This document shows, piece by piece, positions 1 through 64,000 of a stretch of 64,000 nucleotides of DNA; within the stretch, counting starts at the first letter, position 1, and each line of letters opens with the position of its first letter. The translations under genes and the position numbers were made by a program. The stretch is from a virus. The DNA lies in the IMG/VR virus record IMGVR_UViG_3300037245_003526, positions 88,297 to 152,296 of that record; one strand, 5' to 3'. A model generated the notes under the pieces. That model made no database searches, was not told the origin of the DNA, and worked only from the letters and a program-made list of their open reading frames with translations.

Positions 1-576
1 TTTGTTATTCCTACTGAAATATTATGATGTGATAATGTTCCATGTACAATTTTTGCATCAATAAAATCCAAAACTTCTGGATGTGTTACTTCTACACAAG
101 CTAATGCTGCTGCTCTTCTACTTCCTCCTGACTCTATTTGTTTAGCATCAAAATCTGCTGATTCTAAAAATGAAACTAGTCCTGAGGAATGTCCACCTTT
201 TCCTAATATTGGATCATTCTTTGGTCTTAGAGCAGACCAATTGCAACCAACACCTCCTCCCATACTCCATAAAATTAGTGCTTCTTTTTTGAATTGTCCG
301 ATTTCTTCAATTGAATCTCCTATTGGTAAAACATAGCAATTAAATAAAGAACCTTTTGCTCTCCCGCTATTACGCATTATCCTACCACCTGCTATGAAAT
401 CCATATTATAAAGAATCTCGTGAAACTTTTCTGCATATTTTATTTTCATAACTTCAGGTTCGGCAATTGTTTTTGCAACTCTATGTGTACAAGTTTCCCA
501 ATCCTCCCCTTCCATAAAATACCTTGATTCAGCAACCTCTAGTGCATTGTCAGATAATTCTATTTTTTTAACCATT
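1..576 (-). CDS. Ribonucleotide reductase catalytic subunit, N-terminal fragment. The gene continues past the window start.
   Basis: My own minus-strand translation from ATG at 576: MVKKIELSDNALEVAESRYF ... PIGDSIEEI ... GGGVGCNWSALRP ... GKGGHSSGLVSF ... RRAAALA. These are typical class I/II RNR alpha motifs. RBS AAAGGAGAC lies upstream. The ORF is absent from the track because it is open at the window edge. Confidence 0.6.
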
Positions 577-643
577 CATGTCTCCTTTAACATTAAACCT
601 TATATAAATATGTTCCTTGTATATAAAATTTTTTCCATTAATT

Positions 644-1177
644 CTAAATTCTTACATTTTTAAATCTTTTAAAAACTGTCCTATATTTGTTCAATTCCGA
701 ATCAGTTAATCTAAGTGCTCGATACGATTTAACCTTAGATTTAAATAAAAGATATTGACGTTGTTTAAATTTACTTCTTTTTACATTACCAAGAGAAACT
801 AAATGATATAATCCTTTTAATTTATTTCCTTGAAATGTTATAATTATATGGGCAGAAGTAAACTTATCAAGTTTACAAATACCTTCATCAAAAATTATTA
901 ATGTTCCTCCACCATAATCTCCTGGTGGAATATCTCCAGTAAATAAAGCTTCTTGTTCTGTATGATCATGGGTCCTTATCGCTAAAACTTTTTGACCTGG
1001 TTTCATAGGTATTCCTTTAGGAACTGCAAATGATGCCCAGTTTTTTGATCCGGGTAACTGGAATCTCAAATCTTGGTGATATCCTGCTCTATCAGCTTTA
1101 TGATCATGAACTGCAAATCTCACAATATTAGAACTAGATTCATTCAATAATCTAGTTTGATGTAATTTATTTTCCAT
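644..1177 (-). CDS. LigD-type 3'-phosphoesterase (PE) domain protein
   Basis: VHDHKADRAGYHQDLRF ... AVPKG ... DYGGG matches the LigD PE domain pattern (H-x-H ... HYDLRLE ... VPKGP ... DYGG). Confidence 0.5.
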   Translation of the reverse strand: MENKLHQTRLLNESSSNIVRFAVHDHKADRAGYHQDLRFQLPGSKNWASFAVPKGIPMKPGQKVLAIRTHDHTEQEALFTGDIPPGDYGGGTLIIFDEGICKLDKFTSAHIIITFQGNKLKGLYHLVSLGNVKRSKFKQRQYLLFKSKVKSYRALRLTDSELNKYRTVFKRFKNVRI

Positions 1178-1664
1178 TTCCTTCCCTCGCTAATTGAGCT
1201 AGACAAAAAGCGTCGCATATATTATCATCATTAAACTCAATTCCCCACCTACATTTTGCCACTGCCATCATCAACCATTTTTCAGCATGTCCATCAGTTG
1301 TTGTCCATTTTTTTAAAGATGTTGGTGGGATTTCTTTATATTTTATATCTTTTTTGAATAAAAGAGTTTTTATTAAAAATAGTAATCCTATTCGTTCATG
1401 AAGAGTTGTACTAAGTGAAGAATAAGCAAGTCCTTCTATATATACAGATTTTAATCTAGGAACATTAGTAATAAATTTTACCTGTTCATAAACATCTAAA
1501 ATCCATTGTTCATTATTCATATAACATTCTTTATCTGTTTTATATACTAGTTGTTTTATTATACTTCCATTTTCATTAATTAAAACTATACCAGTTCCTT
1601 TTAAAGAAGGATCAATTCCTGCAAATACATATTCATACCTTTCAAACGTAATTTCATTGGTCAT
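1167..1664 (-). CDS. RuvC-like Holliday junction resolvase
   Basis: N-terminal AGIDPSLKGTGIV (RuvC GIDPG motif) and C-terminal acidic DAFCLAQLA. Size is 165 aa. Confidence 0.5.
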   Translation of the reverse strand: MTNEITFERYEYVFAGIDPSLKGTGIVLINENGSIIKQLVYKTDKECYMNNEQWILDVYEQVKFITNVPRLKSVYIEGLAYSSLSTTLHERIGLLFLIKTLLFKKDIKYKEIPPTSLKKWTTTDGHAEKWLMMAVAKCRWGIEFNDDNICDAFCLAQLAREGNGK

Positions 1665-1678
1665 AAAGTTCCTTTCAA

Positions 1679-2395
1679 TTATCCATGTTCTATAGTTACA
1701 TTTGGTAATGCAAGTCTTTCAAGTTTTTCAATTAATTCTCTTTTCTTCTCTTTTCCTTCGTCAAAAATTTCGGAACCTATCGGAATTTCACCAAATGGAG
1801 TTCTCATATTTCCATCCCCATATTTCTTACGAACCCTTCCTAAAGATACCATAATATCTGCCAAACAATACTCACAAAATAAAATTTGAAATTCATTTGG
1901 TATTCCTCGAAGATCCTCTGGTTGAATTCTTTCATATTCAACTATAACATTATTTTCTGTAGGAATTGGTGATATTCTAAGAACATTTGGATGTGTAAAT
2001 TCAAAAGTAGTATCGAATGAAGAAAATGATTTAAGTTGATTTGCCATTTCTGATGCTAATGCCCACTCTCGTATTTCAAAATGAGTCCAAGGACCAAAGA
2101 AAGGATGACCATGCATGTATAATTCATTACCTTTAAAATATAGTTCTACTACATTTAATATTTCAAGATTTTGTGGATCGGTTATATAAAATTCATTTTC
2201 TAGACCAGGAACTTTATTTGCTTCTAATGATAATGTTAAAGGTATTTTTTTAACTTCTGGAACATATTGTGAAAACGATCTTAACGAATAAGTGGTAAAA
2301 TATTCCACTATTTGTTCATCTTCAAACTCTAAATGTTGGAATGGAAAACCAAGGTTATGTTTAATAAAAGAAAGAACCCGAGTTTGGTTTAACAT
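1679..2395 (-). CDS. hypothetical protein
   Basis: 238-aa ORF that continues the minus-strand operon. No motif recognised. Confidence 0.4.
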   Translation of the reverse strand: MLNQTRVLSFIKHNLGFPFQHLEFEDEQIVEYFTTYSLRSFSQYVPEVKKIPLTLSLEANKVPGLENEFYITDPQNLEILNVVELYFKGNELYMHGHPFFGPWTHFEIREWALASEMANQLKSFSSFDTTFEFTHPNVLRISPIPTENNVIVEYERIQPEDLRGIPNEFQILFCEYCLADIMVSLGRVRKKYGDGNMRTPFGEIPIGSEIFDEGKEKKRELIEKLERLALPNVTIEHG

Positions 2396-2398
2396 AAA

Positions 2399-3538
2399 TT
2401 AACCTCCGTTAAAACCTTGATACAACATCCTTAAATCCTCGTCTAAAAAATCCACATTATGACTTTCTAAAACATTATTCATTTTTTCAAATGGGACTAT
2501 ATTATCTTCCTTAAGTGCCCTCATAAATTCTTTTTGTCTTTTCAACATTTCAGTTGTATCAGGATCTTCAAAATATCTACTTATTAATTCAAAAGAAACA
2601 AGTTTCAAATTCTTAGAAATCTGTTTATCTTGTTCCTCTGCTTTTAAAATCCTACTTATATATTTGTTCTTTGCAATTCCAGTTGAATCAAAGATTGGTT
2701 CGTCATTCATTACATTAATATATAGGTTATCCATATCACCTATCATTTTTCTTAACTCTGGAAGAATATTAAGAAATCTTTTTGGTCCTACACCATTTAT
2801 TCCTATAACATCATCCCCAGGATCTCCAATTATTGCAATAGCTAATGGTTGAAGTTGATCGGAGAAATTAGTTCTTGTTTTTAATTGAGAATGCATTCCA
2901 CTTCCTTCGCATACAAGTTTTTTACCGTATTGTGTTTTTGAAAATATATATGAATCTCTGTTTAAATTCTGACATAAATCATGGTCGTTACTATATGTTA
3001 TATGTCCAACATTAGATGATCTATCAACTAAATTTCTGGTTAAAAGAAAATAAGGAACAAAATCTGCCTCAAAATTAAGAAGTCTAAAAACCTTAGTATT
3101 AGGAATCCTATTAAATACATTATTAATTTGAAATAAATTCTTTCTTATTAAATCAAAAAATAAATCTCTATCTATTGCATCAAGTCCATATAGATCATCA
3201 ATACGTCTAGAAATCTTATATCTTTTACTTATGTTTGTATGATAATAACTTTCTCCACTTTCAAAAAACAAAAAGAATTTTATATTAATATTTCTTTTCA
3301 TAGCATATATTTTATGAAATGCTAAAAAAGACATAACAGAAACAAATATTGAAGTGTCAGTCCTACCTATCATTTTTGTATTTTCGATTAGATTTATTAT
3401 AGTATGTTTCATATATAATGATTGTAAAACATTTTTTAAATCTATATAAATATTCAAACTATCATAATTATTTTTTGACAATACTTCATCTAAAATTGAA
3501 TAGGTTGGATAATATGAACATATACTGCTTGGATGCAT
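2399..3538 (-). CDS. 5'-3' exonuclease / flap endonuclease (T4 RNase H-like)
   Basis: H3TH-like motif IIGDPGDDVIGINGVGPKRF resembles the FEN GDxSDNIPGVxGIGxKTA motif. 379 aa. Confidence 0.5.
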   Translation of the reverse strand: MHPSSICSYYPTYSILDEVLSKNNYDSLNIYIDLKNVLQSLYMKHTIINLIENTKMIGRTDTSIFVSVMSFLAFHKIYAMKRNINIKFFLFFESGESYYHTNISKRYKISRRIDDLYGLDAIDRDLFFDLIRKNLFQINNVFNRIPNTKVFRLLNFEADFVPYFLLTRNLVDRSSNVGHITYSNDHDLCQNLNRDSYIFSKTQYGKKLVCEGSGMHSQLKTRTNFSDQLQPLAIAIIGDPGDDVIGINGVGPKRFLNILPELRKMIGDMDNLYINVMNDEPIFDSTGIAKNKYISRILKAEEQDKQISKNLKLVSFELISRYFEDPDTTEMLKRQKEFMRALKEDNIVPFEKMNNVLESHNVDFLDEDLRMLYQGFNGG

Positions 3539-3550
3539 TAATTTTCTCCT

Positions 3551-3841
3551 TTAACCTGGTGAATCACAACATTCATCTGTTTGGCATTCTGGCTCTATTC
3601 TCGCTAATGTACCTCGATTTCCTCTTGGTGCTATAGTAACATCAGAAATTGGCACATTACTATCAGTTCCATTATATTCTTTTTCTAATTTCATAGGATC
3701 AGAAAGAAATTCATCAAGATCCTTTAAAAGAGATTCTTTATCAGAATAACAAAATGTAGCACATCCAACTTTAGCAATAAAACCCTTATTACTAGTGGGT
3801 GTTATTGTTATTATATAATTTATAGCTTTTCCAAATTCCAT
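3551..3841 (-). CDS. hypothetical protein
   Basis: 96-aa ORF within the operon. Confidence 0.35.
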   Translation of the reverse strand: MEFGKAINYIITITPTSNKGFIAKVGCATFCYSDKESLLKDLDEFLSDPMKLEKEYNGTDSNVPISDVTIAPRGNRGTLARIEPECQTDECCDSPG

Positions 3842-3895
3842 TTTTTCTCCTTTATATATGGGTCATCATTATATATATAATGATGACCCATAATT

Positions 3896-4639
3896 TTATT
3901 CTTCTTCGGTTAACTGACTTCTTGAATAGATATTAATATTAATATCAGAGATTGATGTACTACATAAATTACTACAAATTGCTTCACGATAGTTATACAT
4001 CTTGAAAACTATATCCCCTTCATGATCAATTATAAATGGAGTATTTATTAAACTACTTGTAGCTTGAAGTTGTCTTTCAGTAGTTATTTCACCCATAATT
4101 TTTGCAGATTGTTCCATACTCTGAGTCTGCATAGTTAAAGAAGAAAGTTCACCCTCAAATTTAACTTGCATTGAATTAACATTAAATCCCTGAGATATGA
4201 CTCTCATTCTATCTGAAATAACTTTTGAAATATCAGTAGACAATATTAAATCATCCTCATTAATAGGAAATATGCTTGCTAATTCTTCCTCGTCGATAAA
4301 CTTATTATCAATAAATTCAAGATCAGGACCTTCAAATTTTAAAGATGAGTATTGATCTGAAAATGAAAAACTTCCATCATCATTTACTGTAATCTCGACT
4401 TCTTGTTCTGTAAATATTTTCAATAGATCAAGTTTAGTTTTTATACTGATCAATGGAATATTTAAATCTTCAAGAATTGGAGTTAAATCAATTTCAAGAA
4501 CTGTAGCTGAATCATCAGTTTTTTGTCTTAATATTCCTTCTCTAATATCAGCATCGTTACATATATCTCTCAAAATTCCCAAACACCTCAACAACTCTTC
4601 ATACCTTTCACCATCTAAATTTACTTGCTGCATAACCAT
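3896..4639 (-). CDS. acidic hypothetical protein. Possibly a sliding-clamp-like replication accessory protein; tentative.
   Basis: Start moved to the internal ATG at 4639 (MVMQQVNL), which has RBS AGGAAAGGAG 5 nt upstream. The protein is acidic, ~247 aa, and sits inside the replication module. No direct motif match. Confidence 0.3.
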   Translation of the reverse strand: MVMQQVNLDGERYEELLRCLGILRDICNDADIREGILRQKTDDSATVLEIDLTPILEDLNIPLISIKTKLDLLKIFTEQEVEITVNDDGSFSFSDQYSSLKFEGPDLEFIDNKFIDEEELASIFPINEDDLILSTDISKVISDRMRVISQGFNVNSMQVKFEGELSSLTMQTQSMEQSAKIMGEITTERQLQATSSLINTPFIIDHEGDIVFKMYNYREAICSNLCSTSISDININIYSRSQLTEEE

Positions 4640-4812
4640 TTCTCCTTTCCTGTTATCCCTTGTGACCAAAGTCTTTTGGCCATTCTATAAATTGCAACTC
4701 CACCCATTTTTTCAAACTCTTTTTTTCCCACACGTTCTATTATACTTTTAAGAACTTCAGGGTGCTTATTTCTAACCAATTTAAAAATTTGCTTCGCTCT
4801 CTTACCTCTCAT
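4621..4812 (-). CDS. small basic hypothetical protein
   Basis: 63-aa Lys/Arg-rich ORF. Confidence 0.3.
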   Translation of the reverse strand: MRGKRAKQIFKLVRNKHPEVLKSIIERVGKKEFEKMGGVAIYRMAKRLWSQGITGKEKWLCSK

Positions 4813-5203
4813 TTTGATCTCCCCTATTCACTTTTTTAATAATACTTATATATACAAATTTATCATCCTTCATTTCATTAGAAGAAATAAAATCTAATGT
4901 TGTAAAACATTTTTCCATAGATCTAGTTATTTCCATAACTCTATCAGCTATATGTTTTGCACTTGCATCACTATTCAATGGAATAGAAAAAATTATTAAA
5001 ACCGAATCTTCATTTTCATAAATAAAATTAAACATGCATGTATTAACACCAAAAAATTTATATAACTTGTCAGATGCTGCGGACTTACAAAATAAACTAA
5101 AATAGTCTATATTAGTAATTGAACCATCATACTTCATTTCATTTGACTCAACTACATTTTCAAATAACTCTTTAAACTTCTGTAATACTATTTCATTACT
5201 CAT
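4802..5203 (-). CDS. hypothetical protein
   Basis: 133-aa ORF. Confidence 0.4.
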   Translation of the reverse strand: MSNEIVLQKFKELFENVVESNEMKYDGSITNIDYFSLFCKSAASDKLYKFFGVNTCMFNFIYENEDSVLIIFSIPLNSDASAKHIADRVMEITRSMEKCFTTLDFISSNEMKDDKFVYISIIKKVNRGDQNER

Positions 5204-5211
5204 GATTTCTC

Positions 5212-6201
5212 CTAAATTATATGTTTCACTATATTAAGAGGCGTATCGTTAAAATCCTTACCTGACCTGTTATAATACACCGTTAACTTATTTATAATAT
5301 GTTTATTAAAATATTTTAATTTTTCATAAAAATTTAAATCTATTCCATTGTCAGATAAAATATGTATGTCCGGTCTAAATATCTGCTCATGAAATACCAA
5401 ACTCTTTATTAAAGAAGCATATGATGTAGCTGATAAAGCAGCTGCATATAAGCTACATTTTCTTTTTATACCTAATGAATCATATATATGTTCCGTATAT
5501 ATGTCAAAAATTCCCTCAGCTAGTACCACCTCCCTTGAATATTTTTTACCTCCAATTAGTTTATAATAATCTAAAAGTTGTGACGGTTGTAGTTTTAATT
5601 TATAATATCTAAAATTAGACATTCGATCTATATTTCTAAATGTAATACTTGATTGATGTTCTGATACAAAACCAACAAAATTACTATGTAAATAATCTTT
5701 AAATCTTTCAACTTTTTCATCAAGTTGAACATCATTCATTTCAATAAACATATTAATATCATAAACCAAACCTTTAATTGATCCAGTATTAATATTTGAG
5801 AATTTTAATCTTTGCCTTACATATAAATCTTTAGTTGCCCATAATGATTTATTTAACTTTGGTAATAAAATATCTTTTGGTTTAAATACATTTCTTTTAA
5901 ATGTAAGTCTTTTCTTAGATAATTCTTTTATCTTAGCTCGATCAACATACTGTGAAGAAGTATCCTTACCAGAAATCTTTTGAATTAATTTATTTATTAT
6001 ACCGCTCTTAGCAGTACAATCAGTATGAAAACAATGAAATATTGGTGACTCTGTTGAAATCCATAAATGATAATGTTTCTTTTCAACTCCAAATTCACAC
6101 CAAGGACATCTGGTGATTATATTCTTTGGTGTTACTTTAATTGGTTCCCCTAAATTCTCCTTTAAATAATCTAAAAAAGAATCTTGATATATTCCTATCA
6201 T
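5212..6201 (-). CDS. DNA primase (zinc-binding domain plus TOPRIM)
   Basis: CHC2-type zinc finger CPWCEF ... HCFHTDC and TOPRIM-like LAEGIFD. Confidence 0.6.
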   Translation of the reverse strand: MIGIYQDSFLDYLKENLGEPIKVTPKNIITRCPWCEFGVEKKHYHLWISTESPIFHCFHTDCTAKSGIINKLIQKISGKDTSSQYVDRAKIKELSKKRLTFKRNVFKPKDILLPKLNKSLWATKDLYVRQRLKFSNINTGSIKGLVYDINMFIEMNDVQLDEKVERFKDYLHSNFVGFVSEHQSSITFRNIDRMSNFRYYKLKLQPSQLLDYYKLIGGKKYSREVVLAEGIFDIYTEHIYDSLGIKRKCSLYAAALSATSYASLIKSLVFHEQIFRPDIHILSDNGIDLNFYEKLKYFNKHIINKLTVYYNRSGKDFNDTPLNIVKHII

Positions 6202-6563
6202 TAATGTCCACTCCTATCTATATCTTTAAATTTATATTGTTCTTCTTTTGCCCTAGTGCTTATTTCTCTTTGTACTATAAGACCTCTATCTAAAATATAA
6301 TCATTTGTTGTAAAAAAATGTCCACATGAATAACACCTTTGATATCTCATATTACAGTGATCTTTTCCATCTTCACTTTGTAATATATCTCCACCACAAT
6401 CAGGACAACAATAATACTTATTTATAAAACTCTTAAGTTCTAATCCATTTCTAACTTTATCACACAACATTGTACAACATGGTAAAACTATACAACCTTT
6501 ACATGTAAAAATAGGAGTATATAATTTTACTTCTTTAAATATTTTTTTTAAAAAATCAATCAT
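6201..6563 (-). CDS. Cys-rich double zinc-ribbon protein, member of a paralogous family
   Basis: Motif CKGCIVLPCCTMLCDKV, then CPDCGG ... CYSCGH. Confidence 0.5.
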   Translation of the reverse strand: MIDFLKKIFKEVKLYTPIFTCKGCIVLPCCTMLCDKVRNGLELKSFINKYYCCPDCGGDILQSEDGKDHCNMRYQRCYSCGHFFTTNDYILDRGLIVQREISTRAKEEQYKFKDIDRSGH

Positions 6564-7171
6564 TAAAACCTTTTCCTGTAAGTTATTATAAATCCTCCAG
6601 CTTTAGCAGGATTAATAAAAATATCTGATGTTACATTTTTAGTTTTTTTAGTAACCCATGACTGTGTTTTATAAAAACGATAAGCTTGATAACATGTAAT
6701 TGCTAATACAGAACCCGCAAAATAATCTGCTGTTTTTCTATCAAAATGATGTTCAATACCTTGAATATCCCCTGAATATCCATCATCACTTCTTTCTCTA
6801 TTTAAACTATGTATGAACCAATAATCAATAGAATACCTTAAAGGTATTATTATGTTTATTAACATCATACCTCTTACAAAATCATCATTATTATTTATCT
6901 TATCTGTTTGAAGAATAACTTCTGATGATATAAGTTGTGATAAAAGTCCTGCTGATAAAATAAAACCTACATCACTTTTATTATTTGATTCGAATTCTAT
7001 TGTACCTGAATTCCATTTAGTATTATTATCTGTAGCTCTAGCAGCTATTACATGACCCGATTCGTGTAATATATAAGAAGATAATGATCCTCCCCAAAGT
7101 TTTATAACTCCAGCATATGAATAACTACTGAATGTAAATATAAATAAAACTATGTAAAATAACTTTTTCAT
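6563..7171 (-). CDS. membrane protein with an HExxH zinc-metalloprotease motif
   Basis: N-terminal signal peptide or TM segment, then ILHESGHVIAA, with 3-4 hydrophobic segments. Confidence 0.4.
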   Translation of the reverse strand: MKKLFYIVLFIFTFSSYSYAGVIKLWGGSLSSYILHESGHVIAARATDNNTKWNSGTIEFESNNKSDVGFILSAGLLSQLISSEVILQTDKINNNDDFVRGMMLINIIIPLRYSIDYWFIHSLNRERSDDGYSGDIQGIEHHFDRKTADYFAGSVLAITCYQAYRFYKTQSWVTKKTKNVTSDIFINPAKAGGFIITYRKRF

Positions 7172-7419
7172 ATTAAATCCATCCTCTCGTACCTATCATA
7201 ATCAAATTGTTCCTCAAAATGATGTTTACAAATTTCACATTCAAATTGATATCCATTATTTACTATAATCTTGCTTATAGCTTTTAAATGGCCATTACAA
7301 TCAGGACATAATTGAGAAATCATACTGTTTTTAATTTCGTCTTTATCATATGTTATCTTATCACATAGTTCTGAACAACATGCTAGAACTATACAATCTC
7401 TACATGGGTATTCAGACAT
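7168..7419 (-). CDS. Cys-rich double zinc-ribbon protein (family member)
   Basis: CRDCIVLACCSELCDKI ... CPDCNG ... CEICKH. Confidence 0.5.
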   Translation of the reverse strand: MSEYPCRDCIVLACCSELCDKITYDKDEIKNSMISQLCPDCNGHLKAISKIIVNNGYQFECEICKHHFEEQFDYDRYERMDLI

Positions 7420-7421
7420 AA

Positions 7422-7952
7422 TTAGACCTCAAATATTCTAAAACATAAATTACTGTTTCTTAATAAAAATTCTGAAGATTTATCATAAAATTCAAATTTA
7501 GTTACTACTATTTCTTTTACTCCAGCATTTATTATTTCAACCATACATGGTGTACATGGTATTCCACAATCCATATACATAGTTGTGTTTCTTGTACATA
7601 CACCAGTACGAGCAGCATTAATAAGACAATTTCTTTCAGCATGTCCAGCTACACACCACTCAAGACCTTCACCACTTTTAAATTTCATAAGTTGTCTGGG
7701 ACATTTTTCAAGATATCTTTCTGCCTCATAATTACATAAACCTGATCGTTTTATTAATTCCTTACAAAATTCATGATCTATTTGAGCTCTTGTATTACAA
7801 TGTGGGATACCTCGTGGAGGTCCATTATATCCTGTGGCAACTATAGAATTATCAATAACCAAAATAGCACCAATTTGTCTTGACATACATTTAGTATTCT
7901 TTCCAACTTCTTTACATATACCTAAAAAATACTTATCCCATCTAGTACTCAT
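7422..7952 (-). CDS. dCMP deaminase
   Basis: WDKYFL ... GAILV ... GYNG ... HAE ... PCTPC zinc-binding motifs of the cytidine/dCMP deaminase fold. Confidence 0.7.
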   Translation of the reverse strand: MSTRWDKYFLGICKEVGKNTKCMSRQIGAILVIDNSIVATGYNGPPRGIPHCNTRAQIDHEFCKELIKRSGLCNYEAERYLEKCPRQLMKFKSGEGLEWCVAGHAERNCLINAARTGVCTRNTTMYMDCGIPCTPCMVEIINAGVKEIVVTKFEFYDKSSEFLLRNSNLCFRIFEV

Positions 7953-7967
7953 TTTTTATTCTCCTTT

Positions 7968-8204
7968 TTAATAATATCTTCCGCCATAAGAATTGAATCT
8001 ATGATTACATCCTTCGCACATAAAAATTGAACCATAACTTGTAGTATCAATATACATTCTCCATTTAGTTCCTCCGCAATCAGGACATATACTTTTATCA
8101 ATTGATTTTTTAATTGCTTCAGTTTTCTTTTTAGATACTTTACCACAAAAGGTTGTACAGCATGGTAAAACTACACAACCATCACATGGATAAGAACCTG
8201 CCAT
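7968..8204 (-). CDS. Cys-rich double zinc-ribbon protein (family member)
   Basis: Start set at the internal ATG (MAGSYPCDGCVVLPCCTTFCGKV), which lies 1 nt after the upstream TAA. CPDCGG ... CEGCNH. Confidence 0.5.
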   Translation of the reverse strand: MAGSYPCDGCVVLPCCTTFCGKVSKKKTEAIKKSIDKSICPDCGGTKWRMYIDTTSYGSIFMCEGCNHRFNSYGGRYY

Positions 8205-8205
8205 T

Positions 8206-8607
8206 TTAAGCCACCATATTTTTAGTAGAAATTGAATGATGATTTGATACTGGAAGATGAACCTGATAATTAGTAACACATGTACTATCATTTACACTAC
8301 AACTATAATTACTTGGCATACCTTCAAATTCAAGTGGTATATCTCTATAATAAGCATTATTGAACTTCTTAAAATCATGATTACATATTTTACAAGACCA
8401 ATTTTCATTTTTAAGTAATATCTTTTTTAAAATTTTTTTATTTCTATTTTTACCCCTAATATTACTACCACAATCTGGACATTCTCTTCTTTTTAAAGCT
8501 CTTTTTATATCAATAGATCTCATATTAGATACTTCATCACACATCTCTGTACAACGTGGTAAAACTATACATCCTTTACATGGGTGTGAATGGTTTACCT
8601 TTTTCAT
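8206..8607 (-). CDS. Cys-rich double zinc-ribbon protein (family member, extended C-terminus)
   Basis: PCKGCIVLPRCTEMCDEV ... CPDCGS ... CKICNH. Confidence 0.5.
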   Translation of the reverse strand: MKKVNHSHPCKGCIVLPRCTEMCDEVSNMRSIDIKRALKRRECPDCGSNIRGKNRNKKILKKILLKNENWSCKICNHDFKKFNNAYYRDIPLEFEGMPSNYSCSVNDSTCVTNYQVHLPVSNHHSISTKNMVA

Positions 8608-8840
8608 GTTCTATATCTCCTTTTACACTTATAACATCTATATTCATTACGACCTTCAATAGGTCTATGTGCAAGTGTCATATCTCTTACTTCCCATTTA
8701 TAAAGTTTATCTTTACAAAATGGACATTTTTCAGTATCAATTATTTGTCTTTTAATATCATTACATATTTTTGTACAACATGCTGATACTATACAATTAT
8801 TACATGTTAATTTATTTGTCATCATAAATCTCGTTTGCAC
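8604..8840 (-). CDS. Cys-rich double zinc-ribbon protein (family member)
   Basis: CNNCIVSACCTKICNDI ... CPFCKD ... CYKCKR. The start could instead be the internal ATG at 8825. Confidence 0.45.
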   Translation of the reverse strand: MQTRFMMTNKLTCNNCIVSACCTKICNDIKRQIIDTEKCPFCKDKLYKWEVRDMTLAHRPIEGRNEYRCYKCKRRYRT

Positions 8841-9039
8841 AATTTGGGCACCTTAAAACATTATATTTAGTTGTTCCTTCACTATTAAACATTACTAAAT
8901 AACGCATAAAATAATTTTCTCCATCACAGAAAGGACATATTGGCGATCCAATTGTGCTTCGTATTCTTTTTCTAAGTTCTTCACATACTTTAGTACAACA
9001 CATTTCTACTATACAACCTTTACATATTTCTGAGTTCAT
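8812..9039 (-). CDS. Cys-rich double zinc-ribbon protein (family member)
   Basis: CKGCIVEMCCTKVCEEL ... CPFCDG ... CPNCAN. Confidence 0.5.
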   Translation of the reverse strand: MNSEICKGCIVEMCCTKVCEELRKRIRSTIGSPICPFCDGENYFMRYLVMFNSEGTTKYNVLRCPNCANEIYDDK

Positions 9040-9374
9040 TATTTATTCAATGGTAATTTAACTACTTGTTTAGAATATCTAATTTTTTCATCATGATTAG
9101 TAGCTCTACTCCATTCACTAAATGGACCAGACTTACAACATGAGTTTTCTTCATTAGGCCACTTAATCGGACAATATTTACTACAATCTTTTAATGAACC
9201 ATATGTATCTACTACCCAATCACATAAAGGACATTGATTAGTACACATTATAATATCACCAAAATTAATATTCCATCTATGCCATTCAGCTTTTTCTTTA
9301 TCAGGATTTTCAGATAACCATTCCCATAATTCTCTAAACAATTTTATACGTTGAGTCTTACTAATTTTTTTCAT
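9039..9374 (-). CDS. Cys-rich hypothetical protein (distinct pattern)
   Basis: CPLCDW ... CSKYCPIKW ... CCK. It lies immediately downstream of the clamp loader gene. Confidence 0.4.
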   Translation of the reverse strand: MKKISKTQRIKLFRELWEWLSENPDKEKAEWHRWNINFGDIIMCTNQCPLCDWVVDTYGSLKDCSKYCPIKWPNEENSCCKSGPFSEWSRATNHDEKIRYSKQVVKLPLNK

Positions 9375-10363
9375 TATTTTCCCCCGTTAATATTTTCAAA
9401 ATATAAACCAACAGTCTGAATGATTTCCATTACCATAGAAGTGAAATGCATCTGAGGAACTAAACAACTTTGAAATGTATTAGAATATTTATTAACTACT
9501 ATTTTAGCAGGTACTGGTATTTGAGGGCTCTTAAATAAATCATAAAAAATCTTTCTATATTCCAAATCATGTTTATCTAATGTATTATTTATTACAGAAA
9601 TTTCTTTATTTATTTTATGTCTTTGTTTATTCTTTATATGATTTGTTATTTCTATAACTGCTGCTATTAATGTTTTTTCAGATGTTAATGCTATATCCCT
9701 ATTTACTTTAACAGTTCCACTACCTGAGCTTCTTTGTAATGTACTTACTATTTTTCTTACATCAGGATATAATTGATCTATAATAAATTGTAAATCTTTT
9801 TCTTTATACTTAATTTTTTCTGATTTAAGAATATTATTACAATAGTTAATTATAAATGCTACAGGTATTCTCTTAAATTCATACTCATTGAATCTTGATC
9901 TAACTGCTTCAGGAATCTTTGAAATATAATTACATGTTATAATAAATCGTCCATATTTAATTTGATATTTTTCAATAACTCCTCTTAAAGATGAAAATGC
10001 TGCTTCAGTTAAATGATCACCCTCATCTATAAAAACTATTTTATATTTATCACCTCCTGCTGGGGGAATTTTCAGAAAAGGTTCAATAACATTCTGAACA
10101 AAATTAATACCCCTTGCCTCTTGAGCTGAACCATTTAATTTTAATAAATTTGCATTAGGAATTTGTAACACTCCTGACGTTGAACATATTATTCTTGCAA
10201 GAGTAGTTTTACCTCCGCCTGGATCTCCATTAAGAAGTATATTAGGTATTTCTTTTGTCTTAAAGAATTTATTAATTTCTTCCTGATATACTTCCGGTAA
10301 AACTATATCCTTTATATCTGCTGGTCTAAATTTTTCAATCCATAGTGTTTGCTCTATATTCAC
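9374..10363 (-). CDS. clamp loader ATPase (RFC small subunit / T4 gp44-like)
   Basis: WIEKFRP N-terminal box, Walker A GDPGGGKTT, Walker B IVFIDEGD, and SRF sensor. Confidence 0.65.
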   Translation of the reverse strand: MNIEQTLWIEKFRPADIKDIVLPEVYQEEINKFFKTKEIPNILLNGDPGGGKTTLARIICSTSGVLQIPNANLLKLNGSAQEARGINFVQNVIEPFLKIPPAGGDKYKIVFIDEGDHLTEAAFSSLRGVIEKYQIKYGRFIITCNYISKIPEAVRSRFNEYEFKRIPVAFIINYCNNILKSEKIKYKEKDLQFIIDQLYPDVRKIVSTLQRSSGSGTVKVNRDIALTSEKTLIAAVIEITNHIKNKQRHKINKEISVINNTLDKHDLEYRKIFYDLFKSPQIPVPAKIVVNKYSNTFQSCLVPQMHFTSMVMEIIQTVGLYFENINGGK

Positions 10364-10375
10364 TTTTATAATCTC

Positions 10376-10828
10376 CTATTCAAAACTACCATATGTTCGA
10401 TAACTAATTCGTAGCTCCATTAATATTTTTCCTAACATATTTCTACCTGTCATTAAACATTCATCTCTACCACATAAACAGTTTCCAAAAATATTATCAT
10501 GATGCTTATTACCCTCAATTAAAAATTCTGGATGTGTTTCAAGTAATTTATTTCTCATTGGTGAATAAGAAAATTTTTCTTTTAAAATTTCTTTCATAAT
10601 ATAAAATTTCACTCCTTCCCAATCATCTCTAAGAGTAACTTTTTGTCCTAAATTTTTAGCATCTCTTGGAGAAACAGCTTCAGAAATCTGTATTTTTTCA
10701 TTAATATCTCTACATTTTTCTGCTTGATAAGCATGTTCAGAAGTAGGATATGTAAAATAATTATAAGTAACAGGTGATCTATAAAAATTACTTAAGAAAA
10801 AATATTTTCCTCTGAAATTAGATATCAT
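10376..10828 (-). CDS. NADAR (YbiA-like) domain protein
   Basis: FLSNFY ... EHAYQAEK ... KNLG ... W ... GRNMLGKILMELR. This is the characteristic NADAR signature. Confidence 0.5.
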   Translation of the reverse strand: MISNFRGKYFFLSNFYRSPVTYNYFTYPTSEHAYQAEKCRDINEKIQISEAVSPRDAKNLGQKVTLRDDWEGVKFYIMKEILKEKFSYSPMRNKLLETHPEFLIEGNKHHDNIFGNCLCGRDECLMTGRNMLGKILMELRISYRTYGSFE

Positions 10829-11154
10829 TACTCCTCCTTATAGTCATCTATTATATTAACCAATTTAATAATTATAAATTGAAATAGCTTTTTTGTATCT
10901 TTAATTTCTTTATTTTCTACTTGAGAAATAATTATATCTCTCAAAGGTTTGAATAAAGATTCAAAATCTATTCCACCTTCTTTAGTATTATACATAGGTG
11001 CTATATTTGATTGAGGTTGTATTGGTGTTTGTATTTTGGGACCATTATGAACTTGATCTTCTGGAAGAGGTTCTTTTATAGGACATCTCCCATCTGCTAA
11101 TATTGGATGATAAAAACTACATTTATCACATTTCGGACTACTTATTTCTGACAT
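10828..11154 (-). CDS. hypothetical protein
   Basis: 108-aa ORF; ATGA overlap with the upstream gene. Confidence 0.4.
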   Translation of the reverse strand: MSEISSPKCDKCSFYHPILADGRCPIKEPLPEDQVHNGPKIQTPIQPQSNIAPMYNTKEGGIDFESLFKPLRDIIISQVENKEIKDTKKLFQFIIIKLVNIIDDYKEE

Positions 11155-11212
11155 TTAAATCTCCTTTTTATTATATATTTGTTATGTTTAAATGAAAAAA
11201 TGACTTGTTGTT

Positions 11213-12514
11213 TTAAAAGAAATCATACACTACAAATAATTTTTCTTTTGCTCTAGTAGCAGCAGTATATAACCATCTTTTATAATCATCATCATTTTGA
11301 TAACTATTTCTCTGTACAAATAGAATAACCCTATTCCATTCACTACCCTGCGATTTATGAACAGTTGTACAATATCCATAATCAAAAAAGTCCACCTGTG
11401 AACATTTACTACGTTTAATAGCAGATTTATATTCATCATGAGTATGATCAAATATATCATTATAACTTTCTTGTCCGAAACAATCTGTATTTACTAAACA
11501 GTCATAATAATTTTCTTCGTCGTCATCCATTTGAACTGTCATTGTTGATAATTCTTTTTCGAAAGGTAATGACCATACAACATTACCTAATTGACCATTC
11601 ATAACTCCCATTTCATGGTTGTTTCGTAGGCATATAACCCTTTCACCAGGATATATATCTTCGACCTCAAAACCAATGTTTTTACGAATATGTGTATTTA
11701 ATTTTACCCTACTTTTATTAAAACCACATAAACAAATTACATCTTTGTCAAATGTAATACTATTAAATACATCACGACATTGTTGATTTTGCCAGTTCAT
11801 TCCAAAGACTTCTTTATTATCTAAAGTAGGCAACGGAACGTGAATTTCTCCATATTTTCTTATGTCTTGAGATAGTTGAATAATTGGATTTGATTCTGCT
11901 TGTCTGTGAATTTTTTTAAGGGTTAGTATTGGTTTTTCCATCAGGTTGAATTTAGATCCAATGGGTGGGAGTTGACCATGATCACCTACTGCTATAATAG
12001 GTACATCATAAGAAAGTAAATCTCTCCATATGTCATGGTTTACCATAGATGCTTCATCAATTATTATTAAATCAACATACTGAAGATCATCTACTTTTTC
12101 CCAATGACTTATTACTTTCTTTCCTTGACTATTCATCCTAGTTACAGGTCTATACATTAAACTATGAATAGTACCTATTAAATTACTTTCAGGTTGTGCT
12201 CTAACTACTCCTTTTTTTGATTTACTATATGTATATTTTACTGATTCAGTTTCTATAACTCCTTTAAGTTTTTTCTTAAGCACTGAAGCAGCTTTTCCTG
12301 TGTAAGCGCAAAATGCTACTTTAAATTTATTATTTTTATTCTTTGGTTTATATCCTCTTTTCTTTTCAATGTAATCAGCTAAAAAAGAAATGAGAGTTGT
12401 TTTCCCAGTACCTGCATAACCACCAATAGTAATATAAGGATCATAACCATTATTATACCATTTTACTACTTTATCACATACACTTTTCTGTTCTTCACTT
12501 AATTCAATAGTCAT
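11213..12514 (-). CDS. SF1 DNA helicase (Dda/RecD-like)
   Basis: Walker A GYAGTGKTT, Walker B IIIDEASMV, and C-terminal TVHKSQGSEW motif. Confidence 0.65.
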   Translation of the reverse strand: MTIELSEEQKSVCDKVVKWYNNGYDPYITIGGYAGTGKTTLISFLADYIEKKRGYKPKNKNNKFKVAFCAYTGKAASVLKKKLKGVIETESVKYTYSKSKKGVVRAQPESNLIGTIHSLMYRPVTRMNSQGKKVISHWEKVDDLQYVDLIIIDEASMVNHDIWRDLLSYDVPIIAVGDHGQLPPIGSKFNLMEKPILTLKKIHRQAESNPIIQLSQDIRKYGEIHVPLPTLDNKEVFGMNWQNQQCRDVFNSITFDKDVICLCGFNKSRVKLNTHIRKNIGFEVEDIYPGERVICLRNNHEMGVMNGQLGNVVWSLPFEKELSTMTVQMDDDEENYYDCLVNTDCFGQESYNDIFDHTHDEYKSAIKRSKCSQVDFFDYGYCTTVHKSQGSEWNRVILFVQRNSYQNDDDYKRWLYTAATRAKEKLFVVYDFF

Positions 12515-12538
12515 CTATTCACCTTTCTTTTTTTTTGT

Positions 12539-12700
12539 TTAAATTATCCACATAATCATTTTACCTATTCCTATTGTCCATGGAACTAAACCAAATAAAA
12601 CTACACATAAAATAAATACAACTATACCAGTTCTTATTACCCAATCAGGTATATTATCATCAGAAAAATTATCATCCTCTAAAACTTTTTCACTACTCAT
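12539..12700 (-). CDS. small membrane protein (53 aa)
   Basis: Not in the ORF track. Manual translation: MSSEKVLEDDNFSDDNIPDWVIRTGIVVFILCVVLFGLVPWTIGIGKMIMWII. RBS GAGGAGG lies 5 nt upstream. Confidence 0.35.
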   Translation of the reverse strand: MSSEKVLEDDNFSDDNIPDWVIRTGIVVFILCVVLFGLVPWTIGIGKMIMWII

Positions 12701-12826
12701 TACAAACCTCCTCATTTTTAATTTGTTCCCATAATCAATTTTATATACTCATTTAAAATAAGTTATTTTTTTGAAATTTAGTAACATATTAATGAGAAAA
12801 TAGAGTAAATTTTTGAAAGGAGACTA

Positions 12827-13744
12827 ATGAATATAATTACAGAAAAAAGTATAAATAAAAATGTGTTTCCAGTAAAGAAAACTGGACCAAGAGAAAAATT
12901 TAAAAAGGGTGAATGTGTTTTCAGAGCTGAAGAAGGTTCTGAATGGGATCATAATTGTTATAAACTTATAGATTTTTTATCTACAAAATTAATGGAAGAA
13001 ATATTATGTGAACACGGAATATGGGAAATTGAAGATAGTTTTATTCAAGATGATTTCTTTCTATTAGATTGTGATGTGTATAATACTGATACTATGGAAA
13101 GAATTCGTAATAGTGATGTGTATAATAAAGTTATAACAGTTCATGGTTATGAATTATTAGATAGTCCACAGTTTAAAAATTGGGAAAGTAAAAGAATAAA
13201 ATCTATAATCGAAAAAGCTTCAAAATGTAAATTTAAAGGTAAACACAATTGCTTATCAAAAACAGAATCAAAAAAATATACTCTTAAAAAATCCCAAATT
13301 AATACTTTGAATTTTAATGCACCTTCTTGGAATTTATTTGATTATGAAGTTGATAATGGAACTAAAGGTAAGGATGGTAAATTTTATAATCTAAAATATA
13401 AATTTAAATTTGGTCCACAGTTTGATGGACAAATTCATAGTGTATTTTTTCTACATAATATTTATACAAAAGCATATGATGTACTTCCTGAAAATTTTTA
13501 TTCATTAACTCCGATTACTAGTAATTTTTATAGATTATATCTACTTGGTCTATATAGTAAAAATAAGAAAAAAGATATCAATGTACATATAGATTTTATT
13601 GAAGTTGCTAGATTATTAGGTTTAACAACTAAAAGTGTATCTCCTCTTAAACAAACTATAAAAAGAATCTTGAATGAACTTAAAAGTAAAGAATTTATTA
13701 AAGGATTTAAAAATAAAAAATCAGTATTCATAATATCAAAATAA
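12827..13744 (+). CDS. putative DNA-binding / replication-initiator-like protein
   Basis: First plus-strand gene after the strand switch. The C-terminus (IDFIEVARLLGLTTKSVSPLKQTIKRIL) looks like a winged helix. It is immediately followed by iterons. Confidence 0.3.
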   Translation: MNIITEKSINKNVFPVKKTGPREKFKKGECVFRAEEGSEWDHNCYKLIDFLSTKLMEEILCEHGIWEIEDSFIQDDFFLLDCDVYNTDTMERIRNSDVYNKVITVHGYELLDSPQFKNWESKRIKSIIEKASKCKFKGKHNCLSKTESKKYTLKKSQINTLNFNAPSWNLFDYEVDNGTKGKDGKFYNLKYKFKFGPQFDGQIHSVFFLHNIYTKAYDVLPENFYSLTPITSNFYRLYLLGLYSKNKKKDINVHIDFIEVARLLGLTTKSVSPLKQTIKRILNELKSKEFIKGFKNKKSVFIISK

Positions 13745-14250
13745 AAGGTGAGACTGAGGGTATATAAAGGTACACATGAGGGTATGAAAAGGTACACATG
13801 AGGGTATATAAAGGTACACATGAGGGTATATAAAGGTACACATTAAGGTGATTTTTTCCTGTTATTTAATAATAATATTAACCTGTTGAAGCTCCTAAAG
13901 CTTTTTTAAACTAAAAAAGCTTATAAAGAGTTCTAAAACTTATTTTAAATAATTAAATATATATTTTTATGTTATATTGAATTAGTATTTTAAATGGGTA
14001 TAATATAGAGATTATAATTAGGATTTTTGGGATTACTTTAATTAAAACCTTAAGTATATAAAAGAGATTCAAATGATATTATCTAGGTAATGCATAAATT
14101 CAAAATATCTAGATTATAAAATTTGATTTTGAGGTAGTATACACTAACCCCTTCCTCCACGTCTGGAACGTGTCAGGGGGTAAGAACTTATTGAATTGAA
14201 TAGGAACAAATAATAAATATATGAATAGAGTATTGACGAAAGGAGCAACT
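13745..14250. promoter_or_regulatory. candidate replication origin and divergent promoter region (iterons plus AT-rich tract)
   Basis: About 500 bp non-coding. It has the iterons, a weak hairpin AAAGCTTTTTT/AAAAAAGCTT at 13897-13922, and a >300-bp tract of very high AT content. It sits at the strand switch. Confidence 0.35.
13756..13843. repeat. 4 tandem 22-bp direct repeats (iterons); unit GAGGGTATATAAAGGTACACAT
   Basis: Read directly. Copies at 13756, 13778 (2 mismatches), 13800 and 13822. Flanked by AAGGTGA at both ends. Confidence 0.8.
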
Positions 14251-14251
14251 A

Positions 14252-16252
14252 ATGAGTTTCAACAATGAAGATGTAATGTGGGTTAACCAGGGATTAATGT
14301 CATACAAAGATAAACGATATCATTCTGATGGTTATTTTGAAATGAATGTAACTTCAACTACTAAAGATTATATTAACTTCAGTCAACCGAGATTAAGTTT
14401 AGTAATAGATAATGAAGGAAAGAGAAGAATAGCAAGTTTAAGTCTTACAAATGTTTTAGAATTATTAAACTCTTTCAACGAGGTTTCAAAAAATATTAAA
14501 GAAGTATATCAAAATCCTAATCAAGGTGACATAACCAAAAGATTCAACAAGAATAAAGATCTTATATTCGAGTATAGAGTTGAACAAAATACAAAAGAAC
14601 CTTTAGTAGTAATAAAGATTTCATTTGGATATTCAGATGAAGGTAAAGTGATAGTTCCATATAGTTTAGAATATATGGTAATTGGAAAATTACTAAGATC
14701 ATTTTATGAAAATTATAGTAATTGGTGTGTGAATTTACCTATGAGATATCTTACAGGTCAACAGCTATTAGAATCAAAATTACAAACAACTTTAATAAAG
14801 ACATTACCCTCGCAAATAATCCCGGTAGAAACAACACTTGAAGTACGACCAGATTATTCCGCTACTGGATTGCGCGAGATCCCACCACCTGAGAATGCTG
14901 CACCAGAAAAAACTACTGAAGTCCAACTCGAAGTATCAATGGACGAATTTGATTCATTTGTAAAAACTGAAGAACCAAAAGTAGTAATTCCTGAATTGGA
15001 ATCTACAAAAGTTGATACTGATGAAAAACCTAAAACCCAAGAATTTAAAAGTAATTTTATTAACAAAATTTTGAAAGGTGATATTAAAGAATATGAAACT
15101 TTAATGTCAGCATCTATATCAACAGACAATCCACTTGAAGCAATACTTAAAACAATTGATCCAGATTTTAGTTCAAACAATAAAATGATTCTTTTACCTT
15201 CATTACCAGATAATGATCTTAAGTCAGCATTATATATTTCGAACGTATTTTTCAAAACACATTTTCATAGTTTAGTTAATAATGGTGATTGTCTTCCTAT
15301 AAGTGTTCCATTTGTTAAATATAAACCTGTTCAATTTTTTGATGAAAATAAAGAATTAGCATATGACATATGTATGATAAATTGTTATCTTAAATCATAT
15401 AGGAGTAGACGAGAAAATACAAATCCTGATAATTATACAAATGGAGCACTAACTTATTTTATTTCTCGTTGTTATCTTGATATTGTAACTTATAGTTTTT
15501 TGGAAGGTAATAAAGATATAATTAAAAACTGTATAGTATCAAGATTTAATTATTTTAAAGAAAAAGGATTTTTTAATTATTTTGATGAATTATTAAAAGA
15601 TAATAATTGTACTGAAATATCAGGTTATGAAATTGAGGAAATGTTAGAATTTATTTTAAGTGCAATACCTAACGAACCTAACATTTCAGAAGTACATATA
15701 ACTACTTATGAAAATGGTTCATTTAAAGCTCCACCAAAAAATAAGTTTACTATAGAACAAATATTAAATGATGTCGTTAATACTGAAGTTAAATTTAAGT
15801 ACGGAAAGAAGATTGAAGATCTTACTGAAAATCCAGATATAGTTGAATTATTTAAAAAATCAAAAAAGAAGAAATCAAAACCTAAAGAAGAAAAAACAAT
15901 GTCTTTAGATAAAGAAAAAGTTAATCAAGAAACAAATCTTTTACGATGGATTAAATTTAAAATTAATGAAGTTCCAGAAAAAACCCAAAAGAAATTTTCT
16001 AAATACATCGAAAAATTAGAAGATAATGAATATGATTTCTCAAATAATTTATTTCAAGAAGATGAATTTGGAGATAATATAGTTAAGGGTTTATATATAT
16101 GGAATTCAAGTCCTGAAAAGAAAATGAAATATACAGATTTTGCAGTTCAAATTGAAGAGTGTATTTCTAAAGATTTGATTCTTTCAAAGTTAAAAGAAAC
16201 TGAAAATTTAAAAGATACTACAGGAAGCGAATATGGAAATTGGGTAGAATAG
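14252..16252 (+). CDS. hypothetical protein (666 aa)
   Basis: RBS AAAGGAG. Contains an internal Pro/Glu-rich linker. No motif recognised. Confidence 0.45.
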   Translation: MSFNNEDVMWVNQGLMSYKDKRYHSDGYFEMNVTSTTKDYINFSQPRLSLVIDNEGKRRIASLSLTNVLELLNSFNEVSKNIKEVYQNPNQGDITKRFNKNKDLIFEYRVEQNTKEPLVVIKISFGYSDEGKVIVPYSLEYMVIGKLLRSFYENYSNWCVNLPMRYLTGQQLLESKLQTTLIKTLPSQIIPVETTLEVRPDYSATGLREIPPPENAAPEKTTEVQLEVSMDEFDSFVKTEEPKVVIPELESTKVDTDEKPKTQEFKSNFINKILKGDIKEYETLMSASISTDNPLEAILKTIDPDFSSNNKMILLPSLPDNDLKSALYISNVFFKTHFHSLVNNGDCLPISVPFVKYKPVQFFDENKELAYDICMINCYLKSYRSRRENTNPDNYTNGALTYFISRCYLDIVTYSFLEGNKDIIKNCIVSRFNYFKEKGFFNYFDELLKDNNCTEISGYEIEEMLEFILSAIPNEPNISEVHITTYENGSFKAPPKNKFTIEQILNDVVNTEVKFKYGKKIEDLTENPDIVELFKKSKKKKSKPKEEKTMSLDKEKVNQETNLLRWIKFKINEVPEKTQKKFSKYIEKLEDNEYDFSNNLFQEDEFGDNIVKGLYIWNSSPEKKMKYTDFAVQIEECISKDLILSKLKETENLKDTTGSEYGNWVE

Positions 16253-16274
16253 AATAAGAGAGAAAGGAGATTTA

Positions 16275-16895
16275 ATGGCACTTACACTAGGAAAAACATT
16301 TGATTGTAATTATTCAAGAAGAATTCCCTTTTTAGATGGATACTATAATATCGGTACTTTTTTTAATAAAAAATCACCGTTCTTGTTGTTCAGAGTAGAT
16401 CCTCAGTTTGAAGGAAAAAATATCTCAAGCTATGGTATTAAGATAAATATGTTTAAAAATCTGGAATCTTCAAAGTTTACTGAGACGTTTATAAACTTAC
16501 ATAATTTTAGAAAGTCTACTTTAGATATCATTAATCAATATGATTCTATTAAGTCAGATAATTATAATGATATAAGCTCATTTCTTAATGAGACAATAAA
16601 CTTATCTAAAGTAGATTTAGATGATAGAGTTTTATTTGATACATTAACACTTTATGGTTTTACTCTTACAGCTTTTAATAATGAATTTATATTTATAATA
16701 GCTGAAAGACAAAATATCATAAGAAAGTTAGGAAAAAAAGTTGTAAGATCTACAGGTATACAAATAGGAACATCAAGAGCATTAAATTTATTAAATGAAT
16801 TTCATAAAGAAAGTAATGTTTATGGAAAAAAAGGACTAGAACCAAAAACTATAATCCCATCTAATGAAAAGGAGGTAATCAATATTGATGATTAA
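16275..16895 (+). CDS. hypothetical protein
   Basis: 206-aa ORF with RBS AAAGGAG. Confidence 0.45.
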   Translation: MALTLGKTFDCNYSRRIPFLDGYYNIGTFFNKKSPFLLFRVDPQFEGKNISSYGIKINMFKNLESSKFTETFINLHNFRKSTLDIINQYDSIKSDNYNDISSFLNETINLSKVDLDDRVLFDTLTLYGFTLTAFNNEFIFIIAERQNIIRKLGKKVVRSTGIQIGTSRALNLLNEFHKESNVYGKKGLEPKTIIPSNEKEVINIDD

Positions 16896-16908
16896 GATTT
16901 AGTAGGAG

Positions 16909-17148
16909 GTGAAAATGTGTGCAATTAAAGCCGATAATTTTTGTGACGTTTGTAAAAAAGAATATGTAAACGGTTTATTAAATTGGGAGTATGAATTAGA
17001 AAGAAGTAGTCTTTACTGTAATAAATGTTATAAATTATACTTAGAAAAAATTATAAGAGCACACGATTCAGATGATTTTAAAAAAGAAAAAGCAGAAGTA
17101 AAATTAGATAATTTAAATAAATGGATGGAAGAAATAGATAAATATTAA
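16909..17148 (+). CDS. small zinc-ribbon protein
   Basis: CDVCKK ... CNKCYK. RBS AGGAGGTG. Confidence 0.45.
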   Translation: MKMCAIKADNFCDVCKKEYVNGLLNWEYELERSSLYCNKCYKLYLEKIIRAHDSDDFKKEKAEVKLDNLNKWMEEIDKY

Positions 17149-17161
17149 AGGAGGTGTTAAA

Positions 17162-17626
17162 ATGACACAAAAAATTAATAAAACATTCGTATCAATATTA
17201 TTATCAATAGCATTATTATTTTCAGGATGTGCTATGTTTGAAGCAATGACACCTGAAGAAGAAGCAACATTTGATATGACCTTAAAAGTTGCATCAAAAC
17301 ATATTGCTTATGAAATAGCACAGAAAAACCCAGAGGATGCACAAAAATTTAATATGTTCGTAGATCAAACTTTAACAGCTTTAAATGGTCAGGGACAACC
17401 TATTGATATAGCTGTTAATGCACTAGTAACATATTTAGTAAATTCATGTGATGATGAAATAATTGCATCTGATCTTGGAGATCTATTAAAAATGGTATTA
17501 GGTGCTGATGGAATTGTATTAAATCTTGAAAATAAAGATCTAGATAAAATATTAGAAAAAGTTAAAATTATGCTTCAAGGTATGAAAGCAGGTCTGGCAT
17601 TATCAAGAGATATTATAAGAACATAA
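17162..17626 (+). CDS. lipoprotein
   Basis: Signal peptide with lipobox LLFSGC. RBS AGGAGGTG. Confidence 0.5.
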   Translation: MTQKINKTFVSILLSIALLFSGCAMFEAMTPEEEATFDMTLKVASKHIAYEIAQKNPEDAQKFNMFVDQTLTALNGQGQPIDIAVNALVTYLVNSCDDEIIASDLGDLLKMVLGADGIVLNLENKDLDKILEKVKIMLQGMKAGLALSRDIIRT

Positions 17627-17638
17627 TAATTAGTTTTT

Positions 17639-17690
17639 GAGTCGGAGTAACATTATTATTTAAAGTTACTCCGACTCTGTTCCGTTGTCT
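17639..17690 (+). terminator. rho-independent terminator
   Basis: Perfect 13-bp stem GAGTCGGAGTAAC / GTTACTCCGACTC, followed by a T-rich tail. Confidence 0.55.
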
Positions 17691-17749
17691 TTTATCCAAG
17701 TTAATATAGAACAAAATATAAAATATACCTATTATGGAGGACTAACGTA

Positions 17750-17926
17750 ATGACCTATCAAGAATACTTTAAAAATAAATTGAAACAACGTGGTGTTTCT
17801 TCACCAATGCAACTAGATAAAGATGAACGAAAAAAATTCTTTGATGATATTAAAGCTGGTTGGGCAAAACAAAAAGGAACTGTAAATGTAGCAGAAAATT
17901 ATTTAAAACATCTTTTTACAAATTAG
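17750..17926 (+). CDS. small hypothetical protein (58 aa)
   Basis: Not in the track. MTYQEYFKNKLKQRGVSSPMQLDKDERKKFFDDIKAGWAKQKGTVNVAENYLKHLFTN. RBS GGAGGA. Confidence 0.4.
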   Translation: MTYQEYFKNKLKQRGVSSPMQLDKDERKKFFDDIKAGWAKQKGTVNVAENYLKHLFTN

Positions 17927-17937
17927 GAGAGTTAAAA

Positions 17938-18243
17938 ATGGATATTATAGAAGAATATCTTGCTTACCTAAATGAAGCTGGTTTTGAGAAGATGCCTAAA
18001 GGTTGGACTAAAAAAAGTGTTAAAAAAGCAGGAGTAACTATCGCTAAAGATGTAGGAGAAAAAGATCCAAAAGAAAAAGGTTTTTTCAAAAAATGCGTTA
18101 AGAAAATGAGAGGTAATATTGATAATCCTGAAGGGTATTGTGCCGCTTTGAAAGATGAAAGTTTTGGCTCTACATATTGGCGTGGGAAAGGAAAGACTAA
18201 AAAACAAACAACAAAAATTGTAGCAAGACATAGGAATGTATAG
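17938..18243 (+). CDS. Lys-rich hypothetical protein
   Basis: Start set at the ATG (MDIIEEYL) behind RBS AGGAGAG. The track's upstream extension lacks an RBS. Confidence 0.4.
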   Translation: MDIIEEYLAYLNEAGFEKMPKGWTKKSVKKAGVTIAKDVGEKDPKEKGFFKKCVKKMRGNIDNPEGYCAALKDESFGSTYWRGKGKTKKQTTKIVARHRNV

Positions 18244-18253
18244 GAGAAGCATA

Positions 18254-18652
18254 ATGTTGAATAAATATTTACATATGCTATATGAACAATCTTCTGAAGA
18301 TCTAATAACTCAAAAAATAATAGATTTTTTTATAAAAAATCCATATCCAAAAGATGATATAGTACATGACCTTGCTGAAGAATTAGGTATAGATCCTGAT
18401 GATTTTGAGTCTAAAATATATGCAATTCTTAGTTCTTTTTTATCATTTGGAAGATTTAATGAAGAAGGAATGAAAGAAAGTGATTTTGATTCTGAACAAA
18501 TACGAATGGGAATAGAAGTGGAATATGAACATACAAAAAGTCCTATTATTTCAAAAAGAATTGCATTAGATCATCTTACAGAGTTCTCTGATTATTACAC
18601 CCGTTTGAAAAAAATGGAAGATGAAGCTGAAGAGGAACTTGGAGGAGATTAA
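18254..18652 (+). CDS. acidic hypothetical protein
   Basis: Start at the ATG with RBS AGGAG 8 nt upstream. Its stop overlaps the giant gene's start (TAATG). Confidence 0.4.
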   Translation: MLNKYLHMLYEQSSEDLITQKIIDFFIKNPYPKDDIVHDLAEELGIDPDDFESKIYAILSSFLSFGRFNEEGMKESDFDSEQIRMGIEVEYEHTKSPIISKRIALDHLTEFSDYYTRLKKMEDEAEEELGGD

Positions 18653-21600
18653 TGGCAAGAGAAACCGAGGGTTTTCATTATACATTTATACATACTGTGT
18701 TTGGATCATTTATAAATGATACGTTGGAATTTTTTGCTGACTATTTATATCCTAGATTTGAGCATCAAGTAGTAGGAACCTATGATAAAGCAGTTGAATA
18801 TATAACAAAAAAAGATCAATATACAAGAGAAGAAGATAAACCAAATCTTCCCGCTATAATTTTAAATCCTGATGGTGAATTTAATTTAGATGAAGCAAAT
18901 ACTGGTGCTAGAAGTATATATCGTTTTCCAAATCTTATGTCTAGATTTTCTAGTATGATATATGATCCTATCTATCAAGATAATAATAATAAAGTAACTG
19001 TTGGTTTCACAAGATTAAAGGGAACTATAGAACTTTTATTATTACTCAATTCCTTTTACGAATATTTTGATGTAAAGATTTTCTTGATACAAATGTTTGG
19101 AGGTGAAGGAAAATACATCCATCCAGTTGAATTTGATTCTTTTATAATAATTCCTAATGATTTATATACATTCACATATGCAAATGATGTAACTGGTCTT
19201 ACATATAATTTAGATTGGACAGGTGCTGGAATTGAAAGTAAATTAGTAAGAACCACAAATAGAACCGAAATAGTTGTTCCAGGTAAAATTCGACCAACTT
19301 ATGCAATAAGGGGTATGAGTGATGCATCTACTAGACATGGTGGGATAGACTCTTTATCAGACTATAGATTAACAGTTCAAGTTGAATATGAAATTGAACT
19401 TCCTTCTTATATGATATTAGAAACTGATTATATTGTAGAACATGTTAACTTAGATTTACGATACGGTTCAAGTTATTCAGAATATTCAGATTATAATAAT
19501 GAACTCCCACAAGGAAGATATTTAACAAGAACAAGTTGGGATTCAGGATTAAGTGAAACAGAACATTCTGAATTTGACTCTGATGACTTACCTGATGAAG
19601 CAGAAATAGTACAAAAAATAGAATTAGAATCACGTACAAGATATTTTTATGAACTAACTAATGCAGATATTGATTCTACCTCTGATATATTTATAATTAT
19701 ATTTGAAGAAATTCTACAAGAAGAAAGATATTATCTTATTGTTAATAGTAAATATGGAGCAATGACATATGATCTCCACTACGATATACATAATAGTCAA
19801 ACAAGAATTCAGATAAAACGAGAAACAACCTCTGCATTAGAAGCTGGTGATATTATTGAATTATATGTTTATAAATTAATCCAATATCTTGCTGAGCTTG
19901 GAGCTACAGCTATTATAGGAACTGATCTGACTGCTAATGTAGAAATAACTATTCTACTTACTTCTACATCTATCATTCAATCTGATATCTATTCTGATTT
20001 AACTATTGGAGTTGTTGAAATTTCTTCAGGTACAAGTTCAATAGTTTCAGATGTTTCTATATCAGTTTTAACTATTGGAGTTATTGAAGTTTTATCAAGT
20101 ACAAGTTTAATAGAAACCTCTTGTAATGGATTATTACAATTTGGTCTTCCTGAATCTCTTTCAGGTACAGCAAATATAACATCATATGTTGATAATACAG
20201 CTATAATTTATTACAAATATTTAGATTCTTCACCTGCCATTCAATCTAATACAACATCTTCTTTACAACTAGGTCACGTAGAATCATTATCAAGCTCAGT
20301 AAATATAACAACCTCTGTTGATCATACAGGTTTAATTTATATAATAGTATCTTTGAGTGCTTCACCTATCATTCAATCTAATACAACATCTTCTTTACTA
20401 CTTGGACATGAAGAATCATTATCAGGTACATCAAATATAACATCCAATACAACATCTTCTTTACTACTTGGTCATGAAGAATCATTATCAGGTACATCAA
20501 ATATAACATCATATGTTGATAATACAGCTATAATTTATTTCAAATATTTAGATGCTTCATGTGTTATAGAAACCTCTTGTGATGGTTTATTAATTAACTA
20601 TATTGAACGACAAACAGATAAGGGATTTAATAATGTTACTGTAGAATCTGCTAGTTATATAACTCAGATAAGCAACACAGATCCAGCAGTTGCAACATTT
20701 GTTGGTGGTGCCGATATTGTAGTAGATGGAGATATGGAATCTGATGATGCTGCTTGGTTTAGTCAAGGAACGCCTACTGTGCAAGAACGATCAAGTGAGC
20801 AAGCGCATGCTGGAACTTATTCGAGAAAGTTCACTGTAGATGCTGTGAGTGAGGGTTTGAGGCAAAACTTTACAGGAATAAGTTGGAATGGCGTTCCACA
20901 AATGGCAACTTTCTGGATTTATGGAGATGGTGTAAATGAGTTGAATATAATTGTTGCTGGCTCATCTGCATTAGGTCAAGTAGACTCAACAGTTTATCCT
21001 GCATCATGGACAAAGGTATTTTTATATTTTGACGGTGATTCAGATACAACACCATATTTATTAATCAGATCCTCGGGGTCTTCTGGAACTTGGTATATTG
21101 ACGACGTTTCTATACAAGAAGTTGCAGATGTTGACGAAGGAGATTTTATTGTTTTAGATGAATTTGGTGATCACTTGACTCCGACTCTTTGGGATGCAGA
21201 TGCCTCAGTATTCACGAGCGGTGTTTATGCATGGCAAGGTTACAATGGTAACACAGTTGCGAATGTCGGAAACGAGCTTGAAGTTACTTATGTTGACGAT
21301 CAAAGAGGCGCATATTCTTCATTTAGAGATTCTTATGATTTATCGAGAAATCTTGTAGTAGGTGAGTGGTACATATTCCAAATAGATGCTTATTATATAG
21401 GTGGTGCCAGTGGAGTGAAAGTTAGGTTGCAGAATTCAGGCAGTTTTGATTCTGATCCATTGACAGGTTCCAAAACTACTTATACATGGGTTTTTAAAGC
21501 TTTAACTATTTTTGGATGTGCCACTACACAAATTTCAATGTCAGCGGGTAATAAAGTATATATTGATAATCTTTCTTTAGAACCTATTATGGCATTGGAT

Positions 21601-24600
21601 AATAATGTCTACGAGATATATGATATTGTTGACAACACTGCAAAACTTAGAAATCATGTTGGAGATCTTGATCTATCTGATTCAACTTCTGCTACTGGTG
21701 CAGGAACATGTAAAGTTATCACTATAGATGATTGGGTAGTAGGTGACGGCGTTGGTTCATATATTGATATTGATAGAGATAGTCCTGAATTAGTTATAGA
21801 CGGAGATATGACATCTGCTATTAATTGGCAAGTAGGTGCAGGTTGGTCGATAGGTGGAGGTGTTGCGACAAGTGATGGATCACCCGGATATTTAAACCAA
21901 AATAGTATAATAACAACAGGTAAAGTTTATAAGGTTGAGTTTGAGGTTACAGCTTATACATCAGGTACTATAATTGGATATATAAATTCCCCGTGGGATT
22001 GGATTGAAACAGCTACAGGAACATATTCATACATTTTAGAGGCTACTAGTGAAAGTCTACGCTTTTATTCTGCTGCTTTTATTGGTTCAATTGATAATGT
22101 CTCAATTAAAGAAGTTTCAGATATATCAGTACAGGTTACAGGTTCTCAAAGTGCAGAAACTAGTATAATACAAAATGTAAATGAGATTGTTGATGAAGAA
22201 TTAAGAACTTCATTCTCAGTAATTGATAGAACAGCTGGAGGTGTAACTCCTACAGCAGGTGGTACTGACGGAACCGAGGTAATAACAAATGGTGATCATT
22301 CTGAAAATTTAATAACAGTAGGAACTGATGATTCAGGATTAAAAATAAGTACAGGATTTATGGGTAGAGTTGATGATCTAACAATTGAAGAAGTAGAAAG
22401 AGGTTCTAAATTATTAGGTACATCAAATATTACAACTATTGATTCTTCTGCATTTATGACTAATTTCATATATTTAGATGCTTCATGTGTTATAGAAACC
22501 TCTTGTGATGGTTTATTTATTAATTATGTTGAACGTCAAATAAATGGTGATTTTTCAGAAATATCTTTAGGATCTAATATTGATATATCTCAAATTACTA
22601 ACGCTGATCCTGCAGTTGCAACATTTACTCTTGGTACAGATTTATGGGACGCCGATGCCGCAGTATTTACAAGCGGGACTTATAGTTGGCTTCCGTATAC
22701 AAATACAATTGCTAATGTTGGAAATGAATTAGAAATTACTTTTGTAGATCATTCCAGAGGTGCTTATTGTTATTTAAGAGATGCACATGATTTAATTTCT
22801 GATTTAACTGTCGGTCAATGGTATAAGTTATCAGTTGATGCATATTATACAGGTGGTGCAAGCGGGGTGCAATTGCGTCTTGCGGTAGAGACACCCATAC
22901 TCTCAGATTTGTTGACCGGAATTAAAACAACTTATACTTTTTATTTTGTGGCTACGTCAGTAAATGGACATGATCTTAGCTTTTTAAATATGGGTGCCTC
23001 TAATGTAGTTTATATAGATAATTTAAAAATTGAACCTTTTGCTGGAATAGTAGAGGAAGGAGATTTTATAAATCTTGGTGGTTTCGGGGATGTTCTTAGT
23101 CCAGATCTTGCATCTGGTTGGGATTTTACAAGTGGATGGTCTACATCAGTAGAGTGCACTATTGATGATTCTGATTCTTTTACTACGACAGGTTCAAGTC
23201 GATCTGTATATATTACGACTATAATGGAAGTTGGAAAATGGTATAAAGTAACAATTGTTGGGTCAACTTCAAGTAGCGATATTCGTTGTATAGCAGGGTC
23301 TTCAATTCCAGGAAGTAACGAACCTGGATTTGGAGTACATTATTTAAAATGTACTGGGATTGCCAGATTTTATATACAAAATACTACTGCCGGAATCACA
23401 GATATAACAACTCTTGAAATTGAAGAAGTAAAGTCAATAGATGATTATATCTACGAGGTTGGAGCATTTACGGATAATACTGCTCCTTTAAGGAATCATG
23501 TAGGTGATTTAGATTTATCAGATCTTGCTGGAGTTACAGGAGCGGGATACGGTCAAGTAGCCACGATAGATGATTGGACAGTAGATGATGGAGTTGGTCC
23601 TCATTTTAGTTATACCTCTATTATTTACAACGAAGTTGTAAATGGAGATATGGAACTTGATACAAGTTGGGTGAGTGTTTTGACACCTACTGTTCAAGAA
23701 AGAAGCAGCGAACAGGCACATAGTTTAACCTATAGTAGAAAAATCACCGTTGATGCAGAGTATGAAGGAGTTCAACAAACAATACCTGGTTCTGCTGATT
23801 ATGGGTTATATAAAATTACTGCATGGATATATGGGGATGCCACAAATAAACTTGCGGCTTATCTTGATACAGAAAGTGTTCTCGTATATTATTCGGATGT
23901 AGAGGGAGATGTCTATCCAGCTTCTTGGACAAAAATAACTTGGTATTCTATACTTGATGAAGGAACAAATCCAATTGTAGCATTCGTGTCAGGTCAGGGA
24001 GATACAACAGGAACTTGGTATATAGATGATGTCAGTATATTGAAAGTTTATTCCTCAGTACAGGTTACAGGTTCCCAAAGTGCAGAAACCAGTTTATTAC
24101 AAGATGTAAATGAGATTATTGATGCAGATTTTAGAATTTTATGGACAGTAGAAGACCGTACAGCAGGAGGTACAACTCCTACAGCAGGTGGTACTGATGG
24201 AACTACCGAGATAATAATAAACGGTGATCATTCTTCTGAAATTTTAACTGCAGTAGGAACCGACGATTCAGGATTAAAAATAAGTACAGGATTTATGGGT
24301 AGAATTGATGATATAACAATTGAAGAACTAAAACAATATACTGAATTTTCAGGTACATCAAATATAACAACTTCTGATTCTACAGCAGTTATATTTGGAT
24401 TCACTGCAGTTCCACGTCAAACAAATGAAGGATTTGGAGAGATAACACTTGGTAGTGATATAAATATATCACAAATTACTAATACTAATCCAGCATTAGT
24501 GACTTTTGCTGATATTGGTGCAGACGATGTAACAAATGGAGATAATGAAGCTGCACTATTTACCTATAATAATTCAGCAAGAGGGGGAACGACTCAATCG

Positions 24601-26292
24601 TCTGAACAAGCGCATAGTGGAACTTATTCAGCTAAATACGTAGCAACTGATGCTATTGGGCAGCATTATGTGTCTTGGTTAGCAAATCAATATAATGAAG
24701 GAGATTTAATTTATTTAGAAGCATGGGTTTATTTACCGAGTGGTCAGGATATAACGACATTAAATTTACAAGTATATGCGGATACTATTGATACTATAAC
24801 TACAACGGACACATGGGTTAAAATGTCTGGATATTTTGATGTTTTGAGTAGTCATTATTTTGATGTCAATGTAGAGCCTTGGTCCGGTATTGATTTAGAA
24901 AATCAGTATTTCTATATGGATGATATTGTAACCAAAAAAGTATCTGCTCCAGCACCGGGAGATTTTGTTTATCTTGATGGATTTGGTGAACATCTTGCTC
25001 CTACCATTTGGGATGAAGATGCTGCGGTATTTACGAGTGGAACTTATAGTTGGGAAGTTCAAGGAACAAATACAATTGCAAATGTTAGCAATGAACTTGA
25101 GATTACACATGTTGATAGTAACTTAGGAGCACAAAGCCGTTTCAGAGATGCATGGGATTTATCGGAAAATACTGTAATCGGGCAATGGTATAAATTTCAG
25201 GTTGATGCGTATTATACAGGTGGTTCGTCGGGTGTTTATTTAAGATTGTATGATGGAACTGCATATCATGATAGTGACAGCCTTACAGGAAGTAAAATAA
25301 CTTATACTCTTTATTTCAAAGCCTATAGTGAGACTGGATGTTATGTAAGATTGAATAATATGACTTCTGATAATTTAGTTTATATTGATAACCTTTCTTT
25401 ACAAAAAATAATGCCATTAGATAAATATATATATGAAATATACGATTTTGATGTTAATGGTAATGCTAAACTTAAAAACCATGTTGGAGATCTTGATTTA
25501 TCTGATTCAACAGCAGTAATAGATACAACAGGAACGATGCAAATTGCTACTATAGATGATTGGGTAGTAGGTGATGGAGTTGGACCTTATCAGGAAGTTG
25601 ATCGTACTCAAATTCTTAATAATAATGACTTTTCTGGTACTTGGGGAGCTAATGATTTACCTGAAGGTTGGGGTCAATTAGGAACACCTGATGCTAATAA
25701 TTATTTTGAAAAAGACGATACTAATAACAGAATAAGAATTGTTACTAATAGTAATACTATAGGCATTGCTCAATCTGGCCTGTTGTTTGTAGAGACACTG
25801 TATTATTATGAATGCGATGTATATTCTGCAACTGGAGGAATAATATTACGTACTGGGCATTCTGACCTTCATATAACTCTTGATTCAGCAGGGATATATA
25901 GTGGATTTTTTATCGTTCCTACTGGTAAATCAGCAATTTTTTATCTTAGAGATGGAGCTATTTCAGGAGATGTAGTAATTAACTATGTAAAAATATATGA
26001 AGTATCCAGATCGGTACAAGTTACAGGTTCTCAAACAGCAGAATCTTCAATACTTCAAGATGCAAGTGAAGATACAACTGCAGAATTTAGAATTTCATGG
26101 ACATTAGCAGACCGTACAGCAGGAGGTACAACTCCTACAGCAGGTGGTACTGATGGAACTGAAGTAATTACAAATGATGATCATACTGAAACTTTAATAA
26201 CAGAAGATACAAGTGATTCAGGATTAAAAATAAGTACAGGATGTATTGGAACAGTTGATGATTTAACAATTGAAGAATTAATTTATTGGTAA
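18652..26292 (+). CDS. giant modular virion-associated protein (2546 aa). Repeated carbohydrate-binding-like jelly-roll modules suggest a fibre or adhesin.
   Basis: Uninterrupted 7.6-kb ORF. It has three copies of a ~650-aa supermodule. The recurring blocks are ERSSEQAH.GTYS ... WYIDDVSI, WDADA.VFTSG.Y.W ... VYIDNLSLEP, NHVGDLDLSD ... IDDWVVGDGVG, and SVQVTGSQSAETS ... DRTAGGTTPTAGGTDGT ... GLKISTGFMGR.DD.TIEE. Aromatic/Gly-rich blocks are typical of CBM or lectin folds. Confidence 0.5.
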   Translation: MARETEGFHYTFIHTVFGSFINDTLEFFADYLYPRFEHQVVGTYDKAVEYITKKDQYTREEDKPNLPAIILNPDGEFNLDEANTGARSIYRFPNLMSRFSSMIYDPIYQDNNNKVTVGFTRLKGTIELLLLLNSFYEYFDVKIFLIQMFGGEGKYIHPVEFDSFIIIPNDLYTFTYANDVTGLTYNLDWTGAGIESKLVRTTNRTEIVVPGKIRPTYAIRGMSDASTRHGGIDSLSDYRLTVQVEYEIELPSYMILETDYIVEHVNLDLRYGSSYSEYSDYNNELPQGRYLTRTSWDSGLSETEHSEFDSDDLPDEAEIVQKIELESRTRYFYELTNADIDSTSDIFIIIFEEILQEERYYLIVNSKYGAMTYDLHYDIHNSQTRIQIKRETTSALEAGDIIELYVYKLIQYLAELGATAIIGTDLTANVEITILLTSTSIIQSDIYSDLTIGVVEISSGTSSIVSDVSISVLTIGVIEVLSSTSLIETSCNGLLQFGLPESLSGTANITSYVDNTAIIYYKYLDSSPAIQSNTTSSLQLGHVESLSSSVNITTSVDHTGLIYIIVSLSASPIIQSNTTSSLLLGHEESLSGTSNITSNTTSSLLLGHEESLSGTSNITSYVDNTAIIYFKYLDASCVIETSCDGLLINYIERQTDKGFNNVTVESASYITQISNTDPAVATFVGGADIVVDGDMESDDAAWFSQGTPTVQERSSEQAHAGTYSRKFTVDAVSEGLRQNFTGISWNGVPQMATFWIYGDGVNELNIIVAGSSALGQVDSTVYPASWTKVFLYFDGDSDTTPYLLIRSSGSSGTWYIDDVSIQEVADVDEGDFIVLDEFGDHLTPTLWDADASVFTSGVYAWQGYNGNTVANVGNELEVTYVDDQRGAYSSFRDSYDLSRNLVVGEWYIFQIDAYYIGGASGVKVRLQNSGSFDSDPLTGSKTTYTWVFKALTIFGCATTQISMSAGNKVYIDNLSLEPIMALDNNVYEIYDIVDNTAKLRNHVGDLDLSDSTSATGAGTCKVITIDDWVVGDGVGSYIDIDRDSPELVIDGDMTSAINWQVGAGWSIGGGVATSDGSPGYLNQNSIITTGKVYKVEFEVTAYTSGTIIGYINSPWDWIETATGTYSYILEATSESLRFYSAAFIGSIDNVSIKEVSDISVQVTGSQSAETSIIQNVNEIVDEELRTSFSVIDRTAGGVTPTAGGTDGTEVITNGDHSENLITVGTDDSGLKISTGFMGRVDDLTIEEVERGSKLLGTSNITTIDSSAFMTNFIYLDASCVIETSCDGLFINYVERQINGDFSEISLGSNIDISQITNADPAVATFTLGTDLWDADAAVFTSGTYSWLPYTNTIANVGNELEITFVDHSRGAYCYLRDAHDLISDLTVGQWYKLSVDAYYTGGASGVQLRLAVETPILSDLLTGIKTTYTFYFVATSVNGHDLSFLNMGASNVVYIDNLKIEPFAGIVEEGDFINLGGFGDVLSPDLASGWDFTSGWSTSVECTIDDSDSFTTTGSSRSVYITTIMEVGKWYKVTIVGSTSSSDIRCIAGSSIPGSNEPGFGVHYLKCTGIARFYIQNTTAGITDITTLEIEEVKSIDDYIYEVGAFTDNTAPLRNHVGDLDLSDLAGVTGAGYGQVATIDDWTVDDGVGPHFSYTSIIYNEVVNGDMELDTSWVSVLTPTVQERSSEQAHSLTYSRKITVDAEYEGVQQTIPGSADYGLYKITAWIYGDATNKLAAYLDTESVLVYYSDVEGDVYPASWTKITWYSILDEGTNPIVAFVSGQGDTTGTWYIDDVSILKVYSSVQVTGSQSAETSLLQDVNEIIDADFRILWTVEDRTAGGTTPTAGGTDGTTEIIINGDHSSEILTAVGTDDSGLKISTGFMGRIDDITIEELKQYTEFSGTSNITTSDSTAVIFGFTAVPRQTNEGFGEITLGSDINISQITNTNPALVTFADIGADDVTNGDNEAALFTYNNSARGGTTQSSEQAHSGTYSAKYVATDAIGQHYVSWLANQYNEGDLIYLEAWVYLPSGQDITTLNLQVYADTIDTITTTDTWVKMSGYFDVLSSHYFDVNVEPWSGIDLENQYFYMDDIVTKKVSAPAPGDFVYLDGFGEHLAPTIWDEDAAVFTSGTYSWEVQGTNTIANVSNELEITHVDSNLGAQSRFRDAWDLSENTVIGQWYKFQVDAYYTGGSSGVYLRLYDGTAYHDSDSLTGSKITYTLYFKAYSETGCYVRLNNMTSDNLVYIDNLSLQKIMPLDKYIYEIYDFDVNGNAKLKNHVGDLDLSDSTAVIDTTGTMQIATIDDWVVGDGVGPYQEVDRTQILNNNDFSGTWGANDLPEGWGQLGTPDANNYFEKDDTNNRIRIVTNSNTIGIAQSGLLFVETLYYYECDVYSATGGIILRTGHSDLHITLDSAGIYSGFFIVPTGKSAIFYLRDGAISGDVVINYVKIYEVSRSVQVTGSQTAESSILQDASEDTTAEFRISWTLADRTAGGTTPTAGGTDGTEVITNDDHTETLITEDTSDSGLKISTGCIGTVDDLTIEELIYW

Positions 26293-26314
26293 CTTTAAAA
26301 GAAGGAGATTTAAA

Positions 26315-26569
26315 ATGACAATTGCAACAGACAAACAACAAGTAGATGATATGCATGTAACTACAAACGCAGTTCTTTCTATAATTGCTGAACTTGAAGG
26401 TTTCGCATCAGATCTTGCAAAAAGAAAAAGTAGGGTTGATAATTATCTAGCACAGGTTCAATCTGATTCTCTAAGTGTAGTTGGGGATGATTTGAAAACT
26501 GAAGTTTTATCCCGTATTAATATTCTTGATGCAGCTACAAGTGCAATGAATGCTCTTTCTGATATTTAA
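26315..26569 (+). CDS. hypothetical protein
   Basis: 84 aa with RBS AAGGAG. Confidence 0.4.
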   Translation: MTIATDKQQVDDMHVTTNAVLSIIAELEGFASDLAKRKSRVDNYLAQVQSDSLSVVGDDLKTEVLSRINILDAATSAMNALSDI

Positions 26570-26643
26570 GTAGTGCATGCTGAGTTGGTAAAAAGTTTAT
26601 ATTATAAGAACAAAATATAAATGATCCAATCGGAGGATTAATA

Positions 26644-27294
26644 ATGGGACTTACAATACAACAAGCTAGAGTAACACATGCTAAAAAAATTATTCAAAGC
26701 AGAAGAAAAAAACTAGTTACAAAAAAAGTTACAACTCCAGCTGGTCAACCCCATAAAATAACACAATCCGCTTGGTCTAATTTTTATAAAAAAGAAGGAG
26801 ATAATATTATGACTACAGATCAAGAATTATTTGATGAAATGTGTAAAGATCATAAGAAAAAAATGGCAGGTAAAAGAGTTAAAGAAATAAATATGGAGAA
26901 AGAAATTAATGAAGCTATGCCTCCTGGTTATTGGATTCAAACAGCCACACAAATAGGTATGGACTATTTAAGACAAATGAATGTTAAGAAAAAAGCTGCT
27001 ATGCAAACAGCAAAGGAAGATGAAGAGAATCAACAAGAGAGTGCAGAGGATCTTTATGAAGATATAAAATCATGGCTTAAAGGAAAAGCTATTCCTAAAG
27101 GTACTAGTGCAGCAGCTGCAAGAACTAGTAAACATACTTATAAGAAAATGTTAGATGCTGCAAGTGCTGGTAGAAAAAAGAAAGCAAAACCAGCTCCTAA
27201 ACCAAAAGAAAAATTATATGTATCTACTGATGCTAAAAGAAAAGCATTTTTAGCTAGACAGCTTAAACGATTAAAAGCTGCTGGTAAAATGTAA
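26644..27294 (+). CDS. Lys/Ala-rich basic protein (histone H1-like tail)
   Basis: C-terminal AAAARTSK ... GRKKKAKPAPKPKEK ... KRLKAAGK. Confidence 0.4.
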   Translation: MGLTIQQARVTHAKKIIQSRRKKLVTKKVTTPAGQPHKITQSAWSNFYKKEGDNIMTTDQELFDEMCKDHKKKMAGKRVKEINMEKEINEAMPPGYWIQTATQIGMDYLRQMNVKKKAAMQTAKEDEENQQESAEDLYEDIKSWLKGKAIPKGTSAAAARTSKHTYKKMLDAASAGRKKKAKPAPKPKEKLYVSTDAKRKAFLARQLKRLKAAGKM

Positions 27295-27329
27295 AAATAT
27301 TTTAAAATAAGAAAGGAAAAAATGAAATT

Positions 27330-28583
27330 GTGAAGAATTATAGCGAAAAATTCAATCAACGAGATATAAAAGAAGTTTCTTCTGTGGAAATAAAAAAACT
27401 AGGATTATCAACAGATGGTCTTAAACATGTTGAAAAGATAGAAGAACTTAGAAAATCACCATTAAATTTAGTTATAGCAGAATGTATCCAAACATGTGAA
27501 TTTACGCAAAATAAATTTAAAAAACAAAAATTAAAGAGAAGAAAAAAATATGTAATGGGTCTGGGTATTTATAAACAGTTATGGTATGATACTGCAAGTT
27601 GTAGAAAAATACTCAGACCTTCGACCGTAAAATTTAAAAATATTTATAAACCATATCAAGGTCAAGATTTAACTGATAAGAAAATATTGATAACTAGAAC
27701 TGGTGGAATAGGAGACTTATTATTCATCCTTCCAAATTTAATATATCTTAAAGAAGAATATCCAACTTGTAAAATCTATTTTGCGTGTGGTCCGCAATAT
27801 CAAGATATGGTTAATAATTGGGATTGTATTGATGAGATTTTAGATCAACCATTTCCATTTGCATTTTTAACAACTGCTCATTATCATGCAGCTTTCGAGG
27901 GTGTTATAGAAAGAGCAGAAGAAGCTAAATATACCAATGCCTATCGTCTATTTACAAATTGGTTGGGTCTTGAATTACCAGATGAAAAATTAATTCCTGT
28001 ACAAGAACCAAAACCTCTTTTAGTTGATATATGTAATAATTTTTTAACTGAAAGAGAAAAAGATGAAGGATTTATAACAATACAACTTAGAGCATCATCT
28101 CCAATTAGAACCCCACGACCTACCTTCTGGAAAAATATAATTGATGGTTTAGTAAAGAAAAATTATAATGTAATTATTACTGATACTCCTCATATGGAAA
28201 AATCAATAGATCAGTTTATAGAAACTTTAAATCCTCTTACTCAGGAAAGAACTAGAAATTTTTCTAAACAATCAGTATCACTTGATTATTCAATTGCACT
28301 TGTCTCACTTTCAAAATGTGCAATATCTCCTGATAGTTCTTTGATTCATATTGCTGCTAGTATGAAAATACCAGCTTTTGGTATATATGGTGCATTTCCT
28401 GGTAATATAAGATTATCTACTTATAAAAATGTTGACTGGATTGAACCAGTTGGAGTAAGGTGTTGTCCATGTTTTATTCATGGTCCAAACCCATGCAGAA
28501 ATTCAGTAGATGGGCACCCAACATGTTATGATAAAATTAATGTAACTGAATCATTAGAAAAAGTTGAAAGGTTAATAAAATGA
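27330..28583 (+). CDS. glycosyltransferase family 9 (heptosyltransferase-like)
   Basis: KKILITRTGGIGDLLFILPNLIYLKEEYP (GT9 N-terminal motif). GTG start per the ORF track. Confidence 0.5.
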   Translation: MKNYSEKFNQRDIKEVSSVEIKKLGLSTDGLKHVEKIEELRKSPLNLVIAECIQTCEFTQNKFKKQKLKRRKKYVMGLGIYKQLWYDTASCRKILRPSTVKFKNIYKPYQGQDLTDKKILITRTGGIGDLLFILPNLIYLKEEYPTCKIYFACGPQYQDMVNNWDCIDEILDQPFPFAFLTTAHYHAAFEGVIERAEEAKYTNAYRLFTNWLGLELPDEKLIPVQEPKPLLVDICNNFLTEREKDEGFITIQLRASSPIRTPRPTFWKNIIDGLVKKNYNVIITDTPHMEKSIDQFIETLNPLTQERTRNFSKQSVSLDYSIALVSLSKCAISPDSSLIHIAASMKIPAFGIYGAFPGNIRLSTYKNVDWIEPVGVRCCPCFIHGPNPCRNSVDGHPTCYDKINVTESLEKVERLIK

Positions 28584-29416
28584 TAAAAATCGCCATAACT
28601 GTGCGGAATCGTTTGGCAGTAACTAAAAAATGTATAGAAGCTATAAAACGGCATTCAAAACTTCCTCACCAAATATATGTTTATGATAATTTAACAAATT
28701 ATAAAGTTCAAGAACATTTTGATTATTTTAGAGATCTATGGATTGCTGGCGAAATTAAACAAGTAACGTTTAATACTAAAGAATCAACTTTTAATGCATT
28801 TTCTAAAGCATCTTCTTTAAATAGTTTTGGAAAAAATCATGAACAAGATCCTAATATTAAATCATATGATTTTATTTTATTTCTTGATAATGACGCTTTA
28901 GTTATGCCTGATTGGGATTTAAAATTATCTAAAGCTTGGGGAGTTGTTAAAAAAAGAAAAAAGGATAATATTTTAGTTATAGGTCAAGCAAGGGGTAGTG
29001 GTATTAAATATCCTGTTAAAAATAATACTGACAAATTAGGAGGTATGGCATATAGTCTTGGAAAATTAGGAGGAAGTTATTTCTGGTCTGTAAGACCAAC
29101 TTTCTTTAAAGATGTTGGTTATTTAGATTTATCTAAACTAGTTGGTAAGAATAAAAAACATGACCAAAATTATTGGACTCTTATGGATAGAAAGAATAAT
29201 GGACAACCATATATAGCTGGTTTAAAAGAAAAACTAGTTTTAGACTGTGGAGGTTTCGTTGGATCTATTTGTAACATATTAGCACAAGGAGAGAATAAAG
29301 AAAAATTAGAAAAAGCAAAACGTAAAGAGTCAGAGAAAAAAGTTGATGATTTATCATTTGAAGATTTTTATAAAAAGATGTTAAAAAAGAATGGTGTCTT
29401 AGAAAATATAACTTGA
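28580..29416 (+). CDS. glycosyltransferase (GT-A / GT2-like)
   Basis: IKIAITVRNRLAVTKKCIEAI N-terminus and an FLDNDAL DxD-like motif. Confidence 0.4.
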   Translation: MIKIAITVRNRLAVTKKCIEAIKRHSKLPHQIYVYDNLTNYKVQEHFDYFRDLWIAGEIKQVTFNTKESTFNAFSKASSLNSFGKNHEQDPNIKSYDFILFLDNDALVMPDWDLKLSKAWGVVKKRKKDNILVIGQARGSGIKYPVKNNTDKLGGMAYSLGKLGGSYFWSVRPTFFKDVGYLDLSKLVGKNKKHDQNYWTLMDRKNNGQPYIAGLKEKLVLDCGGFVGSICNILAQGENKEKLEKAKRKESEKKVDDLSFEDFYKKMLKKNGVLENIT

Positions 29417-29503
29417 GATAAAGAAACTAAAAATGTTTCTGTAGGAAACAAAAAAATCAAAAATAAAAAAGAAAGAGCTATTATTTGTACTCATGTAGGT
29501 GAA

Positions 29504-30367
29504 ATGGGTTGGGAAATTCTACGTTTTGCACCCCATGTTCTATGGAATAAAATTAATAAATATGGTGGTAATGTAAAATTAATAGTACAAACAAGACCTG
29601 ATAGGTTTGATCTATATGGACAACAAGCAGATATTTTAATACCTCTTAATATAAAGGGAGATTATTCAACTTTTAATTCTGATTGTTTTAGACTTACAGG
29701 ATTTCCAGAAAAAAAATATATGGGATTAATTGATAGAGTAAAAAGAGAATATGAAAGTAAATATAAAATAGTTGAAAATATTTATCCAATAGTAAAAGGA
29801 AGAAAATTTACTGAGAAAAATCAGTTTAGAAAAGATCAAATGCTTTTTGATTTTCTACCCAGGCATGAAAATCGAAAACTTATTTATGATACAATACCAA
29901 ATGATAAACCTTTAATAGTAATGGCGCCAAGATTTAGAAAATTTGGAAGAAAGAGAAATTGGCCACATTGGCAGAAATTTTATGATGAAATAGAACAAAA
30001 ATTAAATGATAAATATTATTTTATAATATGTGGAAAAAAACCAGAATACGTTCCTGATAAAAAAGATAGATTTTTTGATATCAATAAAATGATAGATCCA
30101 GAAATAACAGATTTATCTCTTATAGGTCTTACTATTGAAGCTTTAAAAAGATCTATTGTTTGTGTTGGAAGTCAAAGTGGAATACCAAATCTTTCAAATT
30201 TAGTTTGTATTCCAACAATTCAATGGGGTAATCAAAATAAAGCTCATTCTAAAACATATAATGTAAAAAATACAAAAACAATTTTTATTGATGATCCAGA
30301 ATTCAAAATAGAATCAAAGAAAATATTAACCGAACTAACAAACTTTTTAAATAAAAGGGGAAAATAA
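29504..30367 (+). CDS. glycosyltransferase family 9-like. The start is uncertain; see findings.
   Basis: GEMGWEILRFAPHVLWNKINKYGG parallels the motif of the 27330 gene. The paralogous motif extends in-frame upstream of the ATG. Confidence 0.4.
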   Translation: MGWEILRFAPHVLWNKINKYGGNVKLIVQTRPDRFDLYGQQADILIPLNIKGDYSTFNSDCFRLTGFPEKKYMGLIDRVKREYESKYKIVENIYPIVKGRKFTEKNQFRKDQMLFDFLPRHENRKLIYDTIPNDKPLIVMAPRFRKFGRKRNWPHWQKFYDEIEQKLNDKYYFIICGKKPEYVPDKKDRFFDINKMIDPEITDLSLIGLTIEALKRSIVCVGSQSGIPNLSNLVCIPTIQWGNQNKAHSKTYNVKNTKTIFIDDPEFKIESKKILTELTNFLNKRGK

Positions 30368-30368
30368 A

Positions 30369-30626
30369 ATGACTGAAAACGGATGGATTCAATCGTATAG
30401 ACTAAGACTTGAAAATCTAAATCGAACTCTTCAAGAATGTGTAATGAAACATACTTCTGATGGCTTTCTTGACCTTAATGAAACAATATTCCTTCTAAGA
30501 GGTTCTATACAAGAAATAGAAAAATTACATAAACAAAATGAAGTTCTTAAAAATGAAAACATAGATTTAAAAAATACCATAACTAAAGAAATGGAACAAT
30601 TAGTGGAAGCAGTTAGCGGAAGCTAA
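30369..30626 (+). CDS. coiled-coil hypothetical protein
   Basis: 85 aa. Confidence 0.35.
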   Translation: MTENGWIQSYRLRLENLNRTLQECVMKHTSDGFLDLNETIFLLRGSIQEIEKLHKQNEVLKNENIDLKNTITKEMEQLVEAVSGS

Positions 30627-30638
30627 AGGTGGTTAATT

Positions 30639-31637
30639 ATGTCTAATGAAGATGTCTTAAGAGGAATTGTTGATGGCGCTGATGCAGAAGCAGAAGCGGC
30701 ACAAGACGCTATAGATGCACTACAAGATCAAATTGATATACTTCAAGAAAAACAGGATGCTCTAAAATATGTTTTAGATAATACTAAATCTGACTTAGAA
30801 GAAGAAATTGATGCTACTTCTGTAATAAGTGTTTTTCATACTTATGATGATTACTATACAGGTACTCTAAGTAGTATTAATGATAATATTGTTGAATGGC
30901 AACTTTTTAAAAAAATATCAACTGAAGTAACACGTCATGATGATGATGAATTTATAATACAAGGTGATTATAATATAGCTGAATTTACTGGTAGTGGTCT
31001 TAGTACCATGACATATAACCCAGCTGGTGTTACTGCTAGTAGAATAGTTCATTACCGAGTTGAAATTGATGCAACCGATTCTTTTAAATGGTCAGAAAGA
31101 GGTGGTTTAAATTGGGAAGAAACGGGTGTTACTATTACAGGCGGTGCTCAAACTTTAAGTGATGGAGCTACTGTGACATTTGGATCTACTACTGGATATA
31201 CAATTGGAGATTATTGGGATTTCTGGTGGGTTCCTATTGGTTCAAGTGTTTATTTTGATACTACAGACTCAACAGCATTTATAGAAAGTACTGTTATTTC
31301 AGTAACTTTTGATACTACTAGTCAATCATATGTTGAAATAAATATGCCTGGTACTGATAAAATTCCAACACCTTTAACAGGTTTACTAGAATATATTTCA
31401 GAACCAAATGGAACAGGTTGGGATTATGATTCAACAACAAATACCCTTATTGATTTTATAGATGAGTTTGAATTTGCTAATCAATATATTCATACTCCAT
31501 TAGGAATAGATGGAACATATGGAACTAAAGATTTGATAGCAAGTTTAGGAACCGGTAAAATTATTCAACAAAATAATAAAAGTAATGCTATAGAATCAGA
31601 AACAAAATTAGTTACTTATGCATCACCACCATCGTAG
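30639..31637 (+). CDS. hypothetical protein (N-terminal coiled coil, beta-rich C-terminus; possible structural protein)
   Basis: 332 aa. Ala/Asp/Gln-rich heptads, then Thr/Gly/Ser-rich segments. Confidence 0.4.
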   Translation: MSNEDVLRGIVDGADAEAEAAQDAIDALQDQIDILQEKQDALKYVLDNTKSDLEEEIDATSVISVFHTYDDYYTGTLSSINDNIVEWQLFKKISTEVTRHDDDEFIIQGDYNIAEFTGSGLSTMTYNPAGVTASRIVHYRVEIDATDSFKWSERGGLNWEETGVTITGGAQTLSDGATVTFGSTTGYTIGDYWDFWWVPIGSSVYFDTTDSTAFIESTVISVTFDTTSQSYVEINMPGTDKIPTPLTGLLEYISEPNGTGWDYDSTTNTLIDFIDEFEFANQYIHTPLGIDGTYGTKDLIASLGTGKIIQQNNKSNAIESETKLVTYASPPS

Positions 31638-31646
31638 GAGGATAAT

Positions 31647-31994
31647 ATGCCAGGAATGGTTAGGTTAGGAGATAATTGGACTGGAACATGTGCTTTAGGT
31701 CATCCACCAGGACCTTATGGTCCATCATTACCTGGAGTTCCTGTACCTGTTACGGGAACAGTAATTGGTACAGCATCAACTTGTTTGGCAGATGGAATAA
31801 TGAAAGCTAAAGTTGGAATAGATATAGTTTTATCAAAATGTGGACATGTCGCTGTAATTGTAACCGGTGCGTTAAAATCACAAAGTGAAGGAGCTTTTCA
31901 AGCAGTAGTTGGTTCAATAGCTACTGCTGGAGTAGCACCTATAATTATAACGGGGGTGATAATTGATGGGTCAACAAAATGTCAAGCGAATTAA
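31647..31994 (+). CDS. PAAR-like spike-tip protein
   Basis: About 115 aa, Gly/Val/Ala-rich, with Cys and His in the pattern MVRLGD ... C ... H ... G.VI.TAS ... C.H. This is typical of PAAR repeats. Confidence 0.45.
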   Translation: MPGMVRLGDNWTGTCALGHPPGPYGPSLPGVPVPVTGTVIGTASTCLADGIMKAKVGIDIVLSKCGHVAVIVTGALKSQSEGAFQAVVGSIATAGVAPIIITGVIIDGSTKCQAN

Positions 31995-32150
31995 AAAAAG
32001 AAAGAGGCTAAAGGGTCTTGATATCAAAACTTTAGATCTAAGAGCCATGGAAATTAGTATGGAAAAGTTTTTAGGTATTAGAAGACCTATAAAACAAAAA
32101 AGAATTTTTCGTAAAGAGAGTGCTTATATCTCAAGATAGAAAGGATAACT

Positions 32151-33146
32151 ATGAGAATAATTTTTAATTTAATGAACTGTGGACTTGGGTCAAATGGGGG
32201 TTCACAAACAATAATCCTTTCAGCTAATACACTTAGTCAACTTGGTCATGAAGTATATATAATTGATTCAGGAAGACATAAATATAAGTGGGATGAAATT
32301 GAAGTTCCACATATAATTGTTAGAAAAAATAGAAATGTTCCTGATGCTGATGTTATTATTGCTACTGGATATAAAACAATAAGAGCTACTGTTAATTTAC
32401 CACCAAGATGTGGAAAAAAATTTACATGGTTAAGAGCTTGGGAAACATGGATGATGCCTGAAAAACAAATTATTGAAAAAGTTTTAAAAGCTCCTATAAC
32501 TCATCTAGTTAATTCAATATGCCTACAAAATAAATTAAAATCCTATGGATTTGAATCAGATATAGTAAGACCTGGAAATAGTTTTGAATTATTTAATCCT
32601 CCAAAACAGAATAGAGAGTCATATGATATTGTTATTGGTGGTCTATATCATACAAAACAGAATCATAGAAAGAGAAGTAATTGGATTATCGAAGTAGTTA
32701 AAGAATTACGTAAAGATAATAAAGCTGTAAAATTACAATTAATGGGAGCAGAAAATTTTCCTGGTGTAGCTAATGTCCCTCAAAGATATTCAAAATCTCC
32801 TAATAAAAAAGACAAAGAAATATTATTTCAAAAATGCAATATATGGTTAGCACCAACAGAAAGTGAGGGTCTACATATAGTACCTCAAGAAGCAATGTTA
32901 ACTGAATGTCCTGTTATAGGTACATCTGCTCCATTAAGTGGAATGCAAGATTATTTGATTCATAAAGAAACAGGATTAATGTCAGGTAATAATTTAAAAT
33001 CTTTTATTAATCAAGTTAAAATATTATCCAAAGATAAAAAGTTACGAAAAAAATTAGGAAAAGCTGGACGAAAGAAGATAATTAAATTAGGTAATAGAAA
33101 AGATAATATGATAAAACTAATTGAGTTATTGGAGGCTAAAATATGA
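32151..33146 (+). CDS. glycosyltransferase family 1 (GT4-like, GT-B fold)
   Basis: C-terminal ESEGLHIVPQEAMLTECPVIGT ... GL (E-x7-E-like motif). Confidence 0.5.
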   Translation: MRIIFNLMNCGLGSNGGSQTIILSANTLSQLGHEVYIIDSGRHKYKWDEIEVPHIIVRKNRNVPDADVIIATGYKTIRATVNLPPRCGKKFTWLRAWETWMMPEKQIIEKVLKAPITHLVNSICLQNKLKSYGFESDIVRPGNSFELFNPPKQNRESYDIVIGGLYHTKQNHRKRSNWIIEVVKELRKDNKAVKLQLMGAENFPGVANVPQRYSKSPNKKDKEILFQKCNIWLAPTESEGLHIVPQEAMLTECPVIGTSAPLSGMQDYLIHKETGLMSGNNLKSFINQVKILSKDKKLRKKLGKAGRKKIIKLGNRKDNMIKLIELLEAKI

Positions 33147-33724
33147 CATTTTATTTTGCTGAAACAATAGTATGTCCTGATGATCCTACAGCAACACCAA
33201 AACGAATACAAGAATATAGAGAATATTATAAAGTTAAATATGATATATGTAAAAAACAAAACCCAAAAGTTATTGCTGAAATAGGAGTGCGAGCAGGATA
33301 CTCAGCATGGTCTTTCCTTCAAGCTTGCCCTGATGCTGGTTATATAGGATTCGATGCTAATAATGGAACTCATGGAGGACAAGGTGGACAGAATGGAAAA
33401 TACTTTGAATGGGCAAAAAATATATTGAGAATATATAATCATAGATTAATAGAACTAGATACCCAAACAGTTGATTCATTAAATATACGAGAGGTTGATT
33501 TATTTCATGTTGATGGAGATCATACTTCAAAAGGTGTTCAACATGATTTAGATTTAGCATATAAAGTAATAAGTGATACGGGTTTAATACTTATAGATGA
33601 TATTACATATATAAAAACTGTTAGTGATGGTGTTAATAAATGGGTTGAAAAGATGGGAAATAAAATAACTTATGAATTTGTTAAATCATTACGAGGAGAA
33701 ATGCTTATTAGGAGGGATATATGA
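33143..33724 (+). CDS. SAM-dependent O-methyltransferase (TylF/CmcI-like)
   Basis: IAEIGVRAGYSAW ... VDGDH ... ILIDD. Confidence 0.45.
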   Translation: MTFYFAETIVCPDDPTATPKRIQEYREYYKVKYDICKKQNPKVIAEIGVRAGYSAWSFLQACPDAGYIGFDANNGTHGGQGGQNGKYFEWAKNILRIYNHRLIELDTQTVDSLNIREVDLFHVDGDHTSKGVQHDLDLAYKVISDTGLILIDDITYIKTVSDGVNKWVEKMGNKITYEFVKSLRGEMLIRRDI

Positions 33725-34326
33725 AAATTTTAGTTATAGGATTTCAAAGAAGTGGAACAACTTTATTACGAAGGTTAATAAATTTACATCCTGATGTACA
33801 AAGAATGATTCATGAAAAGAAAATTTTAAGATCAAAACAAATAGACAAAATAAAAAATGATAAACCTTTTACTTTTAGATCATGTACTATAGATACTAAG
33901 AAACACTGGGGTGAAAAAGTAGCATACTTTAGTAAAAATGGTTCAGATGTTTTAAGATATGTCAGATTATGGTTAAATACATTTAATAATAATTTTAGAA
34001 TAATACATATAATAAGAAATACAGAAGATGTTATAGACTCTAATTTCAGGAAATTTGGATTTAAAGAAGGTAAAGTAAGAAATCAACATACAACTTCTAT
34101 CAAAAATGTTAGTAAAAAATTACAAGAAAATTCTAGATATATGGAGATTACTTTTGAGGATTTAGTATTACATCCAGAAGAAATTTTAACTAATATATTT
34201 AAATTTTGTAAATTAAATCATTCTAAAGAAGTAGTACAAAAAATAAGTACTACTAAAAAAGGATTACGATATTTTGATAGTATTAACCCAGACAGAGCAT
34301 ATGCATATAAGAAAGGTAAAAAATGA
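33721..34326 (+). CDS. sulfotransferase
   Basis: 5'-PSB-like motif GFQRSGTTLL close to the N-terminus. About 200 aa. Confidence 0.45.
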   Translation: MKILVIGFQRSGTTLLRRLINLHPDVQRMIHEKKILRSKQIDKIKNDKPFTFRSCTIDTKKHWGEKVAYFSKNGSDVLRYVRLWLNTFNNNFRIIHIIRNTEDVIDSNFRKFGFKEGKVRNQHTTSIKNVSKKLQENSRYMEITFEDLVLHPEEILTNIFKFCKLNHSKEVVQKISTTKKGLRYFDSINPDRAYAYKKGKK

Positions 34327-35024
34327 TTATTACAATATCAACACACGATGAATTTTATTTAAATCAACTAATAGCTTTTTTAACATCTATAGACTGTAAT
34401 TCACCAGAGCATGTCGTAAATGTATTTCTTGCTAACTATCCAGACTCTATGAAAAATAAATTAACTAAAGCTTTCAAGAGACATAATTTTGAAAGTAGAA
34501 AAGTTAAATTAATTGACAAGAGAGGTATTTCTTTTATTCTATTCAGAATAGAATTAGTAAAAGAATGTTTTGAAAAACATCAAGAAAATGCTGTATGGAT
34601 TGATACTGATGTATTGGTTCGAAGTGATCTGACCCAATTTCTTGAAATAAAACCAAAACAATTAAAAATATTATTCAGAGGAAATCATGTAATAGAAGAA
34701 GGTAGATTCAATGCAGGTATTTTTAATATGGGTTATTCTGATGAAACTCATAAGCTTACAAATGATTGGTATACTCAACTACAAAAAAATGCTATATGGG
34801 GTATGGGTCAATTAGAATTATGGAAAGCATATAAGAAAAATCCAAATGTAGAATTAATCGAAATGCCTGAATCATATAATGATCTTGGAGATTCAACCAA
34901 TAATGATTCTTTTGCTAAAGATTCATTAATGTGGCACTGTAAAAGGAATCATTTTAATAATAAAAAATTTCAAAAAGAGTTTCAATACTATTTAAAAATG
35001 GGAAAAAAGAATACAGGATTATAG
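34323..35024 (+). CDS. hypothetical protein (possible nucleotide-sugar transferase)
   Basis: WIDTDVLV DxD-like motif. Confidence 0.3.
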   Translation: MIITISTHDEFYLNQLIAFLTSIDCNSPEHVVNVFLANYPDSMKNKLTKAFKRHNFESRKVKLIDKRGISFILFRIELVKECFEKHQENAVWIDTDVLVRSDLTQFLEIKPKQLKILFRGNHVIEEGRFNAGIFNMGYSDETHKLTNDWYTQLQKNAIWGMGQLELWKAYKKNPNVELIEMPESYNDLGDSTNNDSFAKDSLMWHCKRNHFNNKKFQKEFQYYLKMGKKNTGL

Positions 35025-35033
35025 GGAGATATA

Positions 35034-35810
35034 ATGAGAAGTGCAATTTGTTTATATGGAATTGTAGGAGGTATTGATGGTAAAGGAGGTTTAGGAAGTA
35101 ATATTCCTTTTAAAGAATGTTATGAAACATATAAGAAACATATCATTGATATTAATAATACTGATGTATTTATACATTCGTGGTCAGTAGATGCAGAGAA
35201 ACCTTTAGTTGAATTATATAAACCTAAAAAACATAAATTTCAAAAACAGATAAAGTTTGTATATGAACCATTTATTAGAAAAAAATATACAGATAAAAAT
35301 AGAGATCATGGATATAGAGCACTTAGTAAATGGTTTAGTGTTAAGGAATCCATAAAGCTAAAAAAAGAGTACGAAATAGAACACAACTTTAAATATGATT
35401 GGATTATGCTTACTAGATTTGATACTTTATTTTTTACTGATTTAGACTTTTCTAAATGTGATCCACAGTCACTTTATGTCCCTAATTTTAATACACCCAA
35501 CGGTTGGGGTGAAGATACATCTGTTAAACCAGACAAAATTAATAGGTCTGAGAATATTCATAGTTTATCAGATATGTGGTATTTTGGAAATTCAAATATT
35601 ATAAATAACTTCTTAAAAATATATAATGGTGTTAAAAATAATAAATATAGAGTTTCACAACATAAAGCAGCATGGGATTGTTTTCTAGATCTTGGTTATA
35701 AAAGAAAAATAATTAAATATATTCTTTATAGACATTATGATTTTGAATTATATAGATGGCGTTTAGGAAATTTATACTCAAAAGGTGATAAGGATGCAAG
35801 TAAGAAATAA
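35034..35810 (+). CDS. hypothetical protein
   Basis: 258 aa. Confidence 0.35.
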   Translation: MRSAICLYGIVGGIDGKGGLGSNIPFKECYETYKKHIIDINNTDVFIHSWSVDAEKPLVELYKPKKHKFQKQIKFVYEPFIRKKYTDKNRDHGYRALSKWFSVKESIKLKKEYEIEHNFKYDWIMLTRFDTLFFTDLDFSKCDPQSLYVPNFNTPNGWGEDTSVKPDKINRSENIHSLSDMWYFGNSNIINNFLKIYNGVKNNKYRVSQHKAAWDCFLDLGYKRKIIKYILYRHYDFELYRWRLGNLYSKGDKDASKK

Positions 35811-36909
35811 TTGTATTATATGTAACTCCGAATTAGAGGTTCTTTATACATTTAAATCCTTTCCTGTATTTATGGGAATATCAGATAAAAAAGAACCCAG
35901 TGATGATATTTATTCTGATATGATCTGGGTGATATGTAAATCTTGTGGTTGTGTTCAATTAAAAAATTTAATTGATTTATCAATTCTATATCATAGAGGA
36001 CATAACAGTGCTTATGGTAAAACATGGAAGAAACATCATAGTGATTTTTCTGAATTTGTAAAAAAATATTGTGGAAAAAGTGTATTAGAAATAGGTGGTG
36101 GTAACTTAAAATTAGCAGAGCTTGTAACTAATGATGATTTAAAATTTACAGTATATGATACCAATTGTGGAAAATCTGATAATCAAAATATAATAACAAA
36201 AAAAGAATTTTTTGACTATAATAATTATGATGTAGACTATGACATAGATACAATTATACATTCACATGTATTAGAGCATCTATACGATCCAAAAGAATAT
36301 ATGAAGATATTTTCAGGTATGTTAAAAGAAGGACAAAGATTAATTATGTCTGTTCCTCTTTTAGATGAAATGGTAAAAAATAAGTTTACTAATAGTATTA
36401 ATTTTGAACATACATATATGATTAGTAAACAATTATTATATTTTTTAATAAATAAAACTGGTTTTAAAGTTTTAGATGTTAAAAAATTTAACTCATATAA
36501 TATATTTATAGCATGTGAAAAAGTAAATGATACCCATGAAATAAATCTAAAAAATGAATATGAAAGAAATTTAAATATTTTCAATGAGTTTATTGGATTT
36601 CATGAATCGTTTGTTGAAAAGATTAATGATATGGATGGTTCTGATTTCTATATATTTGGAGGACATATTTTTACTCAATATTTATTCGAATTTGGATTAG
36701 ATCATAAAAAATTTATTTGCGTTTTAGATAATGATCCAAATAAGATTGGTAGGAGATTATATGGTACAAATCTTACAGTTCATTCTCCTAAAATATTATC
36801 TGATGTAAAAAAACCCAAAGTTGTTTTAAGAGCAGCACAATTTTCTGAAGAGATAAAGAGCGATATTTTAATAAATATTAATAATAAAACTTATTTCATA
36901 GAAAGGTAA
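35794..36909 (+). CDS. sugar C-methyltransferase-like (N-terminal Zn-ribbon plus class I SAM MTase)
   Basis: CIICNSEL ... CKSCGCVQL, then VLEIGGGN and VLEHLYDP. Start moved to the ATG at 35794 with RBS AGGTGA. Confidence 0.45.
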   Translation: MQVRNNCIICNSELEVLYTFKSFPVFMGISDKKEPSDDIYSDMIWVICKSCGCVQLKNLIDLSILYHRGHNSAYGKTWKKHHSDFSEFVKKYCGKSVLEIGGGNLKLAELVTNDDLKFTVYDTNCGKSDNQNIITKKEFFDYNNYDVDYDIDTIIHSHVLEHLYDPKEYMKIFSGMLKEGQRLIMSVPLLDEMVKNKFTNSINFEHTYMISKQLLYFLINKTGFKVLDVKKFNSYNIFIACEKVNDTHEINLKNEYERNLNIFNEFIGFHESFVEKINDMDGSDFYIFGGHIFTQYLFEFGLDHKKFICVLDNDPNKIGRRLYGTNLTVHSPKILSDVKKPKVVLRAAQFSEEIKSDILININNKTYFIER

Positions 36910-36915
36910 AAAAAT

Positions 36916-37629
36916 ATGATAACAAGACCAAAAACTATTATTTGTGATATTGATGGAGTTATATTCAAACATAAAGGGGATATTACTAAATTATATAATG
37001 ATAAACCAAAAATTTTACCAGGAGTACTAGAGAAGTTAAAAAAATGGGATCTTGAAAATTGTAATATAATACTAATGACAGGTAGAAGAGAAAGTACAAG
37101 AAAAGAAACAGAAAAACAATTAAGTAATTCTGGTATATTTTATGATAAATTAATTATGGGTGTTGGTGGTGGGATTAGAGTTTTAATAAATGATAGAAAA
37201 CCAAATGGTGATTTCACAACAAAGACATACTGTCTTGAAAGAAATAAAGGATTGGGATCCATTGATAAGTCAGTTGATGAGGGAAAAGATAATTTTATTC
37301 CAAAACCTTGGGGAAGTGAAACGATAATTGAAACCAATAAGTCATATACTGTTAAGAAGTTATTTATGCGTACAGGTCATAAATGTAGCTTACAATATCA
37401 TAAGAAAAAACATGAGACAATCTATATTTTAGACGGGATTATGAACTTATGGGTTGGTATAGATGAGAACTCAATAGAGCATAAAATATTAAATATTGGT
37501 GATACATATGTTATTAAACCAGGGATAGTTCATAGAATGGAGTCTCTTGATGACTGTTATTATTTAGAGAGTTCAACATCTGAACTAGATGATGTAGTTA
37601 GATTACAAGATGAGTATGGGAGAACATAG
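36916..37629 (+). CDS. HAD-like phosphatase fused to a cupin domain
   Basis: ICDIDGVI motif I, then PKPWGSE ... HKCSLQYHKKKHETIYILDG (cupin). Confidence 0.45.
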   Translation: MITRPKTIICDIDGVIFKHKGDITKLYNDKPKILPGVLEKLKKWDLENCNIILMTGRRESTRKETEKQLSNSGIFYDKLIMGVGGGIRVLINDRKPNGDFTTKTYCLERNKGLGSIDKSVDEGKDNFIPKPWGSETIIETNKSYTVKKLFMRTGHKCSLQYHKKKHETIYILDGIMNLWVGIDENSIEHKILNIGDTYVIKPGIVHRMESLDDCYYLESSTSELDDVVRLQDEYGRT

Positions 37630-39197
37630 TGAAATATAAAGTCTTATTATTGACTAGCGGTGTTGGAAGTAGATTGGGTAACTGTACTAATTATACTAAT
37701 AAAGCTCTAATTAGAGTTGGTAATAAACCTACAATAAGTCATATCATTGATGCGTATCCTGACAATACTGAATTCGTAGTTACGTTGGGTTACTTTGGTA
37801 ATCAAATTAAAGAGTTTTTAGAAATGGTATATCCGAATAAAAAGTTTGATTTTGCCATTGTTGATAACTTCAATGGGAAGGGAAGTAGTCCATTATACTC
37901 TTTACTACAAGCAAAAGACTATATAGATTGTCCTTTCATTTTTCATGCGTGTGATACCATAATTAGGGATAACCAAATACCAGAACCAGTAATAAATTGG
38001 TTAGGTGGTTATAAAGGAGAAAGTAGTACACAGTATGCTACATTAGGTTTAATGGGTGATTATGTATCTTCTATTTATGCTAAAGGTCAAATTGATTTTG
38101 ATTCTCTATATATTGGTCTTGCTGGTATATTTAATTATGAAGAATATTTTAAATATGCCCAAGAAGTATATGACAAACACTGGGACAATACACAATTAAC
38201 TGACATTGATGTTACTCCAATGTTAATAAAAGATGGACTTAAATTCAAACATTTTAATTTCCCTACCTGGTTAGATATAGGAAATATAGATAAACTTAAA
38301 GAAGCAAGAACACATTTTGAATCTGTAGATGTTTTAGATAAAGATTCAGAATCAATATACATTATAAATGGCAAAGTAGTTAAGTTCTTTTATGACGAAG
38401 ATATGGTTTCTAAGAGAACTGAAAGAGCAGAGATTTTAAAAGATTTAACCCCAAGAATTTTAAACTCTGGTAATAATTTTTATATGTATGAATATGTAGA
38501 TGGTGAATTACTTTCACAAGCTTTAAATACAAATCTTACAATGAGGTTTCTTAATTGGAGTAATGATAATTTGTGGAAGAGTTCTGGTGATAAAAATGAC
38601 TCTTTTTATGAAGTATGTAGAAAGTTTTATATTGATAAAACTAATGAGAGGTTACATAACTTTTTCGTTAATCATACCATTAGTGATAGAGAAGAAGTTA
38701 TAAATGGAATTATAGTCCCAAAAGTTTTTGATATGTTAAAATCAATTCCTGAAAAATTATTATGTAATGTTGAACCATATAATTATCACGGGGATTTTAT
38801 ATCTGATAATATAATAGTAACAAAAGATAGTTTCGTTTTATTAGATTGGAGACAAGACTTTGGCGGAGATTTAATAAAAGGTGATATATACTACGATTTA
38901 GGAAAGTTCAATCATAATTTAATTTTTAATCATAAAATTATCAACAATGGTAATTATTATGTAGTAGAAAAAGAGACTGAAATAACAGTTGATTTATTAA
39001 TGAGTAATAATTTATATAATTGTCAAAAGGTCTTATTTAAATTTGTAGTAGAGAATGGATTTTCAATTAATAGGGTTAATTTAATGTCTTCTATAATATG
39101 GTTAAACATGGCACCTTTACATAATCATCCATTAGATATTTTCTTATATTATTTTGGAAAACTAAATTTATTTAGAGCTCTTGAAGGAGAGTTATAG
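37629..39197 (+). CDS. bifunctional sugar-phosphate nucleotidyltransferase / APH-ChoK-like kinase
   Basis: N-terminal LLTSGVGSRLG (NTP-transferase G-x-G-T-R-L) and C-terminal HGDFISDNIIV ... LLDW (phosphotransferase Brenner motif). Confidence 0.45.
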   Translation: MKYKVLLLTSGVGSRLGNCTNYTNKALIRVGNKPTISHIIDAYPDNTEFVVTLGYFGNQIKEFLEMVYPNKKFDFAIVDNFNGKGSSPLYSLLQAKDYIDCPFIFHACDTIIRDNQIPEPVINWLGGYKGESSTQYATLGLMGDYVSSIYAKGQIDFDSLYIGLAGIFNYEEYFKYAQEVYDKHWDNTQLTDIDVTPMLIKDGLKFKHFNFPTWLDIGNIDKLKEARTHFESVDVLDKDSESIYIINGKVVKFFYDEDMVSKRTERAEILKDLTPRILNSGNNFYMYEYVDGELLSQALNTNLTMRFLNWSNDNLWKSSGDKNDSFYEVCRKFYIDKTNERLHNFFVNHTISDREEVINGIIVPKVFDMLKSIPEKLLCNVEPYNYHGDFISDNIIVTKDSFVLLDWRQDFGGDLIKGDIYYDLGKFNHNLIFNHKIINNGNYYVVEKETEITVDLLMSNNLYNCQKVLFKFVVENGFSINRVNLMSSIIWLNMAPLHNHPLDIFLYYFGKLNLFRALEGEL

Positions 39198-39778
39198 TGG
39201 GAAAACAAACGTATATAGAATATGCAGCTAGACATTTAATACCAAAACATTTAGATCATGTATTAGAGTTCGGTGTATTCAAAGGTAAAACTATGAGGAT
39301 TATAAAAACCGAACTTAGTAAAAAGGATAAAAAATATGAAGTGTTTGGATTTGATTCTTTTATTGGATTTGATGAAGATTGGATAACTCCAGATGGAGAT
39401 GTTCTATTAAGTAAGGGTGCTCTTTCTACTGATGGTAAGGTACCAGATATACCTGGTGTTACTTGGTTTACTGGTTGGTTTAAAGATACCATACCTGAGT
39501 ATTTAAAAATAGCGAAACCTATAGCTTTACTACATCTTGATTGTGATTTATATAAACCAGCAAAAGAAATATTTTATAATATAAATAATTTTATTGTTAA
39601 TGGTACAGTAATTGCTGTTGATGATTGGTATTATGAAAGAAATATAGATTATAATGATACAACTCAAAAAGCATTTTATGAATGGATAAATAATTTTAAT
39701 AGAAGGTTTAAGTTTCTTAATTATCCTGGAGTAAAAGATCCAAGGTATGGACAAGTGGTAGTGGAGGTATTGATATGA
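39197..39778 (+). CDS. TylF/MycF-family O-methyltransferase
   Basis: LLHLDCDLYKPAKE ... VIAVDDW. Confidence 0.45.
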   Translation: MGKQTYIEYAARHLIPKHLDHVLEFGVFKGKTMRIIKTELSKKDKKYEVFGFDSFIGFDEDWITPDGDVLLSKGALSTDGKVPDIPGVTWFTGWFKDTIPEYLKIAKPIALLHLDCDLYKPAKEIFYNINNFIVNGTVIAVDDWYYERNIDYNDTTQKAFYEWINNFNRRFKFLNYPGVKDPRYGQVVVEVLI

Positions 39779-40323
39779 AGTTAATAGATGTTTATAAGGA
39801 AGCTTTAGCGACTATTACTAGTTATTGTGAAACACACAAAAATATATCTTTTTTGGATATTGGTGCTGATGAACCACAACCATTTATTTTGGAGTGCGTT
39901 AGTAGTTACGATATTGATTATAAAGTTATGGAATATGATAATAACATAAATGGAACTTATGTAATGAACGGAGACATATGTTATTGTTCACATATACCTG
40001 ACGAGAGTTATGATATAGTTTATTCACATAATGTGTTTGAGCATATAACTACACCGTGGTTGGCTGCAGAACAGTGTGTTAGGATAAATAAGATAGGGGG
40101 ACTAAACATACATATAGCACCTTTTGCATATGATTACCATAAATGTCCAGGTGATTATTTTAGATATACCCCGTCTGGTTTTAAATCAATGTTTGAGTTT
40201 TCCTGTAATATGAATGAGTTAATGTCAGGGTTTAATACTGGTAAAGTTGCTTGTAACGCCAATCAGAAAGTAGGTCGTTGGTTAGTTATGTATATTGGAA
40301 TGAAGAGGGACGTATCAAAATGA
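39775..40323 (+). CDS. SAM-dependent methyltransferase
   Basis: VYSHNVFEHITTPW ... INKIGG. Confidence 0.4.
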   Translation: MKLIDVYKEALATITSYCETHKNISFLDIGADEPQPFILECVSSYDIDYKVMEYDNNINGTYVMNGDICYCSHIPDESYDIVYSHNVFEHITTPWLAAEQCVRINKIGGLNIHIAPFAYDYHKCPGDYFRYTPSGFKSMFEFSCNMNELMSGFNTGKVACNANQKVGRWLVMYIGMKRDVSK

Positions 40324-41300
40324 AATCAAAACTATATTTGGGACCAATGAGTAAGAACATTGTAGATGCAGCGATAGAACTTAGTAATGAATCTGATATG
40401 TGTGTTGGTTTTTGCGCATCTAGACGCCAAATAGAATTTAATGGCGGGTATGTAAATGGTTGGATCACAAAATCTTTTACAAACTACGTTAGAGGTAAAG
40501 CTAACAACAGTATACTTGTTAGAGATCATGGTGGTCCAGGGCAAGGACAAGAGAATGATGATGGTATAGAATCATTTAAATATGATGCTTTATATTTTGA
40601 TATTATTCATATTGACCCATGGAAAAAATTTAAATCTATTGAAGAAGAAGTAGTTAAGACATCTGAGTATATAGATCTTTGTAATTCTATAAATCCTTAC
40701 TGTAAGTTTGAAGTAGGCACAGAGCAATCTATATGTGAATTATCTTCAGAAGAATTGTTTAGTTTTTTAAATGGATTGAAACGTAGGTTAGGACAAACTT
40801 TATTTAATAAAATAATATATGTGGTTATTCAATCAGGAACATCATTAGAAGAAGATACTAACACTGGTAAATATGATTCTGTTAAATTGAAAAGAATGAT
40901 TGATGTATGTAAAGGTTTTTCAGTACTTTCAAAAGAACACAACGGAGACTATTTATCATCTGATCTTATTAAAGAAAAGTTTTCTTTAGGTTTAGATTCA
41001 ATAAACATAGCACCAGAGTTTGGTGTTATAGAAACTCTATGTGTATTAGATAGAATAGATAATGAAGATTTACTTATAAAGTTACACTCTATGTGTATAG
41101 AATCGGGTAAATGGAAAAAATGGGTAAATGATGATTTTGATCCTAACAAAAATAAAAGAAGATTGATAAAAATATGTGGTCACTATATATTCTCAGAACC
41201 ACGATTTAAATCTTTAATTAAGAACAAAATATTTGATGGGATAGATGACGAAATTAAATCTAAAGTAAAAACTCGTATAAAAAATATATTAGGAGATTAA
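40320..41300 (+). CDS. hypothetical protein (weak GatZ/KbaZ-like sugar-bisphosphate aldolase subunit similarity)
   Basis: LGPMSKNIVDAAIE ... GGYVNGW ... VRDHGGPG. Start at 40320 (ATGA overlap). Confidence 0.25.
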   Translation: MKSKLYLGPMSKNIVDAAIELSNESDMCVGFCASRRQIEFNGGYVNGWITKSFTNYVRGKANNSILVRDHGGPGQGQENDDGIESFKYDALYFDIIHIDPWKKFKSIEEEVVKTSEYIDLCNSINPYCKFEVGTEQSICELSSEELFSFLNGLKRRLGQTLFNKIIYVVIQSGTSLEEDTNTGKYDSVKLKRMIDVCKGFSVLSKEHNGDYLSSDLIKEKFSLGLDSINIAPEFGVIETLCVLDRIDNEDLLIKLHSMCIESGKWKKWVNDDFDPNKNKRRLIKICGHYIFSEPRFKSLIKNKIFDGIDDEIKSKVKTRIKNILGD

Positions 41301-41304
41301 TTTT

Positions 41305-41910
41305 ATGGGTAATAAAAGGTATAAACCTACTAGATATTATATGTATAATCGAATAGAAAATTTTTTTAAAAAATACCAACATAAACCTGGTAAATGTTTA
41401 TTAGTTGGGGATTCTTTACGAGGTGTTGGAAATGGTAAAATAGAAATAAAGAACACAGCTATAATAGATATGCTTCCAAAGGGTTGTGATATTACAGCAC
41501 CATCATATCCAGACGTAGATATGATGTATATGCCGTATGATAAAAATACTTTTGATTATATAATATCAGATCAAGTTTTAGAACATGTTAGAAAACCATG
41601 GTTAGCTGCAGCAGAAATAGAACGTGTATTAAAACCTGATGGATGGGCAATTATTACCACATGTTTAATGAACTATATTCATGGAGTACCAGAAGATTAT
41701 TTTAGATTTACTCCAGATGGTTTAAAAGTATTATTTGAAAACCTTTCTTATATAGAACAAGTAGAAGGTTTTGGTAATCTAAACTTTATAACAAAAGCAT
41801 TAACTGGTAAATTCAAAGTACCCGTTAAACCAGGAACTCCTTTAGAAAAAGAAGTTATGATTAACGATAATAAAAACTTATATTTAACATGGATCATAGG
41901 AAGAAAATAA
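41305..41910 (+). CDS. SAM-dependent methyltransferase
   Basis: ISDQVLEHVRKPW ... LKPDG. Confidence 0.4.
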   Translation: MGNKRYKPTRYYMYNRIENFFKKYQHKPGKCLLVGDSLRGVGNGKIEIKNTAIIDMLPKGCDITAPSYPDVDMMYMPYDKNTFDYIISDQVLEHVRKPWLAAAEIERVLKPDGWAIITTCLMNYIHGVPEDYFRFTPDGLKVLFENLSYIEQVEGFGNLNFITKALTGKFKVPVKPGTPLEKEVMINDNKNLYLTWIIGRK

Positions 41911-41920
41911 AGGAGAATTA

Positions 41921-42505
41921 ATGGACTACATCGAAACCAACATTGAAAATACTAAGAAGTTAATGAAAAATATTAACGAAAAAAGATATAGACAGCTTAA
42001 AAAAAATAGATATATTCCTATAATTGAATTAATGGAAAAATATGTTGATAAATCAGGTCCTTTGCTTGATATAGGAATTAGAGAAGGTGCATTTCTTAAA
42101 GTATTAAGAGATGAAGGATTTACTGATTTATATGGTGTTGATATATACGAAGAAGGAGTTCAACAAGCTATTAAAAATGGATTTGATTGTCAAGTTTCAG
42201 ATGCTATGGATCTACAAATTAGAATGAAATTTAATATAGTTACTATATCTCATGTAATAGAACATTGTCCAGATATAAATAAAGTAGTAGATAATATATA
42301 CGATCTATTAAATCCAAAAGGTGTTTTATATGTGGAAGTACCTAAACAGAAGAAACAAAAAATACCTACAAAAGATGGTCACTACTTTTGCTTTTCGACT
42401 CTAAAAGAACTCCATTCATTTTTTCCGGAGGATAAATGGGAATTGTTAGAATTGACAAAAAATAAAGAAAGTGGACGTCTTAAAATATTAGTAAGGAAAA
42501 TATAA
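41921..42505 (+). CDS. SAM-dependent methyltransferase
   Basis: LDIGIREGAF ... VDIY ... ISHVIEHCPD. Confidence 0.4.
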   Translation: MDYIETNIENTKKLMKNINEKRYRQLKKNRYIPIIELMEKYVDKSGPLLDIGIREGAFLKVLRDEGFTDLYGVDIYEEGVQQAIKNGFDCQVSDAMDLQIRMKFNIVTISHVIEHCPDINKVVDNIYDLLNPKGVLYVEVPKQKKQKIPTKDGHYFCFSTLKELHSFFPEDKWELLELTKNKESGRLKILVRKI

Positions 42506-43185
42506 TGAATAATGGTATTGTATATATAGTATTTAAAAAACATAAGGGTGTAGATCATATAAAAGAAGTTATACAATCTGCAAGAGCAGTTAAAAATATT
42601 CATAAAAAACTTAATATAACATTATTTACAGATTCTAAAAATATTAATGAAAATTGTTTTGATAATATAAAAATTATTCCAATTAATAATACCAGAGAAA
42701 AACAAAATTACTTATATGATTCTCCATATGATTATACATTATATTTAGATAGTGATACTAAAGTAGTAAATCCTATTGAAGATATTTTTAAAATTTTAGA
42801 TAGATTTGATATAGCTGCTTGTTTTGATCATGCTAGAAAAGATCCTAAAAAATCTAAAGTTTGGGAAGACTATGCAAAAATACCAAGCTCATTTTCCGAA
42901 TTTGCTGGAGGTGTTATTTTATTTAAAAAATCTCCTGTAGTTGAAAGCTTCTTTAAAGTATGGAGAGTTAACTATGGACTATGGAAAAAAGCATCTGGTA
43001 AATTAAATGATCAACCATCATTTAGAGTTTCATTATGGCAATGTTCAGATTTGAAAGTTTATACTCTTCCCCCTGAATACAATTTAAGGACACAAGAAAA
43101 AAGAGATAAATTTATTATTAATCCTGTAATTCTTCATTGGCATAAAATGTATATGAATGTTAAAGGAACCCCACAAAAATTTTAG
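42505..43185 (+). CDS. hypothetical protein (possible GT-A glycosyltransferase)
   Basis: YLDSDTKVV DxD motif. Confidence 0.3.
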   Translation: MNNGIVYIVFKKHKGVDHIKEVIQSARAVKNIHKKLNITLFTDSKNINENCFDNIKIIPINNTREKQNYLYDSPYDYTLYLDSDTKVVNPIEDIFKILDRFDIAACFDHARKDPKKSKVWEDYAKIPSSFSEFAGGVILFKKSPVVESFFKVWRVNYGLWKKASGKLNDQPSFRVSLWQCSDLKVYTLPPEYNLRTQEKRDKFIINPVILHWHKMYMNVKGTPQKF

Positions 43186-43194
43186 GGAGAATAA

Positions 43195-43854
43195 ATGATT
43201 ATAGATGTGTTAGTTAATAGTTGTGCTAGAGTTGATCTTCTTGAAAAATCAATATCTACATTTAGGAAACATATTAAGACTGATGAACATGAGTTTAGAT
43301 GGGTCATAGTCGAAGATAAAGTTAATGATCCTAAACGTCAAAAAATTGGTGAAAGATGGATATTTGGTAATGGAAATTTATTTGATAAAATTACTTTTTT
43401 GGGAAAAAAAGCAGGACCAGGTTATTGGTGGGCAGAAATAATTAAACATTGTGAATCAGATTTTCATATTCATTTAGAAGATGATTGTAAATTTATCAAT
43501 GATATTTATATAGATCCAATAATTGAAATAATGGAGGTTCAAAGTAATATTGTTGAAATTATATTTAGAAGAGATACAGCAAAAAAGAATAATAATAAAT
43601 TAAAAATATTTGATCTTAAATTAACTGAAATGGATTTATTATCAGTTGCTTCAGGTATTTTTAATACAAAAAATGTAATAAAAATTATTGATAAAATAGG
43701 TTGGAAAAAACAATTACATGAAGCAAAAAACTTAACTCATACATCTAAAAAAATGGGATTAAGAAAATTCATATTAGATCATAATAAAGTACATTATATT
43801 CATGTAGGACAAAAGAAATGTTATAGAAAAGGAAAATGGATTGAAACTAAATAA
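43195..43854 (+). CDS. glycosyltransferase family 2-like
   Basis: MIIDVLVNSCARVDLLEKSI N-terminus and an HLEDD motif. Confidence 0.35.
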   Translation: MIIDVLVNSCARVDLLEKSISTFRKHIKTDEHEFRWVIVEDKVNDPKRQKIGERWIFGNGNLFDKITFLGKKAGPGYWWAEIIKHCESDFHIHLEDDCKFINDIYIDPIIEIMEVQSNIVEIIFRRDTAKKNNNKLKIFDLKLTEMDLLSVASGIFNTKNVIKIIDKIGWKKQLHEAKNLTHTSKKMGLRKFILDHNKVHYIHVGQKKCYRKGKWIETK

Positions 43855-44125
43855 TTGTGAAATTTGTAAAAGATCATTTCCTTCTTTAGATACACATCAT
43901 ATACATAGTCTTAGTTTAGATGGTGTAAATAAAGAATGGAATAAATGTTATATTTGTCCATCGTGTCATAGGTTAGTTCACATAGGTGAAATAATACTTG
44001 AAGGAAGATTTAGAACAACTAAAGGTAATACATTAATTTTTAGAAATAAAGAAGAAGAATCAATAACACAATTTGAGGATCCTCGTGTGTGGTTAATTGG
44101 TAAGGAGAAAAAAGATGAAAAGTAA
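43841..44125 (+). CDS. HNH endonuclease
   Basis: CEIC ... THHIHS ... CPSCHRLVH. Apparent TTG start that overlaps the upstream gene. Confidence 0.5.
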   Translation: MKLNNCEICKRSFPSLDTHHIHSLSLDGVNKEWNKCYICPSCHRLVHIGEIILEGRFRTTKGNTLIFRNKEEESITQFEDPRVWLIGKEKKDEK

Positions 44126-45326
44126 AAATATCATAATATTTGGTGGAGATGGTTTTTGTGGATGGCCAACAGCTCTTTATTTATCAAAAGCAGGTTATAA
44201 TATTACTATTGTAGATAACTTATCTAGACGAAAAATAGATGTTGAATTAGAATGTCAATCTCTTACTCCCATTGCTTCTATTACAAATCGTAGAGCTATG
44301 TGGCAATCAAGGTCAGGTAATGTTATTCATTATGCTAATATAGATGTCCATGATAATTTTCATAGACTTCTTACTATGATTAATGAAATTAAACCTTTAG
44401 CGGTCATTCATTTTGCTGAACAGAGGGCAGCACCCTATTCAATGAAGAGTCCTTGGCATAAGAGATATACGGTTAATAATAATTTAAATGCTACTAATAA
44501 TATATTGGATGCGATTGTTGAATCAGGTTTAGATATTCATGTTGTTCATTTAGGAACAGCTGGTTATTATGGTTATTCTTCAGTAGGAATGAAAATTCCT
44601 GAAGGGTATCTTAAAGTCAAAGTTGATGTTGATGGAGAAGAAAAAGATCTTGAAATAATGTATCCTCCAAATCCAGGATCTATATATCATTTAACTAAAT
44701 GTCAAGATGCTTTGTTTTTTCATTATTATAATAAGAATGATGCTTTAAGAATAACTGATTTACATCAAGGTATTGTTTATGGATGTCAAACTGATGAAAC
44801 AATAATACATGAAGATTTAATTAATCGTTTTGACTATGATGGTGATTATGGAACTGTATTAAATAGGTTTGCTATACAAGCTGCTATAGGTCATCCATTA
44901 ACTATATATGGTACAGGTGGACAAACAAGAGCATTTATTCATATTTCAGATACAGTTAAATGTATTAAATTAGCTATTGAAAATCCTCCAGCAGAAGGTG
45001 ATCGTGTTAGAGTTTTAAATCAAGCTGCTGAATGTTTAAATGTACATGATTTAGCAGACACAATAAAAAGACTTACTGGAGCAGAAATTAGATATTATAA
45101 AAATCCTAGAAATGAAGATCCTAAAAATGAGTTAAAATTTGCTAATGAAGGTTTTAAAAGTTTAGGATGGGAACCTAAATTATTAGAATATGCATTAATA
45201 GAAGATGTTATGAAAATTGCTCATAAATGGAAAGATAGAGTTGATATTGATAAAGTAATACCTACTTCATTATGGGATAAAAATAAAGAGGTTGATAAAA
45301 TAGGAGCATTTATACCAGAAAAATAG
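44115..45326 (+). CDS. UDP-sulfoquinovose synthase (SQD1)-like SDR
   Basis: IIIFGGDGFCGWPTALYLSKAGYNITIVDNLSRR closely parallels the SQD1/Agl3 N-terminus (GGDGYCGW). Start at 44115 behind RBS AAGGAG. Confidence 0.5.
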   Translation: MKSKNIIIFGGDGFCGWPTALYLSKAGYNITIVDNLSRRKIDVELECQSLTPIASITNRRAMWQSRSGNVIHYANIDVHDNFHRLLTMINEIKPLAVIHFAEQRAAPYSMKSPWHKRYTVNNNLNATNNILDAIVESGLDIHVVHLGTAGYYGYSSVGMKIPEGYLKVKVDVDGEEKDLEIMYPPNPGSIYHLTKCQDALFFHYYNKNDALRITDLHQGIVYGCQTDETIIHEDLINRFDYDGDYGTVLNRFAIQAAIGHPLTIYGTGGQTRAFIHISDTVKCIKLAIENPPAEGDRVRVLNQAAECLNVHDLADTIKRLTGAEIRYYKNPRNEDPKNELKFANEGFKSLGWEPKLLEYALIEDVMKIAHKWKDRVDIDKVIPTSLWDKNKEVDKIGAFIPEK

Positions 45327-45337
45327 GAGACTAAAAA

Positions 45338-46318
45338 ATGGCGAATTGGTTAATAACAGGTGGGTGTGGTTTTATAGGATTGAATTTAGTTAAGGAGTTA
45401 GCAGATGAAGGAGGACATGAAATAAGAGTAGTTGATAATATGTCATTCGGTAAAGCTGATGACCTTAAATATGTTTGTGAATATAAACATACACATCCAA
45501 ATAATTTTAAAGAACCTGTAGTAGAATTAGTAGAAGTTGATATTAAAGATAAATTTTATATGAATCAAGTAATGGAAGATATTGATTATGTAGTTCATTT
45601 AGCAGCTATAAGCGGAGTTAGACTTTCAGTTGATGATCCCACAACCAGCTTTACAACAAATGTTGATGGTACTTTTAATTTACTTGAAGCAGCTAGAAAA
45701 AATAATATTAAAAAGTTTATATTTGCTTCAAGTGGCGCTGGAGTTGGAGATCATAAACCACCAATTCATGAAGATTTACCAGCAAGACCAGTATCTCCAT
45801 ATGGGGCAACTAAATTAGCTGGTGAAGGTTTATGTACTTCTTATTATCATTCATTCGGACTTGAAACTACTTCATTAAGATTTAGTAATGTTTATGGTCC
45901 TTTTTCTCATCGTAAAGAAAGTCTTGTAGCAAAATTAGTAAAACGAGTATTAGATAATAAAACTTTTAATATATATGGTGATGGTAATCAAACAAGAGAT
46001 TTTGTATATGTAGATGATTTAGTTAATGCAATAAAACTTTGTGTTTCTACAGAAGATATTGGAGGAGAAATATATCAATTATGTACAGGTAATGAATCTT
46101 CAATAAATTTCATTATTGGTGAAATAATACATATACTTAAAAAGAGAGCGTTTGATGATTTTAAACTTGAAATAGTAGAAGAAAAAATTGGAGATTTAAA
46201 AACAAATTGGGCAGATAATACAAAAATATATAATCACTTAGGATGGTCTCCGCAAGTTAAATTAGATGAAGGTCTTGAAAATACTATAGGTTGGTTAATC
46301 GAAAATTATAAAAAGTAG
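45338..46318 (+). CDS. NAD-dependent nucleotide-sugar epimerase/dehydratase
   Basis: WLITGGCGFIGLNLV Rossmann motif and YGATK catalytic motif. Confidence 0.55.
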   Translation: MANWLITGGCGFIGLNLVKELADEGGHEIRVVDNMSFGKADDLKYVCEYKHTHPNNFKEPVVELVEVDIKDKFYMNQVMEDIDYVVHLAAISGVRLSVDDPTTSFTTNVDGTFNLLEAARKNNIKKFIFASSGAGVGDHKPPIHEDLPARPVSPYGATKLAGEGLCTSYYHSFGLETTSLRFSNVYGPFSHRKESLVAKLVKRVLDNKTFNIYGDGNQTRDFVYVDDLVNAIKLCVSTEDIGGEIYQLCTGNESSINFIIGEIIHILKKRAFDDFKLEIVEEKIGDLKTNWADNTKIYNHLGWSPQVKLDEGLENTIGWLIENYKK

Positions 46319-46320
46319 AC

Positions 46321-46368
46321 AAAAAAAAACGGGGTAGTATTGCATTTGCTTCTACCCCCCCGTTTTTT
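46321..46368. terminator. bidirectional intrinsic terminator
   Basis: A9-CGGGGTAG ... CTACCCCCCG-T6 hairpin, flanked by an A-run and a T-run, between convergent genes. Confidence 0.6.
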
Positions 46369-46386
46369 GATATCATAAGATACACC

Positions 46387-47232
46387 CTATAAAAGTGTAG
46401 ATATGAAACAAGTTGCATCCTTTGCAGAATCAATAAGTTCTGCACCAGCGTCACTAATATCTAATGGTTCAGATCTAGCTCCAACAAGAGGTTCTATTTC
46501 AGGATTAACTACTGGCTCGTCCACAGGTTCATCATCCACAGGTTCATCATCCATAGGTTCATCATCCACAGGTTCATCATCCACAGGTTCATCATCCATA
46601 GGTTCATCATCCACAGGTTCATCATGTGTCCAACCGGCCATTGCATGATCATAAATAGCAGCACGATCAAGGGAACCTACAACACGATCATATACTCGGA
46701 TTTCATCAACCCTTCCCTGAATACCATCCCAATCAAATGTTACACCTACATCAATAGCACCCTCAAAATAAAATACGGGAGCTTCTACATTATTGATGTA
46801 GAATCTGAAACCAACCGAATCATCATCATCAATTTGGGTTTTAGTCACTATTATATGATAATACCCGTACTGAGGAATAATAACATTCAGATTTGCACCA
46901 CCAAGTGACATAACAAATATTGAATATGAAATTGTATACTCTGCTAATTCTGAAAGATCGGGTACTGTTATTTCTGCCCCAAATTGTGGATCCAACATAC
47001 AACTATAATTTCTTGAACCATCTGGAGTTACTATTTCCCTATCCCATGTAAAGTTGTATCCAAGATCCACTTCATCAACACTCGGGTCAATCCAATAAGG
47101 GAAATCCCGTTCCGGATTTTCTATTTGCGGTTCCATTGGTTGATAAGCAACAAGTCCATCATTAATATCTGCACTTACAATCCCTACCATCAAAAACACA
47201 ATCATTATAGTAATGTTAAAAATCTTTTTCAT
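46387..47232 (-). CDS. secreted LamG/concanavalin-like lectin-domain protein with a C-terminal acidic (DEPV/MDDEP)n repeat
   Basis: Signal peptide MKKIFNITIMIVFLMVGIVSA. GRVDEIRVYDRVVGSLD (LamG_3-like). Repeats DEPVDDEPMDDEPVDDEP. Higher GC than its neighbours. Confidence 0.45.
   Translation of the reverse strand: MKKIFNITIMIVFLMVGIVSADINDGLVAYQPMEPQIENPERDFPYWIDPSVDEVDLGYNFTWDREIVTPDGSRNYSCMLDPQFGAEITVPDLSELAEYTISYSIFVMSLGGANLNVIIPQYGYYHIIVTKTQIDDDDSVGFRFYINNVEAPVFYFEGAIDVGVTFDWDGIQGRVDEIRVYDRVVGSLDRAAIYDHAMAGWTHDEPVDDEPMDDEPVDDEPVDDEPMDDEPVDDEPVDEPVVNPEIEPLVGARSEPLDISDAGAELIDSAKDATCFISTLL
46516..46625. repeat. about seven tandem 15-bp repeats (CAGGTTCATCATCCA/T) encoding the acidic repeat
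   Basis: Read directly from the sequence. Confidence 0.7.
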
Positions 47233-47579
47233 TTTTCTAGTCCCCTTTTCTTGTTTTTACCAAGTTTAACCTCACCCAGGTTTCGGAGGTACTACTCATT
47301 AAATAAATTATACTACTTCTCGCTTACCCCAATGGTTACGAGAATTGTATTACTACCTTTAAGCTATATAGGTCCATAATTGTACCATAACAAACCCTTT
47401 ATAACCAACTAATAATATATATAGTCTTTTGGTTTATAATGGATTGGTTTTTTTCGTGTAAAATTGGAACAAAAATAAAATGGAAATAAAAATAAAATTT
47501 TTCACAAAAAAATGCAGATAGATTTCACTCCATCCAATAATTAATATATATAGCAAATAGTTTTTTAACTGAGAGGAAA

Positions 47580-48269
47580 ATGATGCCAGTCCCAAAAAAT
47601 CCAAAGACAATTATTGTAAAAAATAAATACTATCCTGTAGGACTTAAGGAAGAAGACGTATGGAACTACTATCAAAAAAATAAAAGTTTAATTTTAAGAG
47701 AAGTAGGATCTAGACAACTTATGTTTGCTATAATGGTTGATGTTAATAAACCAGTATTAAGAAAGAATTGGGAGAAGGGAAAACCTATTACATTATCAAA
47801 CTCTACATATGATAATAGAATCACAGGAAGAACTATTGCTATTTACTCATTAATGAGAGGGTATGAGGATCAAGCTATTGTTGATATTGATTCAGATAAT
47901 TTTAAAAAAGCAAAAGAATGTACAATGGATACATATGATGAGCTTGAAAAATTTGATCTTATTGAAAATGTTAGAATAAGATTTACTGGTAAAACTTCAT
48001 TTCATATATTATGTACCTTTTATAGAAAAAATCCAATTGATAGAATAAGAAGTTCCCTTCAAGAATATCTAAAAAGTACCAACTTAGAGGATAAATATAC
48101 CATTGAATTTAAGAGAAAAAAGAATATCCCAAACATTGATTTATCACCTAATAAATTCAATGGGGCGTATATAACACCCCATTCCCTTTCTATATTAGGT
48201 TTAAAATGTGTACGAATATCATATGATACGTTGAGGTATTTTCACCCTAATAACGCTAAAATTAGGTAA
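47580..48269 (+). CDS. hypothetical protein (weak AEP primase-like motifs)
   Basis: VDIDSD and TGKTSFHI resemble AEP motifs I and II. Motif III is not evident. Confidence 0.25.
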   Translation: MMPVPKNPKTIIVKNKYYPVGLKEEDVWNYYQKNKSLILREVGSRQLMFAIMVDVNKPVLRKNWEKGKPITLSNSTYDNRITGRTIAIYSLMRGYEDQAIVDIDSDNFKKAKECTMDTYDELEKFDLIENVRIRFTGKTSFHILCTFYRKNPIDRIRSSLQEYLKSTNLEDKYTIEFKRKKNIPNIDLSPNKFNGAYITPHSLSILGLKCVRISYDTLRYFHPNNAKIR

Positions 48270-48308
48270 GGTTTATAATTTTATCCTTACCTAATTTTAG
48301 TTTATATC

Positions 48309-48692
48309 TTATCTTCCAGCACGACTATTGATGCATGCTCTTAATACATTCATTGCATCTAATAGAGACTCCTCATCTCTAATAGAAAGAAAACAGTATT
48401 GATTCCAACCCTCTACAATCTTTTCGTTTGAAAGTTTTTCATAAAACCGATCTCTCATACTGAGATAACCAAGTTTATTCTGTGGACTGAATTTAAAACT
48501 TTTTGCATGAGTATAATCTAAATTAACCTGCAGCTGTTCCCCAGTTGACTTAACATTATAACCGAGTTCTTTTGCTAATTTTCTAATGCTACTAATCCAT
48601 ACTTTTATTTTCCTCCTGTTCCTTTCCAAAGGTGTTAAGGCTTTAAATTTTTTAATTTTAACCATTGTGCTAGTATCATCGTTTTTTAACAT
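48309..48692 (-). CDS. hypothetical protein
   Basis: 127 aa, minus strand. Confidence 0.4.
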   Translation of the reverse strand: MLKNDDTSTMVKIKKFKALTPLERNRRKIKVWISSIRKLAKELGYNVKSTGEQLQVNLDYTHAKSFKFSPQNKLGYLSMRDRFYEKLSNEKIVEGWNQYCFLSIRDEESLLDAMNVLRACINSRAGR

Positions 48693-48795
48693 AAATATTA
48701 CCTCCCTTTAAAATTATTAAAAACAAACTTTTTATCACTAATTTATATATATAATAATAACTTTAATACTGGAACAAAAAAGAAAAGGAGTATTA

Positions 48796-49818
48796 ATGAA
48801 ATCGTTTTGGCTCTTTCGTAGTAATTTAAGACAGTTTGAATCGTACCATAAATATAGAACATTAAAAGAATTTGAAGAAAATTGTTGGGATTTTTATTTG
48901 ATTCAAGGTTTATGGTTTTTAAGAAATAATTATTTTGATGAAGTTATAATATGGAGATTAAAACCAAAAGGTAAAGAACCTTTTACAATAACTTTTGATG
49001 TAAATGGAAAGAAATTTAAACAAATGTTTGTAGAAGACTTTTCTGAATGTATGAAACTTCCTAAACCTTATGTTACATTTTGGAGAGGAGGATTTCAAGA
49101 ATATGATAATTTAACTAAAACATATTATAATTTCTTTAAACCAAGAAGTCTATATTGTGGAACAGGTAAAAGAATTACTCCACAATATGGTGGTAAATAT
49201 GATATGATTTTAATGGAAGATGAAAGAGACTTTAATAAAAAATTTAATTGTATTCCATTTTATAAAACTGCTTGTCCAACTATCTTCTATAAGTATGGAT
49301 CAAAACAATGGTATGATATTTGTTTTCCAGCAAACTTTATGCAGAAAACTTATAAAGGTCAAGAATTTTTTATAAGAGAAATATCCAAATCTAATTTTTT
49401 GAAAAGTTTAAATATAATCAATATAGGTAATAAACCTAAAGTTGGTGAAAATATTTGTAAAAAATATGGAGTTAAAAATATTGAATTCGGTGGTCTTAAA
49501 ACTAGATCTGAAGTAAATCAAATTTTTAATGAATCAAAATTCGGTATAGTTTGCTCTAATAGAACAGATGGTTGTCCAAGAGTAATATCAGAAATAATGT
49601 CAACTGGTACTCCTATTATAATAAGAGATATGACCAGAGTATTAAAGTATTATAAAGGATCTGGAACTATTCCATTTAAAGATAATGAAATAGTAACAAA
49701 AATAAAAGGAGCATTTAAAAATTATGATGTATTTAAAACTTTAGCAATTAATAATTTAGATAGAATTTCAATGAATTCTATATGTAATAAAAATTATTAT
49801 TTATGGACAAAAAAATAA
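48796..49818 (+). CDS. hypothetical protein (possible GT-B glycosyltransferase C-domain)
   Basis: KFGIVCSNRTDGCPRVISEIMSTGTPIII resembles a GT1 C-terminal motif. Confidence 0.3.
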   Translation: MKSFWLFRSNLRQFESYHKYRTLKEFEENCWDFYLIQGLWFLRNNYFDEVIIWRLKPKGKEPFTITFDVNGKKFKQMFVEDFSECMKLPKPYVTFWRGGFQEYDNLTKTYYNFFKPRSLYCGTGKRITPQYGGKYDMILMEDERDFNKKFNCIPFYKTACPTIFYKYGSKQWYDICFPANFMQKTYKGQEFFIREISKSNFLKSLNIINIGNKPKVGENICKKYGVKNIEFGGLKTRSEVNQIFNESKFGIVCSNRTDGCPRVISEIMSTGTPIIIRDMTRVLKYYKGSGTIPFKDNEIVTKIKGAFKNYDVFKTLAINNLDRISMNSICNKNYYLWTKK

Positions 49819-49820
49819 AT

Positions 49821-49895
49821 GGGACCGAACCCCACACATCGCTATGAAGTATGTAGGGTTCGGCCTGGCGGCAGCCTGTAGATACAGGCTACTTT
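49821..49895. terminator. GC-rich double hairpin, possibly a bidirectional terminator. Alternatively a remnant tRNA T-arm.
   Basis: GACCGAACCC ... GGGTTCGGCC inverted repeat, then AGCCTGTA-GA-TACAGGCT and a TTTTCGG tail. GGTTCGG resembles a tRNA T-loop. Confidence 0.35.
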
Positions 49896-50410
49896 TCGGT
49901 TATAAGATCAAAGTTCAAATCCACACTTATATGCAGATTAGCGACTTCACTTTCCTTGTTATTTGGAAGCTGAATCCATCCGTTTATACCGCCGCCGTCA
50001 AAATATATCTTTGATCCAGGTTCCAGGGTTGTGAGATCAAAGGAAGTTTTACCGGCATGTGTTAACTCAAGTTCTTTCTGAGTCAAGGTATAGGTAAAAG
50101 TCTTATCTGTCGGACAAAGAGTACCTTTAAGTTTGTCACCTGAAAATCTGACTATCTGGTCTGTCCATGGCATATACCATTTATTGCAGAGAACCACATT
50201 CAAGTCCTCAATAATGTAATTGTCCGGAATAACAGTAGCTTCCTGCAGAGAAGCGTTCAGAGAATCGTTACTCACAGTTAGCGTATTAACCGTCCATAAA
50301 AGGAAAACCACGATTCCGGTGATAACCAGCACCGGGATTGATTTTGCTTTTTTGGTTTTGTAAAATTTTACCTTGCCATCATTATCCATAGTTGTAGTTG
50401 TCATGATCAT
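49889..50410 (-). CDS. membrane-anchored extracytoplasmic protein (compositionally foreign moron)
   Basis: N-terminal TM segment IPVLVITGIVVFLLWTV. GC content is markedly higher (about 40%+) than the ~30% window average. Confidence 0.45.
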   Translation of the reverse strand: MIMTTTTMDNDGKVKFYKTKKAKSIPVLVITGIVVFLLWTVNTLTVSNDSLNASLQEATVIPDNYIIEDLNVVLCNKWYMPWTDQIVRFSGDKLKGTLCPTDKTFTYTLTQKELELTHAGKTSFDLTTLEPGSKIYFDGGGINGWIQLPNNKESEVANLHISVDLNFDLITEK

Positions 50411-50701
50411 TCTCCTTTTTCTTGTTTTATTTTACTTCGTTGATTAAAAAACTTTTTAATACCTATACCTACCGCCGCCATTTATTCTTTATTTCAGAGT
50501 ACTATAATACTTCGTGGGGTTTTTGAAAGTTATGATATTATGGTGGGATTTTTACGACAATTGACTTAACTTCTCATACCATAATATATATAGTATTATC
50601 GTTTATATTGGATTGATAAAAAATGGTCATTTTTTATAAAATAGGGAACATAAAATAAATGGGAAATATGAATTATTATTTAATCGAAAAGGAGAAATTA
50701 A

Positions 50702-51253
50702 ATGGAGAAAATTCTTATCCTTTATAGTGGTGGTGCTGATTCCAGACTTATGTTAGAGCTAGCACATAAGATTGGATTATCAATCAATTGCCTTCTTATC
50801 AATTATGATCAGTTACATTCAGAAGAATTATCAATAGCAAAAAAACAACTAGAAGAATTAGAGATACCATACCAAACAGTCGATTTAAAAAATCTAAATA
50901 TTAATAGCGGTCTTACCGGAGATGGTATTAAAGATGATTCAGGTGATGTCCATGAAATGTATGTACCAGGAAGAAATACAGTATTTTTAAGTATAGCTCT
51001 TAGTATAGCTGAAAGTAAAGATATTAAAACAATATGGTTAGGATGTGATTGGTCAGATCGTTTAAATCTTTTTCCTGATTGTTATCAGGAATATATAGTA
51101 CAAATAAATGAGTTATTTAAAATTGCAGGTCCAAAATCAATAAAGGTTGAAGCTCCATTAATGGGATTAAGTAAAAAAAATATATTTGGATTACTTAAAT
51201 CATTTGGAGTAGATGAAGGAGATATTTTTTCTGGTTATGGGGATTTATCATGA
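50702..51253 (+). CDS. queC: QueC-like 7-cyano-7-deazaguanine synthase (PP-loop ATPase), C-terminally short
   Basis: ILYSGGADSRL PP-loop, YDQLH, VPGRNTVFLSIALSIAE, and DCYQEY. It lacks the C-terminal Cys4 zinc site of canonical QueC. Confidence 0.5.
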   Translation: MEKILILYSGGADSRLMLELAHKIGLSINCLLINYDQLHSEELSIAKKQLEELEIPYQTVDLKNLNINSGLTGDGIKDDSGDVHEMYVPGRNTVFLSIALSIAESKDIKTIWLGCDWSDRLNLFPDCYQEYIVQINELFKIAGPKSIKVEAPLMGLSKKNIFGLLKSFGVDEGDIFSGYGDLS

Positions 51254-51612
51254 AAAAAGAAAAGTTAAAAGAGGGAATTAAATATGACTTTGGAAAAAGT
51301 CGATATGATCTGATAGACCCATATGCATTAGAACAAGTTATACAAATATACACATTTGGTTGTAATAAATATGAAGATCATAATTGGCGAAAAGGAATGA
51401 AATGGAGTAGAGTATTCGGTGCACTAATGAGACATTGTTGGGCATTCTGGAGAGGAGAAGAAATAGATCCAGAAAGTAAATTACCTCATATGGCACATGC
51501 TGCATGGAATTGTCTTACCTTAATTAATTATTCAAAGTATAGAACAAAATTTGATGACAGATGGATAGAAACAGAAGAGAAAATAATCGAAAACGTAAGG
51601 AGAGGAAAATGA
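51250..51612 (+). CDS. phage NTP pyrophosphohydrolase-like protein (dATP/dGTP diphosphohydrolase N-domain family, from memory)
   Basis: GKSRYDLIDPYAL ... KYEDHNWRKGMKWSRVFGALMRHCWAFWRGEEID ... HMAHAAWNCLTL. This matches the pattern GKxRYDLxPxxAL ... KYGDxNWxKG ... SRxxDSALRH ... DHLAAAAWN that I recall for that family. Confidence 0.4.
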   Translation: MKKEKLKEGIKYDFGKSRYDLIDPYALEQVIQIYTFGCNKYEDHNWRKGMKWSRVFGALMRHCWAFWRGEEIDPESKLPHMAHAAWNCLTLINYSKYRTKFDDRWIETEEKIIENVRRGK

Positions 51613-52019
51613 TTAAAGTATACTTGGCAGGTTATGCAGGAGAAAAGGAATATAGAGAATATGTTTCTAAAAGATATGGAAGACATTTAGATATATTTGA
51701 TCCAATGAAAGAAGTTGACTCTAAAATTTTAGAAAAATATAGTGGAGGAACTTTATCAGAAAAAGATGTTGCTCTTATTGTAGAAGGAGATAAAGCAGCA
51801 ATTGAATCATGTGATATAGTTATTGTATATATAAGGAGAGCTTCTTTTGGAACAGCAATGGAAACGCTTCATGCATTCAAAAATAAAATTCCTGTTTATT
51901 TAATTGATTCAGATAATAAATGGAGAGAAGATGTTTGGGTACGATACCATACAACTAAGACATTCGATGATATAGATTCATGCTTCAGTTATATTTTAGA
52001 AAGCATAAAAGGATTGTAG
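51609..52019 (+). CDS. nucleoside 2-deoxyribosyltransferase-like / dNMP N-hydrolase-like protein
   Basis: MIKVYLAGYAG N-terminus and FGTAMETLHAFKNKIPVYLI (G-T-x-x-E catalytic motif). Start at 51609 (ATGA overlap, RBS AAGGAGAGG). Confidence 0.4.
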   Translation: MIKVYLAGYAGEKEYREYVSKRYGRHLDIFDPMKEVDSKILEKYSGGTLSEKDVALIVEGDKAAIESCDIVIVYIRRASFGTAMETLHAFKNKIPVYLIDSDNKWREDVWVRYHTTKTFDDIDSCFSYILESIKGL

Positions 52020-52065
52020 GTTTTTATTTTAAAATTGTGTAACAAAATAATGAAAGGGTATTAAA

Positions 52066-52593
52066 ATGGACTACTTTAGTTCCGATTGGCATTTTGGCCA
52101 TAGTAATATTATGAGGTATTGTAAAAGGAAATTTAAGCATATAGATCATCACGATAAAGCACTAATACGAAATTGTAATGATGTAGTTGGAGAAAATGAT
52201 AGGTTAATTTTCGTGGGTGATCTAAGTCTTAAAGCAGCAAATAATAAAGGTTATTATCAAAGACTCATTTCTAAAATCAAATGTAAAAACAAAATTATCA
52301 TTCCTGGAAATCACGATAGAAATAATTTCAGATTTTATGCCGGAGATGGCGGAGTAGGATTCAAACAACTTATTTGGCCGTATATGGAATATGAAGAGTT
52401 TATAGTATGTCATGATCCCTCCTTATCTCAAGTTGATAGAAACCGATTTTTTATATGTGGACATGTTCACGATCATTATCATATATTAGGTAATGTTTTT
52501 AATTGTGGTGTTGATGTGAATGATTTTAAACCAGTATCAATAGAAAGTATAAGACAACAATTAATAGATGAAAGGAATAAAAATGTCAAGTAA
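52066..52593 (+). CDS. calcineurin-like metallophosphoesterase
   Basis: DWHFGH, GDL, GNHD and GHVH motifs in order. Confidence 0.6.
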   Translation: MDYFSSDWHFGHSNIMRYCKRKFKHIDHHDKALIRNCNDVVGENDRLIFVGDLSLKAANNKGYYQRLISKIKCKNKIIIPGNHDRNNFRFYAGDGGVGFKQLIWPYMEYEEFIVCHDPSLSQVDRNRFFICGHVHDHYHILGNVFNCGVDVNDFKPVSIESIRQQLIDERNKNVK

Positions 52594-53269
52594 TAAAATA
52601 GATATTAATATGACAGAAGTAATATCTTTATTAAATGAAAAATATAATAAAAAGAAAGGAATAGATTCTGAAATATTAGAAATAATATCTTTATTAAATG
52701 AAAAATATAATAAAAGGAAAGGAATAGAAAAAATGACGACGGTAGAAAATTGTGAAGGTAGTTGTGAAAATAATTGTCCAGGAACATGTACATGTGCAAA
52801 TAATCCTTATGACATAGCAAAAAAATTAATTACTGATAGACAATTATCTGGAAATCGAATGGGAATAAATGATGATATATGTAATACAAATTTAATATCA
52901 AAAAATTATAGTCCCATGTTTGTAAGAAAATTTAATGCATCAGAACTTTATAATTGGCCACTATATGTTTCTATGATTTGTGACGAAGATGTTAGTGATA
53001 TTGATGCAGTAGTTAATGGTGCATTAAAAGCATTTGATGAAGCAGGTCTAATTAGTAATAATCTTCAAAGTATGAGAAATTTAACAGGTATAATATCTGA
53101 AACTGTATCAAAACATTATAACAATAAAAAACATAATTGTGTGGAAGGAATCGCAATAACTTTATACATTGATAAAGCTTATATACAAAGTTTTACTGGT
53201 GATTATATGAATCATGCCCAATGTAGATCAGAATACACATCAGCACTTCAAATGATGACCCAGATTTAA
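52583..53269 (+). CDS. hypothetical protein with an internal duplicated segment and a Cys-rich stretch
   Basis: ISLLNEKYNKKKGI x2, encoded by a ~48-bp direct repeat at 52621-52730. CEGSCENNCPGTCTC. Confidence 0.35.
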   Translation: MSSNKIDINMTEVISLLNEKYNKKKGIDSEILEIISLLNEKYNKRKGIEKMTTVENCEGSCENNCPGTCTCANNPYDIAKKLITDRQLSGNRMGINDDICNTNLISKNYSPMFVRKFNASELYNWPLYVSMICDEDVSDIDAVVNGALKAFDEAGLISNNLQSMRNLTGIISETVSKHYNNKKHNCVEGIAITLYIDKAYIQSFTGDYMNHAQCRSEYTSALQMMTQI

Positions 53270-53289
53270 AACCACACAGAGGAAGCAAT

Positions 53290-53571
53290 ATGAACAATTT
53301 TAATAGAAATTTTAAACCCAGTATAGCTATGACACACCATAATACTAATAAAAAACAGTTCAATAAATTCAATGACTTCAAACATGACCTATGTAATTTA
53401 CCTGAAGTTGCTACTAACATAATTATAAATTCAGATAAATTTACTGATCGTAAATCTGAAAAAGCATCTGAATATTTAGATCTACTTTTTGATTATGCAA
53501 TTTATGAACTTAAAAAATCTAAAGGAAAGAATGATGGAGGATCCGAGACTAACCAAAACTATAGACGATAA
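53290..53571 (+). CDS. hypothetical protein
   Basis: 93 aa. Confidence 0.3.
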   Translation: MNNFNRNFKPSIAMTHHNTNKKQFNKFNDFKHDLCNLPEVATNIIINSDKFTDRKSEKASEYLDLLFDYAIYELKKSKGKNDGGSETNQNYRR

Positions 53572-53926
53572 CCCCACCCTTTGTGATATAGGTTTCTACC
53601 ATAAATATGATGATCCAGAACATTTTGAAGCAGCTCGCACCAGAATGTATAAACGAAATAAAGCATTTGACTCATGTATAAAATGGTTAAGAGCTTGTAA
53701 ATATAGAGAAAAAGCTAGAACCTTTGAATACTGTAAACATTCAAGTTATGCTCTTAAAAGAATGATAGAAAATAAAACTGGATTACTTATAACAAATGGA
53801 ATATTTATAGCAGCAGTTATATACCTAAGAATACCATATCGCTCTAATAATGATAATCCAAATATAATTTTTTTACCACTATCAAAAACGTCTAAACCAT
53901 TAATCGAAGGAAAAATGACTTACTAG
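53531..53926 (+). CDS. hypothetical protein. Start uncertain; overlaps the upstream ORF.
   Basis: ATG at 53531 behind AAAGGAAAGA. C-terminal hydrophobic segment. Confidence 0.3.
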   Translation: MMEDPRLTKTIDDNPTLCDIGFYHKYDDPEHFEAARTRMYKRNKAFDSCIKWLRACKYREKARTFEYCKHSSYALKRMIENKTGLLITNGIFIAAVIYLRIPYRSNNDNPNIIFLPLSKTSKPLIEGKMTY

Positions 53927-53947
53927 AAAAAATGAAAGGAAATTAAA

Positions 53948-54493
53948 ATGTATATATACGATGTTTTAGAAGATAAACGATATAGAGAAAAAGTAAAAAA
54001 TAGGTTATTGAATAGGTCTACTGTAAATAAAGAAACAGGTTGTAGAATTTGGGATGGTTATAAAATACATGGATATGGAAATATTCATATAAAAAATAAA
54101 AATGTTGCTACTCATAGAGTTTCATATGAAGTTTTTATTGGACCTATTCCAAAAGATAAAATTTTGATGCATAGTTGTGATAATCCAGCCTGTATAGAAC
54201 CAACACATTTAGTTATAGGTACTATACAAGAAAATAACGAAGATAGATCAAGAAAAAATAGAACAGCAAGACAATTTGGTTCTTCTAATGGAATGGCAAA
54301 ATTAAACGAAGAGAATGTTAAATTTATTAAAGAATATTTACTTCCATATGATATAAGATGTCGTGAATATAAAACAATGAAGGAATGTGTTGCATTTGAA
54401 TACAATGTTAAACCATTAACAATTCATAATATCATGATCGAAAAAACATGGAAAAATATTAAAATATCTAGCGAAATTTTAGAAAGGATATAA
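53948..54493 (+). CDS. HNH homing endonuclease
   Basis: GCRIWDGYKIHGYGNI ... THRVSYE ... HSCDNPACIEPTHLVIGT ... N..D. Confidence 0.55.
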   Translation: MYIYDVLEDKRYREKVKNRLLNRSTVNKETGCRIWDGYKIHGYGNIHIKNKNVATHRVSYEVFIGPIPKDKILMHSCDNPACIEPTHLVIGTIQENNEDRSRKNRTARQFGSSNGMAKLNEENVKFIKEYLLPYDIRCREYKTMKECVAFEYNVKPLTIHNIMIEKTWKNIKISSEILERI

Positions 54494-54494
54494 A

Positions 54495-54824
54495 ATGGGA
54501 GTAATACCACCTTGGGAAGAAGACGTTCCATTAGTAGGACCATCACCTGTACATACAGGACCAGCACATGGACTTAAAATTGGACCAACTAAGGAATCTG
54601 AATATAATTGTCCTATACATGGAAACGTAAAAAATATAACATTAACAATATCTGCAGAAGCTGGAACGGGTTTTATACCATCATTTGCACATACATTTTG
54701 TATGTATTGTATAGATGATTTACTTATGGAGCATATTGGAGAAATAAAACTTGCAACTCCAACCGATTGGATGACTAATGTTATTAAGGAGGATGAGAAA
54801 AATGCCTTACATAAAAAGAGCTAA
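54495..54824 (+). CDS. hypothetical protein
   Basis: 109 aa. Contains a CPIHGN motif that was considered for QueD and rejected. Confidence 0.35.
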   Translation: MGVIPPWEEDVPLVGPSPVHTGPAHGLKIGPTKESEYNCPIHGNVKNITLTISAEAGTGFIPSFAHTFCMYCIDDLLMEHIGEIKLATPTDWMTNVIKEDEKNALHKKS

Positions 54825-55059
54825 ACGATTTAAGTTTATTAATTCTTTAAATTACTTAGGTAATACTATAGATACAGGTGGAGAACTAAATTATTGTTTC
54901 ACTAAACTTTGTCATTTATTTATGGAAGAACATGGTGAATCATATGATAATTATGCTGAATGTATTTCTGCTCTTGAATGTGCTAAGTTAGAATTATATA
55001 GAAGAAAGATAGCTGCTTATGAAACTACAAAGATAACTGAGAATGGAGATATAGAATAA
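54802..55059 (+). CDS. hypothetical protein
   Basis: Start at the ATG with AGGAGGA 9 nt upstream. Confidence 0.35.
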   Translation: MPYIKRAKRFKFINSLNYLGNTIDTGGELNYCFTKLCHLFMEEHGESYDNYAECISALECAKLELYRRKIAAYETTKITENGDIE

Positions 55060-55388
55060 TGGAAAAATATGTATCTAAAACTTGGGGTTATGAAGAATGG
55101 TTTGAGAATAATGACTTATATTGTGGTAAAAGATTAACAGTCTTTAAAGGTCAATGGTCTTCAAAAGGAAAATTTCATTACCATAAAATAAAGGATGAAA
55201 CTTTCTTTGTAATAAAAGGAACTCTTATAATTGAATTAGATATTGGAGCTCCTATAATACTTAATGAGGGAGATTCATATAGAATAAAACCAAATAAATA
55301 TCATAGGTTCACTTCAGAGACAGATGAATGTAAATTTATTGAAGTATCTACTACTCATTCAGATGTTGATTCATATCGCGTCAATTAA
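55059..55388 (+). CDS. cupin-domain protein
   Basis: WGYEEWF ... HYHKIKDETFFVIKGTL. Confidence 0.4.
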   Translation: MEKYVSKTWGYEEWFENNDLYCGKRLTVFKGQWSSKGKFHYHKIKDETFFVIKGTLIIELDIGAPIILNEGDSYRIKPNKYHRFTSETDECKFIEVSTTHSDVDSYRVN

Positions 55389-55412
55389 TAAAAATAAAGG
55401 AACAAATATAAA

Positions 55413-55652
55413 ATGCTATTACTTAGAGTGTATGTTAATCTTGATGAAATTGATACCATTGGAATAATAAATACAGGTCACGTAGACCCTGAAACAGAAG
55501 AACATTTATATAGAGTTCATTGGCCAGAAGATTATAAAGCTAAATATAACCATTTAGAAATCTATCATTTACGTACAGACCCTTGGACAGTGTTAGTCGA
55601 AAAAGTAATGAATGCAATGAATGTAAATTCTAAAATAAAGGAACCTGAATGA
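55413..55652 (+). CDS. hypothetical protein
   Basis: 79 aa. Confidence 0.35.
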   Translation: MLLLRVYVNLDEIDTIGIINTGHVDPETEEHLYRVHWPEDYKAKYNHLEIYHLRTDPWTVLVEKVMNAMNVNSKIKEPE

Positions 55653-56185
55653 ATTGTTTAAAATGTGGTGTTGAAACTACAAATACTAAATTTTGTGGAA
55701 GAGCATGTTCTGCTTCATATAACACAAAAGGTAGAAAACATTCTATTGAAACCAAAAGAAAAATAAGTAATACATTAGGTGGAGTAGGTAAAGCAGAAGA
55801 AGAACATTTTTGTAAATTATGTGGACATAATATTTCAAGTGTTAGAAAAACTAAATTATGTGATACATGTAAAATTGGTGAATTTTTATGTGATGTATGT
55901 GGAAAAATTTGTAAAACAGAATTAGGATTAAAAAGTCATAAAGAACAAGGTTGTATTAACAGAAAAATAGGTATAGATTCACAAGGTTATGAATATTTTA
56001 CTGATAATGAAAATAAATTTAAATATGTTCATAGATCTAAAATTGAAGAATTGTTAGGAAGAAAACTAAAAACTAATGAAGTTGTTCATCATAAAGATGA
56101 AATTAAAAAAAATAATGATATAGAAAATCTAGAACTAATGACTATATCTAAACATTCAAAACTTCATGCTGATATGCGCCGATAG
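55649..56185 (+). CDS. HNH endonuclease with N-terminal zinc ribbon and a C2H2-like finger
   Basis: CLKCG ... CGRAC, CDVCGKICKTELGLKSHKEQ, and C-terminal VHHKDEIKKNNDIENLELMTISKHSKLH. Its 3' end overlaps tRNA-Trp. Confidence 0.5.
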   Translation: MNCLKCGVETTNTKFCGRACSASYNTKGRKHSIETKRKISNTLGGVGKAEEEHFCKLCGHNISSVRKTKLCDTCKIGEFLCDVCGKICKTELGLKSHKEQGCINRKIGIDSQGYEYFTDNENKFKYVHRSKIEELLGRKLKTNEVVHHKDEIKKNNDIENLELMTISKHSKLHADMRR

Positions 56186-56251
56186 CTCAAGCGGGTAGAG
56201 TACTGGTCTCCAAAACCAGTGGTGGGGATTCGAGGTCCTCTCGGCGTGCCA
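56176..56251 (+). tRNA. tRNA-Trp (anticodon CCA)
   Basis: Manual cloverleaf. Acceptor GCGCCGA / TCGGCGT, anticodon arm CTGGT-CTCCAAA-ACCAG, T-loop TTCGAGG, 3' GCCA. Confidence 0.55.
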
Positions 56252-56273
56252 TAAAAACGAAAGGAAAATAAGA

Positions 56274-56558
56274 GTGGATGATATAAAAAGATATAAATCA
56301 CAAAACGAAATAAATATACCTATAGTTAGAAACTACAAAGATTTATATATTCTACTTCAAAGACCAATGAATTTTGAAGATGGTTCTGAAGCATATATTC
56401 ATTCTGAAGGAATTATAAGAGAAGATTGGCCGAATGCTCATTTATGTTTTTTAAAATATACAGCAGATAATAAAATAAGGGATTGGCTTTGGTTATTGAG
56501 TCCAGACGAAAAAAAAGGTATGTGTATTTTTGACTTTAAACCAGAGTATACAGTTTAA
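56274..56558 (+). CDS. hypothetical protein. Paralog A of a tandem duplicated pair.
   Basis: MDDIKRYKSQNEI ... C.FDFKPEY. Confidence 0.4.
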   Translation: MDDIKRYKSQNEINIPIVRNYKDLYILLQRPMNFEDGSEAYIHSEGIIREDWPNAHLCFLKYTADNKIRDWLWLLSPDEKKGMCIFDFKPEYTV

Positions 56559-56575
56559 ACGAAAGGTAGTTCTTA

Positions 56576-56860
56576 ATGAATGAATTAAAAAGATATAAAT
56601 CAGCAGAAGAATTGAATAACCCATATTTTGTTAAAGATCATAAGGACTTGAATAAATTAGATAAAAAGTTTGATTTAAAAGAGGGTGATGAAGCAGTTTG
56701 GATTATTGATAGAACTGGCTGTCCAGAATGGTGGAATGGCGAACGTAATTATTATAGAAATATTAATGATTCTAAAAATCCACAATATATATGGTGCCCA
56801 ATTAAGGGTGAAGATGGTGGTTTATGTTTTATTGACTTTGAACCAGAATACTCAATTTAA
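56576..56860 (+). CDS. hypothetical protein (paralog B)
   Basis: MNELKRYKSAEEL ... CFIDFEPEY. Same length as paralog A (94 aa). Confidence 0.4.
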   Translation: MNELKRYKSAEELNNPYFVKDHKDLNKLDKKFDLKEGDEAVWIIDRTGCPEWWNGERNYYRNINDSKNPQYIWCPIKGEDGGLCFIDFEPEYSI

Positions 56861-56877
56861 ACGAAAGGAAATTAACA

Positions 56878-57261
56878 TTGAAGATAGCATTTGATTTTCA
56901 CGGAGTATTACAAACGTATCCAGAAATTTTAAAACCTATTTTAATATCATTAAATAAAGAACATAATTTAATAATATTATCTGGACCACCATGGAAAGAA
57001 ATTTTTGTAGAACTTACTGACGCAGGTTATACTTTAGGTACCCACTATGATGAAATAATTTCTGTAGTTGATTGGATTAAAGAACAAGGTATTCCAATGC
57101 ACCAAAATGAAAATGAATCATGGTATTGTGATGATGAAAGTTGGTGGTCAAGTAAAGCTAAAATTTGTAAACAAAATCATATAAGTGTTTTAGTAGATGA
57201 TAAGATACAATATAAAGAACATATTGAAAATAATTTTCCATTATTTTTTCATGTGAAATAA
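56878..57261 (+). CDS. small HAD-like hydrolase (5'(3')-deoxyribonucleotidase-like). TTG start.
   Basis: IAFDFHGVL (motif I) and VLVDD (motif IV). Confidence 0.35.
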   Translation: MKIAFDFHGVLQTYPEILKPILISLNKEHNLIILSGPPWKEIFVELTDAGYTLGTHYDEIISVVDWIKEQGIPMHQNENESWYCDDESWWSSKAKICKQNHISVLVDDKIQYKEHIENNFPLFFHVK

Positions 57262-57262
57262 A

Positions 57263-57338
57263 CCTCCCATAGCTCAACAGGTAGAGCATTCGCCTTATAA
57301 GCGAAAGACGATAGGTTCGATTCCTACTGGGAGGACCA
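57263..57338 (+). tRNA. tRNA-Ile (anticodon UAU, reads AUA)
   Basis: Manual fold. Acceptor CCTCCCA / TGGGAGG, D-stem GCTC/GAGC, anticodon arm TTCGC-CTTATAA-GCGAA, T-loop TTCGATT, ACCA. Confidence 0.5.
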
Positions 57339-57343
57339 TATAT

Positions 57344-57418
57344 TCCTTAGTGGTGAAATTGGCATCACGTATGGCTGTTAACCATAAATTACAGGTTCGA
57401 CCCCTGTCTGAGGAGCCA
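57344..57418 (+). tRNA. tRNA-Asn (GUU)
   Basis: Manual fold. Acceptor TCCTTAG / CTGAGGA, D-stem GTGA/TCAC, anticodon arm TATGG-CTGTTAA-CCATA, T-arm ACAGG-TTCGACC-CCTGT, GCCA. Confidence 0.5.
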
Positions 57419-57424
57419 AATTAT

Positions 57425-57498
57425 TCTCAGGATGTATACGGAGCATTATTAATTGACGCGCGCTTTAGTAGGAAGTTCGACCCTTCCCCTGAGAGCCA
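57425..57498 (+). tRNA. tRNA-like element or pseudo-tRNA (no canonical anticodon arm)
   Basis: Acceptor TCTCAGG / CCTGAGA plus GCCA, and a good T-arm GGAAG-TTCGACC-CTTCC. The central 39 nt, including GACGCGCGC, does not fold into a D-arm and anticodon arm. Confidence 0.3.
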
Positions 57499-57504
57499 TT
57501 TAAT

Positions 57505-57580
57505 GGGTGAGTAGCTAAACTGGCTTAGCGTCGAGCTGTTAACTCGAAGTATGAGAGTTCAAGTCTCTCCTTGCCCTCCA
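57505..57580 (+). tRNA. tRNA-Asn (GUU), second copy
   Basis: Manual fold. Acceptor GGGTGAG / CTTGCCC (2 G-U pairs), D-stem GCTA/TAGC, anticodon arm TCGAG-CTGTTAA-CTCGA, T-arm GAGAG-TTCAAGT-CTCTC, TCCA. Confidence 0.45.
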
Positions 57581-57601
57581 TTAAAAACGAAAGGATACTT
57601 T

Positions 57602-57826
57602 ATGATAAGTCCATGTAAAAAATGTATTAATCATTCAAGAATATTTCCAGTATGTTTTGATAAATGCAAATCAATAGAACAATTTCAACATTCATTATTT
57701 CATACTTCTATTATTGAAGAAGCAGAAGATTATGAATATATAACTCAAGATTGTCTATGGAAATATGAAGGTATATATAGACTAGCTAATACGAAAACAC
57801 CTCAAATAGAAGCTCAACTATATTAA
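57602..57826 (+). CDS. Cys-rich zinc-ribbon family member (short)
   Basis: MISPCKKCINHSRIFPVCFDKCKS. Start behind AAACGAAAGGA. The track's longer ORF overlaps the tRNA. Confidence 0.4.
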   Translation: MISPCKKCINHSRIFPVCFDKCKSIEQFQHSLFHTSIIEEAEDYEYITQDCLWKYEGIYRLANTKTPQIEAQLY

Positions 57827-57829
57827 TAA

Positions 57830-57904
57830 TGGGGGATCGTCTAATGGTCAGGACCCAAGATTTTGAATCTTGTAATCGGAGTTCGAATCTCTGTCCCTCA
57901 GCCA
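57830..57904 (+). tRNA. tRNA-Gln (UUG)
   Basis: Manual fold. Acceptor TGGGGGA / TCCCTCA, D-stem GTCT/GGAC, anticodon arm CAAGA-TTTTGAA-TCTTG, T-arm CGGAG-TTCGAAT-CTCTG, GCCA. Confidence 0.5.
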
Positions 57905-57908
57905 AATA

Positions 57909-58172
57909 ATGCCGAGTAGTATATTGATTATTACAACCGAACTTAAAGGGAGAATGAGGTTTAATTCCTCACTCGGCAACCACTTAAAAATTATGAAAGA
58001 AAATCTATATTGGTTAAACACGACTTGGGGTTGTGGTGGAATACTAACAAATGATAAGAATATAATTACAAATTCATGTCCATTATATGGTTGGATGAAA
58101 GGAAATAAAATAAGTTATATTCTAAAGTATCTTGATAAAAAAAGAGTATTAAGAAAATGTAAAAAAATATAG
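57909..58172 (+). CDS. hypothetical protein
   Basis: 87 aa. A 7-bp inverted repeat (GCCGAGT / ACTCGGC) spans its 5' end. Confidence 0.3.
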   Translation: MPSSILIITTELKGRMRFNSSLGNHLKIMKENLYWLNTTWGCGGILTNDKNIITNSCPLYGWMKGNKISYILKYLDKKRVLRKCKKI

Positions 58173-58187
58173 AAAGGAAGGTATATT

Positions 58188-58748
58188 ATGAACAAGGTGA
58201 TTGTTTTAAATAGCGATTACAGTTTTCTAAATTTAGTACATTGGAAAACAGCAATGCGCCTGGTTTGTAAGAATAAAGTTGAGGTTTTAAAAGAGACTAC
58301 TAGGATTTTAACTGACGAATTAAAAACTTGGAAAATTGCTATACCATTAGTAATAAGACTTGTTAAAATAGTTCGTACTATTTATAAGACTAGAGTACCT
58401 TTTAGTAAAAAGAATGTATTTGTTCGTGACAATTTTACATGTCAATATTGTGGAGAAGAGTTTAATAGTAAAACTAAAAAGAGAGTTTTGAATGCCTCTG
58501 GACATCATGAAAGCATACTATTAAATATAGATCATTTAAATCCTACCTCAAAAGGTGGGAAATCAACATTTGAAAATTGTGTTGCTTCATGTAAAACTTG
58601 TAATAATAAGAAAGGTGATAGGAGTCTAAGAGAACTAAATATGGTTTTAGCAAGGAGTCCATTTCAACCAACTATTATGGAGTTCATGATTCTTAAAATG
58701 AAATCTTTAGGAATAGATGAGATTCTTAAAGACTTAGGAGTATATTAG
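58188..58748 (+). CDS. HNH endonuclease
   Basis: CQYCGEEF ... HHESILLNIDHLNPTSKGG ... NCVASCKTCNNKKGD. Confidence 0.55.
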   Translation: MNKVIVLNSDYSFLNLVHWKTAMRLVCKNKVEVLKETTRILTDELKTWKIAIPLVIRLVKIVRTIYKTRVPFSKKNVFVRDNFTCQYCGEEFNSKTKKRVLNASGHHESILLNIDHLNPTSKGGKSTFENCVASCKTCNNKKGDRSLRELNMVLARSPFQPTIMEFMILKMKSLGIDEILKDLGVY

Positions 58749-58755
58749 ATTAATG

Positions 58756-58842
58756 GCGGGTACCGTCCACGGGGACAAGCGGCCTTGAAAGCCGTTGGCG
58801 TGTGTAAAAGCATGGGCGTTCGACTCGTCTACTCGCCGCCAT
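58756..58842 (+). tRNA. tRNA-Ser (UGA), class II with long variable arm
   Basis: GC-rich island. Acceptor GGCGGGT / ACTCGCC plus GCCA, 3-bp D-stem, anticodon arm GCGGC-CTTGAAA-GCCGT, ~18-nt variable arm, T-arm GGGCG-TTCGACT-CGTCT. Confidence 0.5.
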
Positions 58843-58858
58843 TTGAAAAGAGGAAATA

Positions 58859-59155
58859 ATGAATACAATATTTACAGTAACTTCTATTAAAGCAGGTGCA
58901 TATATATCAGGTGGTTGTCGAACTGTTGGATGGTTTAAAACTGAAGAAGAAGCTAAAGAAATAGTTGAAAATAATTGCGGTGATATTTACGAATGTGGAT
59001 ATTATCAATATGCAGTAGTTGAAGAATATGAATCCGGTTTATATATTATGTCATATGAAAAACAATGGTATAGGTGGAACAAAGAACAAGAGAAATATGA
59101 ACCTATAAGAAAACCTTCCAAATTTAATAGGATATGTAATTACGCAATAGGATAA
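58859..59155 (+). CDS. hypothetical protein
   Basis: 98 aa. RBS AAGAGGAAA. Confidence 0.4.
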   Translation: MNTIFTVTSIKAGAYISGGCRTVGWFKTEEEAKEIVENNCGDIYECGYYQYAVVEEYESGLYIMSYEKQWYRWNKEQEKYEPIRKPSKFNRICNYAIG

Positions 59156-59156
59156 A

Positions 59157-59354
59157 ATGGAACGATTCAGAAATAAACAGACTGAATGTAAATATTCAGA
59201 TATAAATAATAAAGGTTTTTGTAATTATAACAACTGGCACAATGGTCTGTGCTTTTGTACTAAAAAAGAATGGGAAGGAAAAAAGTTAAAAGCATATTTA
59301 TGTTGTCCATATCTTTTTTTAAATGATACAGAAGAATACGGAAAGGAAAGGTGA
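59157..59354 (+). CDS. small Cys-rich hypothetical protein
   Basis: 65 aa. CKYS ... FCNYNNWHNGLCFC ... CCPY. Confidence 0.35.
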   Translation: MERFRNKQTECKYSDINNKGFCNYNNWHNGLCFCTKKEWEGKKLKAYLCCPYLFLNDTEEYGKER

Positions 59355-60475
59355 GAAAAGTGAAGACTGATAAATTAGCATCATTAATCCCAATCCACGA
59401 ACTAGAACAATCCGCACAACAACAAGTCTATAATAATCTAGCGTTTGACTTTTTATTAAAGTTAGCTATCATGCCAGATTGTCATACAGGATATTTATTA
59501 CCAATAGGTGGAGTTGCATTATTAGATAATGTTGTATCTCCTGAATACGTTGGATATGATGAAGGTTGTGGTATGTGTTGTATAGTAACAGATATACCTT
59601 ACTATGATATACTTAAAAATGATAAAAAGAATCAAAGATTATTTGATAAAATATATAAACATATTCCTGTTGGATTTAATATGAGAGAAAATTCTCTTCA
59701 TTGTTTTGATGAATTCAAATCAGCATCTGGTGATAAAGCTTTAAATAAAAAAGTAAATGAAAAATTATGGAAACAGCTAGGTACACTGGGAGGGGGTAAT
59801 CATTTTATTGAATTGGGTAAAGATAAAAATGATATGTTTTGTATCACTATACATTCTGGTTCACGTAATCCTGGTCATTCTGTTGCTGGTTTTTATATGA
59901 AGAAAACAAAACTCATTGATAAAGATTTACCTAAAGGATTCTTCCATCTACATTCAGAATGGGGTCAGATGTTTATACAAGACTTAGAATTTATGCTTGA
60001 ATATGCTCTTGCTAATAGAACAGAGATGATGAAAAATATTTTAGATATAGTTGGTTTATCTCATAACTTTTTATTTAAGATGATTAATGAAAATCATAAT
60101 CATGCTATTGTTCAGAATAATAATACAGTACTTCATAGAAAAGGTGCTACTCCATCATTAAAAAATCAACTTGGAGTTATACCTGGTAATATGAGAGATG
60201 GTGTTTATGTTGTTAAAGGTCTTGGTAATAAAAAATATCTTAATTCATCTTCTCATGGAGCTGGAAGAAAGGGTTCTAGAAGATGGGCAAAAGAGTCTAT
60301 TACAATGGAAAGATTTGAACAGTCAATGGATGGAATAATAGCTAAAGTTGATAAGTCTACATTAGATGAAGCACCTGATGCTTATAAAAATGTTGACAAG
60401 GTAATTCAAGCACAGGCAGGAATTGTAGTAGATGTTATTAATCATATCCAACCTATTATAAATGTGAAAGGATAA
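59351..60475 (+). CDS. rtcB: RtcB-family RNA ligase (3'-phosphate/5'-OH)
   Basis: MPDCHTGY ... PIGGVA, GGGNHFIELG, HSGSRNPGH and SSHGAGR. These are the canonical RtcB metal-binding and GMP-His motifs. Confidence 0.65.
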   Translation: MRKVKTDKLASLIPIHELEQSAQQQVYNNLAFDFLLKLAIMPDCHTGYLLPIGGVALLDNVVSPEYVGYDEGCGMCCIVTDIPYYDILKNDKKNQRLFDKIYKHIPVGFNMRENSLHCFDEFKSASGDKALNKKVNEKLWKQLGTLGGGNHFIELGKDKNDMFCITIHSGSRNPGHSVAGFYMKKTKLIDKDLPKGFFHLHSEWGQMFIQDLEFMLEYALANRTEMMKNILDIVGLSHNFLFKMINENHNHAIVQNNNTVLHRKGATPSLKNQLGVIPGNMRDGVYVVKGLGNKKYLNSSSHGAGRKGSRRWAKESITMERFEQSMDGIIAKVDKSTLDEAPDAYKNVDKVIQAQAGIVVDVINHIQPIINVKG

Positions 60476-60480
60476 ATATT

Positions 60481-60639
60481 ATGTGGGAAATAATAGCTAT
60501 TGTTGCTATAGTTATTGCAGTTATTCTTTTACTTATTGTAATATCTTTAATTGGTGTTTTAAATCAAATAGGAAAAGCTGGTGAAGCTCTACTTGGTGGG
60601 TTTCTTGGAATGACTCTTGGAAGGTATAAGAAAAAATGA
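60481..60639 (+). CDS. small membrane peptide (52 aa)
   Basis: Not in the track. MWEIIAIVAIVIAVILLLIVISLIGVLNQIGKAGEALLGGFLGMTLGRYKKK. RBS AAAGGA. ATGA overlap with the next gene. Confidence 0.4.
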   Translation: MWEIIAIVAIVIAVILLLIVISLIGVLNQIGKAGEALLGGFLGMTLGRYKKK

Positions 60640-60827
60640 TGTTTAATCCTTTTTGTAAAAATCCTTGTAAAAAATGTATTATTTCAATGGTGTGTACAGA
60701 GGAATGTCCAGATAAAATGAATTATTGGACTACGGTAGTAAAAATTTCAGATAGTTTACCTATAGTATCTTTTGGATTTATATTTCTAACATATATTGGA
60801 GGTTATATTATTAAAAATTTTTTATAA
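60636..60827 (+). CDS. Cys-rich family N-terminal motif fused to a C-terminal TM helix
   Basis: CKKCIISMVCTEECPDK, then IVSFGFIFLTYIGGYII. Confidence 0.4.
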   Translation: MMFNPFCKNPCKKCIISMVCTEECPDKMNYWTTVVKISDSLPIVSFGFIFLTYIGGYIIKNFL

Positions 60828-60839
60828 AGGAGTAATTCA

Positions 60840-61001
60840 ATGATAACACTTAACGAAATGTGGTTTTTTACAAGTGGCGCTATTGTTGGTTTAATAAGTA
60901 TGTTTTTATATATAAAATATTTTATAATTCCTGAATTATTAAAAGATTATGAACGAAAGATAATTAAAAAATTTAAAGCAAGCATTAGGAAGTGTGACTA
61001 A
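60840..61001 (+). CDS. small membrane peptide (53 aa)
   Basis: Not in the track. MITLNEMWFFTSGAIVGLISMFLYIKYFIIPELLKDYERKIIKKFKASIRKCD. RBS AAAGGAG. Confidence 0.4.
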   Translation: MITLNEMWFFTSGAIVGLISMFLYIKYFIIPELLKDYERKIIKKFKASIRKCD

Positions 61002-61002
61002 A

Positions 61003-61269
61003 ATGAAACGAAGTGATCCAATGTATAGTTATCTTCATACAAAACAACGTATGAAGGAGAGATATAATTACGAAGGTTTAACTGAATTTGAATATGAAAT
61101 GATTTGTAAATATTGTACTGAAAGTATAAAAATAAATACAGAGGTTACTAAAAAAGGAAATCAAGAAACGTACAGAATGACTTTTAATGGTATAGAAATC
61201 ATTGCTGTATACCAAACATGGAAAGAGCAAGTTAGTACGGTATTACCTTATTGGAAGAAAGGAAATTAA
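61003..61269 (+). CDS. hypothetical protein
   Basis: Start at the ATG at 61003 (MKRSDPMYSY). The track used an upstream GTG. Confidence 0.4.
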   Translation: MKRSDPMYSYLHTKQRMKERYNYEGLTEFEYEMICKYCTESIKINTEVTKKGNQETYRMTFNGIEIIAVYQTWKEQVSTVLPYWKKGN

Positions 61270-61270
61270 T

Positions 61271-61657
61271 ATGAATAAAAATGTTTATGTACATAGAGCT
61301 ACTGGTAGAAGATTTATTAAATTAGATGAAGTTACAGATTGTAGTTATGCAGGTAGACAACAAAAAATGGTCCTTTATAAAGAAGAAGGGGAAGAAGGTG
61401 AAAATCTAATTGTTAAAGACGGAATGGAATTTGCAAGAGAATTTATAGCTGAAGATTTATGGAATGAAACACATTCAAAATTCATAAGGTTATGTGAAGC
61501 ATGTTCTGATGTTTTATATGGCGGAGAAGGTGGATGGCAGAATGTAAAATTTGAAAAATTTATTGATGATTGTAGAAAATCTATAGCATATGCAAATAGA
61601 GCTAAAAATGCTGCGAAAGAATGTACTGATAGAATAAATATTAAGAAAGGAAATTAA
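61271..61657 (+). CDS. hypothetical protein
   Basis: Start at ATG 61271 (MNKNVYVHRATG) behind AGAAAGGAAA. The track's upstream extension overlaps the previous gene. Confidence 0.4.
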   Translation: MNKNVYVHRATGRRFIKLDEVTDCSYAGRQQKMVLYKEEGEEGENLIVKDGMEFAREFIAEDLWNETHSKFIRLCEACSDVLYGGEGGWQNVKFEKFIDDCRKSIAYANRAKNAAKECTDRINIKKGN

Positions 61658-61978
61658 ATGATTGTAGAAAAAGTAAAACAATTTTTTTCAAGTGAGAATA
61701 AGGAAATATTTAAATTTATAAAAAAAGAAAAGTACCCTTGTAAAGAATGTCTTGTAGTACAAGTATGTTCAGAACTTTGTGATAAAGTTGAAATTGATGA
61801 ATATAAAATTTTTAATAAAATGATTACTAATAGTTGTTGTCCTGATTGTGGTGGAACAAAACTTTATGAAGGTTCAAGTGGAGGATGTTGTCAAAATATT
61901 TTTTGTACAAATTGTAACCATGGATTTAATGTAACAGCTCCTTTTGAAAAAATTGAAAGAATAGGAAAAATGAGATAG
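61658..61978 (+). CDS. Cys-rich double zinc-ribbon protein (family member)
   Basis: PCKECLVVQVCSELCDKV ... CPDCGG ... CTNCNH. Confidence 0.5.
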   Translation: MIVEKVKQFFSSENKEIFKFIKKEKYPCKECLVVQVCSELCDKVEIDEYKIFNKMITNSCCPDCGGTKLYEGSSGGCCQNIFCTNCNHGFNVTAPFEKIERIGKMR

Positions 61979-62028
61979 TATAGTATTACTATATATATTA
62001 ATTAAATGAATATCTTGAAAATTTTAAT

Positions 62029-62403
62029 GGGCGTGAAATGGCTTCGACAGGGATGATGAAGAGAATATTGCGATTGGTAATGATCAATACCTTAAAAGAT
62101 CAACTAAACATAAATGCAGACAATTTAGCATTTGCAGCTGCTGACGATTATGCCACAGCTGCACTTGCTGCCTAAAGAGGCGGCACGTCAAACCTTTGAT
62201 GCTATCTAAAAGGATCTTGGCGTCGACTAGATAGATAGGTTAACTTTAGTTTGTGAATACTAAGGTAAAACCGAAATCCGAATTCACAAACTTCTGAGGG
62301 TTTATGTCCTTTTATAAACTCAGAAGTATTTAAAAGGACTATAATCGTAGATATATGATTGGATGGTTTCTGGACCTCGGTTCGACTCCGAGCACGTCCA
62401 CCA
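62029..62403 (+). ncRNA. ssrA: tmRNA (ssrA). Tag peptide (A)DNLAFAAADDYATAALAA.
   Basis: 5' GGGCGTGAAATGGCTTCGACAGGG (tmRNA hallmark TTCGAC-GGG). Tag ORF GCA GAC AAT ... CTT GCT GCC TAA at 62116-62175, ending ALAA-stop. 3' tRNA-like end GGACCTCGG-TTCGACT-CCGAG plus CACGTCC-A-CCA pairing with the 5' GGGCGTG. Confidence 0.7.
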
Positions 62404-62500
62404 TAACTTAAACAGGAAGGAAGGAGGGAAAATAAGAAACAATTACTATTGACTAGATTAGTACCATAATGTGAATTAAATTTAAATTGGAGATATTAAA

Positions 62501-62944
62501 ATGAATAAAATATTAATAGTTTTAGCTACTTTTGCATTTCTTTTCATCGCAGCATGTGCTCCTACTGTTTGTCCTGATCCTCCACCTTGTCCACCTTGTC
62601 CATCTTGTCCATGTCCCTGTACTACGGACTTGGAAATAGTACCGTCAGAATGGGCATCGAATTGTGAGATTAATGTCGATGGTATCTTGGTAGTTAATAT
62701 TAAGAATAAAGGAACCAGTGATTGTCCAGCAACATCGACTACTATAGATTTCTTTGATCATGGTTTATTTGTAATTCCAACGCCGCCAATAGCTGCAGGA
62801 GCTACAATATCATTACCTACAGTTCCCCTTCCTAGTGGATGTCATACCCCAGATTGTATTTTCGGTATTATTATTGACTCTGCTAACGATGTAAATGAAG
62901 GTAATGAATCTAACAATACTGCTCCTGGAACGTGTATTGGATAG
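62501..62944 (+). CDS. Pro/Cys-rich lipoprotein
   Basis: Signal peptide with lipobox FIAAC, then CPDPPPCPPCPSCPCPC. Confidence 0.45.
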   Translation: MNKILIVLATFAFLFIAACAPTVCPDPPPCPPCPSCPCPCTTDLEIVPSEWASNCEINVDGILVVNIKNKGTSDCPATSTTIDFFDHGLFVIPTPPIAAGATISLPTVPLPSGCHTPDCIFGIIIDSANDVNEGNESNNTAPGTCIG

Positions 62945-62950
62945 AAGTTA

Positions 62951-62998
62951 AAATGAGATGAGATGTTATTATATTATAATAGCATCTCATTTTTTTTG
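62951..62998 (+). terminator. rho-independent terminator
   Basis: AAATGAGATG ... CATCTCATTT stem, followed by T8. Confidence 0.6.
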
Positions 62999-63047
62999 TC
63001 ATTTTTTTTGTAATAAGGAACATATTATAAATATTTAACCCTAAATT

Positions 63048-63971
63048 ATGGAGGTGACAATGGAGCAGAATAACGCAGATGTTGGTATTATTGTTGGACG
63101 ATTCCAAGTTGATGAGTTACATGAAGCGCATCTAGATCTTATTCAGACTGTAAAAGATCGACATGCGAAGGTTATCATCTTTCTCGGTTTAAGTCCAGTT
63201 CAATGTACCACAAATAACCCGTTAGATTTTGAAGCAAGAAAACAGATGATACAAGTTATATATTCTGATATAAATATCTTGTACATCAAAGATATGAGCT
63301 CTGATAACGAATGGTCCAAAAAACTAGATGAACAAATTAAAGATCTAGTTGGTCCAAATCAATCGGTTGCTTTATATGGAGGAAGAGAGTCATTCATTGA
63401 TCATTATAATGGTAAACACAGTTGTATTGAGTTGAAGCATAAACAAACTAGTTTTGTTAGCGGTTCTGTAATAAGGAAGAGTATATCAAGAACAGTTAAA
63501 TCTTCTCCTGACTTCAGAGCTGGTGTAATATGGACTACTGCAAATCAATACACTAATGCTATGCCTACTGTTGATGTTGCAATTCTAAATGAGGATAAAA
63601 CGAGTATATTACTCGCTCGAAAAAAATACGAAACTATGTATAGATTTGTAGGTGGTTTTGTAGATGCGGGTGAAACTTTTGAAGCAGCAGCACGTAGAGA
63701 AGTTATGGAAGAAACAACACTATCTATACATGACCCAAAATATATAGAAAGTTTTGTTATTGATGATTGGCGTTATAAAAATGAAAAGGCAAAAATTACA
63801 ACATTATTTTTCACAGCTAAATATATTTCTGGTAAACCTGAAGCAAGAGATGATATTGAAGAATTGCGATGGTTTGAAATGAATAAAAAATTAAAAGATG
63901 TTGTAATCCCAATTCATTTACCTATGCTTGAAAAACTAAGTTTTTTAAGCTTCTTTGATGATAAAATTTAA
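63048..63971 (+). CDS. bifunctional NMN adenylyltransferase (NadM-type) / Nudix hydrolase (NatV-like)
   Basis: N-terminal GIIVGRFQVDELHEAH (archaeal-type NMNAT H-x-G-H-like box) and C-terminal Nudix box GGFVDAGETFEAAARREVMEETT. Confidence 0.55.
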   Translation: MEVTMEQNNADVGIIVGRFQVDELHEAHLDLIQTVKDRHAKVIIFLGLSPVQCTTNNPLDFEARKQMIQVIYSDINILYIKDMSSDNEWSKKLDEQIKDLVGPNQSVALYGGRESFIDHYNGKHSCIELKHKQTSFVSGSVIRKSISRTVKSSPDFRAGVIWTTANQYTNAMPTVDVAILNEDKTSILLARKKYETMYRFVGGFVDAGETFEAAARREVMEETTLSIHDPKYIESFVIDDWRYKNEKAKITTLFFTAKYISGKPEARDDIEELRWFEMNKKLKDVVIPIHLPMLEKLSFLSFFDDKI

Positions 63972-64000
63972 TCCTAAGTTAATTGTTAAAAAGGAGAGAA

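Follow-up and report, generated by a model that had tools for sequence, protein, structure and literature searches.

Gene content and origin of the island

We have analyzed a window of 64,000 nucleotides of viral DNA in which positions 27330 to 46318 form a tight block of 24 plus-strand ORFs, with intergenic gaps between -46 and +156 nt and most genes overlapping or at most 12 nt apart. Families were called with the Pfam curated cut-offs and with NCBIfam, PHROGs and PDB searches, and family matches to glycan, methyl or sulfur enzymes were obtained in 19 of the 24. These ORFs are given here together with the giant gene upstream and a further glycosyltransferase gene downstream.

18652..26292, +, giant 2546-aa protein, Ser/Thr-rich with repeats; candidate virion fibre and possible acceptor
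27330..28583, +, GT9-family glycosyltransferase, 417 aa, heptosyltransferase-like, Cys-rich C-terminus (Pfam Glyco_transf_9, 27.8 bits, cut-off 22)
28580..29416, +, weakly GT2-like conserved 278-aa protein (Pfam Glycos_transf_2, E 0.0047, under cut-off)
29504..30367, +, conserved 287-aa protein with orthologues only
30369..30626, +, 85-aa coiled-coil protein (weak coiled-coil Pfam matches only)
30639..31637, +, 332-aa virion-associated protein, long N-terminal helix and inserted beta domain
31647..31994, +, divergent PAAR-domain protein, 115 aa (transitive profile search)
32151..33146, +, GT4 (GT1-type) glycosyltransferase, 331 aa (Pfam Glycos_transf_1, E 6e-13)
33143..33724, +, class I SAM methyltransferase, O-methyltransferase-like (Pfam Methyltransf_24, E 2.4e-15)
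33721..34326, +, PAPS-type sulfotransferase, 201 aa (Pfam Sulfotransfer_3, E 1e-15; Sulfotransfer_1, E 1.6e-13)
34323..35024, +, GT8-like/nucleotide-sugar transferase-like protein, 233 aa (Pfam Glyco_transf_8, E 8e-4, under cut-off)
35034..35810, +, DUF7796 protein (Pfam, 32.9 bits, cut-off 27)
35785..36909, +, sugar 3-C-methyltransferase-like enzyme (Pfam Methyltransf_23)
36916..37629, +, fusion of HAD phosphatase and cupin of the mannose-6-P isomerase C-terminal type (Pfam)
37629..39197, +, fusion of sugar-/alcohol-phosphate nucleotidyltransferase and APH/choline-kinase-like kinase (Pfam NTP_transferase)
39197..39778, +, TylF-type O-methyltransferase (Pfam TylF, 38.9 bits, cut-off 23)
39775..40323, +, SAM methyltransferase (Pfam Methyltransf_11, 29.8 bits, cut-off 21.2)
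40278..41300, +, 326-340-aa protein (faintly GatZ/KbaZ-like, Pfam E 2.4e-4, under cut-off)
41305..41910, +, SAM methyltransferase (Pfam Methyltransf_11, E 1.4e-10)
41921..42505, +, SAM methyltransferase (Pfam Methyltransf_23, E 1.6e-20)
42505..43185, +, highly conserved GT8-like protein, 226 aa (Pfam Glyco_transf_8, E 7.5e-4, under cut-off)
43195..43854, +, conserved 219-aa protein with orthologues
43841..44125, +, HNH endonuclease ORF that overlaps the start of SQD1 (Pfam HNH, 23.5 bits, cut-off 21.4)
44097..45326, +, UDP-sulfoquinovose synthase (SQD1/SqdB) homologue (PDB, NCBIfam, motifs)
45338..46318, +, UDP-hexose 4-epimerase-like extended SDR (Pfam Epimerase, E 5e-61)
48796..49818, +, second GT4 glycosyltransferase (Pfam Glyco_trans_1_4, 33.6 bits, cut-off 27)

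The core of the island recurs in seven or more further, independent phage contigs of 15-304 kb, among them L003 (304 kb), L004/L042 (168 kb), L038 (149 kb), L037 (87 kb), L043 (74 kb) and L040 (19 kb), which come from different assemblies. The recurrent core consists of the GT9 gene, the genes at 28580 and 29504, GT4, the sulfotransferase, SQD1, the SDR and the second GT4, the last of which lies beyond the end first assigned to the island, yet belongs to the conserved set (79% identity in L004, 52% in L038 and 47% in L043). Replication genes (Dda helicase and clamp loader) are located upstream of the island, and QueC, six tRNAs, a tmRNA and RtcB downstream. The GC content is about 0.25-0.35 over the window and the positive GC skew is continuous across the island. 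The uniform composition, the phage genes on both sides and the same arrangement in independently assembled phage contigs indicate that the island is phage DNA, and on these grounds a remnant of a host LPS locus on a misassembled contig, the refuting case named in the preliminary description, was rejected. The island is an inherited part of a very large uncultured bacteriophage genome, and the best reading is that of a vertically inherited set in a lineage of uncultured tailed phages with large genomes (at least 150-300 kb) of low GC.

Sulfur enzymes

The SQD1 homologue matched the Arabidopsis SQD1 structure 1qrr over its full length (E 2.9e-93) and the NCBIfam UDP-sulfoquinovose synthase model NF041015 with E 2.8e-98 (329 bits, under the cut-off of 575). 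The motifs GGDGFCGW, T154 and Y197-H198-x-x-K201 are present, and Thr154, Tyr197, His198 and Lys201 align with T145, Y182, H183 and K186 of SQD1; the SQD1-like gene proposed earlier is a strong homologue whose catalytic residues are intact. In the database the gene is called from ATG 44115, giving 403 aa, and the protein P0001 (403 aa, from a 244,552-bp contig) is 100% identical to it. In a NJ tree the phage copies formed one clade, separate from the bacterial and cyanobacterial SqdB. The HNH ORF that overlaps the start of this gene is kept at the same position in L003 and L004 and is probably a homing element.

The sulfotransferase is above the Pfam cut-offs and carries the 5'-PSB (RSGTT, residue 10) and 3'-PB (RNTEDVIDS, residue 99) motifs. 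Sulfotransferases are found as well in L037, L038 and L043, the last with two copies. In L037 and L043 an additional gene for an APS kinase adjoins the island, where it would supply PAPS.

Glycosyltransferases, epimerase and methyltransferases

The GT9 protein had WaaF (1psw, E 6e-5) as its top PDB match and reached NCBIfam heptosyltransferase II with E 5e-11, under the cut-off; its orthologues are 74% identical in L042, 56% in L038 and 52% in L040. Two GT9 genes had been described, but the second one, 29504, gave no match in Pfam, NCBIfam, PHROGs or PDB nor any BLASTP similarity to the first; it has orthologues at 41-73% identity in L003, L004/L042, L038, L040 and L043. The GT2-like assignment of 28580 stays below the Pfam threshold (E 0.005, rounded), its orthologues being 70% (L042), 52% (L038) and 53% (L040) identical. 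The GT1/GT4 assignment of 32151 exceeds the cut-off, with orthologues throughout the related loci at 33-72%. Both GT8-like genes are conserved, 34323 in L003, L004 and L037 (44-69%) and 42505 at 77-78% in L003 and L004 and 44% in L037. The gene at 43195 (62-75% in L003 and L004, 45% in L037) gave no match in the family searches and, judged by eye only, looks GT-A-like with an EDD motif.

As had been proposed for a GalE-like enzyme, the SDR is closest to solved UDP-hexose 4-epimerases (top PDB relatives UDP-Glc 4-epimerase 4zrm, UDP-GlcA 4-epimerase 6zl6 and WbgU, with UDP-GalNAc 4-epimerase among the relatives); it has the SSG and YGATK motifs and lacks the T-D-E dehydratase motif. Leaving L001 out of the count, an SDR is at most three genes from SQD1, and mostly directly adjacent, in every related phage locus with that flank read.

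The expected minimum of six SAM methyltransferases was borne out by Pfam (33143, 35785, 39197, 39775, 41305 and 41921, all above cut-off). The identity of 33143 is 75-78% in L003 and L004, and Methyltransf_24 genes adjoin SQD1 in L038, L040 and L043. The orthologues of 41305 are at 42-50% in L003, L004 and L037, and those of 41921 at 90%, 71% and 42%, respectively.

Among the related loci, the 6.3-kb module 35034-41300 is specific to the window. Its first gene, which matches PHROG 13607, has no counterpart in any related locus. The C-methyltransferase-like gene 35785 is indeed nearest to solved sugar 3-C-methyltransferases (D-mycarose 3-C-methyltransferase 4rv9, E 8e-6, then TcaB9, 5t6b) and has an N-terminal Cys cluster (residues 10, 13, 51, 54 and 56). 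Three Pfam families above cut-off (HAD_PNKP, MannoseP_isomer and Cupin_2) agree with the HAD-cupin fusion. In the fusion 37629 the nucleotidyltransferase part stood, with GxGxR at residue 11 and LicC CTP:phosphocholine cytidylyltransferase as the best PDB match (E 2e-4), and the APH part was sub-threshold (E 0.002) though its catalytic loop HGDxxxxN is present (HGDFISDN, residue 387). The last ORF of the module likely starts at ATG 40320 and the PDB search with it gave nothing useful.

Giant protein and the PAAR gene pair

The preliminary description assigned CBM repeats to the 2546-aa protein, for which neither Pfam nor PDB gave a match. Its N-terminal 400 aa or so are conserved, with 78% identity to the L042 giant and 40% to a 491-aa protein of L038, and the hypervariable, Ser/Thr-rich and repeat-containing remainder is unmatched. 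This is a pattern typical of receptor-binding fibres, which makes the protein a candidate for one. The giant or N-domain protein precedes GT9, 28580, 29504 and GT4 in this same order in the window, L042 and L038; the L038 homologue is the 491-aa protein, without the Ser/Thr-rich part. No recognisable structural family was found in it or in the ORFs at 12.8-18.6 kb, and a structural neighbourhood is therefore something we infer.

The 85-aa protein has orthologues in L004 (53%) and L038 (39%). The 332-aa protein, previously a possible fibre, was not recognised as such, but it contains, inserted at residues ~116-195, a mobile beta domain of about 80 aa that occurs in structural proteins of virions and in baseplate proteins. 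The C-terminus of a Baseplate_J protein shares 58% identity with this domain, which is present also in a beta-helix and a gp36-like protein and matches a protein annotated as 'virion structural protein' in the Cellulophaga phages phi38:1 and phi40:1. The AF2 model of the 332-aa protein had a mean pLDDT of 56, with about 75-91 per ten-residue block in the mobile domain (residues ~120-200), and no Foldseek match. The 115-aa protein gave no direct Pfam, PHROG or PDB match and a poor AF2 model (pLDDT 49). A profile from four homologues reached proteins of about 100 aa (E 5e-9 to 9e-4), 6 of the 10 scanned being above the Pfam PAAR_motif cut-off, and Cys and His residues are conserved; by this transitive search only, the PAAR-like assignment holds for a divergent member. 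Since the pair is present only in the window and L004 and missing from the same site in L003, L038 and L040, it is an insertion in one sub-lineage and does not belong to the conserved genes of the island, and the argument that had been drawn from its enclosure is weaker than it seemed.

Proposed pathway and acceptor

No transmembrane helix was predicted in any island enzyme, and no ORF (plus strand, at least 80 aa, from 12 kb onward; minus strand, at least 120 aa) had more than two hydrophobic segments. Outside the island, the ORFs concerned had a single such stretch each, at the N-terminus or further inside, and the all-beta PAAR protein had two. Thus the scanned ORFs include no membrane protein of the Gtr, Wzx, Wzy or WaaL kind, unlike in classical O-antigen conversion, which had rightly been disfavoured. 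The enzyme families being largely as first assigned, the island contains about twenty soluble enzymes, whose expected joint product is a sugar chain with methyl, sulfate and sulfonate groups. We found no instance of this chemistry in deposited phage genomes.

The sequences show the enzyme families with their intact catalytic motifs, the lack of membrane proteins, the phage setting and the conserved, syntenic gene set; we infer the substrates, the order of the steps and, above all, the acceptor. The pathway would be wholly soluble and cytoplasmic. The SQD1 homologue would convert UDP-glucose and host sulfite to UDP-sulfoquinovose, and the adjacent 4-epimerase would interconvert UDP-hexoses. In this phage only, the nucleotidyltransferase-kinase, HAD-cupin, 3-C-methyltransferase and TylF O-methyltransferase of the module may provide a further nucleotide sugar or phospho-alcohol donor, probably branched and methylated. 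The GT9, GT4 and GT8-/GT2-like transferases would join the sugars into a defined oligosaccharide (the island has no polymerase gene), to be decorated by five O-/N-type SAM methyltransferases and the PAPS sulfotransferase. The predicted product is an anionic, heavily methylated glycan that carries sulfonate as well as sulfate groups.

The likeliest acceptors would be virion proteins, with the giant fibre-like protein immediately upstream as leading candidate. That the island serves cytoplasmic glycosylation of virion proteins, perhaps of this hypervariable fibre, is our tentative reading, to which we give a little less than an even chance. The virion-type protein and the PAAR tip protein inserted within the island in two phages speak for it; counted against it are the absence of this pair from three related loci, the retention of GT9 in L038 beside a shortened giant homologue, and L037, where the island passes directly into the replication genes clamp loader, PolA and RNR. 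The main rival, in which the enzymes would modify the LPS core or a surface glycan of the host, we regard as somewhat less likely. Bacterial LPS-core (waa) loci have the same family mix of GT9, GT4, GT8-like and GT2-like transferases, and this explanation is a live one because the closest cellular SQD1 relative among the neighbourhoods read (L044) is located in a bacterial ABC-transporter-type (Wzm/Wzt) surface-polysaccharide cluster. With virion proteins as acceptors, the particles would exit the cell with a phage-specified glycan coat. A precedent exists in mycobacteriophages, in which capsid and tail-tube subunits are glycosylated by phage-encoded enzymes (summarised in PMC12619734).

Gene content and phage origin of the island

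The island (27330-46318 of the window) is made up of 24 plus-strand ORFs, named here by their start coordinate and arranged head to tail with intergenic gaps of -46 to +156 nt, the widest being located ahead of 32151 (156 nt) and 29504 (87 nt). Scanning for promoters yielded 141 sites, where chance alone predicts 139.6, and no convincing internal terminators were detected. Families were assigned with the curated cut-offs of Pfam.

Enzyme families of the glycan island
27330, plus strand, GT9, Pfam above cut-off
28580, plus strand, GT2-like, Pfam E 0.005, sub-threshold
32151, plus strand, GT4/GT1, Pfam above cut-off
33143, 35785, 39197 (TylF), 39775, 41305 and 41921, plus strand, SAM methyltransferase domains, Pfam above cut-off
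33721, plus strand, PAPS-type sulfotransferase, Pfam above cut-off
34323 and 42505, plus strand, GT8-like, Pfam E ~8e-4, sub-threshold
35034, plus strand, DUF7796, Pfam above cut-off
36916, plus strand, HAD-cupin fusion, Pfam above cut-off
37629, plus strand, nucleotidyltransferase, Pfam above cut-off
43841, plus strand, HNH endonuclease, Pfam above cut-off
44097 and 45338, plus strand, extended SDRs, Pfam above cut-off

Pfam and motif evidence agree essentially with the enzymes named in the preliminary description, and the sulfur and methyl chemistry proposed there is borne out by the families. The exception is the ORF at 29504-30367, which had been taken for a second GT9 and was unmatched in every library, showing no similarity to 27330 either; ORF 43195 also lacked a family match.

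The upstream flank carries a Dda-like helicase and a clamp loader, and the downstream flank QueC, six tRNAs, a tmRNA and RtcB. The GC content of the window is 0.25-0.35, and the positive GC skew is continuous from ~14 kb to 46 kb. We have found the island in several other phage contigs, all of them reached solely via SQD1 homologues (SQD1 being UDP-sulfoquinovose synthase); scans of IMG/VR and JGI contigs with single GT8-like or GT4 proteins or with small alignments gave no close relatives.

Phage contigs with related loci
L003, 304 kb, NCBI GCA_024449895.1
L004/L042, 168 kb, NCBI GCA_024449895.1
L038, 149 kb, JGI 3300017989 (ENA twin, L039)
L037, 87 kb, JGI 3300066525
L043, 74 kb, JGI 3300033144
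L040, 19 kb, ENA
L001, IMG/VR contig

The common core consists of the GT9, 28580, 29504, the GT4, the sulfotransferase, SQD1, the SDR epimerase, a 229-aa ORF (47580) and a second GT4 (48796), with QueC downstream in several of the contigs. A second tier (34323, 41305, 41921, 42505 and 43195) is common to the window, L003, L004 and L037. The stretch 35034-41300 (DUF7796, C-methyltransferase, HAD-cupin, nucleotidyltransferase-kinase, TylF, a Methyltransf_11 protein and a 340-aa unknown) has no counterpart in any related locus and, by this comparison, is an accessory module specific to the window. The HNH ORF (43841-44125) overlaps the start of SQD1 and is kept there in L003 and L004, and a NUMOD3 endonuclease lies between the GT9 and GT2-like genes of L038 (4270-5136); homing elements seem to target the island repeatedly.

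Every enzyme family found is typical of bacterial surface-glycan loci, as would be expected if a host LPS or polysaccharide locus had been misassembled onto phage DNA, or if the island were a recent non-functional acquisition, but we find such an origin hardly credible. The GC content and GC skew run on into the flanks, the catalytic motifs are intact, and independent JGI, NCBI, ENA and Logan assemblies agree in the order of the genes and in having phage genes on either side. Besides, the conservation between phages is similar in the island (42-90%) and in the flanking phage genes (38-83%). Given the phage flanks, the independent syntenic contigs and the separate clade of the phage SQD1 (see next section), misassembly or a host remnant is refuted as far as sequence data can do so. 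The view that the island is phage-encoded stands, on the basis of the flanking phage genes and of a gene order shared by independent contigs.

The SQD1 homologue and the other enzymes

The product of 44097-45326 aligned over its full length to Arabidopsis SQD1 (1qrr, E 2.9e-93; query 10-395, chain 2-384). NF041015 was by far the best NCBIfam model (329 bits, E 2.8e-98, below the equivalog cut-off of 575 bits), the runner-up being GalE with 66 bits. By residue counting along the alignment, T154, Y197, H198 and K201 correspond to Thr145, Tyr182, His183 (SQD1-specific) and Lys186 of SQD1, and a NAD-binding GGDGFCGW is found at residue 16. The catalytic Thr, Tyr-His and Lys are all present in this enzyme, which had been described beforehand only as SQD1-like. 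The public gene call starts at ATG 44115 and gives a 403-aa protein (P0001) on a 244,552-bp JGI contig. Cellular homologues are spread over many phyla and are 55-68% identical to the phage enzyme; in a crude neighbour-joining tree without support values, the six phage SQD1 formed one clade, apart from cyanobacterial, alphaproteobacterial and other cellular SqdB. The phage enzyme is therefore like Arabidopsis SQD1 and bacterial SqdB in its full-length alignment and catalytic residues but differs in belonging to a clade of its own and in being located in a glycan-assembly island, not beside a lipid sulfoquinovosyltransferase.

The bacterial SQD1 with 68% identity to the phage enzyme belongs to a Wzm/Wzt cluster (L044; GCA_030639835.1, DAOWKO010000021.1), where its neighbours are methyltransferases, GT8, GT11, FdtA and DegT, which implies that sulfoquinovose is part of a bacterial surface polysaccharide. 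Bacterial ABC-transporter clusters of this kind are similar to the island in combining SQD1 with methyltransferases, GT8/GT4 and SDR epimerases, but they have the Wzm/Wzt exporters, whereas the phage island is devoid of any membrane component. In a Paracoccus locus, the gene after sqdB encodes what looks, on visual inspection, like a PAPS reductase. The homologue of L001 (IMGVR_UViG_3300005512_004867, 9995-12253) is a 752-aa ORF with a ~350-aa insert that splits the catalytic motif exactly (..SIYHL / C...intein...VWCGN / SKCQD..), with Cys as its first residue, LAGLIDADG-like blocks inside and Ser as the residue right after the insert, probably an intein that interrupts the active site of this phage enzyme. 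A 9-kb contig binned as Candidatus Pacearchaeota (JAFCDK010000029.1) carries an SQD1 just outside the phage clade, together with a methyltransferase 30% identical to 41921, and could be of viral origin, placed wrongly in an archaeal MAG.

Among the remaining enzymes, the GT9 scored 27.8 bits with Glyco_transf_9 (cut-off 22) and matched WaaF (1psw, E 6e-5), while the NCBIfam matches of the GT4 were generic. The sulfotransferase (Sulfotransfer_3, 59 bits; Sulfotransfer_1, 51 bits) has both PAPS-binding motifs, RSGTT (5'-PSB) and RNTEDVIDS (3'-PB). The nearest solved relatives of 45338 are UDP-glucose, UDP-glucuronate and UDP-GalNAc 4-epimerases, and the protein lacks the Thr-Asp-Glu motif of 4,6-dehydratases. 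In the case of 35785 they are sugar 3-C-methyltransferases (4rv9, E 8e-6, then TcaB9, E 0.26), with matches in register over residues 42-236 and a cluster of five N-terminal Cys; the Pfam Zn and C-terminal domains of 3-C-methyltransferases of the TylC3/TcaB9 type were not detected. The nucleotidyltransferase half of 37629 is most like LicC, weakly (E 2e-4), and a kinase loop, HGDxxxxN, is found in its C-terminal half. L037 (12154-12528) and L043 (12920-13294) have the gene of a 124-aa APS kinase two to four genes downstream of their SQD1, which fits a real need for PAPS and suggests that some members of the lineage supply their own PAPS for the sulfotransferase; the 64-kb window has no APS kinase.

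The PAAR protein, its partner and the giant protein

The 115-aa protein coded at 31647 gave no Pfam, PHROG or PDB match, even at E 10, and there was no direct match to the Pfam PAAR_motif (PF05488) at E <= 10 for any of four family members. A profile of its four homologues, compared with 1.8 billion representative proteins, recovered 18 matches of ~100 aa (E 1e-46 to 9e-4, under a threshold of E <= 1e-3). Since six of the ten matches scanned pass the PAAR_motif cut-off, the 115-aa protein is best described, by this profile link, as a putative divergent PAAR protein. The AlphaFold (AF2) model is all-beta and poor (pLDDT 49). The protein shares with the PAAR tips of T6SS spikes and contractile phage tails the size, the three-fold repeat pattern, conserved Cys/His and the profile-level relationship to PAAR_motif proteins; on the other hand, it is too divergent for a direct Pfam match and its gene lies inside a glycan island beside that of a 332-aa partner, with no recognizable spike or hub gene adjoining; no spike gene was identified nearby.

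The 332-aa partner (30639-31637) starts with a long helix and carries an insert of ~80 aa (residues ~116-195), a beta domain with 58% identity to the C-terminal end of a Baseplate_J protein. The same domain was found in a beta-helix protein, a gp36-like protein and annotated virion structural proteins of Cellulophaga phages, these last being the sole pointer to the host, a hint of Bacteroidota. A shorter homologue of the partner is free of the insert. The fold search of the whole protein (AlphaFold pLDDT 56) gave only Foldseek matches with E >= 0.008 and TM <= 0.2, which were discarded. From these domain relationships, we regard the pair as probably virion-associated. The beta domain itself (consensus FTGxGLNDMT...VEIDATGTPDTFKWS..GG...TGV.ITG.AQ.LS.GVTVTF.ATTGHT.GD.W.F) is widespread and mobile, terminal in baseplate-J, beta-helix and tail-fibre-like proteins, and has no Pfam family. 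The pair is present in the window and in L004 and absent at the same position in L003, L038 and L040, which means that it does not belong to the conserved content of the island. Thus, a divergent PAAR is indeed embedded there, as the preliminary description proposed, but the argument built on it is weakened.

The island is preceded by a 2546-aa protein in the window (18652-26292), by one of at least 1123 aa in L042 and by a 491-aa homologue in L038. The giant protein had no Pfam or PDB match, so that neither library supports its earlier label of CBM-repeat protein. Only the N-terminal ~400 aa (~1-430) are conserved (78% in L042, 40% in L038), the remainder being unrelated between phages; such a pattern is usual in receptor-binding fibres. 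Its sequence includes a Ser/Thr-rich repeat zone at ~420-650 (36% S+T), six of its 21 N-x-S/T sequons within residues 501-600, and long modules that recur, e.g., 'VQVTGSQSAETS...' three times.

Possible acceptors of the glycan

In none of the island enzymes did a hydrophobic 19-mer reach the threshold, none has a predicted transmembrane helix, and there was no multi-spanning membrane protein among the plus-strand ORFs of at least 80 aa from 12 kb onwards or the minus-strand ORFs of at least 120 aa. Hence, the scanned ORFs include no flippase, polymerase, ligase, Gtr-type protein or initiating phosphoglycosyl transferase, and classical O-antigen conversion (GtrA/GtrB/GtrC, Wzy or Oac modules) is excluded, in agreement with what had been anticipated. 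The pattern points instead to a defined oligosaccharide assembled at or in the cytoplasm. UDP-glucose and sulfite would give UDP-sulfoquinovose, the epimerase would interconvert UDP-hexoses, and seven to nine transferases would build the chain, to which the methyltransferases would attach methyl groups on oxygen (and, in this phage, one on carbon) and the sulfotransferase a PAPS-derived sulfate.

As acceptor we tentatively favour the proteins of the virion, giving this proposal somewhat less than an even chance. The island follows the giant protein or a homologue with the conserved N-terminus in the window, L042 and L038, virion genes are inserted into it in two phages, and it is a stable trait of the lineage, not a hypervariable accessory. 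There is a precedent in mycobacteriophages of the Che8 type (Freeman et al. 2023, as cited in PMC12619734 and PMC12801897), where soluble phage transferases, coded by two or three genes beside the structural genes, are reported to modify capsid and tail proteins in the cytoplasm. Phage-encoded soluble transferases are common to both systems, but ours has about twenty genes and is known from genes alone, in a different host phylum and with no evidence of homology. The specific idea that the GT9 is a protein heptosyltransferase of the TibC/Aah type acting on the Ser/Thr repeats of the giant protein was rejected, as no TibC appeared among the PDB matches and L038 keeps the GT9 without the repeats. 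More doubtful is that the particles are coated, e.g., on the giant fibre, with a phage-made glycan bearing sulfoquinovose, sulfate esters and O- and C-methyl sugars. If they were, the searchable literature would have no earlier case of a sulfonated glycan on a bacterial virus. Still more speculatively, such an anionic and methylated coat could mimic sulfated algal polysaccharides and engage the glycan-capture machinery of marine Bacteroidota hosts.

The transferases might also act at the cytoplasmic face on lipid A-core or undecaprenyl-linked intermediates of the host, whose MsbA/Lpt or Wzm/Wzt would export a sulfo- and methyl-decorated LOS or polysaccharide, so that the cell surface (LPS core or polysaccharide) is remodelled during infection; superinfection exclusion, keeping progeny off debris or avoiding grazers are possible benefits. 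We see this as possible, although on balance unlikely. The waa enzymes of the LPS core are soluble and free of membrane helices, and the combination of GT9, GT4, GT8-like, GT2-like and kinase genes is one that we take to resemble waa core loci. The best matches of the GT9 are with WaaF and WaaC, which are heptosyltransferases of LPS, and not with those of proteins. Of the cellular SQD1 neighbourhoods read, the closest (L044) is a polysaccharide cluster of the ABC-transporter type, and the island of L037 adjoins early-type replication genes. The cell-wall gene sets of cyanomyoviruses have been read in the same way (PMC12801897). Against host remodelling, the island is a conserved and syntenic trait of a divergent lineage rather than a hypervariable, host-specific one, and at least seven transferases imply de novo assembly and not the addition of a side branch. 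Neither an initiating phosphoglycosyl transferase nor an exporter or a ligase is encoded, no integrase was seen in the window (annotated in part), and in a lytic infection the old LPS would be replaced by new only slowly.

Two narrower roles have less to recommend them. SQD1/SqdB is the committed enzyme of sulfoquinovosyl-diacylglycerol (SQDG) synthesis and the match is strong; with a GT4 or GT8-like transferase, the families to which the known SQDG synthases belong (SQD2/SqdX and SqdD, respectively), it could make this sulfolipid, which would replace phospholipid and free phosphate for phage DNA, the rest of the island being unrelated neighbours. There is one report of a UDP-sulfoquinovose synthase carried by a virus as an auxiliary metabolic gene (PMC7785012). 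We consider a sulfolipid product quite improbable, however, as SQD1 is always accompanied in these phages by the sulfotransferase, methyltransferases and several transferases, its clade is separate from cyanobacterial and alphaproteobacterial SqdB, and the phage GT4 and GT8-like genes match none but generic models (in NCBIfam for the GT4). Around 30 cellular sqdB loci, no gene up to 6 kb away resembled a phage transferase (E <= 0.01), a comparison made without a verified SqdX/SqdD positive control. Even more improbable is that the transferases glycosylate modified bases of the phage DNA to evade restriction, even though glycan decoration of DNA by phage glycosyltransferases is on record (cited in PMC12619734) and a 7-deazaguanine set (QueC and others) is located 4 kb downstream. 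The island showed neither a hydroxymethylase nor any comparable gene for base activation, a sulfotransferase, SQD1, C-methyltransferase and six methyltransferases have no precedent in that role, and the GT families would differ from those of the known DNA glycosyltransferases.

Comparison with glycan genes of other phages

Large glycan-gene islands are already known in phages; what is new here is one with a conserved core of sulfoquinovose, sulfation and methylation. Among 50,697 deposited phage genomes there was no true SQD1 (the best matches were generic epimerases, with 26-28% identity). The whole island gave no megablast match to the same records, and tblastn with the PAAR protein, the GT9, the sulfotransferase, a 666-aa ORF and the N-terminus of the giant protein found nothing. 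The only viral UDP-sulfoquinovose synthase in the searchable literature is a lone auxiliary metabolic gene of a Mu-like virus from the Cariaco Basin (PMC7785012). Like ours, it is a virus-borne SQD1 homologue discussed in connection with glycosylation, but it is a single gene in a small element, against a conserved pathway of 19 kb in huge phages.

Marine cyanomyoviruses of more than 200 kb have up to 22 cell-wall synthesis genes, 13 of them glycosyltransferases, that have been read without tests as host-surface modification (PMC12801897). The cell-wall/LPS gene islands of P-SSM2, S-SCSM1 and S-SCSM2R are also found in large (>200 kb) aquatic phages of lytic type and contain at least a dozen glycosyltransferases plus nucleotide-sugar epimerases, with function unproven (PMC12801897). 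No sequence relationship was found (SQD1 at most 28% identical to epimerases, nothing for the GT9 and the sulfotransferase), and the window differs in adding sulfonate and sulfate chemistry and six methyltransferases as a conserved, syntenic lineage trait. The 'moraphages', aquatic jumbo phages with genomes of up to 307 kb and Bacteroidota hosts, have four core glycosyltransferase groups (PMC12619734).

Among the glycan islands of large aquatic phages, this one is unusually tractable because it is conserved and syntenic across a lineage, entirely soluble and contains a diagnostic SQD1, whose product, a sulfosugar with a C-S bond, is easily detected by mass spectrometry. Straightforward mass spectrometry would separate the competing hypotheses. 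Were the product on virions, protein glycosylation directed by phages would no longer be confined to a few mycobacteriophages but would include environmental huge phages, and viral glycobiology would gain sulfonation and sulfation. Were it on the cell, this would be a tangible example of host-surface rebuilding by a lytic phage. Either acceptor would place phages in the marine cycle of sulfoquinovose and organosulfur.

Other features of the window

The region ~4 kb downstream of the island (50702-53269) contains QueC (TIGR00364, E 2e-33), also present past the island in L003, L004, L038 and L043, where its neighbours resemble dGTP diphosphohydrolase, MazG and deoxyribosyltransferase; it is probably a conserved 7-deazaguanine DNA modification module. 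Six tRNAs (Trp, Ile-tat, two Asn, Gln and Ser) and a tmRNA (tag ADNLAFAAADDYATAALAA, Rfam 132.6 bits) are found at 56176-58841 and 62029-62403, RtcB at 59351-60475, and a NUDIX and cytidylyltransferase-like protein at 63048-63971. Right after the island, a convergent minus-strand ORF (46387-47232) has an N-terminal signal or anchor, a faint LamG-like region and an acidic (D-E-P-x)n repeat. It had no tblastn match in any related locus; L003 and L004 have minus-strand DUF4114 proteins in its place, and L004 also a similar signal-bearing protein.

Follow-up and report, generated by a model that had tools for sequence, protein, structure and literature searches.

To our knowledge, all eight 7-deazaguanine bases known from DNA rely on a canonical, zinc-binding QueC, on Gat-QueC or on no QueC at all, and all of them are inserted by DpdA. 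In the Z-genome pathway, by which phages come to carry 2-aminoadenine, MazZ feeds PurZ. Canonical QueC (PF06508 cluster 1, TIGR00364) is defined, besides its ATP-binding PP-loop (SGGxDS), by the motifs YxQxHxxE, VPxRN and YPDC, a lysine and Tyr189 (PMC13329287). This essential tyrosine is located in the zinc region, which bears a C(x)8CxxCxxC motif, and the Y131F variant of the enzyme is reported to be partly active (PMC13329287). QueC scaffolds also underlie Cap9 of type IV CBASS, QatC and the RoyL-type deazapurine amide synthetases, in which the CDG carboxylate is coupled not to ammonia but to other nucleophiles. In Campylobacter phage CP220, a QueC paralog named QueC* has been proposed to be an ADG synthase and is thought to yield a product other than preQ0, and with DpdL there is a precedent for phages using a T-fold paralog to alter a deazaguanine (PMC10516641). 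Finally, the PF06508 "cluster 4" of Libby et al. (2026) comprises proteobacterial QueC-like proteins encoded beside a PfkB-NDT fusion.

The locus described here lies in a 64-kb window (the whole stretch of DNA analysed, 64,000 nucleotides) of a viral record of about 244.5 kb. At the DNA level the window showed no similarity to deposited phages. An initial, sequence-only reading had singled out four consecutive genes (50702-52593; A to D in Table 1) as a nucleotide-pool editing cluster joined by ATGA overlaps. All four genes are real, and such overlaps do join A to B (51250-51253) and B to C (51609-51612), but a gap of 46 nt separates C from D. Missed in that reading was the ORF adjoining the 3′ end of gene D, which is highly conserved, unannotated and the constant, core partner of the QueC-like gene.

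Table 1. Genes of the QueC-like locus and two associated genes (window positions).
Feature	Position	Strand	Length	Basis or remark
GT1-family glycosyltransferase	48796..49818	+		Pfam Glyco_trans_1_4 at 5.6e-8, synteny
Zinc-less QueC-family PP-loop enzyme (gene A)	50702..51253	+	183 aa	Pfam, PHROG, NCBIfam, PDB, family alignment
MazZ-like all-alpha (d)NTP pyrophosphohydrolase domain (gene B)	51250..51612	+	120 aa	PF18909, phrog_801
Nucleoside 2′-deoxyribosyltransferase-fold protein (gene C)	51609..52019	+	136 aa	NDT fold, GTxxE motif
Calcineurin-like metallophosphoesterase (gene D)	52066..52593	+	175 aa	phrog_547, TIGR04123
T-fold partner protein	52568..53269	+	core ~155 aa	core probably from Met 52733; other starts 52568, 52583
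dCMP deaminase	7422..7952	-		Pfam dCMP_cyt_deam_1 at 3e-14, synteny

Gene A, which is preceded by a Shine-Dalgarno sequence (AAGGAG) 8 nt upstream, encodes a protein that matched the PF06508 QueC profile at 1e-35 over positions 1-184 of 210 (123.6 bits, family cut-off 22) and that aligned in the PDB search with residues 4-174 of the 219 of Bacillus subtilis QueC (3bl5, 1e-17). With the NCBIfam equivalog TIGR00364 it scored 115.5 bits, below the cut-off of 150.3. Its PP-loop, YSGGADS at residues 8-14, is invariant in 14 phage homologs, and the substrate and catalytic motifs are retained as YDQLHSEE, VPGRN, FPDC (Y to F in YPDC) and the lysine of GLSKK, while the essential tyrosine persists in a C-terminal SGY. 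The chain terminates five residues past this SGY, reading FSGYGDLS where canonical phage QueC has SCYKGGNKPCNVCPTC, and the C(x)8CxxCxxC zinc knuckle is missing, just as the sequence-only reading had stated. The absence is not an artefact of gene calling, because the start of gene B sits inside the stop codon of gene A. No member of the zinc-less family has the motif, although one (L009) carries a non-homologous Cys-rich tail. A family HMM separates the two groups, giving at least 199 bits for zinc-less members and at most 113 bits for canonical QueC, and the protein of gene A is no more than 33% identical to any deposited phage QueC. With this signature kept, and with orthologs in FolE-QueD-QueE-DpdA clusters, the ORF encodes a genuine QueC-family protein and not another kind of PP-loop ATPase. 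Since the essential tyrosine belongs to the zinc region in canonical QueC, the zinc-less form could differ in activity, even though the residue is retained.

The zinc-less form thus has in common with canonical QueC the SGGxDS, YxQxHxxE, VPxRN and (Y/F)PDC motifs, the lysine and the SxY tyrosine, as well as its slot in FolE-QueD-QueE-DpdA clusters; it differs in ending after the tyrosine and in its obligatory T-fold partner, which is either a separate protein or part of the same chain. Cap9, QatC and RoyL have a Cys-rich metal motif and protein or amino-acid partners and occur in defence or natural-product clusters, whereas the zinc-less QueC has a T-fold partner and is found among phage DNA replication and nucleotide genes. 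CP220 QueC* is about 30% identical to the protein of gene A over residues 1-161, but it is 219 aa long, retains SCYKGGNKPCNVCPTC and has no T-fold neighbour. Cluster 4 resembles our locus in the genomic linkage of a QueC-family protein to a 2′-deoxyribosyltransferase domain; however, it is bacterial, has a Cys-rich CH(x)5CxxCxGCxK motif and diverged substrate motifs, and no T-fold partner has been reported for it.

The partner protein has the beta-beta-alpha-alpha-beta-beta T-fold common to FolE, DpdL, QueF and QueF-L, and its core is flanked, as in FolE, by N- and C-terminal helices. Its invariant residues include R115, E138, D147/K148, H161 and C164. Its nearest structure and its nearest profile are both GTP cyclohydrolase I (FolE), and a putative remote relationship to, or descent from, that enzyme is moderately supported (HHalign 53%). 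By sequence it matched no Pfam T-fold family, T-fold profile searches of PDB sequences and Pfam returned noise only, tblastn against 50,697 phage records gave no match, and the BFVD fold search yielded nothing at E<=1e-3. The CEHH zinc/histidine motif, the Glu of QER and the HxC loop of FolE are variable or deleted in the alignment, the guanine-anchoring Glu of QER aligns with the invariant Arg115, and in the wider family there is no conserved Cys/His triad at the FolE catalytic positions. The earlier statement that no FolE homolog was visible is therefore right for a catalytic FolE but overlooked the apparently FolE-derived T-fold protein directly downstream. We also considered a QueF-type thioimide chemistry at Cys136 ("NCVEG"), which was rejected as unlikely because distant family members lack this cysteine. 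The N-termini of the T-fold proteins vary in length and sequence, and in the window the 5′ extension of the ORF includes a tandem duplication of 63 nt and a segment rich in Cys.

The families proposed for genes B and C were confirmed. The predicted dATP/dGTP-diphosphohydrolase-like product of gene B matched PF18909 dGTP_diPhyd_N (1.6e-34; 118.2 bits, cut-off 27), a domain that it shares with MazZ, and phrog_801 (1.4e-45), and had no sequence match in the PDB. Gene C has the NDT fold, the GTxxE nucleophile motif and the N-terminal tyrosine expected of PF05014 / PF15891; fold and motif are those of nucleoside 2′-deoxyribosyltransferases, and the family invariants are GTxME (with the putative nucleophilic Glu), Tyr5, Arg16 and Asp61.

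Zinc-less QueC and T-fold genes were found together in about 28 phage contigs, which amount to some 17 independent lineages since many contigs are near-duplicates. In 15 contigs the two genes are immediate neighbours (-46 to +84 bp), in the rest they are 1.1-6.3 kb apart, and only three loci (L029 and two short contigs) have the T-fold without a QueC-like gene, whereas DpdL occurs without QueC. The QueC-like protein is fused to the T-fold in two cases (P0119 and P0134). The NDT domain is joined to the T-fold in five representatives as well as in L003-5/L007 and, in chains of 282 aa (L012) and 243 aa (L008), to the MazZ domain. As natural fusions join them, we regard the QueC-like, T-fold, NDT and MazZ proteins as one functional unit, which also upholds the functional link suggested earlier for the QueC-like, NDT-like and MazZ-like genes. 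The same cannot be said of the two other genes that had been drawn into it, the phosphoesterase and a gene at 56878, neither of which is conserved with the unit in related loci. In the relatives the cluster sits among genes of nucleotide metabolism (dCMP deaminase, ThyX, ThyA). The family of the pair is rare, forming about 100 clusters (50% identity) in a set of 1.84 billion representatives, and, being confined to uncultured phages, it would escape annotation pipelines. We found no published description of the QueC-like/T-fold pair, nor of an NDT domain fused to a T-fold or to MazZ.

In phage DpdA clusters, the T-fold/zinc-less QueC pair replaces canonical QueC. Genes of the preQ0 pathway and DpdA adjoin orthologous pairs in five loci of mid-size phages (L018, L039, L041, L045 and L121/122), where the order is QueD-QueE-(rSAM)-QueC-like-T-fold-LmbE-like-GT-like-(FolE)-DpdA and where the pair, between QueE and DpdA, lies beside DNA replication genes and not tRNA genes. 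A QueC-family gene was present in 56 of 80 DpdA loci. The T-fold occurred in four of the 80, exactly the four with zinc-less QueC, LmbE-like and GT-like genes. The other 52 QueC-bearing loci all lack the T-fold, and CxxCxxC is kept in 51 of them. Four T-fold-free DpdA loci also contain NDT-like and MazZ-like genes.

The link to the 7-deazaguanine pathway is supported because comparative genomics places the pair in QueD-QueE-DpdA clusters, complete with FolE in some orthologous loci, but not by the window itself, where neither DpdA, FolE, QueD nor QueE is encoded. As the sequence-only reading had stated for DpdA/TGT, QueD and QueE, a Pfam search of all ORFs of the window failed to detect TGT/DpdA, PTPS, QueE, GTP_cyclohydroI or PurZ, and purpose-built HMMs for the same families found none even at E<=10. 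DpdA, FolE, QueD and QueE were likewise absent within 10 kb on either side of the pair in all jumbo-type relatives, and beside the RNR and NadM homologs by which the ends of the window can be placed in relatives. The window clade also has neither the LmbE-like nor the GT-like gene. A GTDB scan with the DpdA profile detected 17 loci, of which none lay on a jumbo contig, and the best 120 of 1637 DpdA homologs came from contigs no longer than 80.5 kb. A radical-SAM gene in the closest relative (L001) was considered as a QueE and rejected, being a generic radical SAM.

We propose, with a probability of roughly 0.6, that the cluster is the jumbo-phage version of a module for the synthesis and handling of a 7-deazaguanine-type base. 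Given its retained signature, the zinc-less QueC-like enzyme would adenylate the carboxylate of 7-carboxy-7-deazaguanine with ATP, leading to an amide or a nitrile. The T-fold protein, which would have lost the zinc and histidine catalytic residues of FolE and gained an invariant polar set of its own, may bind a planar deazapurine, as T-folds do; we infer that the two act together, probably as a complex, in which the T-fold would either complete the active site in lieu of the zinc knuckle or convert the QueC-like product. What the pair makes is probably an undescribed deazapurine. In the mid-size phages the pair would act in place of canonical QueC between QueE and DpdA, and the PIG-L/LmbE-like hydrolase and GT-B-like gene that come after it suggest a further decorated, possibly sugar-bearing deazaguanine in the DNA. 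In the window clade the pair appears instead to be coupled to base exchange by the NDT-fold enzyme and to the MazZ-like dNTP pyrophosphohydrolase, and hence to the deoxynucleotide pool. Entry of the base into DNA could here go through a DpdA encoded in another part of the genome or by way of the NDT/MazZ branch.

A more speculative extension, which we consider unlikely, is that phages of the window clade introduce the modified purine as a nucleotide and not post-replicatively by DpdA. The MazZ-like enzyme would turn dGTP into dGMP, both depleting the competitor and supplying a deoxyribose-phosphate donor, the NDT-fold enzyme would swap guanine for the deazaguanine base coming from the QueC-like/T-fold pair, and the product would then be phosphorylated and incorporated by the phage polymerase. 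Several lineages have the NDT-fold enzyme invoked here and the T-fold as one fused protein. A dNTP pyrophosphatase paired with an enzyme that changes the base is reminiscent of MazZ-PurZ, although the window, unlike Z-genome phages, has no PurZ or DatZ. The fusions of the deoxyribosyltransferase and MazZ-like proteins raise the possibility of such a route into DNA, which, if true, would be the first pre-replicative one to 7-deazaguanine DNA that dispenses with DpdA, parallel in its logic to the making of 2-aminoadenine through MazZ-PurZ. Independently of such a route, the DpdA-type cassettes with their LmbE-like and GT-like genes may yield a ninth deazaguanine derivative, decorated with a sugar. 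Whatever the route, zinc-less QueC and its putatively FolE-derived T-fold are an undescribed enzyme pair that stands in for QueC in DpdA clusters, and the genes offer candidates for expression aimed at new base-modified DNA and at the biocatalytic synthesis of 7-deaza-2′-deoxynucleosides.

The genes could also be independent auxiliary functions, the QueC-like protein boosting host preQ0 or queuosine (for instance for the phage tRNA-Asn(GUU)), the MazZ-like, NDT-like and phosphoesterase proteins keeping house in the nucleotide pool and the T-fold being an unrelated neighbour. Such an interpretation would suit the two tRNA-Asn(GTT), the tmRNA and RtcB of the window, the lack of a visible DpdA in its 64 kb, the NDT-like and MazZ-like genes of the four DpdA loci devoid of T-fold and the dCMP deaminase, ThyX and ThyA surroundings in relatives. 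We find it improbable, however, in view of the strict pairing and the QueC-T-fold, NDT-T-fold and MazZ-NDT fusions, of a canonical QueC that is replaced by the pair and not supplemented, and of the position of the pair, in five loci, between QueE and DpdA and near replication instead of tRNA genes.

It is very improbable that the QueC-like protein is a ligase of the Cap9/QatC type joining carboxy-deazaguanine to a protein amine, of the T-fold or of a host defence protein, in regulation or anti-defence. Cap9, a minimal QueC, is indeed about 185 aa long with the ancestral core (PMC13329287), comparable to the 183 aa and same core in the window, and QueC homologs that work with amines in place of ammonia have been described, RoyL among them (bioRxiv 10.64898/2026.04.15.718813). 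However, Cap9 and QatC keep the Cys-rich zinc motif that the zinc-less family lacks, PADLOC gave a weak generic QueC match (5e-13) and no Cap9 or QatC model, neither the window nor the related loci encode a CD-NTase, QatA, QatB or QatD, the variable T-fold N-termini are unlike a defined N-terminal acceptor, and the DpdA/FolE/QueD/QueE context indicates nucleic acid. Hardly credible, lastly, is a T-fold that works as a divergent GTP cyclohydrolase I, the phage holding the first and last preQ0 enzymes and the host supplying QueD and QueE: the CEHH, QER and HxC elements and the Cys/His triad are not maintained, and a bona fide FolE accompanies the T-fold in five loci.

Several other genes of the window bear less directly on this module. 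The phosphoesterase of gene D was correctly identified (phrog_547, 1e-37; PdeM-like TIGR04123, 3e-8; Pfam Metallophos just under cut-off), but its place in the unit did not stand, as the related loci together contain a single homolog, which lies outside the cassettes, and it is probably a passenger or an insertion. The gene at 56878, taken for a HAD deoxynucleotidase, had no Pfam, NCBIfam or PADLOC match and fell only into a PHROG of unknown function; no related locus contains a homolog. Promoter and terminator scans gave sites no commoner than chance. The glycosyltransferase upstream of gene A is conserved in this position, 5′ of the QueC-like gene, across 12 related contigs, and its membership in the unit is uncertain; its identity with the GT-like gene of the cassettes was rejected (HHalign probability 0.3%), both genes co-occurring in L003-7. 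An ortholog of the dCMP deaminase lies between the QueC-like and MazZ-like genes in most relatives and is here relocated 43 kb away. The window also encodes two tRNA-Asn(GTT), a tmRNA and RtcB, and a metagenome scan with an RNR fragment recovered relatives only, at most 72% identical.

The QueC-like product of gene A matched the Pfam QueC family at 1e-35 (profile positions 1-184 of 210) and PDB entry 3bl5 at 1e-17 (residues 4-174 of 219), while scoring below the NCBIfam equivalog cut-off. All canonical catalytic motifs as defined by Libby et al. (SGGxDS, YxQxHxxE, VPxRN, (Y/F)PDC, a lysine and an essential tyrosine; PMC13329287) are present. The protein ends in FSGYGDLS where the QueC of Campylobacter phage CP220 has SCYKGGNKPCNVCPTC, so that the first zinc cysteine is a glycine and the CxxCxxC knuckle is absent. 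The sequence-only reading, which had described a QueC-like enzyme without the C-terminal zinc site, was therefore right on this gene, and its dATP/dGTP-diphosphohydrolase-like all-alpha protein B is borne out by a PF18909 MazZ-like domain (1.6e-34). Gene D is indeed a metallophosphoesterase (phrog_547, 1e-37), but its place in the proposed nucleotide-pool cluster is not sustained, with one homolog across all related loci. The ATGA-type overlaps described through all four genes exist at A/B and B/C and not at C/D, and the supposed HAD deoxynucleotidase-like gene at 56878 found neither family support nor homologs in the related loci.

When we compared the gene contents of 19 related viral loci collected with the QueC-like protein as query, its most constant associate was not B, C or D but the ortholog of the next ORF. 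The core of this partner, about 155 aa long, has 81 close homologs with 44 invariant columns (including NTNLISK, RNxTGxxSE, NCVEG and GDxMNHxxCRxE) and matched nothing in Pfam, PDB sequences, deposited phages or BFVD structures. Only 102 members were recovered when 1.84 billion representatives were searched exhaustively with its profile. Its AF2 model (pLDDT 81.8) is a beta-beta-alpha-alpha-beta-beta T-fold, and profile-profile comparison with the FolE of phage clusters gave 52.9% probability (E 1.4e-4, 114 columns), against 0.2% for QueD and QueE. In the FolE alignment a variable stretch lies opposite CEHH, the QER glutamate faces Arg115, which is invariant in the family, and the HxC loop is missing. 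A cyclohydrolase is very unlikely, since these motifs are not kept; the match and its alterations together lend moderate support to a T-fold that descends from FolE and has acquired a different active site. Cys-rich stretches in the window T-fold extension and in the tail of the L009 QueC-like protein may be the remnant of, or a substitute for, a metal site where QueC and T-fold adjoin.

The two genes (hereafter the pair) occur together in 28 non-redundant contigs, as immediate neighbours in 15 and separated by 1.1-6.3 kb in the others (1.5 kb in the window). Two T-fold representatives, P0119 (391 aa) and P0134 (354 aa), are fused to a QueC-like protein ending FSGY..., five (P0087, P0095, P0106, P0110, P0112) to an NDT-like domain, as are the 273-275-aa proteins of loci L003-5 and L007, and three are tandem T-folds. 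MazZ-like is fused to NDT-like in L012 and L008, where the NDT exceeds both Pfam cut-offs. Judged from gene architecture, the fusions tie QueC-like, T-fold, NDT and MazZ genes together.

The pair was found in four arrangements. In the first (type I, mid-size phages) it accompanies DpdA, FolE, QueD and QueE. The P0119 fusion lies on a 79-kb contig, preceded by QueD, QueE and a second radical-SAM gene and followed by PIG-L/LmbE-like, GT-B-like, FolE and DpdA (phrog_887, 2.8e-34) genes, with DnaB, clamp and PolA adjoining; L018 and L039 carry the same block with the pair unfused. Archaeal diacetylchitobiose deacetylases share the PHxDD and HPDHR metal motifs of the LmbE-like profile and match it at E 1.6e-4; the assignment as GT-like is weak. 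We then scored 80 loci around DpdA genes of the same subfamily with local HMMs. A QueC-family gene was present in 56, the T-fold in exactly four (L045, L052, L121, L122), and zinc-less QueC, LmbE-like and GT-like genes in exactly those four. Zinc-less QueC reached 199 bits or more, and no other QueC exceeded 113; the other 52 QueC-bearing loci all lack the T-fold, and 51 of them keep CxxCxxC. All five type I loci share the order QueD-QueE-(rSAM)-QueC-like-T-fold-LmbE-like-GT-like-(FolE)-DpdA. This content and order indicate that the pair stands in for canonical QueC where the rest of the pathway is complete.

The second radical-SAM protein (about 340 aa, weak SPASM/twitch-like matches) occurs in DpdA clusters with and without the pair (L018, L039, L040, L041, L045, L121; also L069, L070, L076, L081, L103, L105, L109, L209-211).

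In the second arrangement (100-150 kb phages), QueC-like, T-fold, LmbE-like and GT-like genes lie beside ThiF and ThyX. In the third (jumbo phages) MazZ, dCMP deaminase and NDT join these genes, the NDT frequently as a fusion with the T-fold. The fourth, the window clade (L001, L002, L009-11, L020, L028, L031), has QueC-like, T-fold, NDT, MazZ and dCMP deaminase, no LmbE-like or GT-like gene, and a conserved upstream GT1-family gene that comparison showed to be unrelated to the cassette GT-like gene. NDT and MazZ are absent from the first arrangement, and in the other three no DpdA, FolE or QueD was seen up to 10 kb to either side of the pair. L029 has a QueE-like gene; the L001 candidate proved a generic radical-SAM. 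HMMs for DpdA, FolE, QueD, QueE, the second radical-SAM, LmbE-like and GT-like gave no window hits with the threshold relaxed to E<=10, in agreement with the lack of DpdA/TGT, QueD, QueE and FolE noted earlier; the 660 kb around the RNR ortholog of 80 relatives and the surroundings of the NadM-Nudix ortholog of five relatives likewise yielded none.

At the level of motifs and gene order, then, the QueC-family ATP-PPase retains its QueC signature and has a T-fold partner to which it is fused in some phages, and the two substitute for QueC upstream of DpdA. We put at about 0.6 the probability that the pair makes or handles a 7-deazaguanine-type base. The QueC-like enzyme would adenylate the CDG carboxylate, and the T-fold would bind the planar deazapurine, since T-folds characteristically bind purines and pterins, and either supply the zinc knuckle's contribution or process the product. 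That product would differ from preQ0, because phages needing preQ0 keep canonical QueC. In type I loci DpdA would receive the base, which the LmbE-like and GT-like enzymes may decorate; huimycin and other glycosylated preQ0 derivatives, and amine-using QueC homologs (RoyL), provide precedents (bioRxiv 10.64898/2026.04.15.718813). For the window clade, base exchange at the level of deoxynucleosides or deoxynucleotides is suggested by the NDT fold and by the NDT-T-fold and MazZ-NDT fusions. We regard the more specific proposal of a DpdA-independent, pre-replicative route as rather unlikely.

The literature surveyed on QueC-like proteins, deazaguanylation, DpdL, T-folds with glycosyltransferases and 7-deazaguanine, and DpdA with LmbE/PIG-L, including the 2023 derivative survey (PMC10516641), the 2026 PF06508 survey (PMC13329287) and the 2026 deazapurine genome-mining preprint (bioRxiv 10.64898/2026.04.15.718813), describes neither the pairing of a T-fold with a phage QueC that lacks the zinc site nor NDT-T-fold or MazZ-NDT fusions. 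Three published systems come closest. Unlike gene A, QueC* of CP220 keeps the zinc motif; DpdL is a QueD-like T-fold found without QueC, whereas here the T-fold pairs with a QueC-like protein; the neighbour in PF06508 cluster 4 is a PfkB-NDT fusion. Specialists in DNA hypermodification should find this putative zinc-less QueC/T-fold enzyme pair clearly interesting.

Features of the window and, where a locus is named, of related phage loci
Feature	Position	Strand	Content
Cys-rich ORFs	6201-9031; 61658-61978	minus (first)	at least six small zinc-ribbon-like paralogs; common 57-nt conserved core
Repeat array	13743-13852		22-nt unit AAAGGTACACATGAGGGTATA, 4-5 tandem copies
Long ORF	18652-26292		2546 aa; three internal repeats of ~1.93 kb, 60-83% identical; probably fibre or adhesin
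Glycan-synthesis run	27330-46318		~20 genes: two GT9 heptosyltransferase-like, GT1, sulfotransferase, at least six methyltransferases, two NDP-sugar epimerases/dehydratases, nucleotidyltransferase-kinase, HAD-cupin
Predicted secreted protein	46387-47232	minus	15-nt tandem repeat encoding (D/E)EP(V/M)D units
GT1-family gene	48796-49818
Gene A	50702-51253		QueC-like
Gene B	51250-51612		MazZ-like
Gene C	51609-52019		NDT-like
Gene D	52066-52593		metallophosphoesterase
T-fold partner	52568-53269		core probably from 52733
Within T-fold 5' extension	52597-52722		63-nt tandem duplication, then Cys-rich stretch CEGSCENNCPGTCTC
tRNA and tmRNA genes	56176-58841; 62029-62403		Trp, Ile-TAT, two Asn-GTT, Gln, Ser; tmRNA tag ADNLAFAAADDYATAALAA
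RtcB	59351-60475
QueC-like, L009	9692-10597		Cys-rich C-terminal tail VCACGKSECTCDHHESGC
Pair, L023-L025 (also L013-L017), 100-150 kb phages	8103-11207		preceded by ThiF/E1-like adenylyltransferase and 150-aa Rho_N-domain protein; followed by ThyX and PTH2
Gene pair, L123 (Vibrio phage vB_VcorM_GR11A)	8983-10549		adjoining, each annotated 7-cyano-7-deazaguanine synthase; beside lysine 2,3-aminomutase-like radical-SAM gene

The window DNA has a low GC content (~29%) and replication and nucleotide genes of phage type (class II-like RNR, dCMP deaminase, RecD-like helicase, clamp-loader ATPase, NADAR protein), together with three HNH endonucleases, RtcB, NadM-Nudix, six tRNAs and a tmRNA. No similar DNA was found among deposited phages. 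One of its proteins has a 100%-identical copy on a 244,552-bp JGI contig, so that the window covers roughly one quarter of the genome of a jumbo phage. The glycan-synthesis run is unusually elaborate for a phage. Asn-GUU, an anticodon of the window tRNAs, belongs to the queuosine-modifiable class. The 22-nt repeats sit exactly where gene orientation flips (minus strand below 12514, plus strand above 12827) and coincide with the cumulative GC skew minimum; the array looks like an iteron-type replication origin.

Follow-up and report, generated by a model that had tools for sequence, protein, structure and literature searches.

A phage tRNA gene region with an RtcB RNA ligase, a tmRNA and HNH endonuclease genes: probable translation support of an already described kind

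Six tRNA genes, an RtcB RNA ligase and a tmRNA share one strand of the 64-kb stretch of phage DNA analyzed here (the window), and we lean toward reading them as the left-hand part of a tRNA gene region that supports translation, with RtcB in tRNA repair. Regions combining tRNA genes, RtcB and tmRNA are already described in phages, and this one is ordinary rather than new; accessory regions of this kind are sometimes called translation-takeover regions. Published accounts of Lacusarx (PMC5648845), Privateer (PMC7881722), cluster K1 mycobacteriophages (PMC3203893) and jumbo phages (PMC7824862) describe this architecture and interpret it in this way. That tRNAs and RtcB act against tRNA cleavage is a proposal made repeatedly since 2011, and the present analysis approaches it from sequence only.

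tRNA genes, transcription and codon usage

The source is an uncultured, distantly T4-like phage of 29% GC; a T4-like clamp loader and Dda helicase are encoded elsewhere in the window, whose replication genes are distantly T4-like. ARAGORN called six tRNA genes, all on the + strand with CCA encoded, and no others in the whole window: tRNA-Trp(CCA) (56176..56251; Rfam RF00005, 55.2 bits), tRNA-Ile(UAU), a decoder of AUA (57263..57338; 65.9 bits), two copies of tRNA-Asn(GUU) (57344..57418, 60.2 bits; 57505..57580, 60.3 bits), tRNA-Gln(UUG) (57830..57904; 58.2 bits) and tRNA-Ser(UGA), a class II tRNA with a long variable arm (58755..58841). Five of these, at 55 to 66 bits, are well placed against the RF00005 gathering score of 29, and for them ARAGORN and Rfam agree with the anticodons of an initial annotation of this DNA. 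The Ser-UGA assignment made there is upheld by ARAGORN and by homologs: the gene can be aligned with Ser(UGA) genes from two relatives, L005 and L006, and from phage Arash, as well as with a Ser-like gene of L004, and its acceptor stem carries a compensatory change relative to the Ser genes of the relatives. Rfam matches it to tRNA-Sec alone, with 35 bits, short of the gathering score. The second Asn copy diverges from the first and has U as discriminator; Asn2 of L004 matches it at 88% identity, the anticodon and T stems having changed in a compensatory manner, and tRNA-Ile(UAU) is 84% identical to Ile(tat) of L004. All six tRNA genes are predicted to be functional.

Where a gene abuts a tRNA, the gap is 1 to 6 nt or there is a 10-nt overlap. 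Between 54.5 and 62.9 kb, promoter-like sites are not in excess and terminator-like sites are weak only, with no convincing one separating tRNA genes. Because the genes lie on one strand, are tightly spaced and have no convincing terminator between them, long transcripts are most likely, from which host RNase P and 3' trimming would release the tRNAs. These could sustain phage translation if the host's own tRNAs ran short or were degraded or cleaved.

The tRNAs decode A/U-ending codons that the phage favors. Of the Ile codons, 51% are ATA, in keeping with the AUA-rich usage noted in the initial annotation, AAT accounts for 87% of Asn codons and CAA for 83% of Gln codons, and the top Ser codon is TCA. 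At 29% GC, such a match follows almost automatically from A/U-rich anticodons. The fit of anticodons to preferred codons also suits another explanation, which we consider rather unlikely, that the tRNAs merely match AT-rich usage and that RtcB, tmRNA and HNH genes are unrelated accessories in a hyperplastic, non-essential region. The region is indeed crowded with small variable open reading frames (ORFs), indels and duplications, and NAD-salvage and nucleotide-modification genes occur in the same kind of neighborhood, but Trp has one codon, so that an argument from codon bias is inapplicable to tRNA-Trp. The position of RtcB, described below, also bears on this explanation.

RtcB and its association with tRNA arrays

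The ligase gene (59351..60475, + strand) encodes a compact RtcB 3'-phosphate/5'-OH RNA ligase of 374 aa, or 371 aa if started at the GTG at 59360, with matches to Pfam PF01139 (253 bits), phrog_1075 (E, 3e-99) and RtcB structures in the PDB (E, 1e-24 to 1e-26). D70, C73, N150, H151, H168, H249, H302 and K373 are invariant among 27 aligned homologs, as expected from the signature motifs previously ascribed to the protein, and the active site, of the GTP/Mn type, reads as intact. RtcB would reseal RNAs, most plausibly tRNAs, bearing 2',3'-cyclic-phosphate and 5'-OH ends, which host anticodon nucleases or toxins could generate.

Comparison with relatives places this gene within tRNA arrays. The syntenic relative L004, which lies on a contig of 304 kb and has 66 to 88% nucleotide identity, shares with the window the order cupin, Trp, 94-aa ORF, 127-aa ORF, Ile, Asn, Asn, Gln, HNH, Ser-like, RtcB, 91-aa ORF and tmRNA. 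RtcB lies inside or beside a tRNA array, with a tRNA within 3 kb or less, in six of six close relatives (L004, L005, L006, L168, L169 and L170). In these six independent relatives the ligase is often only 3 to 30 nt from a tRNA in a gene order that is otherwise rearranged, which argues against RtcB as an unrelated accessory to codon supply. Across the loci, tRNAs near RtcB are on the same strand in 336 cases and on the opposite strand in 10. On the other side, the majority of viral RtcB loci are without a tRNA nearby, as codon supply alone would allow: in the wider IMG/VR set a tRNA lies within 3 kb in 17 of 74 loci and none within 10 kb in 43 of 74. Those lacking adjacent tRNAs include relatives L001 and L007 to L009 (48 to 58% identical), and on contig L167 (84% identical) the 1.1 kb preceding RtcB and the 1.5 kb following it are free of tRNAs. 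Since most sampled RtcB loci are away from tRNAs, RtcB does not require an adjacent tRNA array. The initial annotation proposed a translation-support and anti-anticodon-nuclease module; both parts of this reading fit the conserved position of RtcB in the arrays of the close relatives and published proposals (PMC3203893, PMC7824862, PMC5648845), and both remain inferred.

The isotypes present here are probably not a selection of nuclease targets, a correction to the reading of that annotation. After its tmRNA, L004 continues with 10 more tRNAs (three Leu, Asp, Ser, Met, Glu, Tyr, His and Pro), and the six isotypes of the window are probably the left end of a much larger array cut by the window edge; judging from L004 alone, the array would run past position 64000. 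Being probably an arbitrary slice of a larger array, the isotype set is uninformative on nuclease targets.

The tmRNA and ribosome repair

The tmRNA noted earlier is confirmed by ARAGORN at 62029..62403 on the + strand (tag ADNLAFAAADDYATAALAA) and by Rfam RF00023 (132.6 bits); it would release ribosomes that have stalled on broken mRNAs. It is downstream of RtcB, by 1.55 kb here and by about 0.4 kb in L004, and this proximity raises the idea that RtcB and tmRNA act like RtcB2 and PrfH, with RtcB resealing 16S rRNA cut in the decoding center and tmRNA clearing the stalled ribosome. The compactness of the ligase would suit this idea, as would its best NCBIfam models, which describe short forms of RtcB, the PrfH-coupled family among them, and RtcB2 itself is known to repair 30S subunits, not tRNAs (PMC9304027). 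We nonetheless regard ribosome repair as improbable. The NCBIfam scores fall far under the curated (equivalog) cutoffs (129 versus 271.8 and 155 versus 407), and in BLASTP the ligase scores 160 bits with E. coli RtcB (RtcB1) versus 112 bits with the PrfH-linked RtcB2, placing the phage enzyme, by sequence similarity, closer to the tRNA-repairing form than to the rRNA-specific one. A prfH-like gene was sought beside RtcB and not found, tmRNA accompanies RtcB only in the window, L004 and 1 of 81 IMG/VR loci, and tmRNA is reported to be unable to substitute for PrfH in E. coli (PMC9304027).

A tRNA-like element and self-maturation

The initial annotation was right to call a copy at 57425..57498 (+ strand) degenerate. 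This tRNA-sized element, read from the sequence and called by ARAGORN solely at the 70% threshold (ps70), keeps a perfect 7-bp acceptor stem (TCTCAGG/CCTGAGA) with discriminator G and CCA and a perfect T arm (GGAAG-TTCGACC-CTTCC), while the D arm and anticodon arm are both missing; its predicted fold is a three-way junction. Rfam returned no match at an E value of 5 or less, IMG/VR holds no exact match, and identity to the six tRNAs (51 to 58%) is at background. The element may be a pseudogene, or else a tRNA-like RNA without a decoding role.

In archaea and animals, RtcB serves as the tRNA-splicing ligase, and the phage enzyme might join split, permuted or intron-containing tRNAs of the phage itself, with the element as a possible substrate. 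Its lack of a normal core and the unusually long or unassigned tRNA calls in some relatives would be in line with such self-maturation. We find it highly improbable, as each of the six tRNA genes encodes an uninterrupted canonical cloverleaf, neither introns nor split genes were detected, and the element has no counterpart in L004, the closest syntenic relative. Repair of cleaved tRNAs is the role that we continue to favor for RtcB.

HNH endonuclease genes and small ORFs

Both genes annotated as HNH homing endonucleases carry HNH domains, but only the first behaves like a mobile insertion. This HNH_3 gene, with a NUMOD3-like part (55649..56185, + strand, 178 aa), matches Pfam HNH_3 (E, 8e-11) and several PHROG HNH families. 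As previously noted, its stop codon, TAG at 56183-56185, lies inside tRNA-Trp, with a 10-nt overlap that involves the last three codons and the TAG. L004 lacks the gene between cupin and tRNA-Trp, and among the relatives compared its sole other match is partial (46%, in L005), the pattern of a likely selfish insertion beside tRNA-Trp. The HNH/HNH_5 gene (58188..58748, + strand, 186 aa) matches Pfam HNH (6e-12), HNH_5 (2e-11) and phrog_16726 (4e-32), retains an intact CxxC...DH...N...CxxCN motif and ends 6 nt ahead of tRNA-Ser. Its orthologs (51 to 60% identity) in L004, L005, L006 and L168 are every one within a tRNA array, and this gene, unlike the first, is a conserved resident of the array.

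Small ORFs, all on the + strand, fill spaces between the tRNAs. Two tandem 94-aa ORFs (56274-56558 and 56576-56860) without Pfam or PHROG matches are paralogs, 32% identical in BLASTP (E, 7e-15), with direct repeats spaced 302 nt; they form an old 302-nt tandem duplication, and L004 has one copy. A conserved 127-aa ORF (56878..57261) stops 1 nt short of tRNA-Ile; it matches phrog_13623, which has no function given (E, 8e-10), but neither Pfam nor PDB, and has orthologs in L004, L005 and L169, the latter two adjoining NAD-salvage genes. A Cys-rich 74-aa ORF (57602..57826) with the motif PCKKC...VCx3C, its start set after a AAACGAAAGG motif, is one of three paralogs in the region (alignment A7; direct repeats D4, D5 and D17).

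Comparison with known systems

E. coli RtcB (rtcBA operon) and RtcB2-PrfH share the fold family and catalytic residues of the window RtcB, with only 28 to 29% identity, and near the phage gene there is no RtcA, RtcR or PrfH partner. In phage T4, as here, a tRNA cluster contains a free-standing homing endonuclease, SegB (PMC2330249; PMC13096335), and an RNA ligase system reverses anticodon-nuclease damage, Pnkp/Rnl1 acting on PrrC-cut tRNA-Lys (PMC10264068). However, SegB is of the GIY-YIG rather than the HNH type, T4 heals and seals with Pnkp and the ATP-dependent Rnl1 whereas RtcB joins 3'-P and 5'-OH ends directly with GTP, and T4 has no tmRNA.

The closest cultured RtcB homologs (about 42% identity) are those of the Grimontviridae Proteus phage Privateer and Cronobacter phage vB_CsaP_009, in which a cluster of three tRNAs precedes RtcB by 1.2 to 2 kb on its own strand, amid small ORFs and NAD-salvage genes (PMC7881722). 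These podoviruses, about 90 kb in size, have only 3 to 4 tRNAs and a polynucleotide kinase nearby, and they differ from the window in lacking tmRNA and HNH genes in the cluster. In subcluster K1 mycobacteriophages, RtcB (about 32 to 35% identical to that of the window) likewise accompanies tRNA and occurs only in tRNA-encoding genomes, for which protection against host tRNA cleavage was proposed in 2011 (PMC3203893); these are temperate siphoviruses with a single tRNA and no phage tmRNA. Sphingobium phage Lacusarx belongs to an unrelated siphovirus lineage, with tadA and a sigma factor in the region and, as compared by description, no HNH genes reported there. Like the window, it carries rtcB within its tRNA region, with 24 tRNA genes and one tmRNA, which its authors labeled a region for takeover of host transcription and translation (PMC5648845).

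tRNA genes of the island

Exactly six tRNA genes were called by ARAGORN in the 64-kb window, all on the + strand and all within positions 56176 to 58841, in the order Trp(cca), Ile(tat), Asn(gtt), Asn(gtt), Gln(ttg), and Ser(tga). Five of them score 55 to 66 bits with the Rfam tRNA model, against a gathering score of 29, and form the cloverleaf with a 7-nt anticodon loop of a canonical elongator tRNA by both ARAGORN and the Rfam covariance model. The class II tRNA-Ser has as its sole Rfam match the tRNA-Sec model, at 35 bits and under threshold, and ARAGORN and homologues are the two sources of support for Ser(UGA). Alignment pairs this gene with the Ser(UGA) genes of related loci. In L004, a syntenic relative on a 304-kb contig, the acceptor stem differs by a compensatory exchange, C3-G to A3-U. 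The six tRNAs and anticodons of the initial annotation are thus upheld, five by Rfam and Ser(UGA) by its homologues. The CCA end is encoded in seven of seven RNAs, the six tRNAs and the tmRNA. The overlap described for the first tRNA is also real, as the stop codon of the upstream HNH_3 gene (TAG, 56183 to 56185) falls within tRNA-Trp, which starts at 56176.

The second tRNA-Asn (57505 to 57580) has a discriminator U rather than the usual G and an acceptor stem very unlike that of the first copy. It is the better conserved of the two, with 88% identity to positions 8659 to 8734 of L004 and compensatory stem changes. Position 33 of the L004 copy is apparently C, not U.

Six nucleotides from tRNA-Asn on either side lies a tRNA-sized element (57425 to 57498) of 49% GC, against 29% for the genome. 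Its acceptor stem and T arm are both perfect and it has discriminator G and CCA, but the D arm and anticodon arm are absent, leaving it outside the canonical elongator tRNAs. ARAGORN makes no call from default to 80% thresholds and calls it only at 70%, and Rfam gives zero matches at E ≤ 5, in keeping with its earlier description as a degenerate copy. RNAfold predicts a three-way junction, with a central hairpin bearing a 17-nt loop. The 3' end resembles the first tRNA-Asn (71% over 24 nt). Decay from a tRNA-Asn is nevertheless not demonstrable, since the overall identity of 58% equals the background between unrelated tRNAs. The 3' half has no exact match in IMG/VR.

Codon usage was sampled from 79 ORFs and 18,919 codons of the window. 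ATA makes up 51% of Ile codons (45 per thousand), bearing out the proposed fit between tRNA-Ile(UAU) and AUA-rich codon usage, AAT makes up 87% of Asn codons and CAA 83% of Gln codons, and among Ser codons TCA ranks first. The tRNAs thus match the preferred codons of the phage, a match that is near-automatic at 29% GC.

RtcB and tmRNA

RtcB enzymes join 3'-phosphate or 2',3'-cyclic-phosphate ends to 5'-OH ends in a GTP- and Mn2+-dependent reaction, and their hallmarks are a two-metal site of Asp, Cys, and three His residues, a covalent GMP-His in the HGAGR motif, and a C-terminal Lys. The ORF at 59351 to 60475 matches Pfam PF01139 over its full length at 253.3 bits (cut-off, 27), phrog_1075 at an E value of 3e-99, and PDB chains of RtcB at 1e-24 to 1e-26. 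When residues were mapped via alignments to the Pyrococcus horikoshii and Thermus thermophilus enzymes, D70, C73, N150/H151, H168, H249, H302 (in SHGAGR), and K373 proved invariant in 27 homologues and correspond to the predicted metal ligands, guanylylated histidine, and C-terminal lysine. The P. horikoshii reference residues are D95, C98, H203, H234, H329, H404, and K480, and the window residues align with E. coli D75, C78, H168, H185, H281, and H337. The claim of an RtcB with all signature motifs therefore stands, with the His and Cys metal ligands present on alignment. As listed, the ORF begins with a GTG (59351) overlapping the stop upstream of it, and the real start may instead be the second GTG, at 59360, because a database protein 100% identical to the window RtcB is 371 amino acids long and the ribosome-binding stretch GGAAAGGAAAGG fits GTG 59360 better.

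Two other roles for this enzyme were considered. Ribosome repair with PrfH, the role of the RtcB2 subfamily, is disfavored: scores fall far under the NCBIfam cut-offs for TIGR03073 (129 versus 271.8 bits) and PRK09588 (155 versus 407 bits), BLASTP prefers E. coli RtcB1, the enzyme of the rtcBA operon, at 160 bits to the PrfH-linked paralogue RtcB2 at 112 bits, and the flanking ORFs hold no release-factor domain that would mark an adjacent prfH. By these measures the protein does not belong to RtcB2. Maturation of split or intron-containing phage tRNAs by RtcB finds no support, because all six tRNA genes are continuous.

A tmRNA lies at 62029 to 62403 (ARAGORN; Rfam RF00023, 132.6 bits against a gathering score of 47), with a tRNA-like domain and a tag frame, ADNLAFAAADDYATAALAA, that ends in ALAA and is followed by a stop codon. 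A scan of ORFs from 44.1 to 64 kb gave no SmpB match, and the SmpB used is presumably that of the host. Directly 3' of the tmRNA, within 62501 to 62993, come a gene for a CARDB-domain protein with a lipoprotein-like N terminus and then, at 62955 to 62993, the region's one strong terminator-like hairpin. Promoter and terminator scans of the region were uninformative in such AT-rich DNA.

Source phage and neighboring genes

GC content of the window is 29.3%. Because its clamp loader and Dda-like helicase are T4-type yet at most 33% identical to proteins of KVP40-like and cyanobacterial T4-like phages, the source is a deep-branching T4-like phage that is uncultured. Nucleotide comparison of the region with 50,697 phage records gave short tRNA-level matches only and thus no close relative in culture. 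A scan of GTDB genomes with RtcB gave zero matches. A 2,546-amino-acid ORF (18652 to 26292) has no PHROG match at E ≤ 1e-5, and several other large ORFs, at 14252 to 16252, 27330 to 28583, and 2399 to 3538, are likewise unassigned.

Upstream of the island, at 50702 to 52019, genes for a QueC homologue, a protein with a dATP/dGTP diphosphohydrolase N-terminal domain, and a nucleoside 2-deoxyribosyltransferase-like protein stand side by side, which suggests a pathway for 7-deazaguanine or another noncanonical DNA base. Similar genes occur in the relatives L004, L006, and L168. Downstream, 0.65 kb after the tmRNA, lies a bifunctional NMN adenylyltransferase-Nudix gene (NadM/NatV-like; 63048 to 63971), whose product gave zero matches in an exact look-up. 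NAD-salvage genes are also found near RtcB and tRNAs in phage Privateer and in the RtcB loci L005 and L169, and a conserved 127-amino-acid ORF of the island (56878 to 57261) adjoins them in the latter two.

Several small ORFs share repeats. The 10-mer AAACGAAAGG has four copies, all in the island (56255 to 56868 and 57585 to 57594) and each just 5' of an ORF start, against 0.09 expected in shuffles. The first three copies are exactly 302 nt apart and mark an old tandem duplication of a 94-amino-acid ORF, whose copies now share 32% amino acid identity and which is single copy in L004. The ORFs at 57602 to 57826, 60636 to 60827, and 61658 to 61978 resemble one another both in a Cys motif near the N terminus, PCK(K/E)C(I/L)...VCx3C, and at the DNA level (repeats D4, D5, and D17), and form a family of predicted small Cys-rich proteins scattered through the tRNA/RtcB region. 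The remaining island ORFs found no family in Pfam (E ≤ 5), PHROGs, NCBIfam, PADLOC, or PDB.

Linkage of tRNA genes to RtcB

A large protein collection yielded RtcB homologues at 60 to 85% identity, and the relatives in this lineage lie on contigs of 71 to 304 kb. In L004 the RtcB is 75% identical and the locus is syntenic at 66 to 88% nucleotide identity, running cupin, Trp, one copy of the 94-amino-acid ORF, the 127-amino-acid ORF, Ile(tat), Asn, Asn, Gln, HNH_5, Ser(UGA)-like, RtcB, a 91-amino-acid ORF, and tmRNA. Past the tmRNA come three Leu, Asp, Ser(gct), Met, Glu, Tyr, His, and Pro tRNAs over the next 9 kb. Because ten more tRNAs follow in this syntenic locus, our six isotypes most likely represent only the left-hand end of a far longer array that the window edge cuts at position 64000. 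The Ser(UGA)-like tRNA of L004 (9889 to 9974), directly upstream of RtcB, aligns with the window tRNA-Ser when read by eye and was missed by both ARAGORN and Rfam (E ≤ 0.01); the tRNA counts given for such arrays are therefore too low.

In other relatives RtcB lies within an array of 13 tRNAs (L005), of 10 tRNAs with a tRNA-Asn ending 3 nt before RtcB (L006), or of tRNAs including an Asn-like one 27 nt before RtcB (L168), and in L169 two tRNAs stand 1.7 kb upstream. In L170 (15796 to 16752), a 60% identical RtcB shares a 25-tRNA array with a T4 Rnl2-type ligase, placing two different RNA ligases inside one tRNA array. Counting only loci whose flanks reach 8 kb or more, a tRNA lies within 3 kb of RtcB in six of six close relatives, 17 of 74 IMG/VR loci, and 4 of 36 metagenome loci, and tRNAs near RtcB are on its strand in 336 cases and on the opposite strand in 10. 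Given these fractions, the linkage is real and conserved in this lineage and is not general to phage RtcB. By tblastn, 707 of 50,697 phage records match the window RtcB; a metagenome scan with a lineage-specific RtcB alignment gave, among the matches listed, relatives of at most 49% identity and no further close loci.

HNH genes

Both HNH genes of the island, which had been called homing endonucleases, carry the nuclease domain of a homing family. The gene upstream of tRNA-Trp (55649 to 56185) matches Pfam HNH_3 (E value, 8e-11), and that upstream of tRNA-Ser (58188 to 58748) matches HNH (6e-12) and HNH_5 (2e-11), has intact Cys and His motifs, and ends 6 nt upstream of the tRNA. The window has a third HNH_3 endonuclease gene at 53948 to 54493, which includes a zf-His_Me_endon-like region and precedes the island by 1.7 kb.

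Evidence for homing differs between the two. From the cupin gene to tRNA-Trp is 73 nt in L004 versus about 790 nt in the window, where a 79-amino-acid ORF and the HNH_3 gene fill the interval, and the neighboring tRNA-Trp has diverged unusually far between these genomes. This presence/absence and divergence form the pattern expected of insertion by a putative free-standing homing endonuclease. The HNH_5 gene has orthologues, 51 to 60% identical, in all four relatives with context (L004, L005, L006, and L168), always in the tRNA array and, in three of them, no more than about 0.7 kb from RtcB. It is a conserved resident of the array, and the homing label is therefore unsupported for HNH_5. HNH genes abut tRNA 5' ends in 5 of 12 instances, which is not significantly above chance because about a quarter to a third of array features are tRNAs.

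Discussion

The best-supported reading of the island and tmRNA is a co-transcribed translation-support region. With its parts identified as tRNAs, RtcB, and tmRNA, the tRNAs would sustain decoding of phage messages, the tmRNA would clear stalled ribosomes, and RtcB would reseal RNAs that end in 2',3'-cyclic phosphate and 5'-OH, with tRNAs cleaved by host ribotoxins as the most plausible substrates, a counter-defense role that we infer. RtcB lies from a few to a few hundred nucleotides from a tRNA despite shuffled order, lending some support to a real linkage, and this fits the long-standing idea, itself a proposal, that phage RtcB shields the tRNA pool from host ribotoxins.

It is conceivable, although we think it improbable, that the nuclease genes are working parts of the array and not just parasites of it. 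In one version, an RNase P cut at the 5' end of tRNA-Trp would leave the HNH_3 message without a stop, because its stop codon falls within the tRNA; the amount of endonuclease made would then be set by how translation and tRNA processing are balanced, and stalled-translation products would be tagged by tmRNA, possibly the phage's own. In the other, the conserved HNH_5 nuclease gene, a neighbor of tRNA-Ser and RtcB, may have been domesticated and could drive SegB-like segmental amplification of a tRNA/RtcB counter-defense locus, with the 302-nt tandem duplication and the Asn/tRNA-like/Asn triplet, spaced 80 to 81 nt, as possible scars.

Returning to translation support, the layout is of a known kind, as several precedents show. 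RtcB was proposed by Pope et al. (2011) to protect K1 mycobacteriophages with a tRNA against host tRNA cleavage (PMC3203893), the tRNA region of Lacusarx holds 24 tRNAs, a tmRNA, and rtcB (PMC5648845), and RtcB of Privateer is about 1 kb from a tRNA cluster (PMC7881722), a proximity that our analysis confirmed. Iyer et al. describe jumbo-phage tRNAs as "supplemented" by RtcB or Rnl ligases (PMC7824862). In T4, SegB is a classic homing endonuclease inside a tRNA region (PMC2330249) and amplifies tRNA genes, so defeating the tRNA-cleaving Septu defense (PMC13096335). Because cultured phages of the same layout (Lacusarx, Privateer, and mycobacteriophages of clusters K1 and C) are better suited to testing, the window raises no new question. 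The region has no homologue of Pnkp or Rnl, the enzymes of the repair with which T4 counters anticodon nuclease, although the L170 array carries Rnl2. To the phages with RtcB inside a tRNA array, here also with a tmRNA, our data add an uncultured, deep-branching T4-like lineage.
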